DNA from: Diadema antillarum
Lineage: Eukaryota
Length of the DNA stretch: 64,000 nt
Reading direction: 5' to 3'
NCBI RefSeq assembly: GCF_040938485.1
Contig: NW_027271232.1
Location: 1,178,001-1,242,000 of the forward strand
Shown: positions 1 through 64,000 of the stretch, piece by piece
How the letters are laid out: every line of letters begins with the position of its first letter
Position numbering within the stretch: position 1 is the first letter of the stretch
The notes under the pieces: generated by a model
What the model was told of the DNA's origin: nothing
The model's database searches: none
Seen by the model: only the letters and a program-made list of their open reading frames with translations
Position numbers and translations under genes: made by a program

Positions 1-2251
1 AAAGTGACCATTGTCGTGGATGCGAGATCACTCGTATGATTATGACAATGAAGATCACTCTTATTATTTTTCACAGTTAGTTATTCAATAAGTGTAGCAA
101 TATACCCCTGCGAAATAATCTTGCGTAAAACCTCCTTTTTTGTTAAAAAGTGACATCATTTTGATTAGGGAATCACTTTTCTGTTATGTGTGTGTATCAG
201 TTATGTTAAACATTGTTAAGTAAAACACTAAATCAAGCCGAATAAACCAAACTTTTAATAACCCATGAGATAACGACATTTTGAAATAAAAAGGCATATG
301 ATACATATACTTTGCGAATATGAAATTGAACACATAAGCAATACTATCCATTCGGCCAACTTTCTTATATCGAGCGTATATAACACACAATACTATGTTA
401 CATGATATTCAAAATGATCCCATCTTTCTTAGCTCCCATTTCATTATGTAATTATTTTCTTCATGTATTGGAGAAAGGTCATTTTGTCTTGCTGTTTGTT
501 TTTTTCTGGGGAAGAGGGGCAATCATCTGATTTTATGTATTTGGGTTCGTTATTTCATTCTTTTTTTTTTGTGAGGGGGGAGGGTGAGCATGTCGATTTA
601 ATAATCTATTAATTTCTTTACGCTTAATGTTAGACGAGGGAATATCTGAGGTTATGGCTGGCCTGGGTGCTGTTTTCTTTCTGATAACATAATCGTTATT
701 AGCAATACTGCAAAGGTTACGTTGTCATCATCGTCAACCTGTCAAGCCTTGCCATCATCAATGGTTGTGGATAAAGTTAATAGGCCTAATCACTCTGCAT
801 AATTTAAGGGAAACAATAAATCTATCGTCAGCTGGACTATAATATTACCATTCGGGTCCAATCGCGTCTTAAATGGGGGTCGCTTCTGATCCCGATCGTA
901 AAAGATATCGTATCTTATCTCAGCAGCCCGTATTGGTTCGCGGTATTCGTATGGGAACGTATCAGTACGTTGCTGCACGTACCAGATCGAGGATCCTGAT
1001 CGTAATGGTCATGTTAGATCGGTACCAATCGTGAACTCAATCAGGACAATCCTGTCGGATCGTATTTGAACGGCAGACCAGATCGTGACAGATCGTATCG
1101 CTTGAAATAGACCAATCGTGACCATATCGCATTCAAGCGTACCAACACGTATTGACTCGCATAACCTCGTATCCAAACGTGATATTTCATACGAGTTCAA
1201 CAAATTTTCCACGATCAGTTACGAATGTCCAATCGTGGCGTTCGCAATGGATCGCACGATAGTGGGAACCCCGCTTCACTGATTGTGGAAGTTTAGTTGA
1301 ACTCGTCTGAAATTTCACGTTTGGATACGAGGTTATGCGAGTCAATACGTGCTGGTTCGCTTGGATGCGATATGGTCACGATTGGTCTATTTCAAGGAAT
1401 ACGGTTTGTCACGATCTGGTCTCCCGTTCAACAACGATCCTATAGGATTGTCCCGATTGAGTCCACGATTGGTTCCGACCTAACACGATTATTACGATCG
1501 GAATACCCGATCTTGTGCGTGCAGCTACGTTCTGATACGTTCCAATACGAATACTGCGAACTAATGCGGGCTGTTGAGATAAGATACGATATCTTTCACG
1601 ATCGGCATCAAAAGCGGCCCCCATTTAAGTTGCGATTGGACCTGAATGTCAATATTATAGTCCGGCTGACAATGGATTTCATTGTTTCCTTAACTTCTGC
1701 AGAGTGATTAGGCCTATATATACTATCCACAATCATTGATGATGGCAAGGGTTGACAGGTTGAGGATGATGACAACGTGACCTTTGCAGTATTGCGAATG
1801 ACGATTACGTTATCATCAGAGAGAAAACAGCACCTAGGCCAGCCACAACCTCAGATAGTCCCCCCTCTAATTTAACCTATGAAAGAAATTAACAGACTAT
1901 TGAATCGACATGCTCATCCTCTCCCCCCCCCACCCCCAACCCCCCCCCCCCCCAAAAAAAAAAAAATCATATTATGGCTTTTTATTACAAAGTGTCGTAA
2001 TCTCATGGGATATTGAAAGCTTAGTTGGTTTGGCTTGATTTATTTAACATTGTTTAAGGAAAACGAAATGCACACAACAGAAAATTAACTTTTCTAAAAT
2101 AATATCACTTTTTAACAAAACCATTGTTTTAAGCAAAATTATTTCGTAGGGGTATTGCTACTCTTATTGACTAACTTTTATGTGAAAAATAACGACAGCG
2201 ATCTTTATAGTCCTGTACGAGTGACCTTGCATCCACGACAATGGTCACTTT
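1..2251. repeat. Large imperfect inverted repeat (foldback): left arm 1-1219 (may extend off-window), 58 bp spacer, right arm 1278-2251
   Basis: 1-24 AAAGTGACCATTGTCGTGGATGCG is the near reverse complement of 2228-2251. 781-816 mirrors 1681-1716, and 1181-1219 mirrors 1278-1325. The arms look roughly 80-85% identical by eye; the left arm has ~250 extra bp (~300-560). Confidence 0.9.
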
Positions 2252-3104
2252 TCAAAAGTCACAAAATTTACTTTTGTGGGGTATGTGAAACATTCTGCTT
2301 CTGGTGAATGTTTCAATGGTGTTGTTGTTTTAAAATTCATTGTGCCACCCCTCCCTTATTCAATATAAAGAGTACAGTTTGGCATTTTTGTTCTATCTTT
2401 AAAGTGTACATGCTTACTCAATATAGAAACAGCTTCTCCTTCTTATGCTCACTCGACATGGGCTGCTAGATCCTGGTTGCATTATCTGACAACAATCCTT
2501 AACTAAATGGATTTTGCAGTTGACACAGCAATTTTCCTCTAAAATCGTGCTCAACCAACCACAAAAAAAAGTGTCACAATAGATGTGAAGGGAGCAAACG
2601 ATGGGTGATGATTAGTCAATTTATACAATACACAAGAAATAGAATACTACAGCCCCCTTAAAAAAACAACAACAAATAAACAAATACTGTAGTATACTTT
2701 TAAAAAGTAATCAAATTTGCCTTTGATGTGCGTTCATTCATGCACGATCCAGGAAACTATTCTCATTTTTATACTGCCTTTAGTCAATACGTTCAGACAT
2801 ACCATTGCCATTCTATTTTTGCTCATTTCTTTTGTTTAAAAAATAGCCCAAATTGATTACTGGGAACTAATTTGTGAGTCTATGTAATGGTAATATGGAT
2901 CAATGATATGTATGAAAACATTTAAGAATTTATGATACAACTTTCATTTCATGAACTTATAAAGAAACAAATTATATATACCTTACAAATAATGTAACGA
3001 AATGCCTACACAATCACACAATTTACCATTGGAAGTGATAATCTAAAGATGCAGCTACCACCTCAAAATACAAATTATATACGATATGCGAGTAAAATAA
3101 GGGC

Positions 3105-3378
3105 AACACGATCAACACGATTGAGAAGCACGATTAGATGAGATTTTCTGCGTTTTGATTCGATCCAAGACAATCTGATGCAATGATCACGATCAAAAAT
3201 TAATCGTGTTAATCGCAGAAAATGTTTGCACCGTCCAAAACTTTTCTACGATTTACGCGATTGCCACGATTAGATCTGATACAATCTAATACGATGTAAT
3301 AAGATCACCACGATTGCTTCACGATTTAGACCACGATTGCAATCGTGGCGCCAATCGTGATAGTGGGAACCCCGCTTA
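3105..3378. mobile_element. ACGAT-rich interspersed repeat fragment ending in AGTGGGAACCCCGCTT (same family as the centre of the foldback)
   Basis: Dense CACGAT/ATCGTG motifs. The terminal AATCGTGGCG...GATAGTGGGAACCCCGCTT (3341-3377) recurs at 1232-1276. No opposite terminus was found. Confidence 0.6.
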
Positions 3379-3963
3379 AACGTCATTAATTTCTTAAAGT
3401 GATCAATTATATTTCATGTATATTTTTCTCCTCTGTGAAATTCGATGGATCAAAAATTATTCAATCCAAGAAAAAAGTCATCTTAGAAGTGTTAATGTAT
3501 ACTAAAATAACCATTGCGGTATAAAGCAAAATACTTGGCGAGCTGTGAAAGATCAAGAAGAGTACAGTAAGCTCCTTCCAAGGAACATTCAATAGTGCAA
3601 AAAAAAAAAACCTCTCATCCGAGTGGAATCTCGATGGAGTGTGAGGAATGAGAAATTAAAGTTACGTTTGCGTGACAGATGTTCCCTCAAGAAATCTCGA
3701 AATTCTGCATTTTTGATAACTAAAAATATACAAAACATCAAAAAGGTTGTGATTTTGACAATAGCAGGAGAAAAAAACAACATTTTTTCAAGCAATTAAG
3801 ATGAGAATTCAAGGAACAGCACATAAAGTTTGAACACCTTTTTTTCATTACCAACGCTTTGTTGTTGTTTTTTTGAGTTTAATTCATATTTAACATTTTT
3901 TTGAGTTTAATTCATATTTCACATTTTTGACGCTTTGGTTCTTTTCTCTCCAATACCGATTAA
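3379..3963. repeat. Relic copy of the upstream (U) block of the GPCR duplication unit
   Basis: Co-linear with 10391-10870 and 5090-5630 (e.g. GGAGTGTGAGGAATGAG..AAAGTTACGTTTGCGTG.CAGATGTTCCCTCAAG at 3636-3690 and 10606-10660). Confidence 0.8.
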
Positions 3964-4235
3964 AGGGTGTGTACAGTTCTGGTTGAGGTGTAGATTTAGC
4001 CTTTAACATTTTGCAAGATATTCAGAAACCACTCTATGAGATGTAAGGGGGAATGCAGTTCTAAGGGGTATCAAAAGTTTATTAGATGAAAATCGGTTTT
4101 GAAATGGCTGAGATATCCAAAAACAAGGTGAAACAAAGAGATCCTAATATAGTTGTGGCATGTCGCCTTTTATTATTAGCACTTTCTTGGATATCTCAGC
4201 CATTTGAAAACCAATTTTCATCATATAAACGTTTA
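3964..4235. mobile_element. Kolobok-type (TTAA, AG terminus) MITE, one end only
   Basis: TTAA 3960-3963 is followed by AGGGTGTGTACAGTTCTGGTTGAGG. There is an internal inverted repeat at 4085-4120/4187-4222. It belongs to the same family as 50995-51375. The paralogous site at ~10866 (CACCGA TTAA TCTAGG) is empty. Confidence 0.7.
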
Positions 4236-4617
4236 AAATTCTTATCACAGCATTGAGCTATGTTGTGTTAATTTTGTGATTGGAAAGGTAATTTACTACC
4301 ATTTCTTTATATAAACCTGAAGCTGACATGAAAATTATAACGTAATTGATCACTTCCGATTTTAGTCTACACTTGTAGATGTTATAATAAACTATTATCG
4401 TGATTAACGATAATGCAACTACAACCAGGTTATAGGACGTTATAGAAGAATTAAACTCAGTAGTATACAGTGCCTTACCTCAAAGGCGTCATAACTTCAA
4501 TGCTTCTGTTTCTTAAGCCCCTATTGAGACTATAGAACAGTTATTCAATTATCGATACCGTTTCTGATTAAGGCCAATATTCTTATGCACACATGCGGAA
4601 ATTATGTGGCAAATCTT

Positions 4618-4880
4618 ACCGGAGAAGCAAATGACTCCTTAGCAAAGATTAGCAAAATCAGCAGATCACATATACATCCGCATTTCGTTGGAGTGATGTA
4701 CTAGAAATGCATCTCTTTACGACTTAAATAGTCGTCGTCAAATAATGTCCGTGTGTAGTGGATGGTAATGAGTTCAGCCAATAATACCAATTCATTCGCC
4801 AAACATAATTAAAGGTAGTACCTTTTCACAATACAGACAGACAGACATATATACACGCGTGCGCACTCCACAAACATTAG
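4618..4880 (-). promoter_or_regulatory. Orphan promoter/leader-exon module (unit 0): donor GT 4618-4619, TATTTAA 4724-4730, CCAAT 4778-4782
   Basis: Co-linear with the modules upstream of GPCR genes 1-6, but there is no GPCR ORF between position 1 and here. Confidence 0.65.
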
Positions 4881-6289
4881 GCCTATAGCGCCGCACGGAA
4901 CAAAATCACTCATGCACCATAGCACTGTAAAGTTGACTCAATATAAAGAAATCTGTAATCCGGCATTGCAATGTGATAATCACATCGAAGCACAGCCAGG
5001 CAAAACACTCATAAGAAAACATCAGTACGTCACTACGCATAACATAAGATGTTCTTGCTTTTAAAAATGAGTTGCATTATTTCACATAAACGTCTTTCAT
5101 TTCTTAAAGTGATCTACTTTATTTCACATTCTGTTTCTGACCTTAACGAATACAATATTACGGAATGCAATGGGTCAGTAAAGCATTCACTACCAATGAA
5201 AATAGGAATTTATTCAATGTTCTAATTTACCCTCAAATCACCATAGCAGTGAGCAAATCTAGTTCGGTAGCAGTGAAAGATCGAGAAGAGTACAGTAATT
5301 TAAATCCGTAGAATTTTCAATAGTAAAGGAAATCCTCCTGTCTGATTGGAATCTTGAAAGAGTGTGAAGAATGAGAAATTGATGTTAGGATGACGTGGAG
5401 GCGTTCCCTCTAGAAATCTCAACATTTAGCATTCAACTTAAAACATGCAACGAGTTGTGCGTTTCAAAACAGCAAGGCAAAAAACATAATTCGTGTTAGC
5501 AATTAAGACGAGAAGGAAAGGCCACATAAGTATGAGCATTTCAACATTACTGACTCTTCTTTCTTTTTAGTTCAGTGTATACAATTTGCAATATTGATAC
5601 TTTTCTTCTTTCCCCTCCAATACCGGTGAGGGAGAAAATATATGCATTAAGTCACTAATCGTTTACACGTCTTAATTACGTGTCATATCGATACAAGTTT
5701 GGGGTTAGGGGTATGTTCGCTGCTGTCTGTGTTAAAGATTTTGCTCACTCTATAGATTTCCCCATCTGCTTACTAGGAGATATTTTCCCATTTTGAATAG
5801 TTGTCGGTTTTTCAACATTGACCTCTGCTTGACTCATGATTTCTAAATGAACTCTACAAAACATGGATACTCAGAGAAACACTTTAATGACATTTCTCCA
5901 AAACATGAAGTAAACCAAAAAATTTAAATGAAAAGAGCCAAATGCGAAATAGAAAGATATCACAATAAGTATACTTATTTGAAAATTTAGAGGCTCAGAG
6001 AATATAAGCACTTGATGATAAACGTACAAGTGTGTGTGAAACTTTAGTAGTTCTTGAAATACCTCAAATCCTTTGTATTCATATAAAGGAAGATAAATAC
6101 GCGTTGTTTATGGGAGTGGGTGGAATAAATGCGGCGTTTTTAAGCCAGAGTGCTTACACTATCTCAGGTAATTCAACATACATTCATTATCAGTTAAGGT
6201 TGCACATAAGTTATGCATACTGTTACAGTGAAGTGGCGTGAGGTGATAACTTTCACATCTCTGGGGCGTTCTTTTCTGCCAGTTTCCTA

Positions 6290-6603
6290 CACTCGATATA
6301 AGAAGAGAAATAAGTCCAACTTTGCACTTTTACGTGTGATGTACAACATCTTTCCAGGTGCAACTTTGCACCGTTTAGACCAGTGAGCACCTTCAATCCT
6401 CTCTGTGCCACGTTTATTTCCTATTCATAGACATGTGTGTGAAATTTGTGCATATTTGACTCTTTGTCACAGAAAGGGTTAAGGATGAAACTTTGCCCCA
6501 TTAAAGGTACTCATTGTTCAGAAAGGTGCAAAGTTGCACCCGTAATGGTGCTACAATTGTGCCACACGTAAATGTGCAAAGTTAAACCCTTTTTCTTAAA
6601 GTA
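6290..6603. mobile_element. EnSpm/CACTA-like non-autonomous element (CACTC end, TA flanks)
   Basis: The subterminal inverted repeat AACTTTGCACTTTTACGTG (~6319) pairs with CACGTAAATGTGCAAAGTT (~6564). GGTGCAACTTTGCACC is also present in both orientations. The element is absent from the paralogous spacer near 12510. Confidence 0.6.
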
Positions 6604-6991
6604 TATCTGCATTCATGATCAAACGATAGGACAGTTGCTGTAGCGCTCAGCTGGAGCTCTTTAACATTATTCCCTCATTGTTGCAAACCAAATGAACCAC
6701 TCATATATCTGCTATAAATCTACACTCATTACTTCATTGTTGCACTCTTTGCATAACCATAACGCAAAAACATGCCAAGATGTGTCCATGTGAAAAGCAA
6801 ATCTACAAAACCACTCATATATCTACTGGGAATTTAAAAAATCACACATCTACTGTGAATTTAGAAATTGTTGATTGGAGCAATTACTTCAGTTGACGAT
6901 TATCATAAATACTTAACGTAAGTATCTAACTCTTCTCATATTTCGCGGTGAAACATGAAGATTTAACAACTGCTTAATGTCGAAATGGTTC

Positions 6992-8401
6992 TCAGACAGG
7001 AACATCGGAGATTGTCAAAACTGAATCGTCTATTTCCTTTCCACCAAACAAAGCCATTTTTCCCGATGTGCTAGTGGTTGATTTAAACAATTCTCCTATC
7101 GCCTTGCGGAATTCAGGATTCCGAATCGTGTAAATGACAGGATTTGCGCAAGAATTACAGAAAGCTAGGGTAACTAGAGCGGAACTTAGAGGGCTGTACA
7201 GATAGGACTCTGACAAAATACCAAGGTTGTACAGGAGATATCCCGTCTGAGGCGGTGTCCACGAGATAAGAAAAACCGCAACAACAAGGAACAAAAGCTT
7301 TAGAGCATTCTTCCTAGCCACAAGGTACTTTACTGATGGGTTTGAGTTATTGAAGTTTGAACTTTCTCCTAGCCTCCGGCGGGATTGTCGATGGAGCACC
7401 AATGCCGTGACAGCCTGGCCTACGAGCATGATGAAAGCTGGTATGAGAAATTGAACGAGGTAAAGCATAATGCCTGAGATAATCTGGACAATTCGTGACT
7501 GAAATACTTCGGTGCACTTGTCGTCCTTAGCACTAGCCACAAAGAATAGGAAAACGTTCGCTAAAAACGCGGCCAGCCATGTCATGGCAACAGCTTTGCC
7601 AACCCTCTGCCGTGTTACAAGACGCTTGAAATGAAGAGGGTGGGCAATCGCAATGTATCTCTCTATTGGAATCAATGCGAGAATGAAGATGGAGGCATCC
7701 ACTGAAATCCACATGGGCATCGATGTGTAAATAACCTTGCAGTAGACATTCCCTAGCCATGTTTCAGGAACCCAGAGTTCCGTAGGCAGTGGGACCATGA
7801 ACACTGATGTTAAGAAATCCGCAACGGCTAAAGCAGCGATCATTGCATCAGTCGACCGGCAAGTGTGACGTCTTTTGAATAACACGAGGATCACGGTCAG
7901 GTTTCCTACTATTCCCAGCATGGACATTGTTAGTTGCAGAGTCGTCACCCATGTCCATGTAACTGACTGCCACTTCCAAAGCACCTTGGGAACAGCAGAT
8001 TCTTCCTCATTTTGCTTGGTGAAATTTGGCGGACTAAAATCTGCAGTGTCCGTTATTAATTCTGTGTGATTTCCAGGGTTCATTTTAGAAATGGTAAAAT
8101 CGTTTTGTGGGAATGCTTTCATTTGGACGTTATCATTGTGCTGTCGGGTTGTTTCGATATGTGAATAGTTCTTTTCAAACTGAGTAGAGACTGAAGCATT
8201 ATCTAAACATTGGGCAAATGTCGTCAAATTGCTGTGAATGACCTCGATGGTTGAATTACATGTAGAATTAACAACCTGTGCCCTCGTAGTGGTTGAGGAA
8301 GAGTATTGAACAGCCGTAGTCCTAACCGTCTCCGCTGTGACTGTAAGACGGACCGCTTTAGTTATGATAAGGAGAACGATCATTCGAGTTGTTGACCTCA
8401 T
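6992..8401 (-). CDS. Orphan class A GPCR paralog 1 (469 aa; galanin/allatostatin-A receptor-like), single coding exon
   Basis: Seven hydrophobic helices with GIVGN (TM1), LAVADF (TM2), CK..IERY (TM3), W4.50, ECL2 Cys, FLIP (TM5), SWTP (TM6) and NSCANPVIY (TM7). It has a signal-peptide-like N-terminus and 7 N-x-S/T sequons in a ~145 aa ectodomain. Confidence 0.96.
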   Translation of the reverse strand: MRSTTRMIVLLIITKAVRLTVTAETVRTTAVQYSSSTTTRAQVVNSTCNSTIEVIHSNLTTFAQCLDNASVSTQFEKNYSHIETTRQHNDNVQMKAFPQNDFTISKMNPGNHTELITDTADFSPPNFTKQNEEESAVPKVLWKWQSVTWTWVTTLQLTMSMLGIVGNLTVILVLFKRRHTCRSTDAMIAALAVADFLTSVFMVPLPTELWVPETWLGNVYCKVIYTSMPMWISVDASIFILALIPIERYIAIAHPLHFKRLVTRQRVGKAVAMTWLAAFLANVFLFFVASAKDDKCTEVFQSRIVQIISGIMLYLVQFLIPAFIMLVGQAVTALVLHRQSRRRLGESSNFNNSNPSVKYLVARKNALKLLFLVVAVFLISWTPPQTGYLLYNLGILSESYLYSPLSSALVTLAFCNSCANPVIYTIRNPEFRKAIGELFKSTTSTSGKMALFGGKEIDDSVLTISDVPV

Positions 8402-8418
8402 TTTTCCTCTTGCTTTTC

Positions 8419-9875
8419 CTGTATTAAAGAATATAACATCATAAAATTGTAACGATGTTCATTATTCTGTTGCCAAGGCATGACAGAGGATTATCAAAAG
8501 TGCATCATAATTCAGTGTTCACTTTGACTTTGAAAACTTCGTATAATCATACAAACAGGCGAAGTTTCATCAAAACTCCGAAACAGCCATGGAATTCTAC
8601 AATGACAACTTTCTTTCTTACAGATATTATTTGAAGCCACGTATGTAAAATCAGATTATACCATGTCCATGACATACTATTCCTCCTTTGAGCCTCCTGC
8701 AAATCTGTTTATTTTCTGTCTTAAAATTGAATAATACGACACAAAGTGTAGTCTTTCCCACGATCTTATTTCATTTGCAGTAACTTTACCTTTTTAAGAC
8801 TTTGGTTACCATCTAGCAGGAAGATTTTGAGGTCATGAAGTACTCATTCCGTCCGCTCATATTTTATTATGAAGGGTAAGACCAAAATCATTAAACAAGT
8901 AAAAGTTAAGAGGTCATTCGATTTCACCTGCGATTTTCATGAAATGTTGGATTGTTTTATTTTGACTTCATTGATGTCCGCTTGAACAATTGGGGTGGCA
9001 TTACATGCCTTTTCAGCAGGAAACGAATTGATTAAAACTTATTTTAACAACCATTTATAAATGCTCTTCTTCATGAGTGATTGTAAAAGAGAGCATGCGC
9101 AAGGTCATTACGCGAGAAAATATGTCCATCTAGTGATTTCTTTTAAGACCTTGGAGACATGTGCGAATTTAATTGCCTTTGATATAGTGTCCACTTTGCC
9201 AGACTGTTTTTCCATATCCTAATGTGAGCCTCCCACAACAATTTTGGATACATCAATACTAAAGACACAGCATTTGCGATGACTAAAGATTGACCGGAGA
9301 TGGCAAAAGCTTGGCGGTCTTTGAAAGAGTCTAGACATTTGGACATGACAAATTAAAGTCTTTTACGACACTTGATAATAGGGCCTATGTCCATACAATG
9401 CATTGACAATATGGCTATAGATAGGCTATAGATCGAGGATTTAATCTAAAAAGGCATAGATTTGTATAAAATAATCCTTGCTATGACAACATCAAGCTAC
9501 GATGTCTAAATTCCTATTATATGATTGGAAAAGATAATTTACTACCGCTTCTTTAGCTACACCATAAAACTGATATGAAATTTTGAAATTGAAATTAAAA
9601 TTGAAAATGATTTAACGATCAACACTTTTCCAACGATAGTGTAGATATTTAAAGATATTAACTTGATTAACGATACTACAACCAGGTTGTAGAACGTTAT
9701 AGCAGAATTCGTGTAGAGTTGATTTGCTTGGTTAATTCCCTACTTGCAAAGAATTTTAGCGAGTATGGTGTATTTCTGAAGGTATTGAAACACGCGAATT
9801 ATAAGATAATCATCCGTTCCTTATTAGAGTTGGTATCCTACTGCAGACTTGAGCAAATCAACGAGCAAACCTTAC
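8419..9875 (-). other. Predicted 5'UTR intron of paralog 1 (GT 9874-9875 ... AG 8419-8420)
   Basis: The minus strand reads TTCTTTAATACAG|GAAAAG..ATG at the acceptor and CTTCGG|GTAAGG at the donor. Equivalent sites are conserved in all units. Confidence 0.65.
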
Positions 9876-10106
9876 CCGAAGCAGCTGACTCCGTGGCACA
9901 GATTATAAGTAGCCCTACCAGCAGGTCACGTACTTCCGCATTTCGTTGAAATGATGTGTTGGAACTGCATTCATGTCTTTAAGCTTATATAGTCGTCGTC
10001 TAATGATGCGCGTGAGCAGTGTATGTGTTCAATTCAGCCAATGATACCGTACGCCAATCATATCAAGACGTATTACGTTTTGAATTACAAATCTGCACAC
10101 GCACAT

Positions 10107-10150
<44 letters not shown>
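9874..10150 (-). promoter_or_regulatory. Leader exon and promoter of paralog 1: TATATAA 9985-9991, NRF1-like site ~10006, CCAAT 10038-10042, (CA)n ~10093-10150
   Basis: Canonical TATA with a CCAAT box ~47 bp further upstream. The block is conserved in seven copies. Confidence 0.7.
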
Positions 10151-11789
10151 AGACTCCACAAACATTATAGCGCCGCACGCAAGAACAAACTTACTCTTGC
10201 ATTATAGAACTGTAAAGCTGACATTATTACCGATCTCGTAATCTGGCATTTTATATGCTTGTCAAATTTATCTGCATGATAAGTATATGGATAAGCGAAA
10301 CCAGACAAAACACACACAAGATTATATCAATAGGTTCATCAGGCATAAGACATGATGTTCTTGTTTTTATGTGAGTTAATTGTTTTCATGTAAACGTCAT
10401 TCATTTTTTTTAAATAGATAAATTTTATTTCATGCCCTTTTTTTGCTCTATGAAATTTGGTGGATAAAAAAAAAATTATTCATTATCAAGGAAAACCAAA
10501 AAGTTATTTTAAGAAGTGCTGATGTACGCTAAAATAACCATTAAGGTATGAAGCAATTCTACTTGGAACTTTAAATAGTGCAAGAAATCATCTTATCCGA
10601 GTAATGGAGTGTGAGGAATGAGTACTTAAAGTTACGTTTGCGTGTCAGATGTTCCCTCAAGGAATCTCGCAATTTTACTTTTCACTAAAAATATCCAAAA
10701 TATCTAAAAGGTTGTGCCTCTCACAATAGCAGGAAAAAAAAAATCTCAAGGAACAGCAGCTAAAAAGTTTTAACATTTTTCTTTCATTACCAACGCTTTG
10801 TTTCTTTTGAGTTTGATTTGTGTTTCACAAATTTGACACATTGGTTCTTTTCTCTCCAACACCGATTAATCTAGGATTAAACATTCAAGACGTGCTGATT
10901 CACGATGATCTTGTAGTCCGTGTACGTGTTGTTTGGCGCTAAATTTAATCTGCCTCCCAGAAAATAATAATCGGATTAAATCAAATTGATGTAAATCGAA
11001 GGTAGGTCATTCTTGTCGACACTCTCTGGGGCATAATACCTTTATTAGATGTCTTCGACCAGATACTCTTTTGCACGTTTTGATGATGTGTTATATGAAT
11101 GTTTGTTTGGGGTATCGTTTTTGCTATCTGCATGGGATTAAGTATTACACAATCTATATGTTTCTTCAACTGCGGCTGATGTGATATTTTCCAGTTTTGA
11201 ACAGTTGTTGTTTTTAATAACGATCCTTGGTTGACTCTTGACTTTTATATAAAATCCACAAAACATTTTACACTTAAAGACACTGAAGTGAATTCTATGC
11301 AAAACATGATATGAACCAATTATTTAGATTAAAAAATCCAAATGAATAATAACAAAATATAGCACAATTACTTAAACTTACTTAAAAGTTGTGAGCCTCG
11401 GTGAATTTAAGCATTTGTTGATAAACATGTAAGAATATAGATGACTTCGGCATGTCTTAAACATCTAAACTATGCGTATTTGTATAAAGAAAAAAATAAA
11501 ACATTTTGTTTATGTGGGAGAATGCGAATACAACCGGAATAGGTAGATATAGTATTGGTTTATTTCATCATAACAAGAATAACACATAGCATCCCTAAGG
11601 CTAATTGCGTGTCATTGCTGTAAATATACAAGCAACACAATACAATATTTTGTACATTAATCCCCCCCCCAAAAAAAAAAATGTTCCTTATTATATTTTC
11701 TACAAATATAATTCTATTTCTAGAAAAAAAAACCCGATTTAACATCAAAAAGTAATATGAAATAAAAGAAATAGAAAATATGTACATAC

Positions 11790-12130
11790 ATGCATTTATT
11801 GATACATCAGCCCACTAGATACAACGGCAACATGTGCCAAATTTCAGATCAAATACTCAACAACTGTGGGAGATAATTCAATCGACAATACATTTCATAT
11901 CTTTTGCATGAAAAAGGTCAGAATGGCAACACATTGCAAGAAACATAAAAAAAATCCTTTGCAAATAAAAAAGAAATCACGATGATCCTATGTGTAGGAT
12001 TCCGAAGCAGATACTCAAAACTGAGGGACTTAGCCAAATGAGCTGATAATCAATTTGCATAATTTTATTAAAAATATTGTTACCATGACAACACATTGTC
12101 TGGCATTGTCCCAAAAAAAATGATAAAAAT
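11790..12130. repeat. Interspersed repeat carrying a GTTACCATGACAAC motif, inserted in the spacer
   Basis: AAAATATTGTTACCATGACAACACATTG (12071-12098) resembles 39604-39630 and 39751-39780. The segment is missing from the paralogous spacer at ~6150. Confidence 0.45.
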
Positions 12131-12833
12131 AATGTTGCGCAAGTGAGATTTTGCAGTCTTCCAAACAGAGATTGCCTGTTTTCCAGTGACGCAGATCCAA
12201 ATGAAAAGGGTACCAGAAAATGTTGAGAGGATAGGCCTAATTCTAGCAAGAAATATCGTGAAGCCTATGAATAAATGTCTATACGTCAAACGAGACAACT
12301 GTAAAATTTTCACACATCTTTTTTTTTTCTCTTTCACTCTGTATATGTAATATTGATAAGCGCGGTATTAATGCAAAATGCAGCGCTTTTAAAAGCAAAG
12401 TGCCCACAATTCGGGTGATTTGTTACACTTTCATTATCAGTCAGAGTTGAAGGCGAGCAAAACATGATGTTGCAGTGAAGTGATATGCACCTCTCTTTGA
12501 ATCCTTCTTTTCTGTCATTTTCTTACCTGGATCTATAACCAAACAAAGACACTGTAGCGCTTTGCTGATGCGCTTCGAAATTATTACTTAATTTTTGCAA
12601 AGAAAAGTGAACAGCTCTTTACATGATCATGACGTTAAACCCGCAAAATGTATCCAAATCAAAATCGATCAAAGAAACCACACATGCTATACTTATCATA
12701 TTGTGCACCTAGAGAATGTTGATCGGAGTAATTACCTAATAACACACTGCATTTCAGTTGGCAGACAACGTAAATTTACAACTCTTCCCGTGTACTGCGA
12801 TGCAACATGAAGGCTAAAATGTCGAACAACTTC

Positions 12834-14204
12834 TTAGACAGGGACATCGTAGATTGTCGAATCTGTATCACCTGTTACTTTATCGCTGAACAAAGCCGTT
12901 CTTCTCGTTGAGTTGGCCGTTGATTTGAACAAATCTCCGATCGCCTTGCGGAATTCAGGATTCCGAATCGTGTAAATGACAGGATTTGCGCAAGAATTAC
13001 AGAAGGCTAGGATAACTAGAGCTGAATTTAGTGGACTGTACAAGTAGGTTTCCGGCAGAACACGAAGATTGTACAAGAGATATCCCGTCTGCGTTGGTGT
13101 CCACGAGATGAGAAAAACCGCAACAACAAGGAACAGAATTTTGAGAACACTTTTCCTAGCCACAAGGTACTTAGCTGACGGCTTTAACTTGTTGCAATGT
13201 GAATCTTCCCCCAGCCTTCGGCGGGACTGTTGATGGAGCACCAGTGCGGTGAGAGCCTGGGCTACAAGCATGATGAACGCGGGTATGAGAAACTGAACGA
13301 GGAAAAGCATAATGCCTGAGGTAACCTGGGAAACGCTTGAATGAAATGCCGCTGTGCACTCGTCGTCCTTAGCACCAGCCACAAAAAATAAGAAAACGTT
13401 TGCCAAAAACGCGATCATCCATGTCAAGGCAACAACTTTCCCAACCCTCTGTCGTGTTACAAGACGCTTGAAATGAAGAGGGTGGGCAATCGCAATGTAT
13501 CTCTCTATTGGAATCAAGGTCAGAATGAAGATGGAGGCATCCACTGAAACCCACATGAGCATGGATGTGTAAACTACCTTGCAGTAGACATTCCCTAGCC
13601 ACGTTCCAGGAACCCTGAGTGGCGTCGGCAGGGGAACAATGAACACTGAAGTAAGGAAGTCAGCAGCGGCAAGAGCACCGATCAGTGCATCAGTTGACCG
13701 ACAATTGTGGCGCCTTTGGAATACCACCAGGATCACGGTCAGGTTTCCTACTATTCCCAGCATGGACATCGCTAGTTGTAGAATAGTCACCCATGTCCAT
13801 GTAACTGACTGCCACTTCCAAAGCGGCTGGGGTACTGCAGGCTTTTCCTCATTTTGCGCCGGAAAATTCGGCGTACCTATCTCTGCAATCTCTGTATGGA
13901 TTTCTGTTAGATATTTACGGTTGCTTTCAAAATTGTTAAAATCCCTGGGTGTTACAGTTTCGACTTTCAAATGACTCTTTTCGAACTGAGTAGAAATTGA
14001 ACCATTGTCCAAAGGTCGCATATGTGTCGTCAAATTGCCATCGATGTCTTCAATGTAATTGACAACAGGGGCACCCGTAGTGTTTGCGGTGAAATATTGA
14101 ATGGACGTAGTGGTGACCGGCTCCACTGTGACTGTATGGACCGTTTTAAATATGATAAGGAGAACAATAGTCCGAGTTGTCATTGTCCTCGTTTTTGCTC
14201 TCAT
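12834..14204 (-). CDS. Orphan class A GPCR paralog 2 (456 aa; alternative start Met at 14183)
   Basis: Same 7TM motifs as paralog 1 and an intact ORF. Acceptor TTCTTTGCAG|GAAAATG at 14209-14210; C-terminus DTDSTIYDVPV. Confidence 0.96.
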   Translation of the reverse strand: MRAKTRTMTTRTIVLLIIFKTVHTVTVEPVTTTSIQYFTANTTGAPVVNYIEDIDGNLTTHMRPLDNGSISTQFEKSHLKVETVTPRDFNNFESNRKYLTEIHTEIAEIGTPNFPAQNEEKPAVPQPLWKWQSVTWTWVTILQLAMSMLGIVGNLTVILVVFQRRHNCRSTDALIGALAAADFLTSVFIVPLPTPLRVPGTWLGNVYCKVVYTSMLMWVSVDASIFILTLIPIERYIAIAHPLHFKRLVTRQRVGKVVALTWMIAFLANVFLFFVAGAKDDECTAAFHSSVSQVTSGIMLFLVQFLIPAFIMLVAQALTALVLHQQSRRRLGEDSHCNKLKPSAKYLVARKSVLKILFLVVAVFLISWTPTQTGYLLYNLRVLPETYLYSPLNSALVILAFCNSCANPVIYTIRNPEFRKAIGDLFKSTANSTRRTALFSDKVTGDTDSTIYDVPV

Positions 14205-15551
14205 TTTCCTGCAAAGAATATGATATCATAAATGAAACGATGAGTTCGTTCTTTTGTTGTGATGTCATGGGATTACTAGAAGTGCATTAAATTGGGTGTT
14301 CACCGTAACTTCGAAAACATGGTAAAGTCATACAAGCAGATAAAGTTTCTTCAAAATGAAAACGAGACAAGCATGGAATTTTAAAATGGCAACTGTTTTC
14401 AAGAAAGTGATTACCTAAAAACCACGGATGGAAATTAGATGATATGTGTCACATGATAATACTTATGCTATGTCAACGCTTAAACAGCTCCTCTTTCCAC
14501 GCATTGGCAATTCATTCACAAGACTAAAGGTTTCATATCTCACAAGATATTGTTTCTTAGTTGTGAAAACTGATTAGCTCTTAGGGACTTTGGTCACTGA
14601 TATGTGATTTCGGAAATATCTGGTTACCAACGTACAGGAAAGTTTTGAGGTCATGAGGTATTTCTTCCATCTACTTAATATGTGTCATTGAGGTTGCGAC
14701 CAATATCATTCAGTCCTCAGTGAAAACAGGGAAAAATTAATAAGTTACTCTATTTAACCTATTATATTAAGTGTTGGATCATTTTATTTGTCTGCATTGC
14801 TATCCGTCTGAACATGGAAAGGAATTAGCTCACGGAGATAATTCTTTTCAGATGAACACGAATTGATAAAAATTTTACTCTCCTAGTCCACGTAAAATTC
14901 TCTCGAGCATTAATGATTTCAAGAAGAGGCAACGAACGGTCTTTACGCGAGACAACAGACCAAATATACAATGTATGATTCAATTAATAGGACACACGAG
15001 GAAGGCCTGTTGAGACCTCTGCCAATTTGAGTGCTTTATTGGTGTAGGCCTAATTTACAATTTACCAGACAGTTTGATTTGTCCAAATACCAGTCCAGCT
15101 CAAAGGATACTTTTGATGTCATCACCGCTAAAAGATACAATTTTAGTTTTGACAATAAATTGAACACTGGAGATTTCATCTTCAAAGGCGTGAATTCGCT
15201 AAGAGTCTCTTGTGTGACAACATCTAGCTATGTTGTCTTAAATTTCATTATGTGATTGTGACTACCATTCCCTAACATACACTCTGACACTGAAATGAAA
15301 GTGAAATAGTGATCAATTAATGACAAGTGATGAAAATGATGAAATTATACTACATGTACAACAAGGTTGTGAAGTGAGTTCATTTGGAGCTGATTTGCTT
15401 TAAATGATTCGTACTTCGAAAGTATCGCGATTACAAAATTGTCTTTCTTTGGGTATAGTAAAGGCATGAACGTTGTTGAACAAAATATTCCATACACCTA
15501 TTACTTTAAGTGAACAGTAACAATTCGATCCTTCTACAATCTGTAGTAACT

Positions 15552-15553
<2 letters not shown>

Positions 15554-15584
<31 letters not shown>
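15554..15584. repeat. (CA)n microsatellite in the predicted intron of paralog 2
   Basis: About 15 perfect AC units. Confidence 0.95.
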
Positions 15585-15585
<1 letters not shown>

Positions 15586-15691
15586 TATTTCTTAGAAGAC
15601 AAAAAAAAAGATAATTATAAAATACTCGACACCGTTTGTAATCAGCGAAGGCATTCTGTTGCAGACATGAACAAATTTACATGCAAACCTT

Positions 15692-15910
15692 ACCCAAATC
15701 TCCTGAGCACAGACCAGCAAGACCACCAGGCCATGTACATCCGCATTTCGTTCACATGAAATAGTCGTACTGCGTGTCCTTACCCTAGGCTTAAGTAGTC
15801 GGCGCCAATAATGCGCATGAGCAGAGTATGGGTTGAATTCAGCCAATGATATCGTACGCCCAACATAATGATACGTATTACACGTATACACACACCTCAC
15901 ACCACAAATC
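15692..15910 (-). promoter_or_regulatory. Leader exon/promoter of paralog 2: donor 15692-15693, degenerate TATA (TACTTAA 15791-15797), TGCGCATGAGCA 15812-15823, CCAAT 15843-15847
   Basis: Co-linear with the other unit promoters. Confidence 0.65.
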
Positions 15911-17126
15911 TCGTAGGAAAAAAAAAATCACTCATGCACCATAGCACTGGCCATCTGATTTACCAATCCCGTGATTTGACATTACATATGATTACCAAAT
16001 CTATCTGCATGATGGTATATAAGCAAAGCCAGACAAAGCACTCGCAACAATATAAACATTATCACAAGGTTCGTGTGGCATAACACGCGAGGCTCTTGTT
16101 TTTATGCTAGTTAGATATTTCCGTATTTATATACATCATCCGTTTCTTACAGAGATCCATATATCTTTTGCTCTGTTTCTGTAGTTTGATATGCGCTGGA
16201 TACATAAAATATAGATATAAAGCTATTTATTTAATGTGGAAAGGTAGGCCGAAATTGCCATTCCAATTAGCAAATCTAGTTAGCTAGCTGTGAAAAAAGA
16301 AGAGAGTAAAATAAGCTTATTGCAAGGAACTTTCAATGGTGAAAGATATCACCCCTCTGAGTGGACGGAGTATGGGCATTATGATGGAAGGCAGAAGTTC
16401 CATGAAGAAATCTTAATAGGAACGGTGGTTCTATTAAGAGAGTGTGCCTTTTGATTCGGACAAAATAAAGCTGGAAAAATAACGGAGAATGAGCTGGGAT
16501 TCTTAAAAGGACGGGCTTCTTTATTCTTATTCAAACAAACTCTGGTACAAGAATGCAGTTCCGCCGTGAACAGTGAAAATTGCTAAAGCTTGTGTCCTTC
16601 ACAACTGTCTCATATTGAATCAATTTGACTGTATCTTTCAAGATCTTCGGGAGGATATCGGAGCTCACCACGACCTCTAATATGAAGAGGCTTCATATTA
16701 TATGTTTATTATTACAATTATTTGCCTTTTCATGTAACATTATTTTAGAAAGTGACCTAAATCCCTAGGGTAAGGAAGCGTAGTGAAGTAGGATAGGGAT
16801 TTCTTGTGAAGACGTTGAATGCTGACCATCGCTGTGAATTCTATGACGCCTAAGGGGTAAAAATAATCTCGTAAGGATAGAGATTGCAAGAGAGAAAATT
16901 ATTGTTTTGAAGGTTTAAAATTAAAGATCTTGTTTCGCCTTGAGGTTTGATTACGCAGAACTACTATAGAATACTACAGAGTCAATTTTTTTTTAAAACT
17001 TTAATACACTAACTTGCACTAAATATCATAACACCTGTTCTATAGGGCCTACGATTTGACGGTACTGCTCTGCCCCGACACTCAGCCCTAAGCCAATAGC
17101 AAAAGAGATAAACCATCTCTTTAAAA

Positions 17127-17166
<40 letters not shown>

Positions 17167-17261
17167 TAGATATAGATATATATATATATTGAAACAAGGA
17201 AGGAAAAACTGACCAGAGACAATTGTAATAATAAATAGCGAAAACTTTGAGCAAAGAAAAT

Positions 17262-17320
17262 GGGTTTTCATCGGGATTCGAACCCGAGACCTCCGGATTA
17301 CTAGACCGGTGCTGTACCGA
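17262..17320 (-). ncRNA. tRNA-Thr(AGT)-like sequence, probably a SINE head; its 5' end runs into the gap
   Basis: The minus strand reads TCGGTACAGCA CCGGT CTAGTAA TCCGG AGGTC TCGGG TTCGAAT CCCGA. This gives a B box, a perfect T-arm and an AGT anticodon loop with one stem mismatch. Confidence 0.6.
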
Positions 17321-17453
17321 NNNNNNNNNNNNNNNNNNNNNNNNNNNNNNNNNNNNNNNNNNNNNNNNNNNNNNNNNNNNNNNNNNNNNNNNNNNNNNNN
17401 NNNNNNNNNNNNNNNNNNNNNNNNNNNNNNNNNNNNNNNNNNNNNNNNNNNNN
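17321..17453. other. Assembly gap (133 N)
   Basis: Run of N. Confidence 1.
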
Positions 17454-17489
17454 AAACACACACAAAATAAGATAATGATGAGACTGCTA

Positions 17490-18270
17490 ATCAACAATTA
17501 TATAGCAATTAAAATTTAAAGTATGTGGATGATATGACTTTGATTGAGAGTAGGAAAATGACTCAACCATCCAACATGCAGCATGCTTTGGATGAAATTA
17601 AGCAGTGGACCAGACACAACAATATGAAATTGAACCCCTCAAAGTGTGTATCAATGACAATAACTTTCTGTAAAAACCCTCCTCTGCATAATGCTTTGTT
17701 CATTGCAGACGTTGAACTAGGTACTGTCACCCAGACAAGGATATAAGGTGTTGTGATTCAATCAAACTTGAAATGGGATGGTCATGTTACTGAGGTCCTA
17801 AAAAAGTGCAACAACAAGTTATACATTCTTCGCTCCCTCAAACGTTTCCACCTCCCCACAGCTGATTTAGTTACTGTATACTCAGGATACATACGTCCTG
17901 TTCTTGAGTATGGCTGCCCAGTGTTCAGTGGCTCCCTCACAAAGAAACTTGAAAGTCAGTTAGAAATAATTCAGAAAAGAGCCTGCAGAATAATATTAGG
18001 AAAAAACTACACATCGTACATTACAGCTCTTGAAACCTGCAAGTTGGGCACTTTAGCTGAAAGGAGAAGACAGCTGAGTCTAGAATTTGCTTGTCGGATG
18101 GTTAAAAACCCGCTCGTATCCCCTGGCTACCTGCCAAGCACCAAGGGCATCAGTACACATTGCGTGTCGAACCACAAGGTACCAGCAATACAAATGTAAA
18201 ACAAAACCGGTTTCAGGACAGTGCCTATATCCATATTTTCATTATTCTACTGAATAAATAAAGATTAGAA
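17490..18270 (+). mobile_element. 5'-truncated non-LTR retrotransposon (CR1/L2 group): RT C-terminal half, with a stop and a frameshift
   Basis: KYVDD at ~17519, then NNMKLNPSKC, IQSNLKW..H, YIRPVLEYGCPV and LEIIQKRACRIILG, which are typical post-YxDD LINE ORF2 motifs. Confidence 0.85.
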
Positions 18271-19065
18271 GTTTTTATGCATTGTATAAAGTAGCATTTT
18301 CAAGTATGATGTTTTTATAAAGAAAAACAATGAGTGTGGATTGAGTTGATCTCTTTTTCATTTCAGATTTTGATTTGAGATATAGTTTCTTTTTTTCTGA
18401 TGGATGTAGTTTTTTGATATGTAGGCCTAAAAGATATGTTTTATTTATGTTGAAGGATGAGCTGTCATGATGATGATAATCGTTTAAAAGAAAAGAAAGA
18501 AATATTGTTTATTCTATTGAAATTTTTGGCACACGTGATTAATGTGATGTGTAGGTGTGATTTTTTTTAAATCAAAATTAATATATGTAGATGAAATAGT
18601 TATGGAATTTTTTTAATGACTAGTTGCGTAATGATATGTTGACAGTGAATTTTTTCCCCTTTTCCTCATTTTTTCTTTTTCCGTTTTTCTTTTCTTTTTG
18701 AAAAAGTAATCTGAGTATTGATGGGCTGGTACCCTCACTGATTTCATTATCAGTTGTAATAGTAATGATTTTTTTTTATTCAGTGTTGAGCAGTGTTGCC
18801 ATGTTGACAGGATATTTTTTATCTCTTTTTTTTTTCGTTTTTGTAAAAGCAATTTCAGAATTGATTGGGCTGGTACCCTCATAGATTGATCACTTCTTGT
18901 GATTTACCACATGTGACCACTGTAATATTTGTTCTTTTTTATGTCATGTCGTTATATCATTGTTTGTACAGATCACCGAAGAAATCTGTCTGTTTTTATA
19001 ACTATGATTGTAAAACACGTGCAATTCAGCCTTTGGCTGCCAGACATGATTTTTAATAAAACCTG

Positions 19066-19098
19066 TTCAATTCAATTCAATTCAATTCAATTCATTCA
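19066..19098. repeat. (TTCAA)n microsatellite
   Basis: About 6 units of TTCAA. Confidence 0.9.
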
Positions 19099-20085
19099 AA
19101 ATGCTTCAAAGCGCATGAATAAAATAGAAATACATGCGTGTATGTGTGTATTTGAGCGTGTGCTGCTGGTAGGGTCTTAAGTGCACTGACCATGGTTTCA
19201 TTTGAAGGCTGTACGAGAAAGTAATTAAAGCGAGTACCTAACACTGGTCTTCACACAAGTCATGCATAACGTTTTATAGCACATGTAACCAGTTAATTTG
19301 ATTGCTACATCTGCGCTTGCTTGGCCCCCTTTTTTTTTTACCTGTGGCTGGCTTTATTCTAAAGGGACACTCCAGATTTTGATAATTCCGTATTATGTAT
19401 TACATAAATGCCGAGCACAGATTTGTGGAATTTATTGTGGTCCTTGAGCAGATAAACCAATATTCTGAAAACCAAAAACCTAATAAACTTAAGAAGGATT
19501 ATGATATAAGAGGCTCAAATATCCCAGTAATGTAGCAATCTAATTAAAATGCCACTTGCTTAACAACTTCACCTGCGTAGAAGTTATGTTTGCTCCCTTC
19601 TTTTGTTGTGCTTCCTTGTACACCCAGTCGTGCATTCGTAAATTTTGAAAACATTTTTTATTCCGCATTCCTATCAATATAAAGTCTGAAACTTTGTACC
19701 TAGATTCATCAATTGAGATATGTTCATATGTACAGTCTGAAAATCATCCGGAAGATGATCTCTTTTAATTTTGGCAGACCGAATGCGGAAACAATTGATT
19801 GGAAGACACTATAGACTTGATCTATTATCACTGCTAATAGTGTATAGTCGCACGCTCAAGTTCTATTCGTACCGTATGGTCTTATAGCCATAGTTATGAA
19901 GTGCGATCATATCCCTCCGGGCGAACTCATAGTTCATATTCTGCTTGAAAAAAAAAATAATGTACGGTAGTCATTACTATTGAATTGAATATCTCATAAA
20001 TCCAACAATGAAATTTCATGCTTTTACAATTTCTATGCAAACAGATGAGGCAAACTGATAAGAAATTGCTATAAAAGAAGCAAAG

Positions 20086-20116
<31 letters not shown>
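20086..20116. repeat. (ACA)n microsatellite
   Basis: About 10 CAA units. Confidence 0.95.
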
Positions 20117-20257
20117 ATCATTTACTGTACGGAGCGGACTGTTAAATGAATTACGATGTATTTAGACACATAATCCATAAACACGTAATCCATAAGACAT
20201 CCTACAACAGCGTGCCGATGATGACAGACCCCGCCAATTATCGCGAAGTTTGTCTAC

Positions 20258-21997
20258 ATGGCTGAACGCAACCGCATTCTAGCATTCGACTCCAATACCC
20301 CTCGCAAGCAGAACGCCAACACTACAAACGACATGGCTCGGATGACGGTGAGAACCGACCTTCCACCTGCCCTGAAAGTCAAGCGCAGTCAGCTAGCGAA
20401 AGTGGCCTACAAGATGAGGAGGGAGAAGAATCTGTCGACAAAAATATCTGTCACAGGTACGGAAGTAGTGCTCTTTTTCAAAGAGAAAGGTTCAAAGAAG
20501 TGGGAATTGTGCAAAGATTAATCCATCGAAATTGGTACTAGTATGTATGTCTTGCACAGCTACTGAAAAGCGTAAGTCTGAACTCATCAGAAATTGTCAT
20601 TAATCTGTAGCCTGAAATTGTCTTAAAATTGCAGATCTTTGCGATTTTAGGCTTATGTACTACCGATTATAAAAACTGTCACATTTTGATACCTTTAATA
20701 TTACACCGCACATTTTTGAGTAAGTTATATACGTGTTTAATGTAGTTATATCATACATGGATTATGTGGAGTGTAAACGATGCATGAGCATTAGATTTAC
20801 AGAACCTATCTGACAATTCATGTAAACTGTATGTTTGTAGACGCCGGATTTTTGAATTGTACCGTATGGACGTACAAATAGGCCGATGATGTTTAGTTAT
20901 TATAATAATGATGATGTACAAAGGATGCAGGTACTCCACACTTTGTAATATGTATCACAAATACTATCTTTTAATGTATGTATGGTTACATTTCGTACAT
21001 TTCTTCGTCGAAGGTTACTTATATAGCATTTCTCTATGTACTAAATTTGACTGTACGCCCTAAGGTTCAAGCTTAGTCAAGTCGACATTTTTTTTTAGAG
21101 GTATGTCTTCTTGTATTGTGCTTGTTTACGATAACACAAAAATCAAAAGTACAGGTGGTGGCAGTGTTAGTTCAGGCGCAACCTCCGGTTCACTCAGTAA
21201 TGTCGTGGAATAGATTTTTTTCAATGTACAATGCATACATATGTATGCACTAAGTGTTTCGTAGCCGTTTTTGAAACGATGTTCAAGTTCACATTCCTAT
21301 CAATGCTTCAGTTCCTGTCAAAACATGTCCGTTAATTCAGCTATGTCATTTACCCTTTTGACACAGTTTGTAATGCATATATGCAGCGTATCCAAAATTC
21401 AGCCGCTAGATTAGTCTCCCTTAGTAGGAGACATGACCATATATCTCCTGTTCTCCGCTCACTCCATTGGCTTCCAGTCCATTCCCGTATTACTTTCAAG
21501 ATCCTACTTCTGACGTACAAAATCACACGTAATCTGGCACCCATATATCTTCAAAACCTAGTCTCTCTCCGCTCCTCCTCTTCTGCCAGACCCCTCCGTT
21601 CATCTTCCTCTCTCCAATTACTTCATGCCCCACGTACAAAAACCCGTTATGGTGACCGAGCCTTCTCTTCCATTGCTCCCACTCTTTGGAATAAACTCCC
21701 TCTTTATATTTAGAATGCCTCATCTGTTGAATTATTTAAAATTCTTCTTAAAACTCACCTGTTTAATCAGTTGTATTTTTTTTTTCTGGAGGCGCACACA
21801 GTTATCAATTATTGTACCATTGTATCACATGTATTTTTGTTTTGTTTTGTTTTCTTTCTTCTTCTTTTGTTACTGTTAACGCTGATTTTGTTAATGTTAT
21901 TGTGTTTTCTAGTCTATTTGTATGAGTAGCAAAGTGCGCTTAGAAACGTCAGTATGAAGCGCCATATAAATGCAATTATTATTATTATTATTATTAT
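20258..21997 (+). mobile_element. Internally deleted L2-clade LINE: probable ORF1 C-terminus (20258-20521), ORF2 C-terminus (~21375-21760), 3'UTR and (ATT)n tail
   Basis: QRIQNSAARLV..RRHDHISPVLRSLHWLPVHSRITFKILLLTYK is the classic L2 ORF2 end. The tail GCGCCATATAAATGCAATTATTATT ends at ~21997. The upstream TDLPPALKVKRSQLAKVAYKMR resembles LINE ORF1 C-termini (weaker support). Confidence 0.85.
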
Positions 21998-22199
21998 ATA
22001 GTGCTATGCATATACAAGGTCAATCATCCCTAGCGGTATGCGTGAGTCACCCGAGCGAGTTATTCCATGTACGCCATTTGTTATGTAATTACACACACAC
22101 GTTTTTCTTTCATATTTTACTTTCATACTTTATTCAGCTCTGTTTCCCTGATTCACCTATCATGAATGTCTCTTAAATCCGAAGGTTTACTCCTCCATT

Positions 22200-25100
22200 A
22201 TGGTAACTAATGGAGAGAGCAGTGACTTAATGACCAGTCGTATGGGCATGCATTATTTTGGTGATGATAATGAGATCTCTGATTCCGATGTTATAAAAAG
22301 GTTAAACAAACAAACTCCAGAATTTGACTTGTCTTATGATGACAATGATACATTATTGCGAGGTACAGGTTCCGACTATATTTCCCCTCAGGACATATGT
22401 ACACGTTATTTTTTCAAGATGGAAAACAACTTTTCTATTTTTCATTTCAATATACGAAGTTTGTATAAGAAACTTGATCAACTGAAGATATTTTTGAATT
22501 TACACAATGTGGATTTTTCTGTTATAGGTTTGTGCGAAACGTGGCTGTCTGACGTGTCATCTCCCCTAGTTCATTTGGATGGATATTCTCTTGTGTTTAA
22601 TAATAGAGTAAATAAACATGGAGGGGGTGTCGCTCTTTATGTTCAGAAAGGATTCAATTTTGATTTGATTCAGAATTTATGTCATATGACTGAAGATTTT
22701 GAAAGCATATTTATTGAAATCGACATACCAGCTGGAAAGAATATTTTGATTGGTGAGATTTATAGACCACCAAACTGTAATCATACTGCTTTTTTGATGT
22801 ACTGAATTCCGTATTGAATTCTGAGTCTTTGCATAATAAACATTGTTTTTTAATGGGGGATTTCAATCTTGATTTACTGCAGTATCACGAAAAGCCCTGC
22901 TGCCAGGATTTTGTGGACACTATGTTTTCATATGCTTTTACGCCGTGTATAACTAAACCTACCAGAATATTTGATTCAGCGTATACAATGATAATATATT
23001 CACTAATATTCATTATCCAACTGATCAAGGTATACAGTAATAGTTTCGGATATGTCTGATCATTTCCCAGTGCTTGCTTCTAGTCCATTTATACTAAATC
23101 GCTTTAAGCCTGCAACTTGGGAAATGAATTCTACAGCTCGTGTAATGTCTGAACAAAATATAATAAGATTTAAGGAAAGTCTGTTAAATATTGATTGGTC
23201 AGTGGTTCTCAATGCGAATGAGCCTAATGATGCATATGATAAGTTTGTTGATCTGATCGCTCCTCTTTTCTCTTTTCATTTTCCGATAAGATCACAATCT
23301 AGATCAAATTATAAAAAGATACCACGATGCCCCTGGATATCGAAATCTTTGTTGAGGTCTGTCAATTGGAAAAATAAGCTCTTTTATATATTCAAGTCTC
23401 AAAAAACTGATGCTGCTAAAAGCAAATATACTAGTTATCGTAATGTTCTTACTTCTGTGTTGCGTGAGGCAAAAAAGAAATATTTTTCTTCACTGTTTCT
23501 TCTCCATGAGAAGGACATTAAATCCACGTGGAAAGTTATTGATAATGTTCTTCAGAAGAAACGAAATAAATCGAATATCCATAAGATTTGTGTAATTGAC
23601 ATCGAGTTAAGAGATGATAATGAAATCTCTGAAGCGTTTAATTTATATTTTGTGAAGGTTAGATCTAATTCAGCTGATGTTATTCCGAAAACGGATATAC
23701 CTTTTTCTACGTATTCAAGTCATCGCAATAATCAATCTTTGTTTTTTATGCCTGTATTAGAATCCGAAATTGTTGACATTGTAAATAATCTTAAAGCCAA
23801 AAAAGTACTGGTTATGATGGAATTTCTAATTATCTTCTGAAATATGTTGTACATGAGATTGTTGTACCTCTCGCCCATATATTTAATTTGTCATTACTGA
23901 ACGGTATAGTGCCTACTAGGATGAAAATCACTAAAGTTATCCCGATATATAAAAAGGGCGGAGAGGACGAACTGGGAAATTATCGACCAATATCGTTATT
24001 TAACTTCTTTTTCTAAATTACTTGAAAAGATTGTGTACACACGTGTATTCCGATTCTTAAATGACTGTAATGTAATAGATGAAAATCAATTTGGATTTCG
24101 TAAAAAGCATTCCACAATTCATGCTAATTTACTCATGATAGAGAAAATTATCAAAGCGATCGATGCCAAGTGTCACACAGTAGGTATCTTTCTTGACTAC
24201 TCCATCAAGGCCTTTGACACAATCACCCATGAAATATCATTATAAAAATTACAACACTATGGGATTCGTGGGAGGGCCTTGGAGTGGTTTAGAAGTTACC
24301 TTACTGGAAGAACTCAATTTGTTAGTTTGAATGGCCATGTGTCCAGCTCACAGCCTATAACTTGTGGGGTACCGCAAGGATCCCTTTTAGGTCCGTTATT
24401 GTTTATTCTTTATACGAATGACTTTCGCAGTTCGTCCTCTCTGCTCTATTTTCTACTTTTTGCCGATGACACCAGCATTTTTTATTCAAATCAAAACCCT
24501 CATGTTTTACTGAATACCATAAATACTGAATTAAAATCAGTATCTAAGTGGATCCAGGCTAATAAATTGTCATTGAATTTGACCAAGACAAAATTTATGG
24601 TTTTTAGCAATATAATCTATATTTTACCGGGTAAGTTGGTTGTAAACGACGTAGAATTGAACCAGGTGGAATATATAAAATTCCTTGGTCTTTATATTGA
24701 TTGTAAGTTGACATGGAAAGTTCATGTTGATTCTTTGCGTAAATTACTATCAAAAAATGTTGGTGTTATATATAAGTTAAAACAGTTTTTCCCTAAACAT
24801 GTTCTGCATTCATTGTATTCTACTCTATTTTTGCCTTATATAGGTTATGGAATCCTGGCATATAGAAACTGCTGTAAAACTAGACTTAATTCTTTATTAT
24901 TGATACAGAAAAGAGCTATACGGATAATTAACTTCGCCACATTTTTCGAACACACTAATGTCTTATTCTTTTCCAGTAGAACACTGAAGATCCAGGATTT
25001 ATATCATTTTAATATCGGGTCATTTATGTATCAATTAAACTCAGGTGGTCTCCCTGATGTGTTTTCTTCGATGTTTGTAAAAAAAAACTTAAGTTCATTC

Positions 25101-25775
25101 TTACCCTACTAGACAAAAAGATTCTTTTCATCTTTCTCCTGTACGAACCGTATCTGCTTTAAAAACAATAACCACTACAGAACCTAAATTTTGTAATGAG
25201 TTGGATAGAGAAATAATCCAATCTCAGTCTCTATATTCATTTAAGCATAAACTTAAACGAGTTTTTCTGAATTCATATTTATAGCTATTCTTCAATCCTC
25301 CTCGACATTCTCTGTTCATTACTGACATTATCGATTATGTAACATGTGCCTCGCTCGTGATTTCTGTATTATCTCCTGAACTTCCTTTGTACACATTTGG
25401 TATCTCTGCTATTGTACACTGCATCTGACTTGTACCTCGCTCGGGTGATCACGCAACTCTCAAGAAGTCTGTGCCGCGGACATTGTTTTCTTTGTTTTTT
25501 TATTTTTCTTTTTACTTTTTGGCGTTTATATTTCTCCAATTCACAAATTGTCATTCCTTTAATTACATAACCAAGTAAGAAATAATCTCACATCCGCATC
25601 TGGGAATCTACACCCTACAAGCAATGCTTCTATGTAGATTCCTCATATTTCACAGGTTTTATCTTTTTATAAGCTGTACTTGACAATTCATCCAGGCTTT
25701 TGTATTGTGATGTTTATGTTTTATGTATTTGTTGAAATGTGGAATATGGAACAATAAAAAACAAAAAAACAAACA
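22200..25775 (+). mobile_element. Near-complete but pseudogenised LINE ORF2 (APE + RT), Crack/Daphne-like member of the CR1/L2 group, with 3'UTR
   Basis: APE motifs: HFNIRSL, GLCETWL, GGGVALYV, IYRPPN, MGDFNLDLL, PTRI, SDHFPV. RT motifs: YRPISL, QFGFRKKHST, GVPQGSLLGPLLFILY, FADDT. The ORF is split by several stops and frameshifts and ends in an AATAAAAAACAAAAAAACAAAC tail. Confidence 0.92.
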
Positions 25776-28700
25776 TAGAAAAAAGAGAGCAATAACACTC
25801 GAATGAGATTACAGATATTACAATAATATGAACCCACGTATATCTGAGAGTGGTAATATCAATGGAGGCATGCAGGCCTATATAAGGTTGTTTTTAATCA
25901 AAAGAGACAAAAAGAAGTTTACAAAATGAAAAGGGAGACATAAGATTAGACAAGACAATAGGCCTACACATTACAAAGGAGAGAATATGGCTTACGATGT
26001 GCAGTCTGCTGCATTTCCACTTCAGCAAATACTCATTTTGATTGACATTGACTAGTCTTCGTCGATAACAAATTTGCAAGTTCACTTTACATTGTTTGTG
26101 TCAGTATGGTCAGTAATGATTATGACTTGTTTTTTCTGCGCTGAAATTTTAAAAATGCAGAAAAAAACTTACAAAAAACAAACAATACAGAGGAGGAAAG
26201 GGAAGTGTTCTTAATGCAAGAACATGTATAGACATTGATGTTTGAGAAGATGACTCATTCATTCTTGGATCTTTAAAAGTCCGTTTTGAATAGCGTAAGT
26301 TCTCTCTGCTTCAGTTCATTCCATACAGTAACAGTTTTGCCAGATTCATTCTGACATTTTTTGTTGGGTATCTAGAAACAATTTGGTGATTTTGTTTTGT
26401 TGTTGCTTTTTTAAGTTCAGCTACAGTAACTGATTCATTTGAATTTATGTTACGATATAACTATGTGTTTCGAATTTATATGAGTCATTCAGATATACTC
26501 ACAGAAAAGAAATATAACTATACTTACGTTGATAAAATGCGATGCAATCAACAAAGTACGACTATATCAACAATGATATCATTCAGGGGAGTCTGAATCT
26601 TATCATGATTACGGGCCACGGTAATGGTTAATTCCTCCACCAGATACAACAGTGAATTCATTTTATTCTTCAATACTAAATTAATCAAATTGTAGAAAAG
26701 TAATTTCAGGAGTATTTTTATTGTTTGTGGGATGTTATTTGTTGGCTTGGATCGTGGTAGCCTGAACTTATTAGCGTGAGTTCGTTACGTGTAGGTCTGG
26801 TAACACACGCCATGCATAAAGTTCTGTGACAATTGTTACCACTTTGTCTCATAATAAATTCGGTGGCCGGGATCCATTCATATTGATCGGCTTTTAACAT
26901 GATTAACGTGAATTCGATATCAATGAATAACCGCCGTAATGGAAACGGGCGTTATTTACTTTCAGTGCAAGACCGATGGACATGGTTGCGGCCATTCGTC
27001 GTGAATGAAATGACAAGGTTGATTGGAATTTAATTTCCGCTGATCCAAGGCTTCTCCAACAGGTTGGAAAGGAATTTATCTCAATTGCCAGTGCGTTCAG
27101 TAATATTATTATTCTGGAGATCACCTTGATTTTGTAAGTATCTGATAAGTTCATGGACACCATACTCAGATGCAGGAGTCGCTGAATCGTAATCGTCTGT
27201 TTTATTTTGCAAAAGACTTTAAAAAAATGGATGTCACACAATCATCGTTCAGTAGCAAAGAGAATCTTAAATATTGCATAAGAACGGATTTACGCATATC
27301 TGTCATGTATTAACTGTGCTATACTTCTTTGCTTGATTTTGTTTGAATAGACAAGTTTTGCTGCACTGGTAGAAAATACTTTGCTTCTATTGATTTTGCA
27401 CTATATAGGGACGCCACTGAAATATAAAAAGAAAATGTTAATTTACTACATACCATAAAGAGCTCATATAAAATGATCCATAATGTGTTTTCACTTTACG
27501 TCAGTAATCAGTGAGGCTACGAGAGAAAGTCATGTGGTCAGTCATATGATATCATTTACTTATAAAGTGATAGTTGACAGTTGTTGGGTGTCTAAAATGC
27601 CTATTTTGTTTGCATTATACACTGAAAAACAATATCATCATCAAAAGTCTATATTATGCACTTAAAATGCAGATATTTGTTAGTATTCATTGATCTCTTG
27701 ATGTATGTTACAAATGTGAATTGTGTGGAAACTTGATAAGTGACAGGAAATGCACACAAATGAAAGAAACGACGGGGAATGAAGGCATCGTACACTTGTC
27801 AAACTTTGAAAGCTTATCATTTTAGTTGAGTATGCACTATACAGACACACAGACAAAATAGGAATAAGACCGGCAGCTAAAATACATTTTCTTGGCTCTA
27901 CGAAATCGAACATATTGAATTAAACAGTGTTTAGATATCCCGAAGTATTGACCATCTATTCTTTTAGCCTTCATATGATTTCTTTGAGAGTCGCATAGTT
28001 TGTTTTTTTTTATCGTGACTTTATTCAAGTTCAAGGCAATGTAAATGGAACATAATGCAAAAAACAGATTCACCGTTTCATGCAAAACAAATGGCATTTC
28101 AAACTGCAACAAACTGACTTGGAGATCGTTCAGAACAAATACTCACAACGAATTTGATCACAAAAATAACCTGTTTAAATCAAGGTATTGATGAAAGAGC
28201 TCAAATACGCTAACATATAAAACACAAAATATTACTTATTACTTTGAATGTATTTCCTCCTAGTATACATTCAACATGAAATAACTTTATAAACTGTGAT
28301 TTTAACATTTTCCTACGTTTGTATCTATCAGTACGCATATCAAAGCATTTTCCTATAAAGCTATGCCGACACATTGTTAATTTTTTATACATCGTATTGA
28401 TAATGAATGGAGAAATAAAATAGAAGTGACAAGTACTACCCATGTTGATAATCACAATAATAATAAGGACAATAGCTCATCTTTGCTTAGTGCATTTCAA
28501 AATCGTGTGCAATATCAATCCTCTTTAAAGACAATGAATCAATAAACAAAGCAATAATTCATAAAAAAAAAATTTGCACTCGCCTGTTCATAATAATTGA
28601 TGGCTATAATGTTCAGACATTTAAGGTTGACTCTCAGCATTCTAGACTGTGAGACCTAGGGAAGCTTCTAAGCAGCTAAGCAATCGTCTTTTATCATCCT

Positions 28701-29599
28701 ACCTACCAACGAGATTAGAAAACGCAACGAGTTAGAATCGGTTGTAACATGTGAAAAAAACAATAGTCGTGTAAATACATGATACCACAAGTGTCTCTTC
28801 ATCACCGAGCATGCCCAATGCATGCCCATGCCCATGCCCATGCCCATTCGTCATGCCCAAAATGAGGTGAAGTAGCTCAACAAACATACCGCAATCTTAA
28901 CCTAACCATGACTCTCCAGCACCAAACATTTTTCCACTGCATTTTCTGGTCCAATTATATATTCTGTCAAGCATAATGTCATTACGAACACACATTCAAA
29001 TTTTTGGAGTGGGGTAGGTCACATTTCTCTTCCCACAAGATTTTCACAAATTGCAGTTTCAAACTATAGACTCGTCAATGTATTGTCAAGCAGTTATCAG
29101 GATATAATCGACCTTCCTATCTCATATGAACAGTGTCCTTCACATTAAAGAGTACCATCTCTACAAGGCTTGTTTGATTGCTAAAATTACGATCAAAATG
29201 ATGCTGCTAAACTTTGTCATGATGGTAAACAAAGTTTGTTAATATTTCGTATAAATCAATATCATACAGTTTTATAACAGCATTACAATGGGAAGGATTT
29301 ATATTAGCTAAATTTTTTGTCGATAAAGCTTAATAGCCCAGGTATACACAGGTGGAATATTTAATAAGAACATGTGTGATCGTTACTATTATGCCCGTTT
29401 GCCGTTTCGAATATTTTCGGATACAATTTCAATAAATTTTTGTAATTTTTAGCAACAATGCAGTATGGTAGCCAAAATACAGCATTAATATAGATTCCGG
29501 TAATATATTGATTCATTTTTAATCATTTGCATGTTGCCTCACAGAACGTGCATTTCCAAGTATGTTTGATAAAGTATCTTGTTGATAAGTTCCTTTCAA

Positions 29600-30600
29600 G
29601 GCAATACATATCGGAGGGGGTGGGGGAGGGAGGGGATCTGTGACGACGGACTGAAGGCGGGGGGGGGGGGGGGGAGAAGGGGTATTCCCCTTCCCTCTCA
29701 TACGAGGGAGCTTCTGCATTTTGAAATTGAAATTCAGCGATCTAGTATACACTTTTTTGTGTGAAATGTTTGGAATTTTTCAATCCCCAAAGTACAAGTA
29801 TATTGGGATGTGCTAAGCGGCGGGGGAGGGGGAAATATTTGTGATAAATATTTTGAACGTTCTCCCAGTGTGTAAGACTCTGAACGTGGACTTTAATAGC
29901 GGGGGTTCCGGGGCGGATTTTTTTTTTTTTTTTACGTAAAATCTTAGAATGGAAATTCACCTTTCTGGAAATTTCCATTCTGGAAAGTCCATTAAGGTTT
30001 GGTGAAGAGTGAAGAATGTGTGTGTGTGTGGGGGGGGGGGGGTTCTCCTTCTCCCCATCAGCTAGAGAGCTTGTGAATTTTTAGAATTAAAAGTCACTGA
30101 ACTGCTGGACAATTTGAATTATTTGCTTTTTTCAGTCTATAAAGTGTAGGAATTTGCAGGTCGATGGTAGCGAGAGGAAGGTGTGAGATGGGTTATCCCC
30201 TCCCCTCCCCCCAAGAGGGGACTTTAGCAATTTGAGGTTTGAAATTAAACGACCTGTTGCACACATTTGGTGTGATATTTCAGAACATTTGATCCCCTAA
30301 TTGTAAGTCTGTGAAGGTGGACTAGGCGAGAAAGCTTTAGCATTTTTCAATCCCCTTCCCTCCCACACAAAGAAGTTTTACATTTTTAGTGTTTAAATTG
30401 AGTTTCTTTTGGTAGACTTTTTCAGCTTTTTGTGGAATATTTGAAAACCTTTAGGTCCATCAAGTGTTAGTGGGTGGCGGTAGAAGGTTTGAAAGGGGTT
30501 GTCCCTATATTATATGAGGGAGCTTATGTATTTTTAGAATTTGAATTGATAAATCTGGTGCATACTGTAGGTGGAATATTGAATTTGGAAACATGTCAAT
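29600..30600. repeat. Degenerate ~150-170 bp repeat cluster with G/C homopolymer tracts
   Basis: About five variants of CCC(C/T)TCCC..GGGAGCTT..GCATTTT..AATT (~29690, 30045, 30190, 30345, 30500). Confidence 0.5.
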
Positions 30601-30823
30601 CTAGACAGTAAGAAGAATAAAAACTGAAGGAAAATATGAATGTTACATTATGCTGTGTGCCACCTCTTGTTCCAAGGTGCGCGTCATAATTGTGTACTAA
30701 GAAGGTTGATAACGGTCACCGACAAGGATAACATAAACTGCAGTTAACGGTATTGCCATGTGCACACTAGGATAGCCACAAATGTACTTAGCAAACACAG
30801 TAATCTAATTGACGTGTATTGTA

Positions 30824-33800
30824 TTATTACCTCCGCCAAGGGAGGAGGTTATGTTTTCGTTACCGTTGGTTTGTGTGTTCGTTTCTTAGTTAGTTAGTTA
30901 GTTAGTTAGTTTGTCCGTGTGCAAAATAACTCAAAAAGTGGTTAACGGATTTAAATGAAACTTACAGGAAAGCTTAAGAATAATACAGGTAACAGATGAT
31001 TAAAATTTGGTAGTGATTTGAAAATTTTCGGGGAATTTATGAAGGATTTTTGACATTTTGGCAGGTAGAGTAAATGAACTTGGAGTTCAGGCTGCGCGTA
31101 TTTGAGGTTTGCATGCGCGCACTAGAAAGTGCGTGCTCTAGTTTCTGCCAAAGATAGAAGAGAATCAATTAAAGTGAAAACATAGTTGGGCCATTCTCAG
31201 ATTAAGTGTTCAATTCCATGTGAGCAAAACCGAAAAATCAACCACAAAGTAAGACATTCAAAGATGTGTTTTCGGAAACTTCAAAACCAGTCAAATACGA
31301 AACAAAAAGTGGAACATTCTAAATGATGGCCATTCATTGAGTAAAAATGAATTGAAATAGAGCATCATATATGATTTTTGATCACCAATCAGATACGTTA
31401 CCGCAAATGTACATGTTGTAATGGACTCCTGACTCTGAATTAAATTTATTGTTTTGATCCAATTTTTGTTCAGGAAAAGACATCTGTCCCCCTAAAGATA
31501 TTGGGGTTTTTCAAGAGGTAAAGATGTTGTCATCCCTTGCTAATTGGTAGAAATTATTTCTGTGTGGTAGGTTGAAATATGCTTTTTGCTGAAATGAAAT
31601 ATAACCTTAAGATTCACTTTGTATTTTTAGCAAATTTCGCTTACAAATAAAGTTTCGAATCCCACAAATCATGCAAAGGGAACGATCCGATCTGGAATTT
31701 CCACAGAAAACAAATATGAATTGCTTTCCTGGGGAAATAACTTTTGAAAAACATCGAATCACCTTTGGTAACGTATCTGGTAAAATATAAGTAATAATTT
31801 TAGTTGTGTATGAATTAATAAATATCACCTGTTTAATTATTTACCTCATAAATTGATGTAAAAATGAATGATGTAAGCCCAAATTAACCATTTAAAACAT
31901 TGTACGTAATATTCAAACTATGAAATGTAGTGGAAAAGAGCCCTAAATGTGAAAGCTGAGTTCTTCATTCACAGAATATTCTCATCTTACGTCTGAATGT
32001 ATTTATCCATCTGACTATAAATATTCATTAAGTTTTGATGGATAATGCAAACAAGGTTTAAAAATATATTTTTGCAGGCACTTAGAAGGAAATAGGTACA
32101 GTCTCTATGAACTCGATATGCTAAACAGTTGTTTGACCTATGGTAACGTATTTGGCTCATCCCTTTTAATGAAAATGAATAAATAATTGTTCAACTTATC
32201 AATGAATCTTGAGTAGTTCGTCATATGTTGAAAAACACTAGAATAAATATGCAACAGAACACTGAAACTTTTCTCGGAAGCCTTTCATAAACTACTTTTT
32301 ACTCTTTCAAAGTTTGGTAACGTATCTGGCGTACCGTAAATGAATCTGTCGGTGAAGTTACAGAGCAATTTCTACTGAATATTCTTCATTTGAACATAAC
32401 TTTAATTCTTTATGGAAGCGTCATTCTATGCAGAATTGTTTTATGAACACTTTGTTTTACATAACATTATTTGTCACCGTGGGTGCCCTGAATTATACGT
32501 AACGTATCTGCTAAATTTGAAAAGCAAAAAAACTGATATGCTGAATCTTAGCTTCGTCTTGTAAAATAAACGTTCAAAGTTGTTGCATAGAATATGAAAG
32601 TGGCTGGGTTTTATAGAATAGAACTTTGGAGTTTATATGCACACAGTGATCTGTTTGTAAAAACATTTACAATTTCTTTTCAGCATTTTGATTATGTGGT
32701 AACGTATCTGTCGGAAAACTTGGCATTAAGTTGTGAGACACTGACGCAGAAAGAAAAATCATGTGGAAGTGTTGCTCTTTTTCACCTCTCTGTCCTTTTG
32801 GTGTAAGAATATAATCCTGAGGTCCAACAAAACGAAGCATGTAGTGTGTAGGGATGAATTTTGACCAGATTTGATCCCCAGAAAGCACAAGACCAATGAG
32901 CAAAATTCGGTCACGTATATGGGGTAACGTATCTGTGGTAACGTATATGGTCGATCATATTATTATGAGAGCGATATCTACCAAATATTTCTTACTTGTA
33001 CTAAACTTTAATGTTGAATCGATGCGTCATTCCGAGGAGTAATGTATAATATACAATTGTCTGACATTGCAATATCTGTCGCAGTGGGTGGCGTGAAAAG
33101 TATGTAACGTATCTGTCCAAATAAAAGTGTAGAAAACCGATATTTCAAACATTGTACCGTATTCTCAATAAAGAGCTATTGCACAAAAAAATCTAAGTAC
33201 TTCCAATGTATGAAGCATATCCTCAGGGTTTCATATACACAGGGTCATTGCATAGTCTTGTTATTTTCGCAATGCTGTAACACTAAAAAAAACTGGTTAC
33301 GTATCTGGCGGTGAACTTGGCGACAGGTTTCAAAAGGCTATAAAAAAGAAGTCAATAAAAATTTTGGAACCTTTTGAGTATTGTGATTAGCACATATAAT
33401 GCTCATCGTCCATGAAAATGATATTTGGAAAGTGTGTTTGTGGACGGAGAGGAGCAATAAAACATAATTCTGAAATAGCCGGCGACACTGCGTTTTTGGG
33501 GTCTTCACGAAGTTCAACAGCAAAATTTTATACAAAAAGGCAGACAACCGCATTTGATCGTGTTTATTTTTAACAAATAAAGTCCTCGTGATATATTAGG
33601 CCTATAAACATTTAAATAGTATCTAATAGGTTTAAGGGAACCGCAAACTGTCATGGAATGTCGGCGACACCAAAATTCCGTATTTGAACGCTTTTACTGA
33701 GGATGGGCCAGTTTTGGTAAGGGTTTGAGAACCCGTCTGGCACAATTTCATATTTGCTTGTAATAATCAAAAGAGTCTACCAAGAAACTTACCTGGCTGA

Positions 33801-34051
33801 TGCGATTTGCCGGGATGATGAGTTCTTTCGGAGTATTTTGAGATCAAAAGTAAAAGTCGGTATACCGACTTTTATTCCAGAAGGATCCAGGTTAACTCGG
33901 TCTCAGGGACAACTCGGCCCTATTTCTGACTATTGATACGCAGTTCGTGATCGCCATATTCTCATAGGCGCTTGATAGGCGCACATTAATTCTGCACGGT
34001 GGAAAGTAGCTACTTGGCTGAGGTCTGCGCTCTCAGAGTGCTTTTCTCGTT
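30824..34051 (+). mobile_element. Helentron/HINE-type non-autonomous rolling-circle element (or two halves of one) enclosing ~2.8 kb of inserted sequence
   Basis: The 5' end reads TTATTACCTCCGCCAAG, followed by (GTTA)n at 30886-30911. The 3' sub-terminal inverted repeat CTTGGCTGAGGT (34013-34024) is an 11/12 match to ACCTCCGCCAAG (30829-30840), and it is followed by the hairpin GCGCTCTCAGAGTGC and CTCGT. Confidence 0.7.
31381..33330. repeat. Nested ~1.95 kb module with 11 copies of GTAACGTATCTG (first copy inverted)
   Basis: Copies at 31390 (reverse), 31768, 32143, 32317, 32499, 32699, 32910, 32924, 32938, 33104 and 33296, with 0-2 mismatches. Confidence 0.8.
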
Positions 34052-34320
34052 CATTCTGTTTTCGTTTGCTGATCTAATCGTTTGAAAATCCAATATCTGA
34101 ATCTAAGGAAAAGGGGGTTCGAAACTTTCTGGGAGGGTAAACTGAGAATGTTTCTAATCAAAATCCAAGGTGATCTACAAGCTTATACAGACTTTAAGCA
34201 TACTGCAAGATGTAAAACTGCCAGATTATTATTTTCAGTGCATATTTGATGTAACTTTACAACAATCTGTACCCATAGTTACTTCCAGTGATCATGTAGA
34301 ATTAACGTCGAAAAAGTTGC

Positions 34321-35733
34321 TTAGACATCGACATGGTAGATTGTTGAATCTGTATTCCCTATTGTTTTTTCGCTGAACAAAGCCGCTTTTCCTGATGAGC
34401 TAGTGGGTGATTTGAACAATTCTACTATCGCTTTGCGGAATTCAGGATTCCGAATCGTGTAAATTACAGGATTTGCGCAAGAATTGCAGAAGGCTAGGAC
34501 ATTTAGAGCAGTGAAAAGGGGGCCGTATAAATAGGACGCTGACAGGACACGAAGGTTGTACAATAGATAAACCGTGTGTGTTGGTGTCCACGAAATGAGA
34601 TAAACGCCAACAACAAGGAACAGAATCTTGAGAACATTTTTCCTAGCCACAAGATACTTCGCTGACGGGTTCGAATTATCGCATTTAGAATCTTCTCCTA
34701 TCCTCCGGCGGGACTGTCGATGGAGCATCAGTGCGGTCAGAATCTGGGCTACAAGCATGATGACAGCTGGTATTAGAAACTGAACGAGGAAAAGCACACA
34801 GCCGGTGATGATCTGGGCAGTCCATGACTGAAACACCTCAGTGCACCTGCCGCCCTTGGCACCAGCCACAAACAATAAGTACAAGTTTACCAAAAATGCC
34901 ACCAGCCATGACATGGCAACAGCTTTGGCAACTCTCTGCCGTGTTACAAGACGCTTGAAATGAAGAGGGTGGACAATCGCAATGTATCTTTCTATAGGAA
35001 TCAAGGTTAGAATGAAGACGGAAGCACCCACTGAAACCCACATGAGCAATGATGTGTAAACAACCTTGCAGTAGACATCCCCTAACCATGTTCCAGGAAC
35101 CTTCAGTGGTCTCGGCAGCGGAACCATGAACACTGATGTGAAGAAATCCGCAACGGCCAGAGCACCAATCAGTGCATCAGTTGACCGACAAGCGTGGCGC
35201 CTTTGGAACAACACCAGGATCACTGTCAGGTTTCCCACTATTCCTAGTATGGACATTGCTAGTTGCGGAATCGTCACCCATGTCCATGCAACTGACTGCC
35301 ACTTCCAAATCGGCCTAGGGCTTGTAGGCTCTTCCTCATTTTGCGCAGTAAAATTCGGCGTACCAATCTCTACTGTCTCTGTATAGATTTCTGTCATAAT
35401 TTCATGGCTGATTTCTGATATATTAAAATTCCTTTCTAGAAATGTCTTGATTCGAACAATTTTGTCTTGGCGTGGGGTTGCTCCAATATATAAGTAGCTC
35501 TTGACGATCTCAGTAGAATCTGAAACATTGCCTAAAGGCTGCCAGTGTGTCGTCAAATTGCTGTCGATGACTTCAATGTCTGAATGACTTTTAAGGCTGA
35601 CGACTAATGTCCCGACAGTGTTTAGGCCAGAATTTTGTACAGCTGTAGTGCTGACTGGTCGTGCTGTGACTGTAAGATGAACCGTTCCAGATATGACAAG
35701 AAGAACGATCGTCACGTTTATCATTATCCTCAT
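34321..35733 (-). CDS. Orphan class A GPCR paralog 3 (470 aa from the aligned ATG at 35733)
   Basis: Intact 7TM ORF. The ORF-track extension to 35772 crosses the conserved acceptor TTCTTTACAG at 35755-35756, so MRIMINV is the likely start. Confidence 0.96.
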   Translation of the reverse strand: MRIMINVTIVLLVISGTVHLTVTARPVSTTAVQNSGLNTVGTLVVSLKSHSDIEVIDSNLTTHWQPLGNVSDSTEIVKSYLYIGATPRQDKIVRIKTFLERNFNISEISHEIMTEIYTETVEIGTPNFTAQNEEEPTSPRPIWKWQSVAWTWVTIPQLAMSILGIVGNLTVILVLFQRRHACRSTDALIGALAVADFFTSVFMVPLPRPLKVPGTWLGDVYCKVVYTSLLMWVSVGASVFILTLIPIERYIAIVHPLHFKRLVTRQRVAKAVAMSWLVAFLVNLYLLFVAGAKGGRCTEVFQSWTAQIITGCVLFLVQFLIPAVIMLVAQILTALMLHRQSRRRIGEDSKCDNSNPSAKYLVARKNVLKILFLVVGVYLISWTPTHTVYLLYNLRVLSASYLYGPLFTALNVLAFCNSCANPVIYTIRNPEFRKAIVELFKSPTSSSGKAALFSEKTIGNTDSTIYHVDV

Positions 35734-36137
35734 TTTGTCTCTGTTTTTGTTTTCCTGTAAAGAACATAGCATCGTAAAATGGAAAAGAGGAGTTGATTCA
35801 TCTGTTGTTGTGTCAACGGATCTTTAAAGTGCATCACCATTCATTGTTAACTTTAAATTTGGAAACAGACGAATTTTCATCATAGCCATGGAATTTAAAA
35901 ATGACAGAAGTAGTTACATTATTTGTAACTATGTATTCAAATCAGACGATCTTATCATGTCAACCCCTTTATACAAGTCTTCTTTTGACCCACTGACAAA
36001 TCACTACCACTTTTTCAATTTTGAAATTAAAACATAGACCAAAACCTACCAACTTATACACAATAATGTATTTTTGCTGTAAAAAATTTCTTAGTTCCTT
36101 ATTTCAAAGCGTTAGGAGTACATTTGTTTTTTCTGTC

Positions 36138-36179
<42 letters not shown>

Positions 36180-36383
36180 GACATCCAGATACCTATTTCT
36201 GTATCTGAACAGTAACAATCTGAACAGCAACACTAAGTACCTAATGCGGTGGTCTGATGATCAAAGTGACTAAAGCATAATTATGACAAATAGAAAACAA
36301 GACTAACTATGAAATATTCAATACCGCTTCTGTTTAAAGCTGGTATTTTATTGTAGGCTTGAGTGAGTTAACTAGTAAACCTT

Positions 36384-36605
36384 ACCCGAAGCAGCTGAAC
36401 TCTTGACCACGGATTTGCAATATCAGCAATTCACGCATAACATCCGCACTCTGTTGAAATGATGTTTTCGAACTGCATGTCTTTAGGTTTTGGTAATCAG
36501 CATTGTATAATGCGCATGAGCAGATTATTGATTGAATTCAGCCAATGATATCATAAGCCTGTCACAATTAGACATATTACCCTTTGGAAAACACACACAC
36601 CCACA
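36384..36605 (-). promoter_or_regulatory. Leader exon/promoter of paralog 3: donor 36384-36385, TATA-like box lost, TGCGCATGAGCA ~36511, CCAAT 36542-36546
   Basis: Co-linear with the other units. The predicted intron is only ~630 bp. Confidence 0.65.
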
Positions 36606-36861
36606 TACCAGGCAAAAATTAAAAGACTGCACTCAAGCAAATTACTAATTTACCATAATACCGTAAGGGTAAGGACTCTATCAACAATCCTGTAATTTGA
36701 CACTGCCTCTGATTATTAAATTCGTTTGCATGATAACGTTTATTCAAGCAAAGCATGTCAAACACCAACAAGAATACATCACTACGTACACCAGGCATAA
36801 CAAGTAATGATGCTGACTTTTAAACGCCCCGAATATTTGAATCAATTCATATAAAACCATA

Positions 36862-36926
36862 TGAATTGAATTGAATTGAATTGAATTGAATTGAATTGAA
36901 TTGAATTGAATTTAATTTAATTGAAT
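36862..36926. repeat. (TGAAT)n microsatellite
   Basis: About 10 perfect units plus a degenerate tail. Confidence 0.95.
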
Positions 36927-36992
36927 CAAAGCGTAATTTATTTATAAAAGAGGTCTATGCTCTGTTATGTTTGAATTGCGAAGGATCGATAA

Positions 36993-49044: not shown

Positions 49045-50454
49045 TTAGACAGGGACATTGTAGATTGTCGAATCTGTATCACCTGTTATTTTTTCGCTGA
49101 ACAAAGCCGTTTTCCGCGTTGTGCTACTGGTTGATTTGAACAATTCTCCTATCGCTTTACGGAATTCTGGATTCCGAATCGTGTAAATGACAGGATTTGC
49201 GCAAGAATTACAGAAAGCTAGGACAACAAGAGCGAAATAGATAGGGCTGTACAAATACGACTCTGGCAGGACACGAAGGTTGTACAAAAGATATCCTATC
49301 TGTGTTGGTGTCCAAGACATGAGGAAAACGGCGACAACAAGGAACAAAATCTTGAGAACACTTTTTCTAGCCACAAGGTACTTAGCTGTCGGGTTTGAGT
49401 AATTGCAATTTAAATCTTCTCCTAACTTCCGACGGGATTGTCGATGGAGTACCAGTGCAGTGAGAGCCTGAGCTACAAGCATGACGGAACAAGGTATTAG
49501 AAACTCAATGAGGAAAACCATACAGCCTGTCATAATTTGGGAAAATTGTGAGTGAAACTTGTCAGTGCATGTGCCGCCCTTGGCCCTAGCCACAAATAAT
49601 GTGAAAAGGTTTAACAAAAACGCGGTAAGCCATGCCATGGCAACAGCGTTGAAAACTCTCTGCCGTGTTACAAGCCGCTTGAAATGAAGAGGGTGGGCAA
49701 TCGCTATGTATCTCTCTAGTGGAATCAATGCCAGAATGAAGATGGAGGCATCCACTGAAACCCACATGAGCATTGACGTGTAAACTACCTTGCAGTAGAT
49801 ATCTCCTAGCCATGTTTCAGGAACCTTCAGTGCCCTAGGCAGCGGAACCAAGAACACTGACGTGAAGAAATCCGCAGCGGCAAGAGCACCGATCAGTGCA
49901 TCAGTCGACCGGCAAGTGTGGCGTCTTTGGAATAACACCAGGATCACTGTCAGGTTTCCCACTATCCCAAGCATGGACATTGCCAGTTGTGGAATCGTCA
50001 CCCATGTCCATGCAACTGACTGCCATTTCCAACGCGGCTGGAGGACGTCGGGTTCTTCTTGTTTTTGTATGGTCAAATTCACCGTACTAACGACCGCGGT
50101 CTCCGTATTGATTTCAGTCTGATTTTCAAGGTTGATTTGCGACATGTTAAGATCCCTTTGTGGAAATATCTTGATTTGACTGTTTTTGTTGTCTTTTCCA
50201 GCTGTTTCGGTACGTAGATAGCTCTTTTCAAGCTGAGTAGAAACAGAAACATTGTCTAAAGGTTTGGCAATTGTCGTCACATCGCTGGGAAGGACCTCGA
50301 TGTCTGAATGACGTTTAAAATTGACAACAGATGTCCCCGTAGTGCTTGAGGGAGCTAGGTACTGAACAGCCGTAGTGGTGACCGGTGTGGCTGTAATATG
50401 GACCGTTGTAGATGTGATTAGGAGAGCTATCGTCCAAGCTGTCAGTATCCTCAT
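49045..50454 (-). CDS. Orphan class A GPCR paralog 5 (469 aa)
   Basis: Intact 7TM ORF. Acceptor TTCTTTACAG at 50471-50472; C-terminus DTDSTIYNVPV. Confidence 0.96.
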   Translation of the reverse strand: MRILTAWTIALLITSTTVHITATPVTTTAVQYLAPSSTTGTSVVNFKRHSDIEVLPSDVTTIAKPLDNVSVSTQLEKSYLRTETAGKDNKNSQIKIFPQRDLNMSQINLENQTEINTETAVVSTVNLTIQKQEEPDVLQPRWKWQSVAWTWVTIPQLAMSMLGIVGNLTVILVLFQRRHTCRSTDALIGALAAADFFTSVFLVPLPRALKVPETWLGDIYCKVVYTSMLMWVSVDASIFILALIPLERYIAIAHPLHFKRLVTRQRVFNAVAMAWLTAFLLNLFTLFVARAKGGTCTDKFHSQFSQIMTGCMVFLIEFLIPCSVMLVAQALTALVLHRQSRRKLGEDLNCNYSNPTAKYLVARKSVLKILFLVVAVFLMSWTPTQIGYLLYNLRVLPESYLYSPIYFALVVLAFCNSCANPVIYTIRNPEFRKAIGELFKSTSSTTRKTALFSEKITGDTDSTIYNVPV

Positions 50455-50994
50455 GTTTGTCCTTCTTTTGCTGTAAAGAACGTGATAACAACTAATCGTA
50501 AAATTGATACTTGGAGCTGATTCGTCTTTAGTGATGTCAGAGGATTATTGAAGTACATTAGGACCACGATTCGAAGTTAACTTTGACTTTGAAAACATGG
50601 TACAGGTAAAATCATACAAATAGATAAAATCTCATCAAAATCGAAAACGAGATAGCCATGGGTTTTTACAATGACAGTTTTTAGAAAACAGTAACATTAC
50701 GTGAAACCACGTATACGTAAAACCAAGTATGCAAATACATTAAACTTATTTTATCGTGTTATCAATCTTCTTTTGACCAACTGATGAATTACCACCAAAT
50801 TTTCTTCTTCTTCTTTTTTTTTTTTTGGGGGGGGGGTTGACATCATAAGACGTATATACTGCCACCTTTCACACACTACTGTTTATTTGCTGTAATATTC
50901 ATGAGTCGTAACTCTTGGAAGCTTGGTAGGTGATATACGATATTTTAAATATTTAAATTAGTTACCGACAATCGGGAGAGTTTTGAGGTTTTAA

Positions 50995-51375
50995 AGGGAT
51001 CGTATAGTTTTGGTTGAGACCTAATTTCAGGTTTCTAAAATTTTTTGGTGAGATAATGAGAAACCTCTTATGAAATATAAAAGAGCATATAATTACATGA
51101 GGAAATCAATGTTCATTTGATGAAAATTGGTTTTGAAATGGCTGAGATATCCAAAACAGAGTGATTCTTATAAAGTGTGGGACCGACCTTTTTTGCGATC
51201 GCTTTGTTTTACCTTATTTTTGGATGCTTCAGTCATTCCAAAACCGATTTTCATCAAATAAACTTTGAATTTCTCTTAAAATGGTATGCTCTGTACTATT
51301 TCATAAGTGTTTTCTTGGTATCCCGCAAAAAGCTAAAGGCCCAATTCTCATCTCCACCAATACTGTACCATCCCT
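50995..51375. mobile_element. Complete Kolobok-type MITE (381 bp) with TTAA target duplication, in the intron of paralog 5
   Basis: TTAA|AGGGATCGTATAGTTTTGGTTGAGA ... TCTCCACCAATACTGTACCATCCCT|TTAA. The empty site GAGGTT TTAA AGTATTCC is present in copy B (TTAA 56349-56352). Confidence 0.92.
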
Positions 51376-52478
51376 TTAAAGTATTCCTTTCATCTACTAG
51401 TATTTGGACAATTAGGTTACGACCAATATATATATTTTTTTCCATGAAAACGATTAAGATTTGAGCTTTCACTCAATTTCAACAGCGAGTCTTGAAGTTT
51501 TGGATTATTTCATTTACGCTTCTCAGTGATATCTGCTGGAACAGACGAAGTGGCATTGCATGTTGACTAAATCTACATCGTTTTTTAAGACAATACATAT
51601 TGATCCAACTTAGTCTCTGCCAAAATGCTCACCAGTCGTAGAGATTGCAAGAGAGCAATCAAATGGTCTTTAAGTGAAACAATTCATCCCATCAGTTAAA
51701 ATAAGGACGCACCTAGAAGGCTTTCAGAGACTTCTTCAAAATGCAAATGTACTAAACTTAGCCTCTGAATTACGGACTTTGCCTACCAGCTCTCTGGTAA
51801 AAATTTACAACCAATCTGTCCTACATGTTTGTCTTGACGGTTGATTCATCGATTGAAATTACTAACTGAAATTGTCAGTTATTCAATTATTCAGGAGAAT
51901 CAAAGGCTGTGGCTCGCATTACTTCTGCAACTCTCCTTTCACGACTGCCTTTAAAGTAGACTACCATTCACGAGATATTTTGCCATGTCAATATACGACT
52001 TTTTAACAACTTACATATCATGTCAATACTGCAAGAAAAAAAAGAACATTGGTTATTACTATATATGACTATAACCGAAATTATGGAATAGAGACTTCAT
52101 CTTCAAAGAAGGGGGTTCGTTAAGAATCCCTTTTATTGTAACATTATGTGATATGAAAAGATAATTCATTATCATTTTTTTTTCGTGTACACCTTAAAAC
52201 TGAAATAAGAATTGAAATCAGTTATAGAAATCTTTAGTCTTGAGAATTGACACTGCAACCAGGTTGAAGAAGGTTGCAACAGAGATGATTTGCAGCTGAC
52301 ATATTTTCTTCAAAAGTATCAATAGTATAGAGTGTTTTTGTTTGTTGAGGAAATAAAGGTATTTATGAAATATTCCAGGCACCTGCTACTGTAGGCGAAC
52401 AGTTGTTTATAAGGAATCAAAAACTATGCTTGAGCCTGTATTCTTTTGCACGCCTGAGGAAATTATGTGGCAAAACTT

Positions 52479-52745
52479 ACCCGAGAAGCGGATTGACTCC
52501 TGAACAAATATTGGCAATATCAGCTTGTCACGTACATCCGCACGTCCTTAAAATGATGTATTCGAGCTGCATGTCCTCAAGCTTAAATAGTCGGCGTCAA
52601 ATGATGCGCATGAGCAGAGTATGGGCTGAATTCAGCCAATGATAATCGTACACCAAACATAATCTGACACAGTATCCTTAGACAGACAGATACATACACA
52701 CACACACACACACACACTGACACACACTTACACACACACTCCATA
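52479..52745 (-). promoter_or_regulatory. Leader exon/promoter of paralog 5: donor 52479-52480, TATTTAA 52583-52589, TGCGCATGAGCA ~52605, CCAAT 52636-52640, (CA)n
   Basis: Co-linear with the other units. Confidence 0.68.
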
Positions 52746-54433
52746 CAAATATTACACAGCACGCAAGAAAAAAAAATCACTCATGGACCGTGCCACTGAA
52801 AAGCTACTGACTATTCATCAATACAGGGTGTACCTTAATTTCACAGCGTCTCTGATAATAAATTTTATCCTCATAATAGACAAGGCCAGACAAAACATTC
52901 AAACAAATACATCACTAGACAGTGCTAGCTAAATGTGTTAACGTACTCTAAGATAGTCATTGCATTTAGCAAATCTAGGTCGATAGATATGAAAAGGTAG
53001 AAGAGTAAAGTAAGTTCATTATACATGTATTGAACTTTCGAAAATGAAAGAAATCATCTCCTCCTAGTGGATCTTGAAGGAGTATAGGGAAATACAATGT
53101 TAATTTGCAGTCATAGGTGTTCCTTCAAGGAACTACACGTCTCAGTCGTACGTTCTGTGTAAATATTTCATTTTCGAGGTACAGTCAGGTACAACAATTT
53201 AGGTTTGTATCTTAGGTTTGTATAAAAGTTGTATCTGTCGCAAACGTTTGAAAGGAGACATAATTTTTGTAAGCAATTGAGATGTAAAAGAATACCAACA
53301 TTAAAGAGATAAGTTCGCATTACTGACATTTTGTTTCTTTCCCCTCCAATGACGATAAATCTACGACTTGGATTACAAGCGTGCTGATTCAATGTGGTCA
53401 TGACAGTAGGCATGACCGTATATGGTCTGCATGTGCGAAAATGCACGTAAATTAAATCCGTCGAATCGAAATCTAATCTGATTTTGTTGTCGAGACTCTG
53501 TGGGGCCATTAACAGCTGTCATTGGAATAAAACTTCTTTTCACATTTAGATTATGTGCTACATACATGTTAGTTTGAGACTTTTCATGTCTGTTATTTCT
53601 GTGGCATAGAATGGAGTTTCCTGGTAAATTGACTCTCTCCAATCAATATAACGTTTCAAACAATTCCGTCAAAACTATGATCTCGGAAAAAAAAAGAAAA
53701 AAATATATCAGTATTCAAGGTTGTTGTGGCCGCTCAAAATAAACAACTCGCCAACCAAATTGGTAATTGCTTGAATCAAGTTTGACAACATGATCAATGT
53801 TATCCGTCAATTTTATTCAAGGTTTCGTCCATTCGTCATATTTTCTTCTTTCGGTCATTTGTAATAATATTTTCGTCTTTTCGGTTACTCAAATTCGTTA
53901 ATGACATGCATATTGGAAATTAGTGCAATCAAATTAAGAATGTGAGATTCCTGTAAAGTGGGAAAATGATAATAATGGGGTGAGTTTTGTGGGACACTAG
54001 TTCATGTGGCAAGGACGTTGCCATGCTCATTTGGAAAATACCAGAAACATTATCCTTCTTTTCATGTCAAATCTGAGTAGAAATTTGACGTCTTTTGTAA
54101 AAGTGGTGCCTTGATTTCTTAAAGGTCCATGCCCCAGTTCCCCGTTATAACTAATCCACTATCGTAAAGAAAGTTGGCATGTGTACCTGAAAAATATGTA
54201 CAGGCAAGAATAAGGTGAAGATAAGGAAAATAAAACAAAACAGAATGATGAAAATGACAAGAAACGTGTCAGTGGGTCTAGAGTTCATCTGAGTGTCGCA
54301 AGATCAGCTTTCATGCATTCTTGCAGACTAGTAATGAAAGATTAACATAGACTGGGTGGGGGTTGCTCGCCAGAGGGGTATGGCGTCGATTTGGATATTC
54401 TGTCAAACAGTAGTCAACACCTACCAAGTTTGC

Positions 54434-55828
54434 TTACAAAATGGACCTTGGATCACCTGTTATTTTTTCGCTGAACAACGCCGTTTTCCCCGATGTGCTA
54501 CTGGTTGATTTGAACAATTCTCCTATCGCTTTACGGAATTCTGGATTCCGAATCGTGTAAATGACAGGATTTGCGCAAGAATTACAGAAAGCTAGGACAA
54601 CAAGAGTGAAATAAATAGGGCTGTACAAATAGGACTCTGGCAGAACACGAAGGTTGTACAAAAGATATGCTATCTGTGTTGGTGTCCAAGACATGAGGAA
54701 AACGACGACAACAAGGAACAAAATCTTGAGAACATTTTTTCTAGCCACAAGGTACTTAGCTGTCAGGTTTGAGTTATTGCAGTTTAAATCTTCTCCTAAT
54801 TTCCGACGTGATTGTCGATGGAGCACCAGCGCGGTCAGAACCTGGGCTACAAGCATGACGAAGGCAGGTATGAGAAACTGAACGAGGAAAAGCATAATGC
54901 CTGAGGTAACCTGGGAAAGCCGTGATTGAAATGCCGCATTACACTTTTCGTCCTTCGTACCAGCGACAAAGAATAAGAAAAAGTTTACCATGAATGCCAT
55001 CATCCATGTCACGACAACAGCCTTGCCAACCCTCTGCCGTGTTACAAGACGCTTAAAATGAAGAGGGTGGGCAATCGCAATGTATCTCTCTATTGGAATT
55101 AAGGCCAGACTGAAGATGGAGGCATCCACGGAAACCCACATGAGCATTGACGTGTAAACCACCTTGCAGTAGATACTCCCTAGCCATGTTTCAGGAACTC
55201 TCAGCGGCCTAGGAAGCGGAACCAAGAACGCTGACGTGAAGAAATCCGCGACGGCCAGAGCACCGATCAGTGCATCAGTCGACCGGCAAGTGTGGCGCCT
55301 TTGAAATAACACCAGGATCACAATCAGGTTTCCCACTATTCCAAGCATGGACATTGCTAGCTGCGGAATCGTTACCCATGTCCATGTAACTGACTGCCAT
55401 TTCCAACGCGGCTGGAGGACGTCGGGTTCTTCTTCTTTTTGTGCCGTGAAACTCACCGTGCTTATGACCGCGGTCTCCGTATTAATTTCAGTCTGATTTT
55501 CAAGGTTGATTTGCGACATGTTAAAATAGCTTTGAGGAAATATCTTGATTTGACTGTTTTTGTTGTCTTTTCCCGTTGTTTCGAAAGGCAGATACCTCTT
55601 TTGAAAATGAGTAGAAACAGAAACATTTTCTAAAGGTCGGGCGATTGTCGTCAAATTGCTGAGAAGGACCTCGATGTCTGGTTGACGTTTAAAATTGACA
55701 TCCGGTGTCCCCGTAGTGCTTGAGGGAGCTAGGTAATGAACAGCCGTAGTGGTGACCGGTGTGGCTGTAATATGGACGGTTGTAGATGTGATTAGGAGAG
55801 CTATCGTCCAAGCTGTCAGTATCGTCAT
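54434..55828 (-). CDS. Orphan class A GPCR paralog 6 (464 aa) with a chimeric C-terminus (..ITGD-PRSIL)
   Basis: Intact 7TM ORF with an acceptor at 55845-55846. The last five codons and the stop come from spacer sequence homologous to ~59905-59928. Confidence 0.94.
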   Translation of the reverse strand: MTILTAWTIALLITSTTVHITATPVTTTAVHYLAPSSTTGTPDVNFKRQPDIEVLLSNLTTIARPLENVSVSTHFQKRYLPFETTGKDNKNSQIKIFPQSYFNMSQINLENQTEINTETAVISTVSFTAQKEEEPDVLQPRWKWQSVTWTWVTIPQLAMSMLGIVGNLIVILVLFQRRHTCRSTDALIGALAVADFFTSAFLVPLPRPLRVPETWLGSIYCKVVYTSMLMWVSVDASIFSLALIPIERYIAIAHPLHFKRLVTRQRVGKAVVVTWMMAFMVNFFLFFVAGTKDEKCNAAFQSRLSQVTSGIMLFLVQFLIPAFVMLVAQVLTALVLHRQSRRKLGEDLNCNNSNLTAKYLVARKNVLKILFLVVVVFLMSWTPTQIAYLLYNLRVLPESYLYSPIYFTLVVLAFCNSCANPVIYTIRNPEFRKAIGELFKSTSSTSGKTALFSEKITGDPRSIL

Positions 55829-56398
55829 GTTTGTCCTTCTTTTCCTGTGAAGAACGTAATAACAACAAATCGTGAAAGTGATACTACTACTTGGAGCTAC
55901 AGCGAGTACTTCGTCTTTTGTGATGTCAGAGGATTATTGAAATACATTAGGCGTACGATTCGAAGGTAACTTTGACTTTGAAAACATGGTACATGTAACA
56001 TCATACAAACAGATAAAATCTCATCAAAATCGAAAATTATTTCTAGATAAATGACAGTTTTTAGAAAACAGTAACATTACGTGAAACCACGTATGCAAAT
56101 ACATTAAGCTGATTTTATCGTGTTATCAGTCTTCTTTCCACTAACTGATTGAGTACGACCAAAGTTGTTTTTTTTTTGGGGGGGGGGGAGGGGGAATTGA
56201 CATCATAAAATATATACTGTCACGTTTCACACACTATTGTTTCTTTGCTGTAAAATTCATGAGCCGTAACTCTAGGAAACTTGGTAGGTGATACACGATA
56301 TTTTAGATATCTAAATTAGTTACTGACGATCGGGAGAGTTTTGAGGTTTTAAAGTATTCCTTTCATCTTCTAGTATTTGGACAATCAGGTTACGACCA

Positions 56399-56438
<40 letters not shown>

Positions 56439-57531
56439 TCCATTAAAACGAATACTTCAGTTATCATTCAATTTCAGCAGCGAGTTTTAAAGTTTTTTAT
56501 CATTTTATTTACTCCTCTTAGTGACATCCGCTGGAACATCGGAGTGGCATTGCATATTGACTAAATCTACATAGCTTTCCAAGACAATAAATATTGATCC
56601 AACGTATTCTCTGTCAAATGCTCTCCATCGTAGAGATTGCAAGAGAGCAAACAAAGGGTCTTTAAGTGAAATAATTAATCCCAAAGACGCACCTAGAAGA
56701 CTTTCAGAGACCTGTTGAAAATGCAATAGTACTAAACTTAGCCTCTGAATTACGGATTTTGCCTACCAGCTCTGTGGTAAAAATTCACAACCAATCTGTC
56801 CTACATGCTTGTCCTTACGGTTGATTCATCGATTGAAACTGCAAATTAAAATTGTCTGTTACTCGTTGTTCAGCAAAATCAAAGACTCTGACTCGCATAA
56901 CTTCTGCAACTCTTCTTTTACGCCTGCCTTCAAAGTAGACAGCCATTCACGAGATGTTTTGCCATGTCAACATACGACGATGCTTTTATATCATGCAAAT
57001 ACTACAGGGAAAAATAAGAACTTTGGTTTTGACAACATATATATGACTATATAATATATAATCATATTATGATTATATTGTGTGTTGGGAATTTTATCTT
57101 CAAAGTCAAGGATTCATTAAGAATCCCTTTCAGTGTAACATTATTTGATTTGAAAAGATAATTCCTTATCATTTGTTTGGAGACACCTTAAAATTGAAAT
57201 AAGAATTGAAAGCAGTAATTGAAATCTTTAGTCTTGAGTATTAATACAGCAACCAGGTTGAAGAATGTTGCAACAGAGATGATTTGCAGCTGATTTAATT
57301 ATTTACTTCAAAAGTTTGATTAGAATAAAATGCTTTTCATTTGTTGAGGCAATAAACTTATTTACAAAAATATTCCAGGCACCTACGACTGTAAGTGAAC
57401 AGTAACTACACAATCCTGCACAGGAGGGTGGGGTATAATACTAAAAAGAAATGTATTGTTTATAAGGAATCAAAAACTATTCTTGAGCCGGTATTCTTTT
57501 GAATGCCTGAGGATATTATGTGGCAAAACTT

Positions 57532-57795
57532 ACCCGAGAAGCAGCTTGACTCCTGAGCAAATATTAGCAATATCAGCAGGTCACGTACGTCCGCGCGTCC
57601 TTAAAATGGTGTATTCGAGCTGCATGTCATCAAGCTTAAATAGTCGGCGTCAAATGATGCGCATGAGCAGAGTATGGGTTGAATTCAGCCAATGATAATC
57701 GTACGCCAAACATAATCTGACACAGTATCCTTATACAGACAGATACACACACACACACTGACACACACTGACACACACTTACACACACACTCCAT
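57532..57795 (-). promoter_or_regulatory. Leader exon/promoter of paralog 6: donor 57532-57533, TATTTAA 57636-57642, TGCGCATGAGCA ~57658, CCAAT 57689-57693, (CA)n
   Basis: Co-linear with the other units. Confidence 0.68.
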
Positions 57796-59547
57796 ACAAA
57801 TATTACACAGCACGCAAGAAAAAAAAAATCACTCATGGACCATACCATCGAAAAGCTACTGACTAAATCATCAATGCCTTAATTTGACAACCTGACAGCG
57901 TCTCTGATAATCAATTTTAACCTCATAATAAGCAAAGCCAAACTGGACATTCAAACAAATACATCACTAGACAGTGCTAGCTATAACAGGAACGGAACGT
58001 GATGTTGTTGCTGTTTTTGTGTGGGTTATAGATAGATTCATTTAAATCCTATCTAGTCCTCAAAGAGATCCATCATCGTTTCTGCCCCTTTTCTGTCTCA
58101 TGTGAATGAGGGGGATCAAGAAAGCATCAAAGACGAAGAAAAAAAAATCACCCAATGTGTAAAGTATTCCAAGATCGCATTGCATTTAGCAAATCTAGTT
58201 CGATAGATATGAAAAGATACAAAACTAAAACAAGTTCATTATACTGAACTTTCAAATATGAAAACAATCATTTCCTCCTGGTGGATCTTGAAGGAGTATT
58301 GGGAAATTTAATGTTAATTTGCACTCATAGGTTTTCCTTCGTGGAACTATACGTACGTTATAAATATTTCATTTTTCGAGGTACAGTAGGGTACAATTAT
58401 GTTTGCGTGAGCCATGAAAAAAAATGCAAAAAAAAAATGTATCTCTCGCAAATGTAGGAATGAAGACATAATTTTTGTAAGCAATTGAGATGTAAAAGAA
58501 CACAAACATTAGAATGATAATTTCACATTTCAGACATTTTGTGTCTTTCCCCTCCAATGACGATAAATCTATGAGCTGGATTGCAAAGCGTGCTGATTCA
58601 ATGTAATCATGACAGTAGGCATGACCGGATATGGTCTGCACGTGCAAAAATATACGTAAATTCAATCCGTCGAATCGAAATCAATCTGATTTTGTTGTCA
58701 AGACTCTGTGGGGCCATAAGCTGCTGTCATTTGAATAAACTTCTGTGCACATATAAATTATGTGCTATATGGATGGTGGTTTGAGTCTGTTCATGCCCGT
58801 TATTTCTGTGGCATAGTATTGAATTTCCTGGTAAATTGTAAACTCTCTCCGATCAATATAACGTGTCCAACAATTATTTCCCGCCCAAATTATGATCTTG
58901 GTAAAAAAAAAAAATGAGTAAGAAAGTTCTTGTGGCCACTCAAAATAAACAACTTGCCGAACAAAATTAATTGGTAGTTACGTATAGTAAATCAATTTGA
59001 CAAAATGAGCAATGGTATCCGGCAGTCTTATTCAAGTTTTCGTCCATTCGTTATATTTTCGTCTTTCGGTCATTCATGACAATAGTTTTGTCTTTTCGGT
59101 CACTCAAATTCGTGAATGAGCGTGGATATTGGAAATGAGTGCAATCAGACTAAGAATGTGAGATTCCTGTGAAGTAGGAAAAGATAATAGGGTGGGCTTT
59201 AAGGGATGCTAGTTCATGTGCATGGCAATGACGTTGTTATGCTCATTTGGCAAATACCAGAAACATTATCCTTTTATTTTTCATGTCAATCTCAGTTAGA
59301 AATTTGATTCCGTTTGTAAAAATGGGGCTTTGATTTCGTATAAATGCCCATGTTCTCCCTTGTAACTAATCCACTATCGTAAAGAAAGTTGGCATGATTA
59401 CCGGAAAAATATCCACAGGTGAGAATATGATAAGCATAAAGAACACAAACAAACAAAAAAGGATAATGAAAAAGACAAGAAACCAAGGAATCAGTGAATC
59501 TAGAGTTTATCTGAGTATCACAACTTCAGCTTTCACGTATTGTTGTA

Positions 59548-59804
59548 CATATGAAGAGTTTGTTTGCAAAAACCGATAAGTCCATAGTTGCCAAATGGAG
59601 ATATTTGCGATTAAAGGTCAAGAAAAATACAGAGAATAATAAGAAAAAATTTGCTTCTTTTGACCATAACTTCAAAAATATACCTTTTTATGTAGTGACC
59701 AATATATCATTTAAAAGGTATTATTTTGTACTTTATGACAGAGATCGTACTTCAAAATCTTCAAAAATGGACTTATCGGTTTTTGCAAACAAACCCTTCA
59801 TATA
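59548..59804. mobile_element. MITE with ~37 bp TIRs and TA flanks (Tc1/mariner-like, family assignment tentative)
   Basis: ATATGAAGAGTTTGTTTGCAAAAACCGATAAGTCCAT (from 59549) matches the reverse complement of 59767-59803 at 36/37 positions. The element is absent at the homologous position in copy A (~54320). Confidence 0.85.
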
Positions 59805-61550
59805 TATAACAATCAAAGCTAAATACAACGGAGGGGGGGGGGATCGGCAGAGAGATATGACGTCCATTTGCATATTCTGTCAACCTATCGTCAACACCTA
59901 CCAAGTTTGCTCACAAGATGAAACTTACGTTTTCAACAAGAAGATAAGTATGTTAAAAAAATGACCCCAGTTTAGTCTCAAACAGGGCACGGAGGGCACG
60001 GGAGGGGCATCCCTGGATTTGTCATTAACAATCTTGAAACACACACACAGCACTAACTTAGCTCTATCCCTTCTCGCACCAGTATGGTGGGCCATAGCCT
60101 GTATCATAGGCTAGAGCATCCGTGAATATGAATATCGTTGGTTGTAATTGTGGTTTTTGTTCAGATGTTTCTTCCGTTTTTGTATTTTTTCGTACCTTAA
60201 GTATCTTAGCCTTATGATGTTGTACAATTCGTATTTCTTTCTTTGCATTGCATTCTGCATACATCTAATCTGTGAAGTTTGCCGTTACAACCGATCTCGT
60301 TTTGTCCTTATGCTTATACACTCCTGGCATTTGCTCATTAATATCGAAGAAAAGCAAGTTGCTACTTGAAAAGAAACCATGTATGTATACTATTTCACGC
60401 ATAGATTCAAGTAAATGCAAAACTGTTCCATGCGTAGTATATAATTTGTCTTTATATTGTTTCATTTCACTTTCAATGAGCTTCTACTATGATATGATAA
60501 CAATATTTCTGTTTAGCTAAGGTCGAACCAGTGCAATGTACAGGGAATCCCATTTCTTTTTGTAGATACACATGTAGCAAGACTACGATGTGATATTTAT
60601 GGTATTGTAAGTAATACACGAATGTACTCTTCTACTCGTGTTTATTATCGTCCTTTCACTCGCACTCTGGCTGCCCACGCATTCACACACACCTACACCA
60701 GGCTCATCCATACACTCAATACATTTATACGCATACTTTGCAAAATTCATTCTCAGTGTTTCACTCAACCATACAAACGGTTGTAAAGAAATACATAGTG
60801 GCAGAAGACAACACATACTTACATAACACATACTTAAAAAAACATAAAATTCTTAGGGTAGGAGAATACGTATATAAATGTTGTTTCATATACTATATTA
60901 AACATAGATAAGCTCGGTATATGCAAAATACTTACAATGATTTCAGGGATCTATCACGTTTTCGTTATCAAAGTTTACTGCAGGCCAAGAAAAAGTTATA
61001 TTGAAGTGACATGATATATACTTTTAAAACATTTTTATGGTTCACTTTTGTGCAATTTGCTTACTTGAATATATTTCAAACAATAAATCACTATCTAGCA
61101 CTTTCCAAAACGCACTTTAATATTATTGCTTCATTGCTGCAAAAAAACACACGATTAAATTATCATAAAGTTAAACTCTGCAAAATGTATCAATATGAAT
61201 ACAAAATAAAACATTTGAACAAATTACCGTGCATTGAGAAACTGTTGTTTCAGGAATTAATTCATTTTGCCGATTAAGCGGATGTGAATATTTTATTACG
61301 GGAGGGACGGAAATACTGGTGGCACAACAACATTCTGACAACAAAACGAATCACCACCACCAATAATATCAAACTTAAAGTAACCAAAAAAACTTTATTC
61401 TTCTATCGCCTCAAACGGCGTCGTCCCAGTCTCAGTCCATCTTCTTTCCAACGTGGACCGAACAGGCCATACCAGGCCAGACCATGCGTATTCATGACAA
61501 TTCGTTTACAATTCTACCCATTACAATGTATTTGAAAAGCCGAAAAATGC

Positions 61551-62957
61551 TTAGACATCGACACTGAAAATTGTTGAATCTGTTTCACCTGTTATTTTTT
61601 CGCTGAACAAAGCTGTTCTTCTCGATGTCCTAGTAGTTGATTTGAACAACTCTCCTATCGCTTGGCGGAATTCAGGATTCCGAATTGTGTAAATGACAGG
61701 ATTTGCGCAAGAATTGCAGAAGGCTAGGACAACCAAAACAGAACTTAGAGGGCTGTACAAATAAGAAGTTGGCAAAAATCGAAAGTTGTACAAGAGATAT
61801 GTCGTCTGTGTTGGTGCCCAAGAGATGAGGAAAACGACGACAACAAGGAATAGAATCTTGAGAACACTTTTCCTTGCCACGAGGTACCTAGCTGACGGCT
61901 TTGAGTTTTTACAGTTGTAATCTTCTCCCAGCCATTGGCGGGATTGTCGATGTAGGACCAGTGCGGTGAGAGCCTGGGCTACAAGCATGATGACAGCTGG
62001 TATCAGAAACTGAACAAGGTAAAGCATACAACCTGAGGTAACCTGTGAAAGCCGTGACTGAAATGTCACAGCGCACTTGTCGTTCTTTGCACCAACCACA
62101 AATAATTCGAATACATTCGCAAGAAACGCAACCAGCCATGTCACAGCAACAACTCTGCCAACCCTTTGCCGTGTTACAAGACGCTTGAAATGAAGAGGGT
62201 GGGCAATCACAATGTATCTCTCTATTGGAATTAAGGTCAGAGTGAATATGGAGGCATCCACTGAAACCCACATTAACATGGACGTGTAAACCACCTTGCA
62301 GTAGATATTCCCTAGCCATGTTCCAGGAACCCTAAGCGGCGTAGGCAGCGGAATCATGAACACTGACGTGAGGAAATCCGCAACGGCCAGAGCACCGATC
62401 AATGTATCTGTCGACCTGCAAGTGTGGCGCCTTTGGAATAACACCAGGATCACGGTCAAGTTTCCCACTATTCCCAGCACAGACATTGCTAGTTGCGGAA
62501 TTGTCACCCATGTCCACGTAACTGACTGCCACTTCCAAAGCGGTAGAGAATCCTCATTTTGCCCGGTTAAATTCGGCGTACTAATGTCCGCAGTCTCTAT
62601 GTAGATTTCTGTCTGATTTTCATGGTTTATTTCAATCACATTAAGATCCGTTCGTGGAAATGTTTTGATTTGAATGATTTTGTCGTACTGTTGAGTTGTT
62701 TCGTTATGCAGGCCTAAGGATCTCATTTCGAACCGATTAGAAACTGAATCATTTTCTAATGGTTGGGCATGTGTCGTCAAATTGCCGTGGATGGCATCGG
62801 TGTTTGAATTTCTTTCAAAATGGACAAGCAGTGCCGCCGTAGTATTTGGGGTAGCATATTGAGGAGCTGTAGTTCTGACCGGTTGTGCTGTAACTGAAGG
62901 ATGAACCTTTGAAGATATGATGAAGAGAATGATCGTCCAAGTTTTCAGTACCCTCAT
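61551..62957 (-). CDS. Orphan class A GPCR paralog 7 (468 aa from ATG 62957)
   Basis: Intact 7TM ORF. The acceptor TTTTTTATAG at 62974-62975 precedes MRVLK. Its intron-homologous sequence runs to the window end, so the promoter is predicted off-window. Confidence 0.96.
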   Translation of the reverse strand: MRVLKTWTIILFIISSKVHPSVTAQPVRTTAPQYATPNTTAALLVHFERNSNTDAIHGNLTTHAQPLENDSVSNRFEMRSLGLHNETTQQYDKIIQIKTFPRTDLNVIEINHENQTEIYIETADISTPNLTGQNEDSLPLWKWQSVTWTWVTIPQLAMSVLGIVGNLTVILVLFQRRHTCRSTDTLIGALAVADFLTSVFMIPLPTPLRVPGTWLGNIYCKVVYTSMLMWVSVDASIFTLTLIPIERYIVIAHPLHFKRLVTRQRVGRVVAVTWLVAFLANVFELFVVGAKNDKCAVTFQSRLSQVTSGCMLYLVQFLIPAVIMLVAQALTALVLHRQSRQWLGEDYNCKNSKPSARYLVARKSVLKILFLVVVVFLISWAPTQTTYLLYNFRFLPTSYLYSPLSSVLVVLAFCNSCANPVIYTIRNPEFRQAIGELFKSTTRTSRRTALFSEKITGETDSTIFSVDV

Positions 62958-64000
62958 GCTTGTTCTTCTCTTCCTATAAAAAACATGATGATAAACATTG
63001 GTATCAAACATGGACATGCGTGGAGTTGTCTTGTCTTTTGTGAGTACTATTTGAGTGCACCATCATTCGATCTTCACTTGGACGTTGAAAACGTGCTATA
63101 GTAATACAAACAAATGAAATTACATCAAAATCGAAAATTAGACAGCCGTGGACTTTTATAATGACTGTTTTATGAAACATTGACATTTCGTGTTGCCATG
63201 TATGTAAAATCAGAGGATAGTATGTCAATGCTTAGCAAGTCTTCTCTGACCAATTAGTGAATCACCAGCATTACATCTCTTTAATGAAGTCATGAGACAA
63301 AAACTTTCATGTTTCGCTCATTATTGTTTCTTTGCTGTAAAAATTAATAAACCATAACTCTTGCGGACTTTGGTTGCTAATAATATGTATGGGACCTTTT
63401 TTGTCAGATATGTAGCTACCAACCAGCGGGAGAGTCTTTGGGTTACACAGTAATCATTACTTCTACTTCTATTTGGTTTTTGAGATTATGACCAATAGTA
63501 CTCTTTCACGAAAAATGAGTAAAACTTCAGATTTCGGTCATTTTCACCTCATAGTTTTACACAGTTTTAGATTTTATACAGTTTTATAAAGTTTTACCTT
63601 ATGCTTTTCAAGGATACACATTTGAACATACGGATTATAATTGCATGTTGACTGTGTCTACATAGCTTACAAAGACAATGTCTTTTCAGCAGAACACGTT
63701 TCGATCCAAATTTAGGTAGTTTTTGTCAGATGTTGTCCTGCCGATGTAATCACAAGACGAGCAAAAAGAAAAAAAAAACACTTCCAAGTCAGGACGCACC
63801 GGTAGGGCCTTCAGAGATATGGCCGAATTTCTGAATTTAGCCACTGAATAACGGCCTGAATTAAAGCCTGCTGGTAATAATTACAACCAATCTGTCATGC
63901 ATGATTGTATAATATCTACTGACTTCTGATTCATTGATTGAAGAGACTAATTGAGATAGTCAGTAATTGAAATAATAAGCAGGATCGGTGGGCTGACTCG

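What the first reader, a model, noticed from the sequence alone, without database searches (positions are those of the whole stretch)
6992..62957. Seven-gene tandem array of intact orphan GPCRs with a signal peptide and a fast-evolving mucin-like ectodomain
Seen: seven same-strand intact ORFs in repeated units, with none pseudogenised despite heavy TE load. Each begins with a signal-peptide-like stretch (e.g. MRILTAWTIALLITSTTVHITA) and a ~135-150 aa S/T- and sequon-rich ectodomain that diverges far more than TM1-3 and TM6-7. Established knowledge: most class A GPCRs lack cleavable signal peptides, and lineage-specific, intron-poor tandem rhodopsin-type expansions in echinoderms are candidate chemoreceptors. 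Inference: this is a lineage-specific sensory (or immune/pheromone) receptor subfamily, not a galanin/AstA ortholog.
Basis: partly seen in the sequence, partly recalled or inferred. Interest (0 to 1): 0.7.

Follow-up and report, generated by a model that had tools for sequence, protein, structure and literature searches.

The report
Sea urchin orphan receptor gene array
The window holds seven intact genes from a roughly 42-gene tandem family of orphan G-protein-coupled receptors in the sea urchin Diadema antillarum; these are probably chemical sensors of a kind already known in sea urchins, and their signal peptide and long outer tail are missing from public gene models.

Summary
Seven intact, single-exon, minus-strand rhodopsin-type GPCR genes lie in units 5.4-21.5 kb apart. 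The N gap (17321-17453) is intergenic and touches none of them.

- **Architecture:** each gene has a signal-peptide-like start, a 101-119 aa acidic outer tail predicted to be disordered, an invariant WKWQSVxWTW motif, and a complete 7TM core.
- **Tail evolution:** the tail evolves 3-5 times faster than the core but is clearly coding. It has 0 stops in 974 codons, omega about 0.5, and stays open in D. setosum orthologs.
- **"Mucin-like" is overstated:** S+T is 19-26%, Pro 3-9%, and there are no repeats. Only a ~20-aa S/T/P patch qualifies.
- **"Seven genes" is a window effect:** the genome is the unpurged D. antillarum assembly. The array has 22 loci on this contig and about 42 per haplotype, all on one strand. 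About a fifth carry a stop or frameshift.
- **Relationships:** the array is a Diadema-only clade with 1:1 D. setosum orthologs. Its similarity to known receptors (CCK, galanin, opioid, TAAR) is flat, and residue 3.32 is Met. It is therefore neither a TAAR nor a galanin/AstA ortholog.
- **Classification:** it fits the known "surreal-GPCR" kind of echinoid expansion. A sensory role is inferred only, because no RNA data could be reached.

The scan has noted other orphan GPCR arrays in this genome. My look-ups showed none of this family.

The parts
6992..8401 (-). Gene 1: intact single-exon GPCR CDS, 469 aa
   Evidence: ORF. Pfam 7tm_1 E 5.9e-37. The core is 99% identical to D. antillarum P0013.
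12834..14204 (-). Gene 2: intact GPCR CDS, 456 aa, with the shortest ectodomain (12-aa deletion)
   Evidence: 309 of 311 residues are identical to the D. antillarum model P0006, which starts at the Met inside TM1.
34321..35733 (-). Gene 3: intact GPCR CDS counted from the conserved Met (470 aa). The mechanical ORF runs on to 35772.
   Evidence: The core is identical to P0010.
42373..43782 (-). Gene 4: intact GPCR CDS from the conserved Met (469 aa). The TTG-started ORF to 43941 is not credited. The ectodomain has no N-glycosylation sequon.
49045..50454 (-). Gene 5: intact GPCR CDS, 469 aa, used as the reference copy
   Evidence: AlphaFold2 model: 7TM pLDDT about 90, residues 12-136 below 50.
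50389..50454 (-). Gene 5 signal-peptide-like segment (residues 1-22, MRILTAWTIALLITSTTVHITA)
   Evidence: It has a basic n-region, a 16-aa uncharged run, and I-T-A before T-P. It is modelled as a lone helix at residues 2-16.
50032..50388 (-). Gene 5 ectodomain (residues 23-141): acidic, enriched in S/T and sequons, predicted disordered
   Evidence: No stop in frame, against 15 stops in the other two sense frames.
49138..50031 (-). Gene 5 Trp-rich juxtamembrane motif plus 7TM core and helix 8 (residues 142-439)
50471..50480 (-). ttctttacag: a conserved polypyrimidine-YAG, 16 nt before the ATG of gene 5. It is present 4-25 nt before the first ATG in all seven genes and is a candidate 3' splice site of a non-coding first exon.
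   Evidence: Upstream alignment and sequence. Inferred; no RNA evidence.
54434..55828 (-). Gene 6: intact GPCR CDS, 464 aa, with a shorter variant C-terminus (…DPRSIL)
   Evidence: The D. setosum ortholog is 97% identical and has the same ending.
61551..62957 (-). Gene 7: intact GPCR CDS from the conserved Met (468 aa). The mechanical ORF runs on to 63017.
   Evidence: The D. setosum ortholog is open over all 488 aligned aa at 90.6% identity.
17321..17453 (.). Assembly gap, intergenic between genes 2 and 3. It was not filled or looked up.
22200..25112 (+). Non-LTR retrotransposon remnant (endonuclease and reverse-transcriptase ORFs) that enlarges the gene 2 to gene 3 spacer
   Evidence: Pfam Exo_endo_phos E 5e-5 (23.6 bits, just under the family's 24.5-bit curated cutoff) and RVT_1 E 8e-17.
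50867..51457 (.). Very high-copy interspersed repeat between genes 5 and 6
   Evidence: Summed contig depth is 10^5-10^6 against about 20-60 in the flanks.

Best explanation
The seven genes are part of a large tandem array of class A GPCR genes in Diadema antillarum. The array has 22 loci over 166 kb on this contig and about 42 per haplotype, all on one strand. It arose by serial unequal-crossover duplication before D. antillarum and D. setosum split, and it has been kept since then as one-to-one orthologs.

Each protein is made from one coding exon, probably preceded by a short non-coding exon. A cleavable signal peptide would drive a 100-120 aa acidic, N-glycosylated, disordered tail across the ER membrane. 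An invariant Trp-rich strand (WKWQSVxWTW) ties that tail to the top of a complete, signalling-competent 7TM core resembling peptide receptors. The core keeps N1.50, D2.50, ERY, the TM3-ECL2 cysteines, W6.48/P6.50, NPxxY and helix 8.

The intracellular loops are almost identical between paralogs, so all copies should use the same transducer. The paralogs differ in the tail, ECL2, TM4-5 and the C-tail. Ligand specificity is therefore probably set at the outer face by tail plus ECL2, as in two-site peptide and chemokine receptors.

The most likely role is external chemoreception, as proposed for the echinoid "surreal-GPCR" expansions.

Shown: gene structure, architecture, array size, orthology, and selection pattern. 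Inferred: signal-peptide cleavage, glycosylation, the 5' exon, the ligand-binding mode, and the sensory role.
For: - **Gene integrity and family:**
- **Array extent and strand:** one search gives 91 scored matches on C344, C519 and C10, all minus strand. Searches give 22 loci at C344:1162494-1328443, with none in the 22 kb before or the 24 kb after.
- **Genome identity:** the assembly is D. antillarum with both haplotypes retained. Contig length 2338953 equals that of P0007 and P0010, the cores are 99-100% identical, and the papers agree.
- **Coding status of the tail:** 0 stops in 974 codons against 66 and 52 in the other sense frames. Paralog dN/dS is 0.52. The D. setosum orthologs of genes 7 and 6 are adjacent, in the same order, and open over their full length, with tail omega 0.64 and 0.45 against core 0.13 and 0.12.
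- **Signal-peptide features:** present in 18 of the 22 loci on this contig.
- **Structure:** a confident 7TM core with an ECL2 hairpin and a disordered tail. The nearest solved folds are peptide receptors: orexin, CCK1R, NTSR1, kisspeptin and opioid.
- **Conserved versus variable parts:** ICL1 is 90%, ICL2 97% and H8 92% identical, against tail 47%, ECL2 52% and TM4 65%.
- **Lineage-specific clade with 1:1 orthologs:**
- **Flat similarity to known receptors:**
- **Known precedent:** echinoid tandem GPCR expansions are expressed in tube feet and pedicellariae (PMC7042368, PMC10855541).
Against: - There is no expression evidence. No RNA run holding the stretch could be found, and the three runs laid are genomic DNA.
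[quoted passage not shown] This hints at little or no transcript support in those tissues.
- Paralog cores are 80% identical, and orthologs are stable 1:1 with core omega about 0.12. That is more conservative than the classic birth-and-death pattern of chemoreceptor families.
- The nearest folds are endogenous peptide receptors.
- Signal-peptide cleavage and glycosylation were not tested by any predictor or experiment.
- The "Diadema-only" clade rests on the 60 best word-search hits, so camarodont members below about 45% identity could have been missed.
Confidence: 0.6

Rival explanations
1. The array is an expanded set of receptors for endogenous peptides or hormones, used for internal neuro-endocrine signalling rather than for sensing external chemicals.
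For: - The closest sequences and folds are peptide receptors: CCK-A, galanin, opioid, QRFP, orexin and kisspeptin.
- The model has an ECL2 beta-hairpin.
- The core is under strong purifying selection, and orthology across Diadema species is 1:1.
- Variation is concentrated in the N-tail and ECL2, as in peptide receptors.
Against: - About 42 tandem paralogs per haplotype, plus sister clades, exceed any known single-peptide system.
- No solved receptor family stands out, since scores fall within 120-142 bits.
- The architecture, with an intronless CDS in a same-strand array, is that of the echinoid expansions already interpreted as chemosensory.
Confidence: 0.2
2. The receptors act in immunity or microbe sensing on coelomocytes or epithelia. 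Their fast-evolving glycosylated tail would then be shaped by pathogens.
For: - Echinoids are known for expanded innate-immune receptor families.
- The tail evolves 3-5 times faster than the core.
Against: - Tail omega is 0.45-0.64, which is relaxed rather than above 1.
- The NCBI annotation used coelomic-fluid RNA-seq yet still produced truncated 311-aa models. This is weak, indirect evidence against strong coelomocyte expression.
- Nothing in the sequence links the genes to immunity.
Confidence: 0.1
3. The N-terminal extension is not translated. The real proteins would be the 311-aa public models that start at the Met inside TM1, and the upstream open frame would be 5' UTR.
For: Most NCBI models for D. 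antillarum and D. setosum start at MSMLGIVGN. None of the full-length forms is in the protein collection.
Against: - There are 0 stops in 974 in-frame codons across seven diverged copies, against 52-66 in the other frames.
- dS exceeds dN.
- The frame is also open in D. setosum orthologs.
- The signal-peptide-plus-tail architecture is present in 18 of the 22 loci on this contig, and in 16 of those 18 residue -1 of the proposed cleavage site is small (A, G or T).
- A 311-aa start would leave only about 8 residues of TM1 before N1.50.
- Two D. setosum models (P0001, P0005) do include the extension.
Confidence: 0.03
4. Many copies are recently duplicated, functionally redundant or silent genes on their way to decay. 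Their intactness would reflect youth or gene conversion rather than function.
For: - About a fifth of array loci carry a stop, frameshift or truncation.
- There are signs of conversion. The 3' 300 nt of genes 5 and 6 are 97% identical while the proteins are 83% identical overall.
- dS is uneven between domains.
Against: - Paralog dS is 0.4-0.7.
- Each tested window gene has its own D. setosum ortholog, with core omega about 0.12. The copies are therefore old and individually constrained.
Confidence: 0.07

Closest known systems
Sea urchin 'surreal-GPCRs' (rapidly expanded rhodopsin-type lineages of Strongylocentrotus purpuratus, groups A-F; Raible et al. 2006 as cited in PMC7042368, PMC5442662 and PMC10855541) and the OR-like arrays of Acanthaster planci
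   Same: - An echinoderm-specific, large tandem expansion of class A GPCRs.
- A single coding exon.
- Clustered paralogs most similar to each other.
- Misleading automatic names.
- S. purpuratus and L. pictus relatives at about 40-43% identity.
   Different: - This is a Diadema-lineage clade. It could not be assigned to a surreal group, because no labelled S. purpuratus sequences were on hand.
- The array is strictly one-stranded and is stable as 1:1 orthologs between two Diadema species.
- The signal peptide, long disordered tail and Trp-rich motif are not mentioned in the main text of the two papers searched for those terms, PMC7042368 and PMC5442662 (0 hits for 'signal peptide').
- Expression in sensory appendages is known for surreal-GPCRs but untested here.
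Peptide-binding class A receptors of the beta/gamma branches (CCK-A, galanin, opioid, orexin, kisspeptin, QRFP receptors)
   Same: - These are the best sequence-profile and fold matches: 21-26% identity and TM-score about 0.75-0.83 on the target.
- Both have an ECL2 hairpin.
- In both, variation sits at the N-tail and ECL2.
   Different: - There is no preferred partner and no 1:1 orthology.
- This family has a two-residue insertion at the top of TM3.
- Gln replaces Tyr at 5.58 in all 43 family members aligned.
- It has about 42 tandem copies and a signal peptide with a >100-aa tail.
Trace amine-associated receptors (the public name of most of these genes)
   Same: Both are class A GPCRs with a single-exon CDS in tandem clusters and a chemosensory use. 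TAAR9 is among the top PDB hits.
   Different: Position 3.32 is Met, not the amine-binding Asp. TAAR9 scores no better than opioid or galanin receptors. TAARs have short N-termini without a signal peptide.
Class A GPCRs with cleavable signal peptides and long N-tails (for example endothelin B, protease-activated and glycoprotein-hormone receptors; from established knowledge)
   Same: A long N-tail is paired with an N-terminal signal peptide. This is the usual solution for translocating tails longer than about 60-80 aa.
   Different: There is no sequence relationship. The tail here has no folded domain and no detectable homolog outside the array.

Membership tests
Class A (rhodopsin-type) GPCR, Pfam PF00001 | Full-length match to the 7tm_1 profile above the gathering score | tested here: met
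   All seven score 128-142 bits against a cutoff of 30.5, covering profile positions 1-260 of 260.
Class A (rhodopsin-type) GPCR, Pfam PF00001 | Microswitch residues: N1.50, D2.50, E/DRY, C3.25-ECL2 Cys pair, W6.48/P6.50, NPxxY, helix 8 F-R | tested here: met
   GN, AADF, ERY, YCK and KC, SWTP, NPVIY and EFR are invariant in the seven genes and mostly so in 43 family members. Exception: 5.58 is Gln, not Tyr.
Trace amine-associated / aminergic receptors | Asp at 3.32 that binds the amine | tested here: not met
   Counting back from R3.50 in the profile alignment gives Met at 3.32. The only TM3 acid is at 3.37.
Galanin / allatostatin-A receptor orthologs | One-to-one (or few-to-one) orthology, with clearly best similarity to that receptor type | tested here: not met
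   There are about 42 paralogs per haplotype. GalR1 scores 132 bits against CCK-A 142, mu-opioid 131 and TAAR9 131. A full reference-receptor phylogeny could not be built with the sequences on hand.
Echinoid 'surreal-GPCR' type expansions | Lineage-specific rapid expansion of rhodopsin-type GPCRs in tandem clusters | tested here: met
   The array forms a Diadema-only clade with 100% support. It has 22 loci in 166 kb on this contig and 91 scored matches on three contigs.
Echinoid 'surreal-GPCR' type expansions | Membership of one of the named S. purpuratus groups A-F | not tested
   No group-labelled S. purpuratus sequences could be obtained. The accessions of the two S. purpuratus relatives were not found in the supplements of PMC7042368.
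Echinoid 'surreal-GPCR' type expansions | Expression in tube feet, pedicellariae or other sensory appendages | not testable with these tools
   No RNA run holds the stretch, and the runs laid were genomic DNA.
Proteins with a cleavable N-terminal signal peptide | Tripartite n/h/c organisation with small residues at -3 and -1, at the first Met | tested here: met
   By inspection only. The start is M-R/K, followed by an uncharged run of 8-19 aa (KD8 2.3-3.9). Among 18 array copies, residue -1 is A in 12, T in 3, G in 1, V in 1 and K in 1.
Proteins with a cleavable N-terminal signal peptide | Predicted or observed cleavage | not testable with these tools
   No SignalP or DeepTMHMM was available. 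AlphaFold2 only shows a detached helix at residues 2-16.
Mucin-like domains | Pro/Thr/Ser-rich composition (typically above 40%), often in tandem repeats | tested here: not met
   S+T is 19-26% and Pro 3-9%, with no internal repeats. Only the first ~20 mature residues reach 8-12 S/T/P per 20. The tail is acidic, enriched in sequons and predicted disordered.

The most novel reading that the evidence does not exclude
This family may be an external chemoreceptor class that recognises macromolecular waterborne cues (peptides, proteins or glycans from conspecifics, food algae or microbes). It would use a chemokine-receptor-like two-site mode: a signal-peptide-delivered, glycosylated, fast-evolving disordered tail plus ECL2, on an almost invariant signalling core. 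The repertoire of about 42 genes would be kept as stable one-to-one orthologs rather than turning over by birth and death.
Probability: 0.2. Interest if true: 0.6.

Novelty: new member of a known kind. Interest (0 to 1): 0.35.

Why it matters
Diadema antillarum is a keystone reef grazer whose recovery depends on settlement, aggregation and spawning, all of which are guided by chemical cues. No chemoreceptor has been characterised in it.

This work delimits a large, mostly intact receptor family and corrects its gene models. Public models omit the signal peptide, the whole outer tail and part of TM1. Public names (TAAR9-like, galanin- or allatostatin-A-receptor-like) are misleading.

It also shows which parts vary between copies, which gives concrete constructs for expression and deorphanisation. 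In general terms it adds one more lineage-specific echinoid GPCR expansion. The one less usual feature is a signal peptide and long disordered tail on a class A candidate chemoreceptor.

Tried and rejected
- **RNA evidence.** The one run search returned three runs of unknown kind. Laying them on 48700-54600 showed even coverage of the intergenic DNA at 5-6% divergence, so they are genomic DNA of a relative. No transcript, splice joint or start could be read.
- **Homologs of the tail alone.** The word search restricted to residues 1-141 gave nothing at E <= 0.01. The ESM Atlas gave no usable hit. Both blanks are weak, because public models mostly lack this region.
- **Exact look-up of full-length forms.** Ten forms were looked up and none is in the collection.
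- **Surreal-GPCR group assignment.** The S. purpuratus accessions were absent from the supplements of PMC7042368. The Raible 2006 paper is not held in the library.
- **tRNA scan of the window.** No gene was found, so the tRNA-like sequence left of the gap is a repeat fragment.
- **C-mannosylation motif.** I considered whether the Trp-rich motif fits the consensus (W-x-x-W). The spacing does not fit, so I rejected it.
- **Eighth TM helix.** I considered whether the hydrophobic start is an extra TM. Uncharged runs of 8-19 aa, interrupted by K/R/H, argue for a signal peptide.
- **Large profile search of 1.84 billion representatives.** I did not run it. It carries no names or taxonomy and would not decide any open point.
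- **Constraints observed.** The N gap was neither filled nor looked up. 

Full report
**Observation**

The window carries seven minus-strand ORFs of 456-522 aa. Each matches the Pfam rhodopsin-family profile over its full length, with E 6e-37 to 2.5e-41. A tblastn of one copy against the window finds exactly these seven and no fragments. The repeat finder recovers seven units spaced 5842, 21487, 8052, 6672, 5374 and 7132 bases apart.

The assembly gap at 17321-17453 lies in the long spacer between genes 2 and 3. It is 3.1 kb from the nearest receptor codon and is flanked by a tRNA-like repeat fragment and a LINE reverse-transcriptase fragment. It therefore breaks no frame. Only the spacer length depends on it, and the same spacer measures 21.4 kb on the other haplotype against 21.5 kb here.

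**Start codon and N-terminal region**

The seven proteins align from one conserved Met. The upstream extensions of the mechanical ORFs in genes 3, 4 and 7, one of which starts with TTG, are not conserved as protein. In all seven genes the first ATG after a conserved polypyrimidine-YAG, 4-25 nt upstream, is this Met. The coding sequence is therefore one exon. The YAG suggests a short non-coding first exon, but this is inference.

From the Met there is a basic residue and then an uncharged run of 8-19 residues. A c-region follows that is mostly V-T-A before Q/E/T-P. After that come 101-119 residues that are acidic (except in gene 4), with 19-26% S+T against 14-17% in the core and 3-9% Pro. This stretch holds 28 N-X-S/T sequons against 13.6 expected from shuffles, although gene 4 has none.

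Only the first ~20 mature residues are truly S/T/P-rich, and there are no repeats. "Mucin-like" is therefore too strong; "glycosylated disordered tail" fits better. AlphaFold2 with a 43-sequence alignment gives pLDDT about 90 for the 7TM core and below 50 for residues 12-136. It also models a lone helix at 2-16, a short strand at the invariant WKWQ motif, and an ECL2 hairpin.

**Is the tail coding?**

Yes. Across the seven copies the N-terminal 974 codons contain no stop, while the other two sense frames contain 66 and 52. Nei-Gojobori estimates between paralogs give tail dN 0.36, dS 0.71 and omega 0.52, against core dN 0.11, dS 0.42 and omega 0.26.

In D. setosum the orthologs of genes 7 and 6 lie next to each other in the same order. 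Both are open over their full length, signal peptide and tail included, at 90.6% and 97% identity. Ortholog omega is 0.64 and 0.45 in the tail against 0.13 and 0.12 in the core, and the C-tail has no amino-acid change.

| Region | aa identity between paralogs |
|---|---|
| Tail | 47% |
| TM1-3, TM6, TM7 | 82-89% |
| TM4 | 65% |
| ECL2 | 52% |
| TM5 | 77% |
| ICL1 | 90% |
| ICL2 | 97% |
| Helix 8 | 92% |

**Where it comes from and how big it is**

The window is G000:C344:1178001-1242000. The contig length of 2,338,953 equals that recorded for D. antillarum proteins P0007 and P0010. The core of gene 3 is identical to P0010, and gene 2 matches P0006 at 309 of 311 residues. The assembly size and contig number match the published D. 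antillarum hifiasm v0.4 assembly, which retains both haplotypes.

A whole-genome search gives 91 scored matches, all on the minus strand, on contigs C344, C519 and C10. C10 is collinear with C344 followed by C519, with alleles about 97% identical, so it is the other haplotype.

I fetched C344:1140001-1352000 and found 22 loci between 1162494 and 1328443, with none in the 22 kb before or the 24 kb after. Two loci are frameshifted, two have a stop and one is N-terminally truncated. Counting the close subfamily on both haplotypes gives about 42 loci each, roughly a fifth of them damaged. At least 4-5 more divergent relatives follow.

"Seven genes, none pseudogenised" is thus a property of the window, not of the locus. 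The signal-peptide-plus-tail architecture is present in 18 of the 22 C344 loci.

**Relationships**

- The nearest proteins are D. setosum and D. antillarum models named TAAR9-like, followed by galanin-, allatostatin-A-, CCK- and QRFP-receptor-like models at about 50%. L. pictus and S. purpuratus proteins follow at 40-43%.
- Most public models of the array genes are 311 aa and start at the Met inside TM1. None of the full-length forms of the seven genes is in the protein collection.
- In a maximum-likelihood tree the array forms a clade of 32 rows with 100% support that holds only Diadema sequences. Several window genes pair with their own D. setosum ortholog, and the camarodont homologs sit in a different clade.
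- Against solved structures the family profile scores almost equally for CCK-A (142 bits) and for galanin R1, mu-opioid, TAAR9 and QRFP receptors (130-132 bits).
- The model's best fold matches are orexin, CCK1, neurotensin, kisspeptin and opioid receptors at 21-26% identity.
- Position 3.32 is Met, so the receptors are not aminergic or TAAR-like. There is a two-residue insertion at the top of TM3.

**Mechanism**

The core keeps all the usual class A switches except Tyr5.58, which is Gln in all 43 aligned family members. The proteins should therefore fold and signal as GPCRs.

The near-identity of the intracellular loops implies a common transducer. The concentration of differences in the tail, ECL2, TM4-5 and the C-tail implies that copies differ in what they bind and perhaps in trafficking.

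A tail of more than 100 residues on a class A receptor normally needs a signal peptide to cross the membrane. That is established knowledge, and it fits what is seen here. The peptide-receptor-like fold with an ECL2 hairpin, plus a variable tail, suggests two-site recognition of peptide-like or larger ligands.

Array organisation, lineage restriction and the precedent of surreal-GPCRs expressed in tube feet and pedicellariae (PMC7042368, PMC5442662, PMC10855541) make external chemoreception the best guess. This step is inference.

**What could not be done**

No RNA run holding the stretch could be found. The three runs returned are genomic DNA of a relative about 94-95% alike, so they say nothing about expression, splicing or starts.

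[quoted passage not shown] This is a weak hint of low expression in those tissues. No signal-peptide predictor was available. Assignment to a named surreal group failed for lack of labelled sequences.

**Verdict**

It belongs to a known kind, the echinoid lineage-specific tandem GPCR expansions.

The points worth keeping are:
- the true size and stability of the array;
- the unannotated signal peptide and disordered glycosylated tail, with its invariant Trp-rich anchor;
- the misleading public names.

Other orphan GPCR arrays of this genome were noted by the scan.

Noticed in passing
window 49079-49378 versus 54453-54752: The 3' 300 nt of the gene 5 and gene 6 coding sequences are 96-97% identical, while the two proteins are 83% identical overall. 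Between these two genes dS is lower in the tail (0.13) than in the core (0.26). This mosaic pattern suggests gene conversion or a staggered duplication history.
   Followed up: partly
window 54434-54460 (gene 6 C-terminus); L016:17900-17945: Gene 6 ends in …DPRSIL instead of the family's …DTDSTIYxV[DP]V. The D. setosum ortholog has the same ending, so the variant C-terminus is old and retained.
   Followed up: partly
all seven genes, last residues (for example window 49045-49060): Six of the seven proteins end in V-[DP]-V, preceded by S-T-I-[YF]. The C-tail shows no amino-acid change between D. antillarum and D. setosum orthologs but differs between paralogs (63% identity). It may be a PDZ-ligand or export motif; this was not tested.
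   Followed up: no
residue 329 of gene 5 (about window 49468-49470) and equivalents: Gln replaces the conserved Tyr5.58 activation switch in all 43 aligned family members, including S. purpuratus and L. pictus. Pro at 3.47 beside ERY is specific to the array. An Asp sits at 3.37 in six of the seven genes, with Gly in gene 3.
   Followed up: partly
G000:C10:119946-121019 and C10:169745-170728: The other haplotype carries two extra partial receptor copies, one before the gene 1 allele and one between the gene 4 and gene 5 alleles. Neither has a counterpart on C344, so copy number varies between haplotypes.
   Followed up: no
window 50867-51457: A very high-copy interspersed repeat. Summed contig depth is 10^5-10^6 in three DNA runs, with many internal rearrangement joints.
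   Followed up: no
window 17230-17320: A tRNA-like sequence (reverse strand) is cut off by the assembly gap. ARAGORN calls no tRNA gene, so it is probably a tRNA-derived SINE fragment.
   Followed up: partly
window 8402-8801, 14205-14604, 35734-36133, 43783-44182, 50455-50854, 55829-56228, 62958-63357: The 400 nt upstream of each gene still align between paralogs (mean column identity 55%) and share blocks. The duplicated unit therefore includes the putative promoter and first-exon region.
   Followed up: partly
P0016 (S. purpuratus XP_011683245.1, 580 aa): This public model looks like two receptor copies fused head to tail, with a second TM2-TM7 after residue ~300. It is probably a mis-joined tandem pair, and I left it out of the tree.
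   Followed up: no

What the first reader, a model, noticed from the sequence alone, without database searches (positions are those of the whole stretch)
49480..55030. Ligand-pocket cassette (TM4-ECL2-TM5) appears shuffled between non-sister paralogs
Genes 5 and 6 are sister duplicates, with ~9 differences in ~135 aa from TM5-end to the tail. Over the 58 aa TM4-ECL2-TM5 segment they are only ~26/58 identical. In that segment gene 6 matches distant gene 2 (~43/58 aa; 51 identical nt at 54868-54918 = 13283-13333, where gene 5 has 11 mismatches), and gene 5 is closer to gene 3 (~35/58). Genes 1 and 4, 35 kb apart and with very different ectodomains, share 68/70 nt (7441-7510 vs 42822-42891). Established knowledge: TM4-ECL2-TM5 forms much of the class A orthosteric pocket. 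Inference: short-tract gene conversion is recombining pocket modules, giving a combinatorial way to diversify a receptor repertoire. Counts are by hand.
Basis: partly seen in the sequence, partly recalled or inferred. Interest (0 to 1): 0.8.

Follow-up and report, generated by a model that had tools for sequence, protein, structure and literature searches.

The report
Old pocket-segment swaps in urchin receptors
Two recently duplicated sea-urchin chemoreceptor-like genes carry unrelated versions of the segment lining the ligand pocket, most likely from old gene conversion plus a burst of amino-acid change, a mechanism already known from vertebrate odorant receptors.

Summary
The window is Diadema antillarum (GCA_040938485.1, contig JBFRCO010000344.1). 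It holds seven intronless class A GPCR genes in tandem on the minus strand.

Differences between genes 5 and 6 cluster in 168 nt (TM4-ECL2-TM5): 32% inside against 8% outside, 0/500 permutations.

With 30 paralogs, the block rejects gene 5 + gene 6 as sisters (AU p=0.003; ECL2-TM5 half alone p=0.0006), while the flanks support them at 100%. Synonymous divergence rises about 2.5-fold inside the block (p=0.036). The PHI recombination signal (p~0.001) disappears in the window genes when the block is removed.

The "ongoing combinatorial shuffling" reading is only partly supported:
- D. setosum orthologs carry the same two blocks (1 and 4 nt differences), so the event predates the species split and has been stable since.
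- No close donor exists. Gene 6 versus gene 2 synonymous divergence is not reduced, apart from the 51-nt identical tract.
- Gene 5's block carries 10 unique fixed changes (9 nonsynonymous), a 12-fold local excess.

A second discordant block (gene b1, other haplotype; AU p=0.008) shows the pattern recurs.

Verdict: a real feature, and a new member of a known kind (mosaic chemoreceptors by gene conversion). Moderate interest.

The parts
49045..50454 (-). Gene 5 (g5): intact 469-aa intronless class A GPCR with a signal peptide and a Thr/Asn-rich ectodomain.
   Evidence: ORF. Pfam 7tm_1 E=6.6e-38. The D. setosum ortholog s5 has flank dS 0.034 and omega 0.11.
49483..49656 (-). g5 TM4-ECL2-TM5 block (58 codons). 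It is divergent from every sampled paralog. Its ECL2-TM5 half is of the QI(M/V)TGC type.
   Evidence: Max chi-square breakpoints 49486-49653. Best nt identity to 30 paralogs is 79%. It has 10 unique fixed changes, 9 nonsynonymous and 1 synonymous. It groups with t1/t2 at UFBoot 88-93.
54434..55828 (-). Gene 6 (g6): intact 464-aa paralog and tandem duplicate of g5, with a replaced C-terminal end.
   Evidence: ORF. Pfam 7tm_1 E=7.3e-40. Ortholog s6 has flank dS 0.057 and omega 0.09 and shares the same C-terminus.
54857..55030 (-). g6 TM4-ECL2-TM5 block. Its TM4 half is nearest to u2 (88%). Its ECL2-TM5 half is of the SQVTSG type, nearest to g2/a2 (88-89%).
   Evidence: It differs from D. setosum s6 by 1 nt over the block.
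54868..54918 (-). 51-nt tract in g6 TM5 that is identical to g2 13283-13333.
   Evidence: 51/51 identical. Run of 22 polymorphic sites, p<=0.0005 pairwise. g2's sister copies a9 and s2 differ in this tract, so the direction may be g6-type into g2.
13283..13333 (-). The matching 51-nt tract in gene 2 (g2, CDS 12834-14204).
49075..54433 (-). The g5 copy of the ~5.4-kb tandem duplication unit. Its partner is 54449-59910.
   Evidence: Self-BLAST: the coding part is 86.8% identical and the noncoding parts about 80%.
54449..59910 (-). The g6 copy of the tandem duplication unit.
6992..8401 (-). Gene 1 (g1). Its block 7430-7603 is of the AQIISGIM type and is shared with g4.
42373..43941 (-). Gene 4 (g4). 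The listed ORF starts at a TTG; the probable ATG lies near 43785, by alignment with g5. Its block is 42811-42984.
   Evidence: g1/g4 are 68/70 identical at 7441-7510 / 42822-42891. Flank data reject a g4+g1 clade (p=0.005), but the block data do not significantly reject the flank split (p=0.18).
34321..35772 (-). Gene 3 (g3).
   Evidence: The 311-aa annotated product P0010 is identical.
61551..63017 (-). Gene 7 (g7).
   Evidence: The D. setosum ortholog is P0002/s7.

Best explanation
**What the locus is.** It is part of a lineage-specific tandem array of intronless class A GPCRs in Diadema. These are echinoderm odorant-receptor-like genes, mislabelled 'TAAR9-like' by similarity.

**History of genes 5 and 6.**
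- They arose by a ~5.4-kb tandem duplication. Neutral divergence between the copies is about 0.2, roughly 4-5 times the D. antillarum / D. setosum divergence.
- After the duplication and before the species split, a ~170-280 nt patch was overwritten in at least one copy. The patch runs from the start of TM4 through ECL2 to just before the TM5 proline.
- The overwriting was non-reciprocal recombination (interlocus gene conversion) from a paralog of another block type.
- The ECL2-TM5 half carries the strong signal: g6 has the g2/g7/s8 type and g5 has the t/u/v type.
- The g5 lineage then, or at the same time, fixed a burst of mostly nonsynonymous unique changes confined to the block. This fits episodic positive selection or relaxed constraint on the ligand pocket.
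- Both blocks have since been held by purifying selection.

**Elsewhere in the array.** The same kind of block discordance recurs in gene b1. The block therefore behaves as an occasionally exchanged, selection-filtered module rather than a continuously shuffled one.

**Shown versus inferred.**
- Shown: clustering of differences, topological discordance, raised synonymous divergence, conservation across species, and the excess of unique changes in g5.
- Inferred: the mechanism (conversion), which copy was overwritten, and the selective cause.
For: **Species and family**
- The window is 100% identical to the D. antillarum contig. D. setosum is collinear at about 94%.
- Pfam 7tm_1. The nearest solved relatives are class A receptors.

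**Differences cluster**
- Breakpoints from the chi-square scan: 54/168 differences inside versus 101/1224 outside, 0/500 permutations.

**Trees conflict**
- Flanks give (g5,s5)+(g6,s6) at 100%. The block places g5 with t1/t2 (UFBoot 73-93) and g6 inside the g2/g7/s8 group (93-96).
- AU rejection of g5/g6 monophyly in the block: p=0.007 (20 taxa), p=0.003 (30 taxa), and p=0.0006 for the ECL2-TM5 half.
- The constrained tree gives the g5+g6 stem zero length.
- No g5+g6-specific shared site lies in block codons 127-179, against 15 in the tail.

**Synonymous divergence**
- NG dS is 0.51 in the block versus 0.208 in the TM flanks.
- Same-amino-acid codons differ at 6/22 inside versus 38/344 outside, p=0.036.

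**PHI recombination test**
- p~0.001 on the whole core.
- With the block removed: p=0.38 (window genes), 0.04 (10 D. antillarum genes), 0.10 (12 D. setosum genes).
- Within the block alone: p=0.01-0.03.

**Age and stability**
- g6/s6 differ by 1 nt and g5/s5 by 4 nt over 171 nt.

**g5 burst**
- 10 unique fixed changes in the block (9N:1S), or 6.0 per 100 nt versus 0.5-0.7 in flanks, p=3e-5.

**Recurrence (gene b1)**
- b1 is 96.5% identical to s1 in the ectodomain and 93% to g1/s1 in the TM flanks, but 81% in the block.
- 21 of 25 b1-only block sites carry states present in other paralogs, 7 of them synonymous.
- AU p=0.0076.
Against: - **No close donor.**
  - g6 versus g2/a2 is only 88-89% in the ECL2-TM5 half, with block dS 0.37, no lower than in their flanks.
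  - g5's best match anywhere is 79%.
  - A region-restricted protein search found nothing.
- **Diagnostic sites are nearly all nonsynonymous.** The sites separating the block types offer few synonymous markers, so selection-driven convergence is not formally excluded.
- **Small samples.**
  - The synonymous test rests on 22 codons.
  - With only the seven window genes the AU test does not reject g5+g6 (p=0.128).
  - The TM4 half alone does not reject it (p=0.115).
  - Third-position PHI is significant in two gene sets but not in the D. setosum set.
- **Little recent exchange.** No exchange among the window genes' ortholog pairs since speciation survives multiple testing.
- **Uncalibrated count.** I could not calibrate the 'both states present in other paralogs' count against the flanks. 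With seven genes, the singleton share is similar in block and flanks.
Confidence: 0.6

Rival explanations
1. There was no exchange. After the duplication, the pocket segment of both copies diverged by strong diversifying selection. The matches to other paralogs' block types are convergent reuse of a limited set of tolerated residues.
For: - The block is the family's protein-level hotspot: pairwise dN is 0.05-0.39, against 0.04-0.09 in TM1-ICL2.
- g5 has 9 unique nonsynonymous changes against 1 synonymous.
- Type-diagnostic sites are almost all nonsynonymous.
- No donor with low dS exists.
- The 7-taxon AU test does not reject sisterhood.
Against: - Synonymous divergence is also raised in the block.
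- More than 10 diagnostic codons, several needing two nucleotide changes (ACC/ATG, ATT/TGT), would each have to converge on existing types.
- AU p=0.003 to 0.0006 with 30 taxa.
- The g5+g6 stem has zero length in the block.
- In b1, 7 synonymous states are among those shared with other paralogs.
Confidence: 0.17
2. The history runs the other way. g5 and g6 are old neighbours of different block types. Their flanks (ectodomain, TM1-3, TM5-end to tail) were homogenised by conversion or unequal crossing-over, while selection kept the pocket block distinct.
For: - Noncoding parts of the two units are only about 80% identical, while coding flanks are 91-93%.
- Ectodomain dS (0.113) is below the noncoding divergence, and flank dS is uneven (0.11, 0.28, 0.16).
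- Homogenising conversion is well described in receptor arrays (PMC1995454).
Against:
- TM-flank dS (0.208) matches the noncoding divergence once the ortholog synonymous rate (0.03-0.06) is compared with about 6% noncoding divergence.
- This history needs two separate homogenised tracts that stop at the block edges, rather than one patch.
Confidence: 0.15
3. It is an assembly artefact: a chimeric join or collapse among near-identical tandem paralogs in an uncollapsed diploid assembly.
For: The assembly retains both haplotypes and is inflated to 1.75 Gb (PMC13511894). Logan contigs over the region are fragmentary.
Against: An independent chromosome-level assembly of another species, D. setosum, has the same two genes, the same blocks and the same g6 C-terminus.
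Confidence: 0.01

Closest known systems
Mosaic vertebrate odorant and vomeronasal receptor genes produced by interlocus gene conversion (Sharon et al. 1999, as summarised in PMC1995454)
   Same: Both involve tandem arrays of intronless class A chemoreceptor genes. In both, short-tract non-reciprocal exchange gives mosaic coding sequences, combined with duplication and positive selection on ligand-contact segments.
   Different: Here the family is an echinoderm-specific expansion with a long N-terminal ectodomain. The discordant patch coincides with TM4-ECL2-TM5 in at least two genes. The events are old and the donors are not identified.
Echinoderm odorant-receptor-like expansions ('surreal-GPCRs' of Strongylocentrotus purpuratus; starfish and sea cucumber OR-like groups)
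   Same: Both are large, lineage-specific, clustered expansions of rhodopsin-type GPCRs in echinoderms (PMC7042368). The nearest non-Diadema hits are S. purpuratus and Lytechinus proteins at 40-43% identity.
   Different: Membership in a particular surreal-GPCR group (A-F) was not tested. I found no paper in the library reporting gene conversion in these families.
Trace amine-associated receptors (the NCBI name given to the Diadema relatives)
   Same: Class A fold. TAAR9 and TAAR1 structures are among the sequence hits (E~1e-23).
   Different: There is no Asp at 3.32; the residue is Met whether counted from the TM3 Cys or back from ERY. The TAAR TM7 signature after NPxxY is absent. CCK1R and beta-1 adrenoceptor score as well or better. 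The name is a similarity label, not a family assignment.
Patchwork evolution of immune recognition genes (MHC peptide-binding region micro-conversion)
   Same: Short conversion tracts move pre-existing motifs between paralogs or alleles in the ligand-contact segment, under diversifying selection.
   Different: This comparison is from my own knowledge and was not tested here. No population-level polymorphism data exist for this locus. The two haplotypes of the sequenced animal carry the same blocks in g1 and g2.

Membership tests
Class A (rhodopsin-like) GPCR | Match to the 7tm_1 profile over all seven helices | tested here: met
   PF00001 E=6.6e-38 (g5) and 7.3e-40 (g6), covering profile positions 1-260 of 260.
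Class A (rhodopsin-like) GPCR | E/DRY at the end of TM3, NPxxY in TM7, the TM3-ECL2 cysteine pair, and the TM4 Trp and TM5 Pro landmarks | tested here: met
   ERY, NPVIY, the YCKV Cys, the ECL2 Cys, TW in TM4 and FLIP in TM5 are all visible in the translations. They align to CCK1R.
Echinoderm OR-like / surreal-GPCR expansions | Intronless genes in lineage-specific tandem clusters | tested here: met
   There are seven single-ORF genes in 64 kb. At least 32 paralogs were sampled over about 300 kb in two Diadema species.
Echinoderm OR-like / surreal-GPCR expansions | Phylogenetic placement inside one of the published S. purpuratus groups A-F | not tested
   Only two S. purpuratus hits at 40-43% identity were seen. 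No tree with the reference sets was built.
Echinoderm OR-like / surreal-GPCR expansions | Expression in tube feet, pedicellariae or other sensory surfaces | not testable with these tools
   No RNA run holds the stretch.
Trace amine-associated receptors | Asp3.32 amine contact and the TAAR TM7 fingerprint following NPxxY | tested here: not met
   Met occupies 3.32 by either count. The TM7 sequence continues TIRNPEF rather than the TAAR motif (translations; alignment).
Interlocus gene conversion tract | Bounded segment whose tree conflicts with well-supported flanking trees | tested here: met
   Breakpoints. AU p=0.003 for g5/g6 and 0.0076 for b1. The PHI signal depends on the block.
Interlocus gene conversion tract | Synonymous divergence between the sister copies rises to the inter-paralog level inside the tract | tested here: met
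   6/22 versus 38/344 same-amino-acid codons, p=0.036. dS is 0.51 versus 0.208. The sample is small.
Interlocus gene conversion tract | Identifiable donor with reduced (near-zero) divergence inside the tract | tested here: not met
   The best donors are 88-89% (g6) and 79% (g5). g6-g2 block dS is 0.37. The only exception is the 51-nt g2=g6 identity.

The most novel reading that the evidence does not exclude
The TM4-ECL2-TM5 block is a recurrently exchanged module in this echinoderm receptor array. Independent conversion events with coincident boundaries (g5|g6, b1|g1/s1, possibly g4|g1) would move pre-existing pocket types onto new ectodomain and signalling backbones. Selection would then retain the new combinations, making module exchange rather than point mutation the main source of new pockets.
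Probability: 0.25. Interest if true: 0.65.

Novelty: new member of a known kind. Interest (0 to 1): 0.42.

Why it matters
Echinoderm odorant-receptor-like families are large and almost uncharacterised. How their ligand pockets diversify is not known. I found no report of gene conversion in them in the searched library.

This locus gives a concrete, datable example:
- One recent duplicate pair with otherwise near-identical backbones carries two unrelated pocket segments.
- Each segment is conserved across two species.

That makes a clean natural chimera experiment. Expressing g5, g6 and block-swapped versions would test directly whether TM4-ECL2-TM5 sets ligand specificity in this family.

The concept itself (mosaic chemoreceptors by conversion plus selection) is established for vertebrate receptors. 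The value here is as a new, well-bounded case rather than a new principle.

Tried and rejected
- **AU test with only the seven window genes.** It does not reject g5+g6 sisterhood (p=0.128). Power came only after adding orthologs and outside paralogs.
- **The named donors.** g2 as donor for g6 and g3 as donor for g5 were rejected as recent donors, because block dS is not reduced.
- **Triplet (3SEQ-like) scans with g5 or g6 as child.** They come out 'significant' with nearly every third sequence. They do not identify a donor and cannot separate conversion from local acceleration.
- **Triplet scan of ortholog pairs.** The x2/v1 hits are artefacts of v1's frameshifted 3' end. The rest have scores of 5-7, not significant after about 500 tests.
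With seven genes the singleton share is similar in flanks and block, so I do not lean on it.
- **Reads.** Only short Logan contigs were available, dominated by family-wide repeats. They could not phase the blocks or show the second haplotype of g5/g6. One 'joint' at 54858>49493 is most likely a g5-type contig multi-mapping on g6's similar tail.
- **RNA.** No RNA run was found.
- **Region-restricted protein word search with g5's block.** It found 3 candidates, none significant. This test has low power.
- **IQ-TREE codon models.** They ran but did not report omega in the output I could read.
- **The alternative-haplotype copy of g5/g6 on contig JBFRCO010000010.1.** It could not be reached. No annotated protein lies within 10 kb of it.

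Full report
**What is in the window**

The window holds seven minus-strand ORFs of 456-522 aa: g1 6992-8401, g2 12834-14204, g3 34321-35772, g4 42373-43941, g5 49045-50454, g6 54434-55828 and g7 61551-63017.

- g5 and g6 match Pfam 7tm_1 over the whole profile.
- Their nearest solved relatives are class A receptors: CCK1R, the beta-1 adrenoceptor and TAAR9.
- Each gene has a signal-peptide-like start and a ~140-aa Thr/Asn-rich ectodomain. The landmarks ERY, a TM4 Trp, an ECL2 Cys, the TM5 FLIP motif and NPVIY are all present.
- A locus fetched through the annotated product of g3 is 100% identical to window 24321-45256. It names the source as Diadema antillarum GCA_040938485.1, contig JBFRCO010000344.1.
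- The closest proteins are Diadema 'TAAR9-like' annotations. That name does not hold: residue 3.32 is Met, not Asp, and the TAAR TM7 fingerprint is absent.
- The family fits the echinoderm odorant-receptor-like expansions described in PMC7042368. I did not test its placement in a named group.

- Every hand count was reproduced: 26/58, 43/58, 35/58, 51/51 nt with 11 mismatches in g5, and 68/70 for g1/g4.
- g5 and g6 are 91-93% identical outside the block and 69% inside it.
- A two-breakpoint chi-square scan places the cluster at g5 49486-49653 and g6 54860-55027. That is 54/168 differences against 101/1224, with 0 of 500 permutations as extreme.
- The 51-nt g2=g6 identity is a run of 22 matching polymorphic sites (pairwise p<=0.0005).
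- The g1/g4 run is weaker (p=0.007 before correction).

**Is it exchange, or only fast evolution?**

Four lines of evidence point to a different ancestry for the block.

1. *Trees.*
   - I compared 20 and then 30 paralogs. They come from the window, more of the same contig (L007), the other D. antillarum haplotype (L006, L009) and D. setosum (L001, L002, L004, L005, L008).
   - The flanks unite g5, g6 and their orthologs at 100%.
   - The block puts g5 with t1/t2/u1-type genes and g6 with the g2/g7/s8 type.
   - Forcing g5+g6 together in the block costs about 20 log-likelihood units. It is rejected at AU p=0.007 (20 taxa) and p=0.003 (30 taxa).
   - The ECL2-TM5 half alone gives p=0.0006. The TM4 half alone does not reject (p=0.115).
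   - In the forced tree the g5+g6 stem has zero length.
2. *Synonymous sites.*
   - Codons encoding the same residue in both genes differ in 6/22 cases inside the block and 38/344 outside (p=0.036).
   - NG dS is 0.51 in the block against 0.208 in the TM flanks.
3. *PHI test.*
   - It gives p~0.001 on the whole TM core.
   - With the block removed, p is 0.38 for the window genes, 0.04 for 10 D. antillarum genes and 0.10 for 12 D. setosum genes.
   - Within the block alone, p is 0.01-0.03.
4. *Shared derived sites.* No site specific to g5+g6 lies between block codons 127 and 179, against 15 in the tail.

These tests agree, but each rests on few sites. The sites that define the block types are almost all nonsynonymous, so convergence under selection is not excluded.

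- *Age and stability.*
  - D. setosum is collinear with the window at about 94% and has orthologs of both genes.
  - s6 differs from g6 by 1 nt and s5 from g5 by 4 nt over the 171-nt block. It also shares g6's odd C-terminus.
  - The mosaic is therefore older than the species split and has been kept by purifying selection since (ortholog omega about 0.1). It is not an assembly artefact.
- *No donor.*
  - g6 versus g2 has block dS 0.37, no lower than in their flanks.
  - Across 30 paralogs, the best matches are 88% (u2, TM4 half) and 88-89% (g2/a2, ECL2-TM5 half) for g6. For g5 they are only 79%.
- *g5's divergence is largely its own.* The g5 lineage has 10 fixed changes found in no other paralog, 9 of them nonsynonymous. 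That is a 12-fold excess over its flanks (p=3e-5).
- *Little recent exchange.* Nothing among the window genes' ortholog pairs survives multiple testing.

**Dating**

- The two ~5.4-kb duplication units are collinear, at about 80% identity in noncoding parts.
- Ortholog dS is 0.03-0.06 and g5-g6 flank dS is 0.21.
- The duplication is therefore roughly 4-5 times older than the species split. The block event lies between the two.

**Which copy changed?**

- t1, t2 and u2 combine a g6-like TM4 with a g5-like ECL2-TM5.
- u2 is the weakly supported flank sister of g5+g6 (UFBoot 43-44).
- The most economical reading is an ancestor of that form. g6's ECL2-TM5 would then have been overwritten by a g2/s8-type sequence, and g5's TM4 would have diverged rapidly. 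This is inference, not a demonstrated result.

**The pattern recurs**

- Gene b1 (P0003, on contig JBFRCO010000010.1) lies in the stretch that is 97-98% identical to the window around g1/g2. It is most likely on the other haplotype, since the assembly retains both (PMC13511894).
- b1 is 96.5% identical to D. setosum s1 in the ectodomain and 93% to g1/s1 in the TM flanks, but 81% in the block.
- Of 25 block sites where b1 stands alone against g1/a1/s1, 21 carry states present in other paralogs, 7 of them synonymous.
- Monophyly with g1/a1/s1 is rejected in the block (AU p=0.0076).
- b1 also shares a run of 9 sites with g1 at the ectodomain/TM1 junction (p=0.006, chosen after the fact).
- If b1 and s1 are orthologs, this block change is more recent than the g5/g6 one.
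- For g4, the flanks reject a clade with g1 (p=0.005). The block data do not significantly reject the flank split (p=0.18). That case is only suggestive.
- For the 51-nt g2=g6 tract, g2's sister copies a9 and s2 carry the other state. The transfer may have gone into g2.

**Comparison with what is known**

Mosaic odorant and vomeronasal receptors produced by gene conversion, alongside duplication and positive selection, are textbook for vertebrates (PMC1995454, citing Sharon et al. 1999). I found no such report for echinoderm receptor families. This is a new member of a known kind.

**Limits**

- Only 32 of an unknown number of subfamily members were sampled.
- The second haplotype's g5/g6 could not be fetched.
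- Reads were uninformative, and no RNA data were found.
- Branch-site selection tests could not be run.
- The assembly gap at 17321-17453 was left untouched.

Noticed in passing
window 54434-54460; L001 16551-17945: g6 ends in a short replaced C-terminus (…GDPRSIL) where the tandem-duplication junction falls inside the CDS. The D. setosum ortholog has the same ending, so the truncated tail is old and tolerated.
   Followed up: partly
window 49045-50454 and 54434-55828; L001 3244-4728 and 16551-17945; L002 1884-3458: g5, g6 and their D. setosum counterparts s5, s6 and s8 are intact ORFs. The g5/s5 and g6/s6 pairs have omega about 0.1. No matching protein is in the searched collection, and the loci list no called gene there, so the current annotations seem to miss them.
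   Followed up: partly
window 22200-25112 (+): Three ORFs have weak Exo_endo_phos and clear RVT_1 matches. This is a degraded non-LTR retrotransposon between g2 and g3.
   Followed up: yes
L006 (D. antillarum contig JBFRCO010000010.1, 114366-135301): This is a probable alternative haplotype of the g2/g1 region (97-98% identical). It has structural differences: a 2.5-kb insertion matching window 31188-33710 in inverted orientation, an extra N-terminally truncated g2-like gene (a9), and a reverse-transcriptase-like ORF at L006 16947-18020.
   Followed up: partly
L010 9578-11092 (gene b1) versus window g1 and L004 s1: The trio g1/b1/s1 is itself mosaic. b1 is closest to s1 in the ectodomain. b1 matches g1 over about 100 nt at the ectodomain/TM1 junction. 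All three are equidistant in the TM flanks. b1 is the outlier in the block.
   Followed up: partly
L008 2857-4125 (v1); L001 3244-4728 (s8): v1 loses the family frame after TM6 and is a probable pseudogene. s8 lacks five residues in TM2.
   Followed up: no
window g7 and g1 versus L001 s7 and L004 s1: Ortholog synonymous divergence is uneven. g7-s7 is 0.138 and g1-s1 is 0.135, against 0.03-0.06 for g4, g5 and g6. The g1/g2 region is only 86-89% identical to D. setosum, against about 94% for g4-g7. Possible causes are non-orthology, post-split exchange or rate differences.
   Followed up: no
window 50968-51525: This is a very high-copy element with inverted-repeat joints. Summed contig depth is in the hundreds of thousands to millions in runs of three organisms, so it is a common interspersed repeat upstream of g5.
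   Followed up: no
window, ectodomain parts of all seven genes (for example 50032-50454 in g5): The N-terminal ectodomains evolve much faster than the TM core. Inter-paralog nt identity is 63-73% and omega is 0.4-0.8. They have no Pfam match.
   Followed up: no
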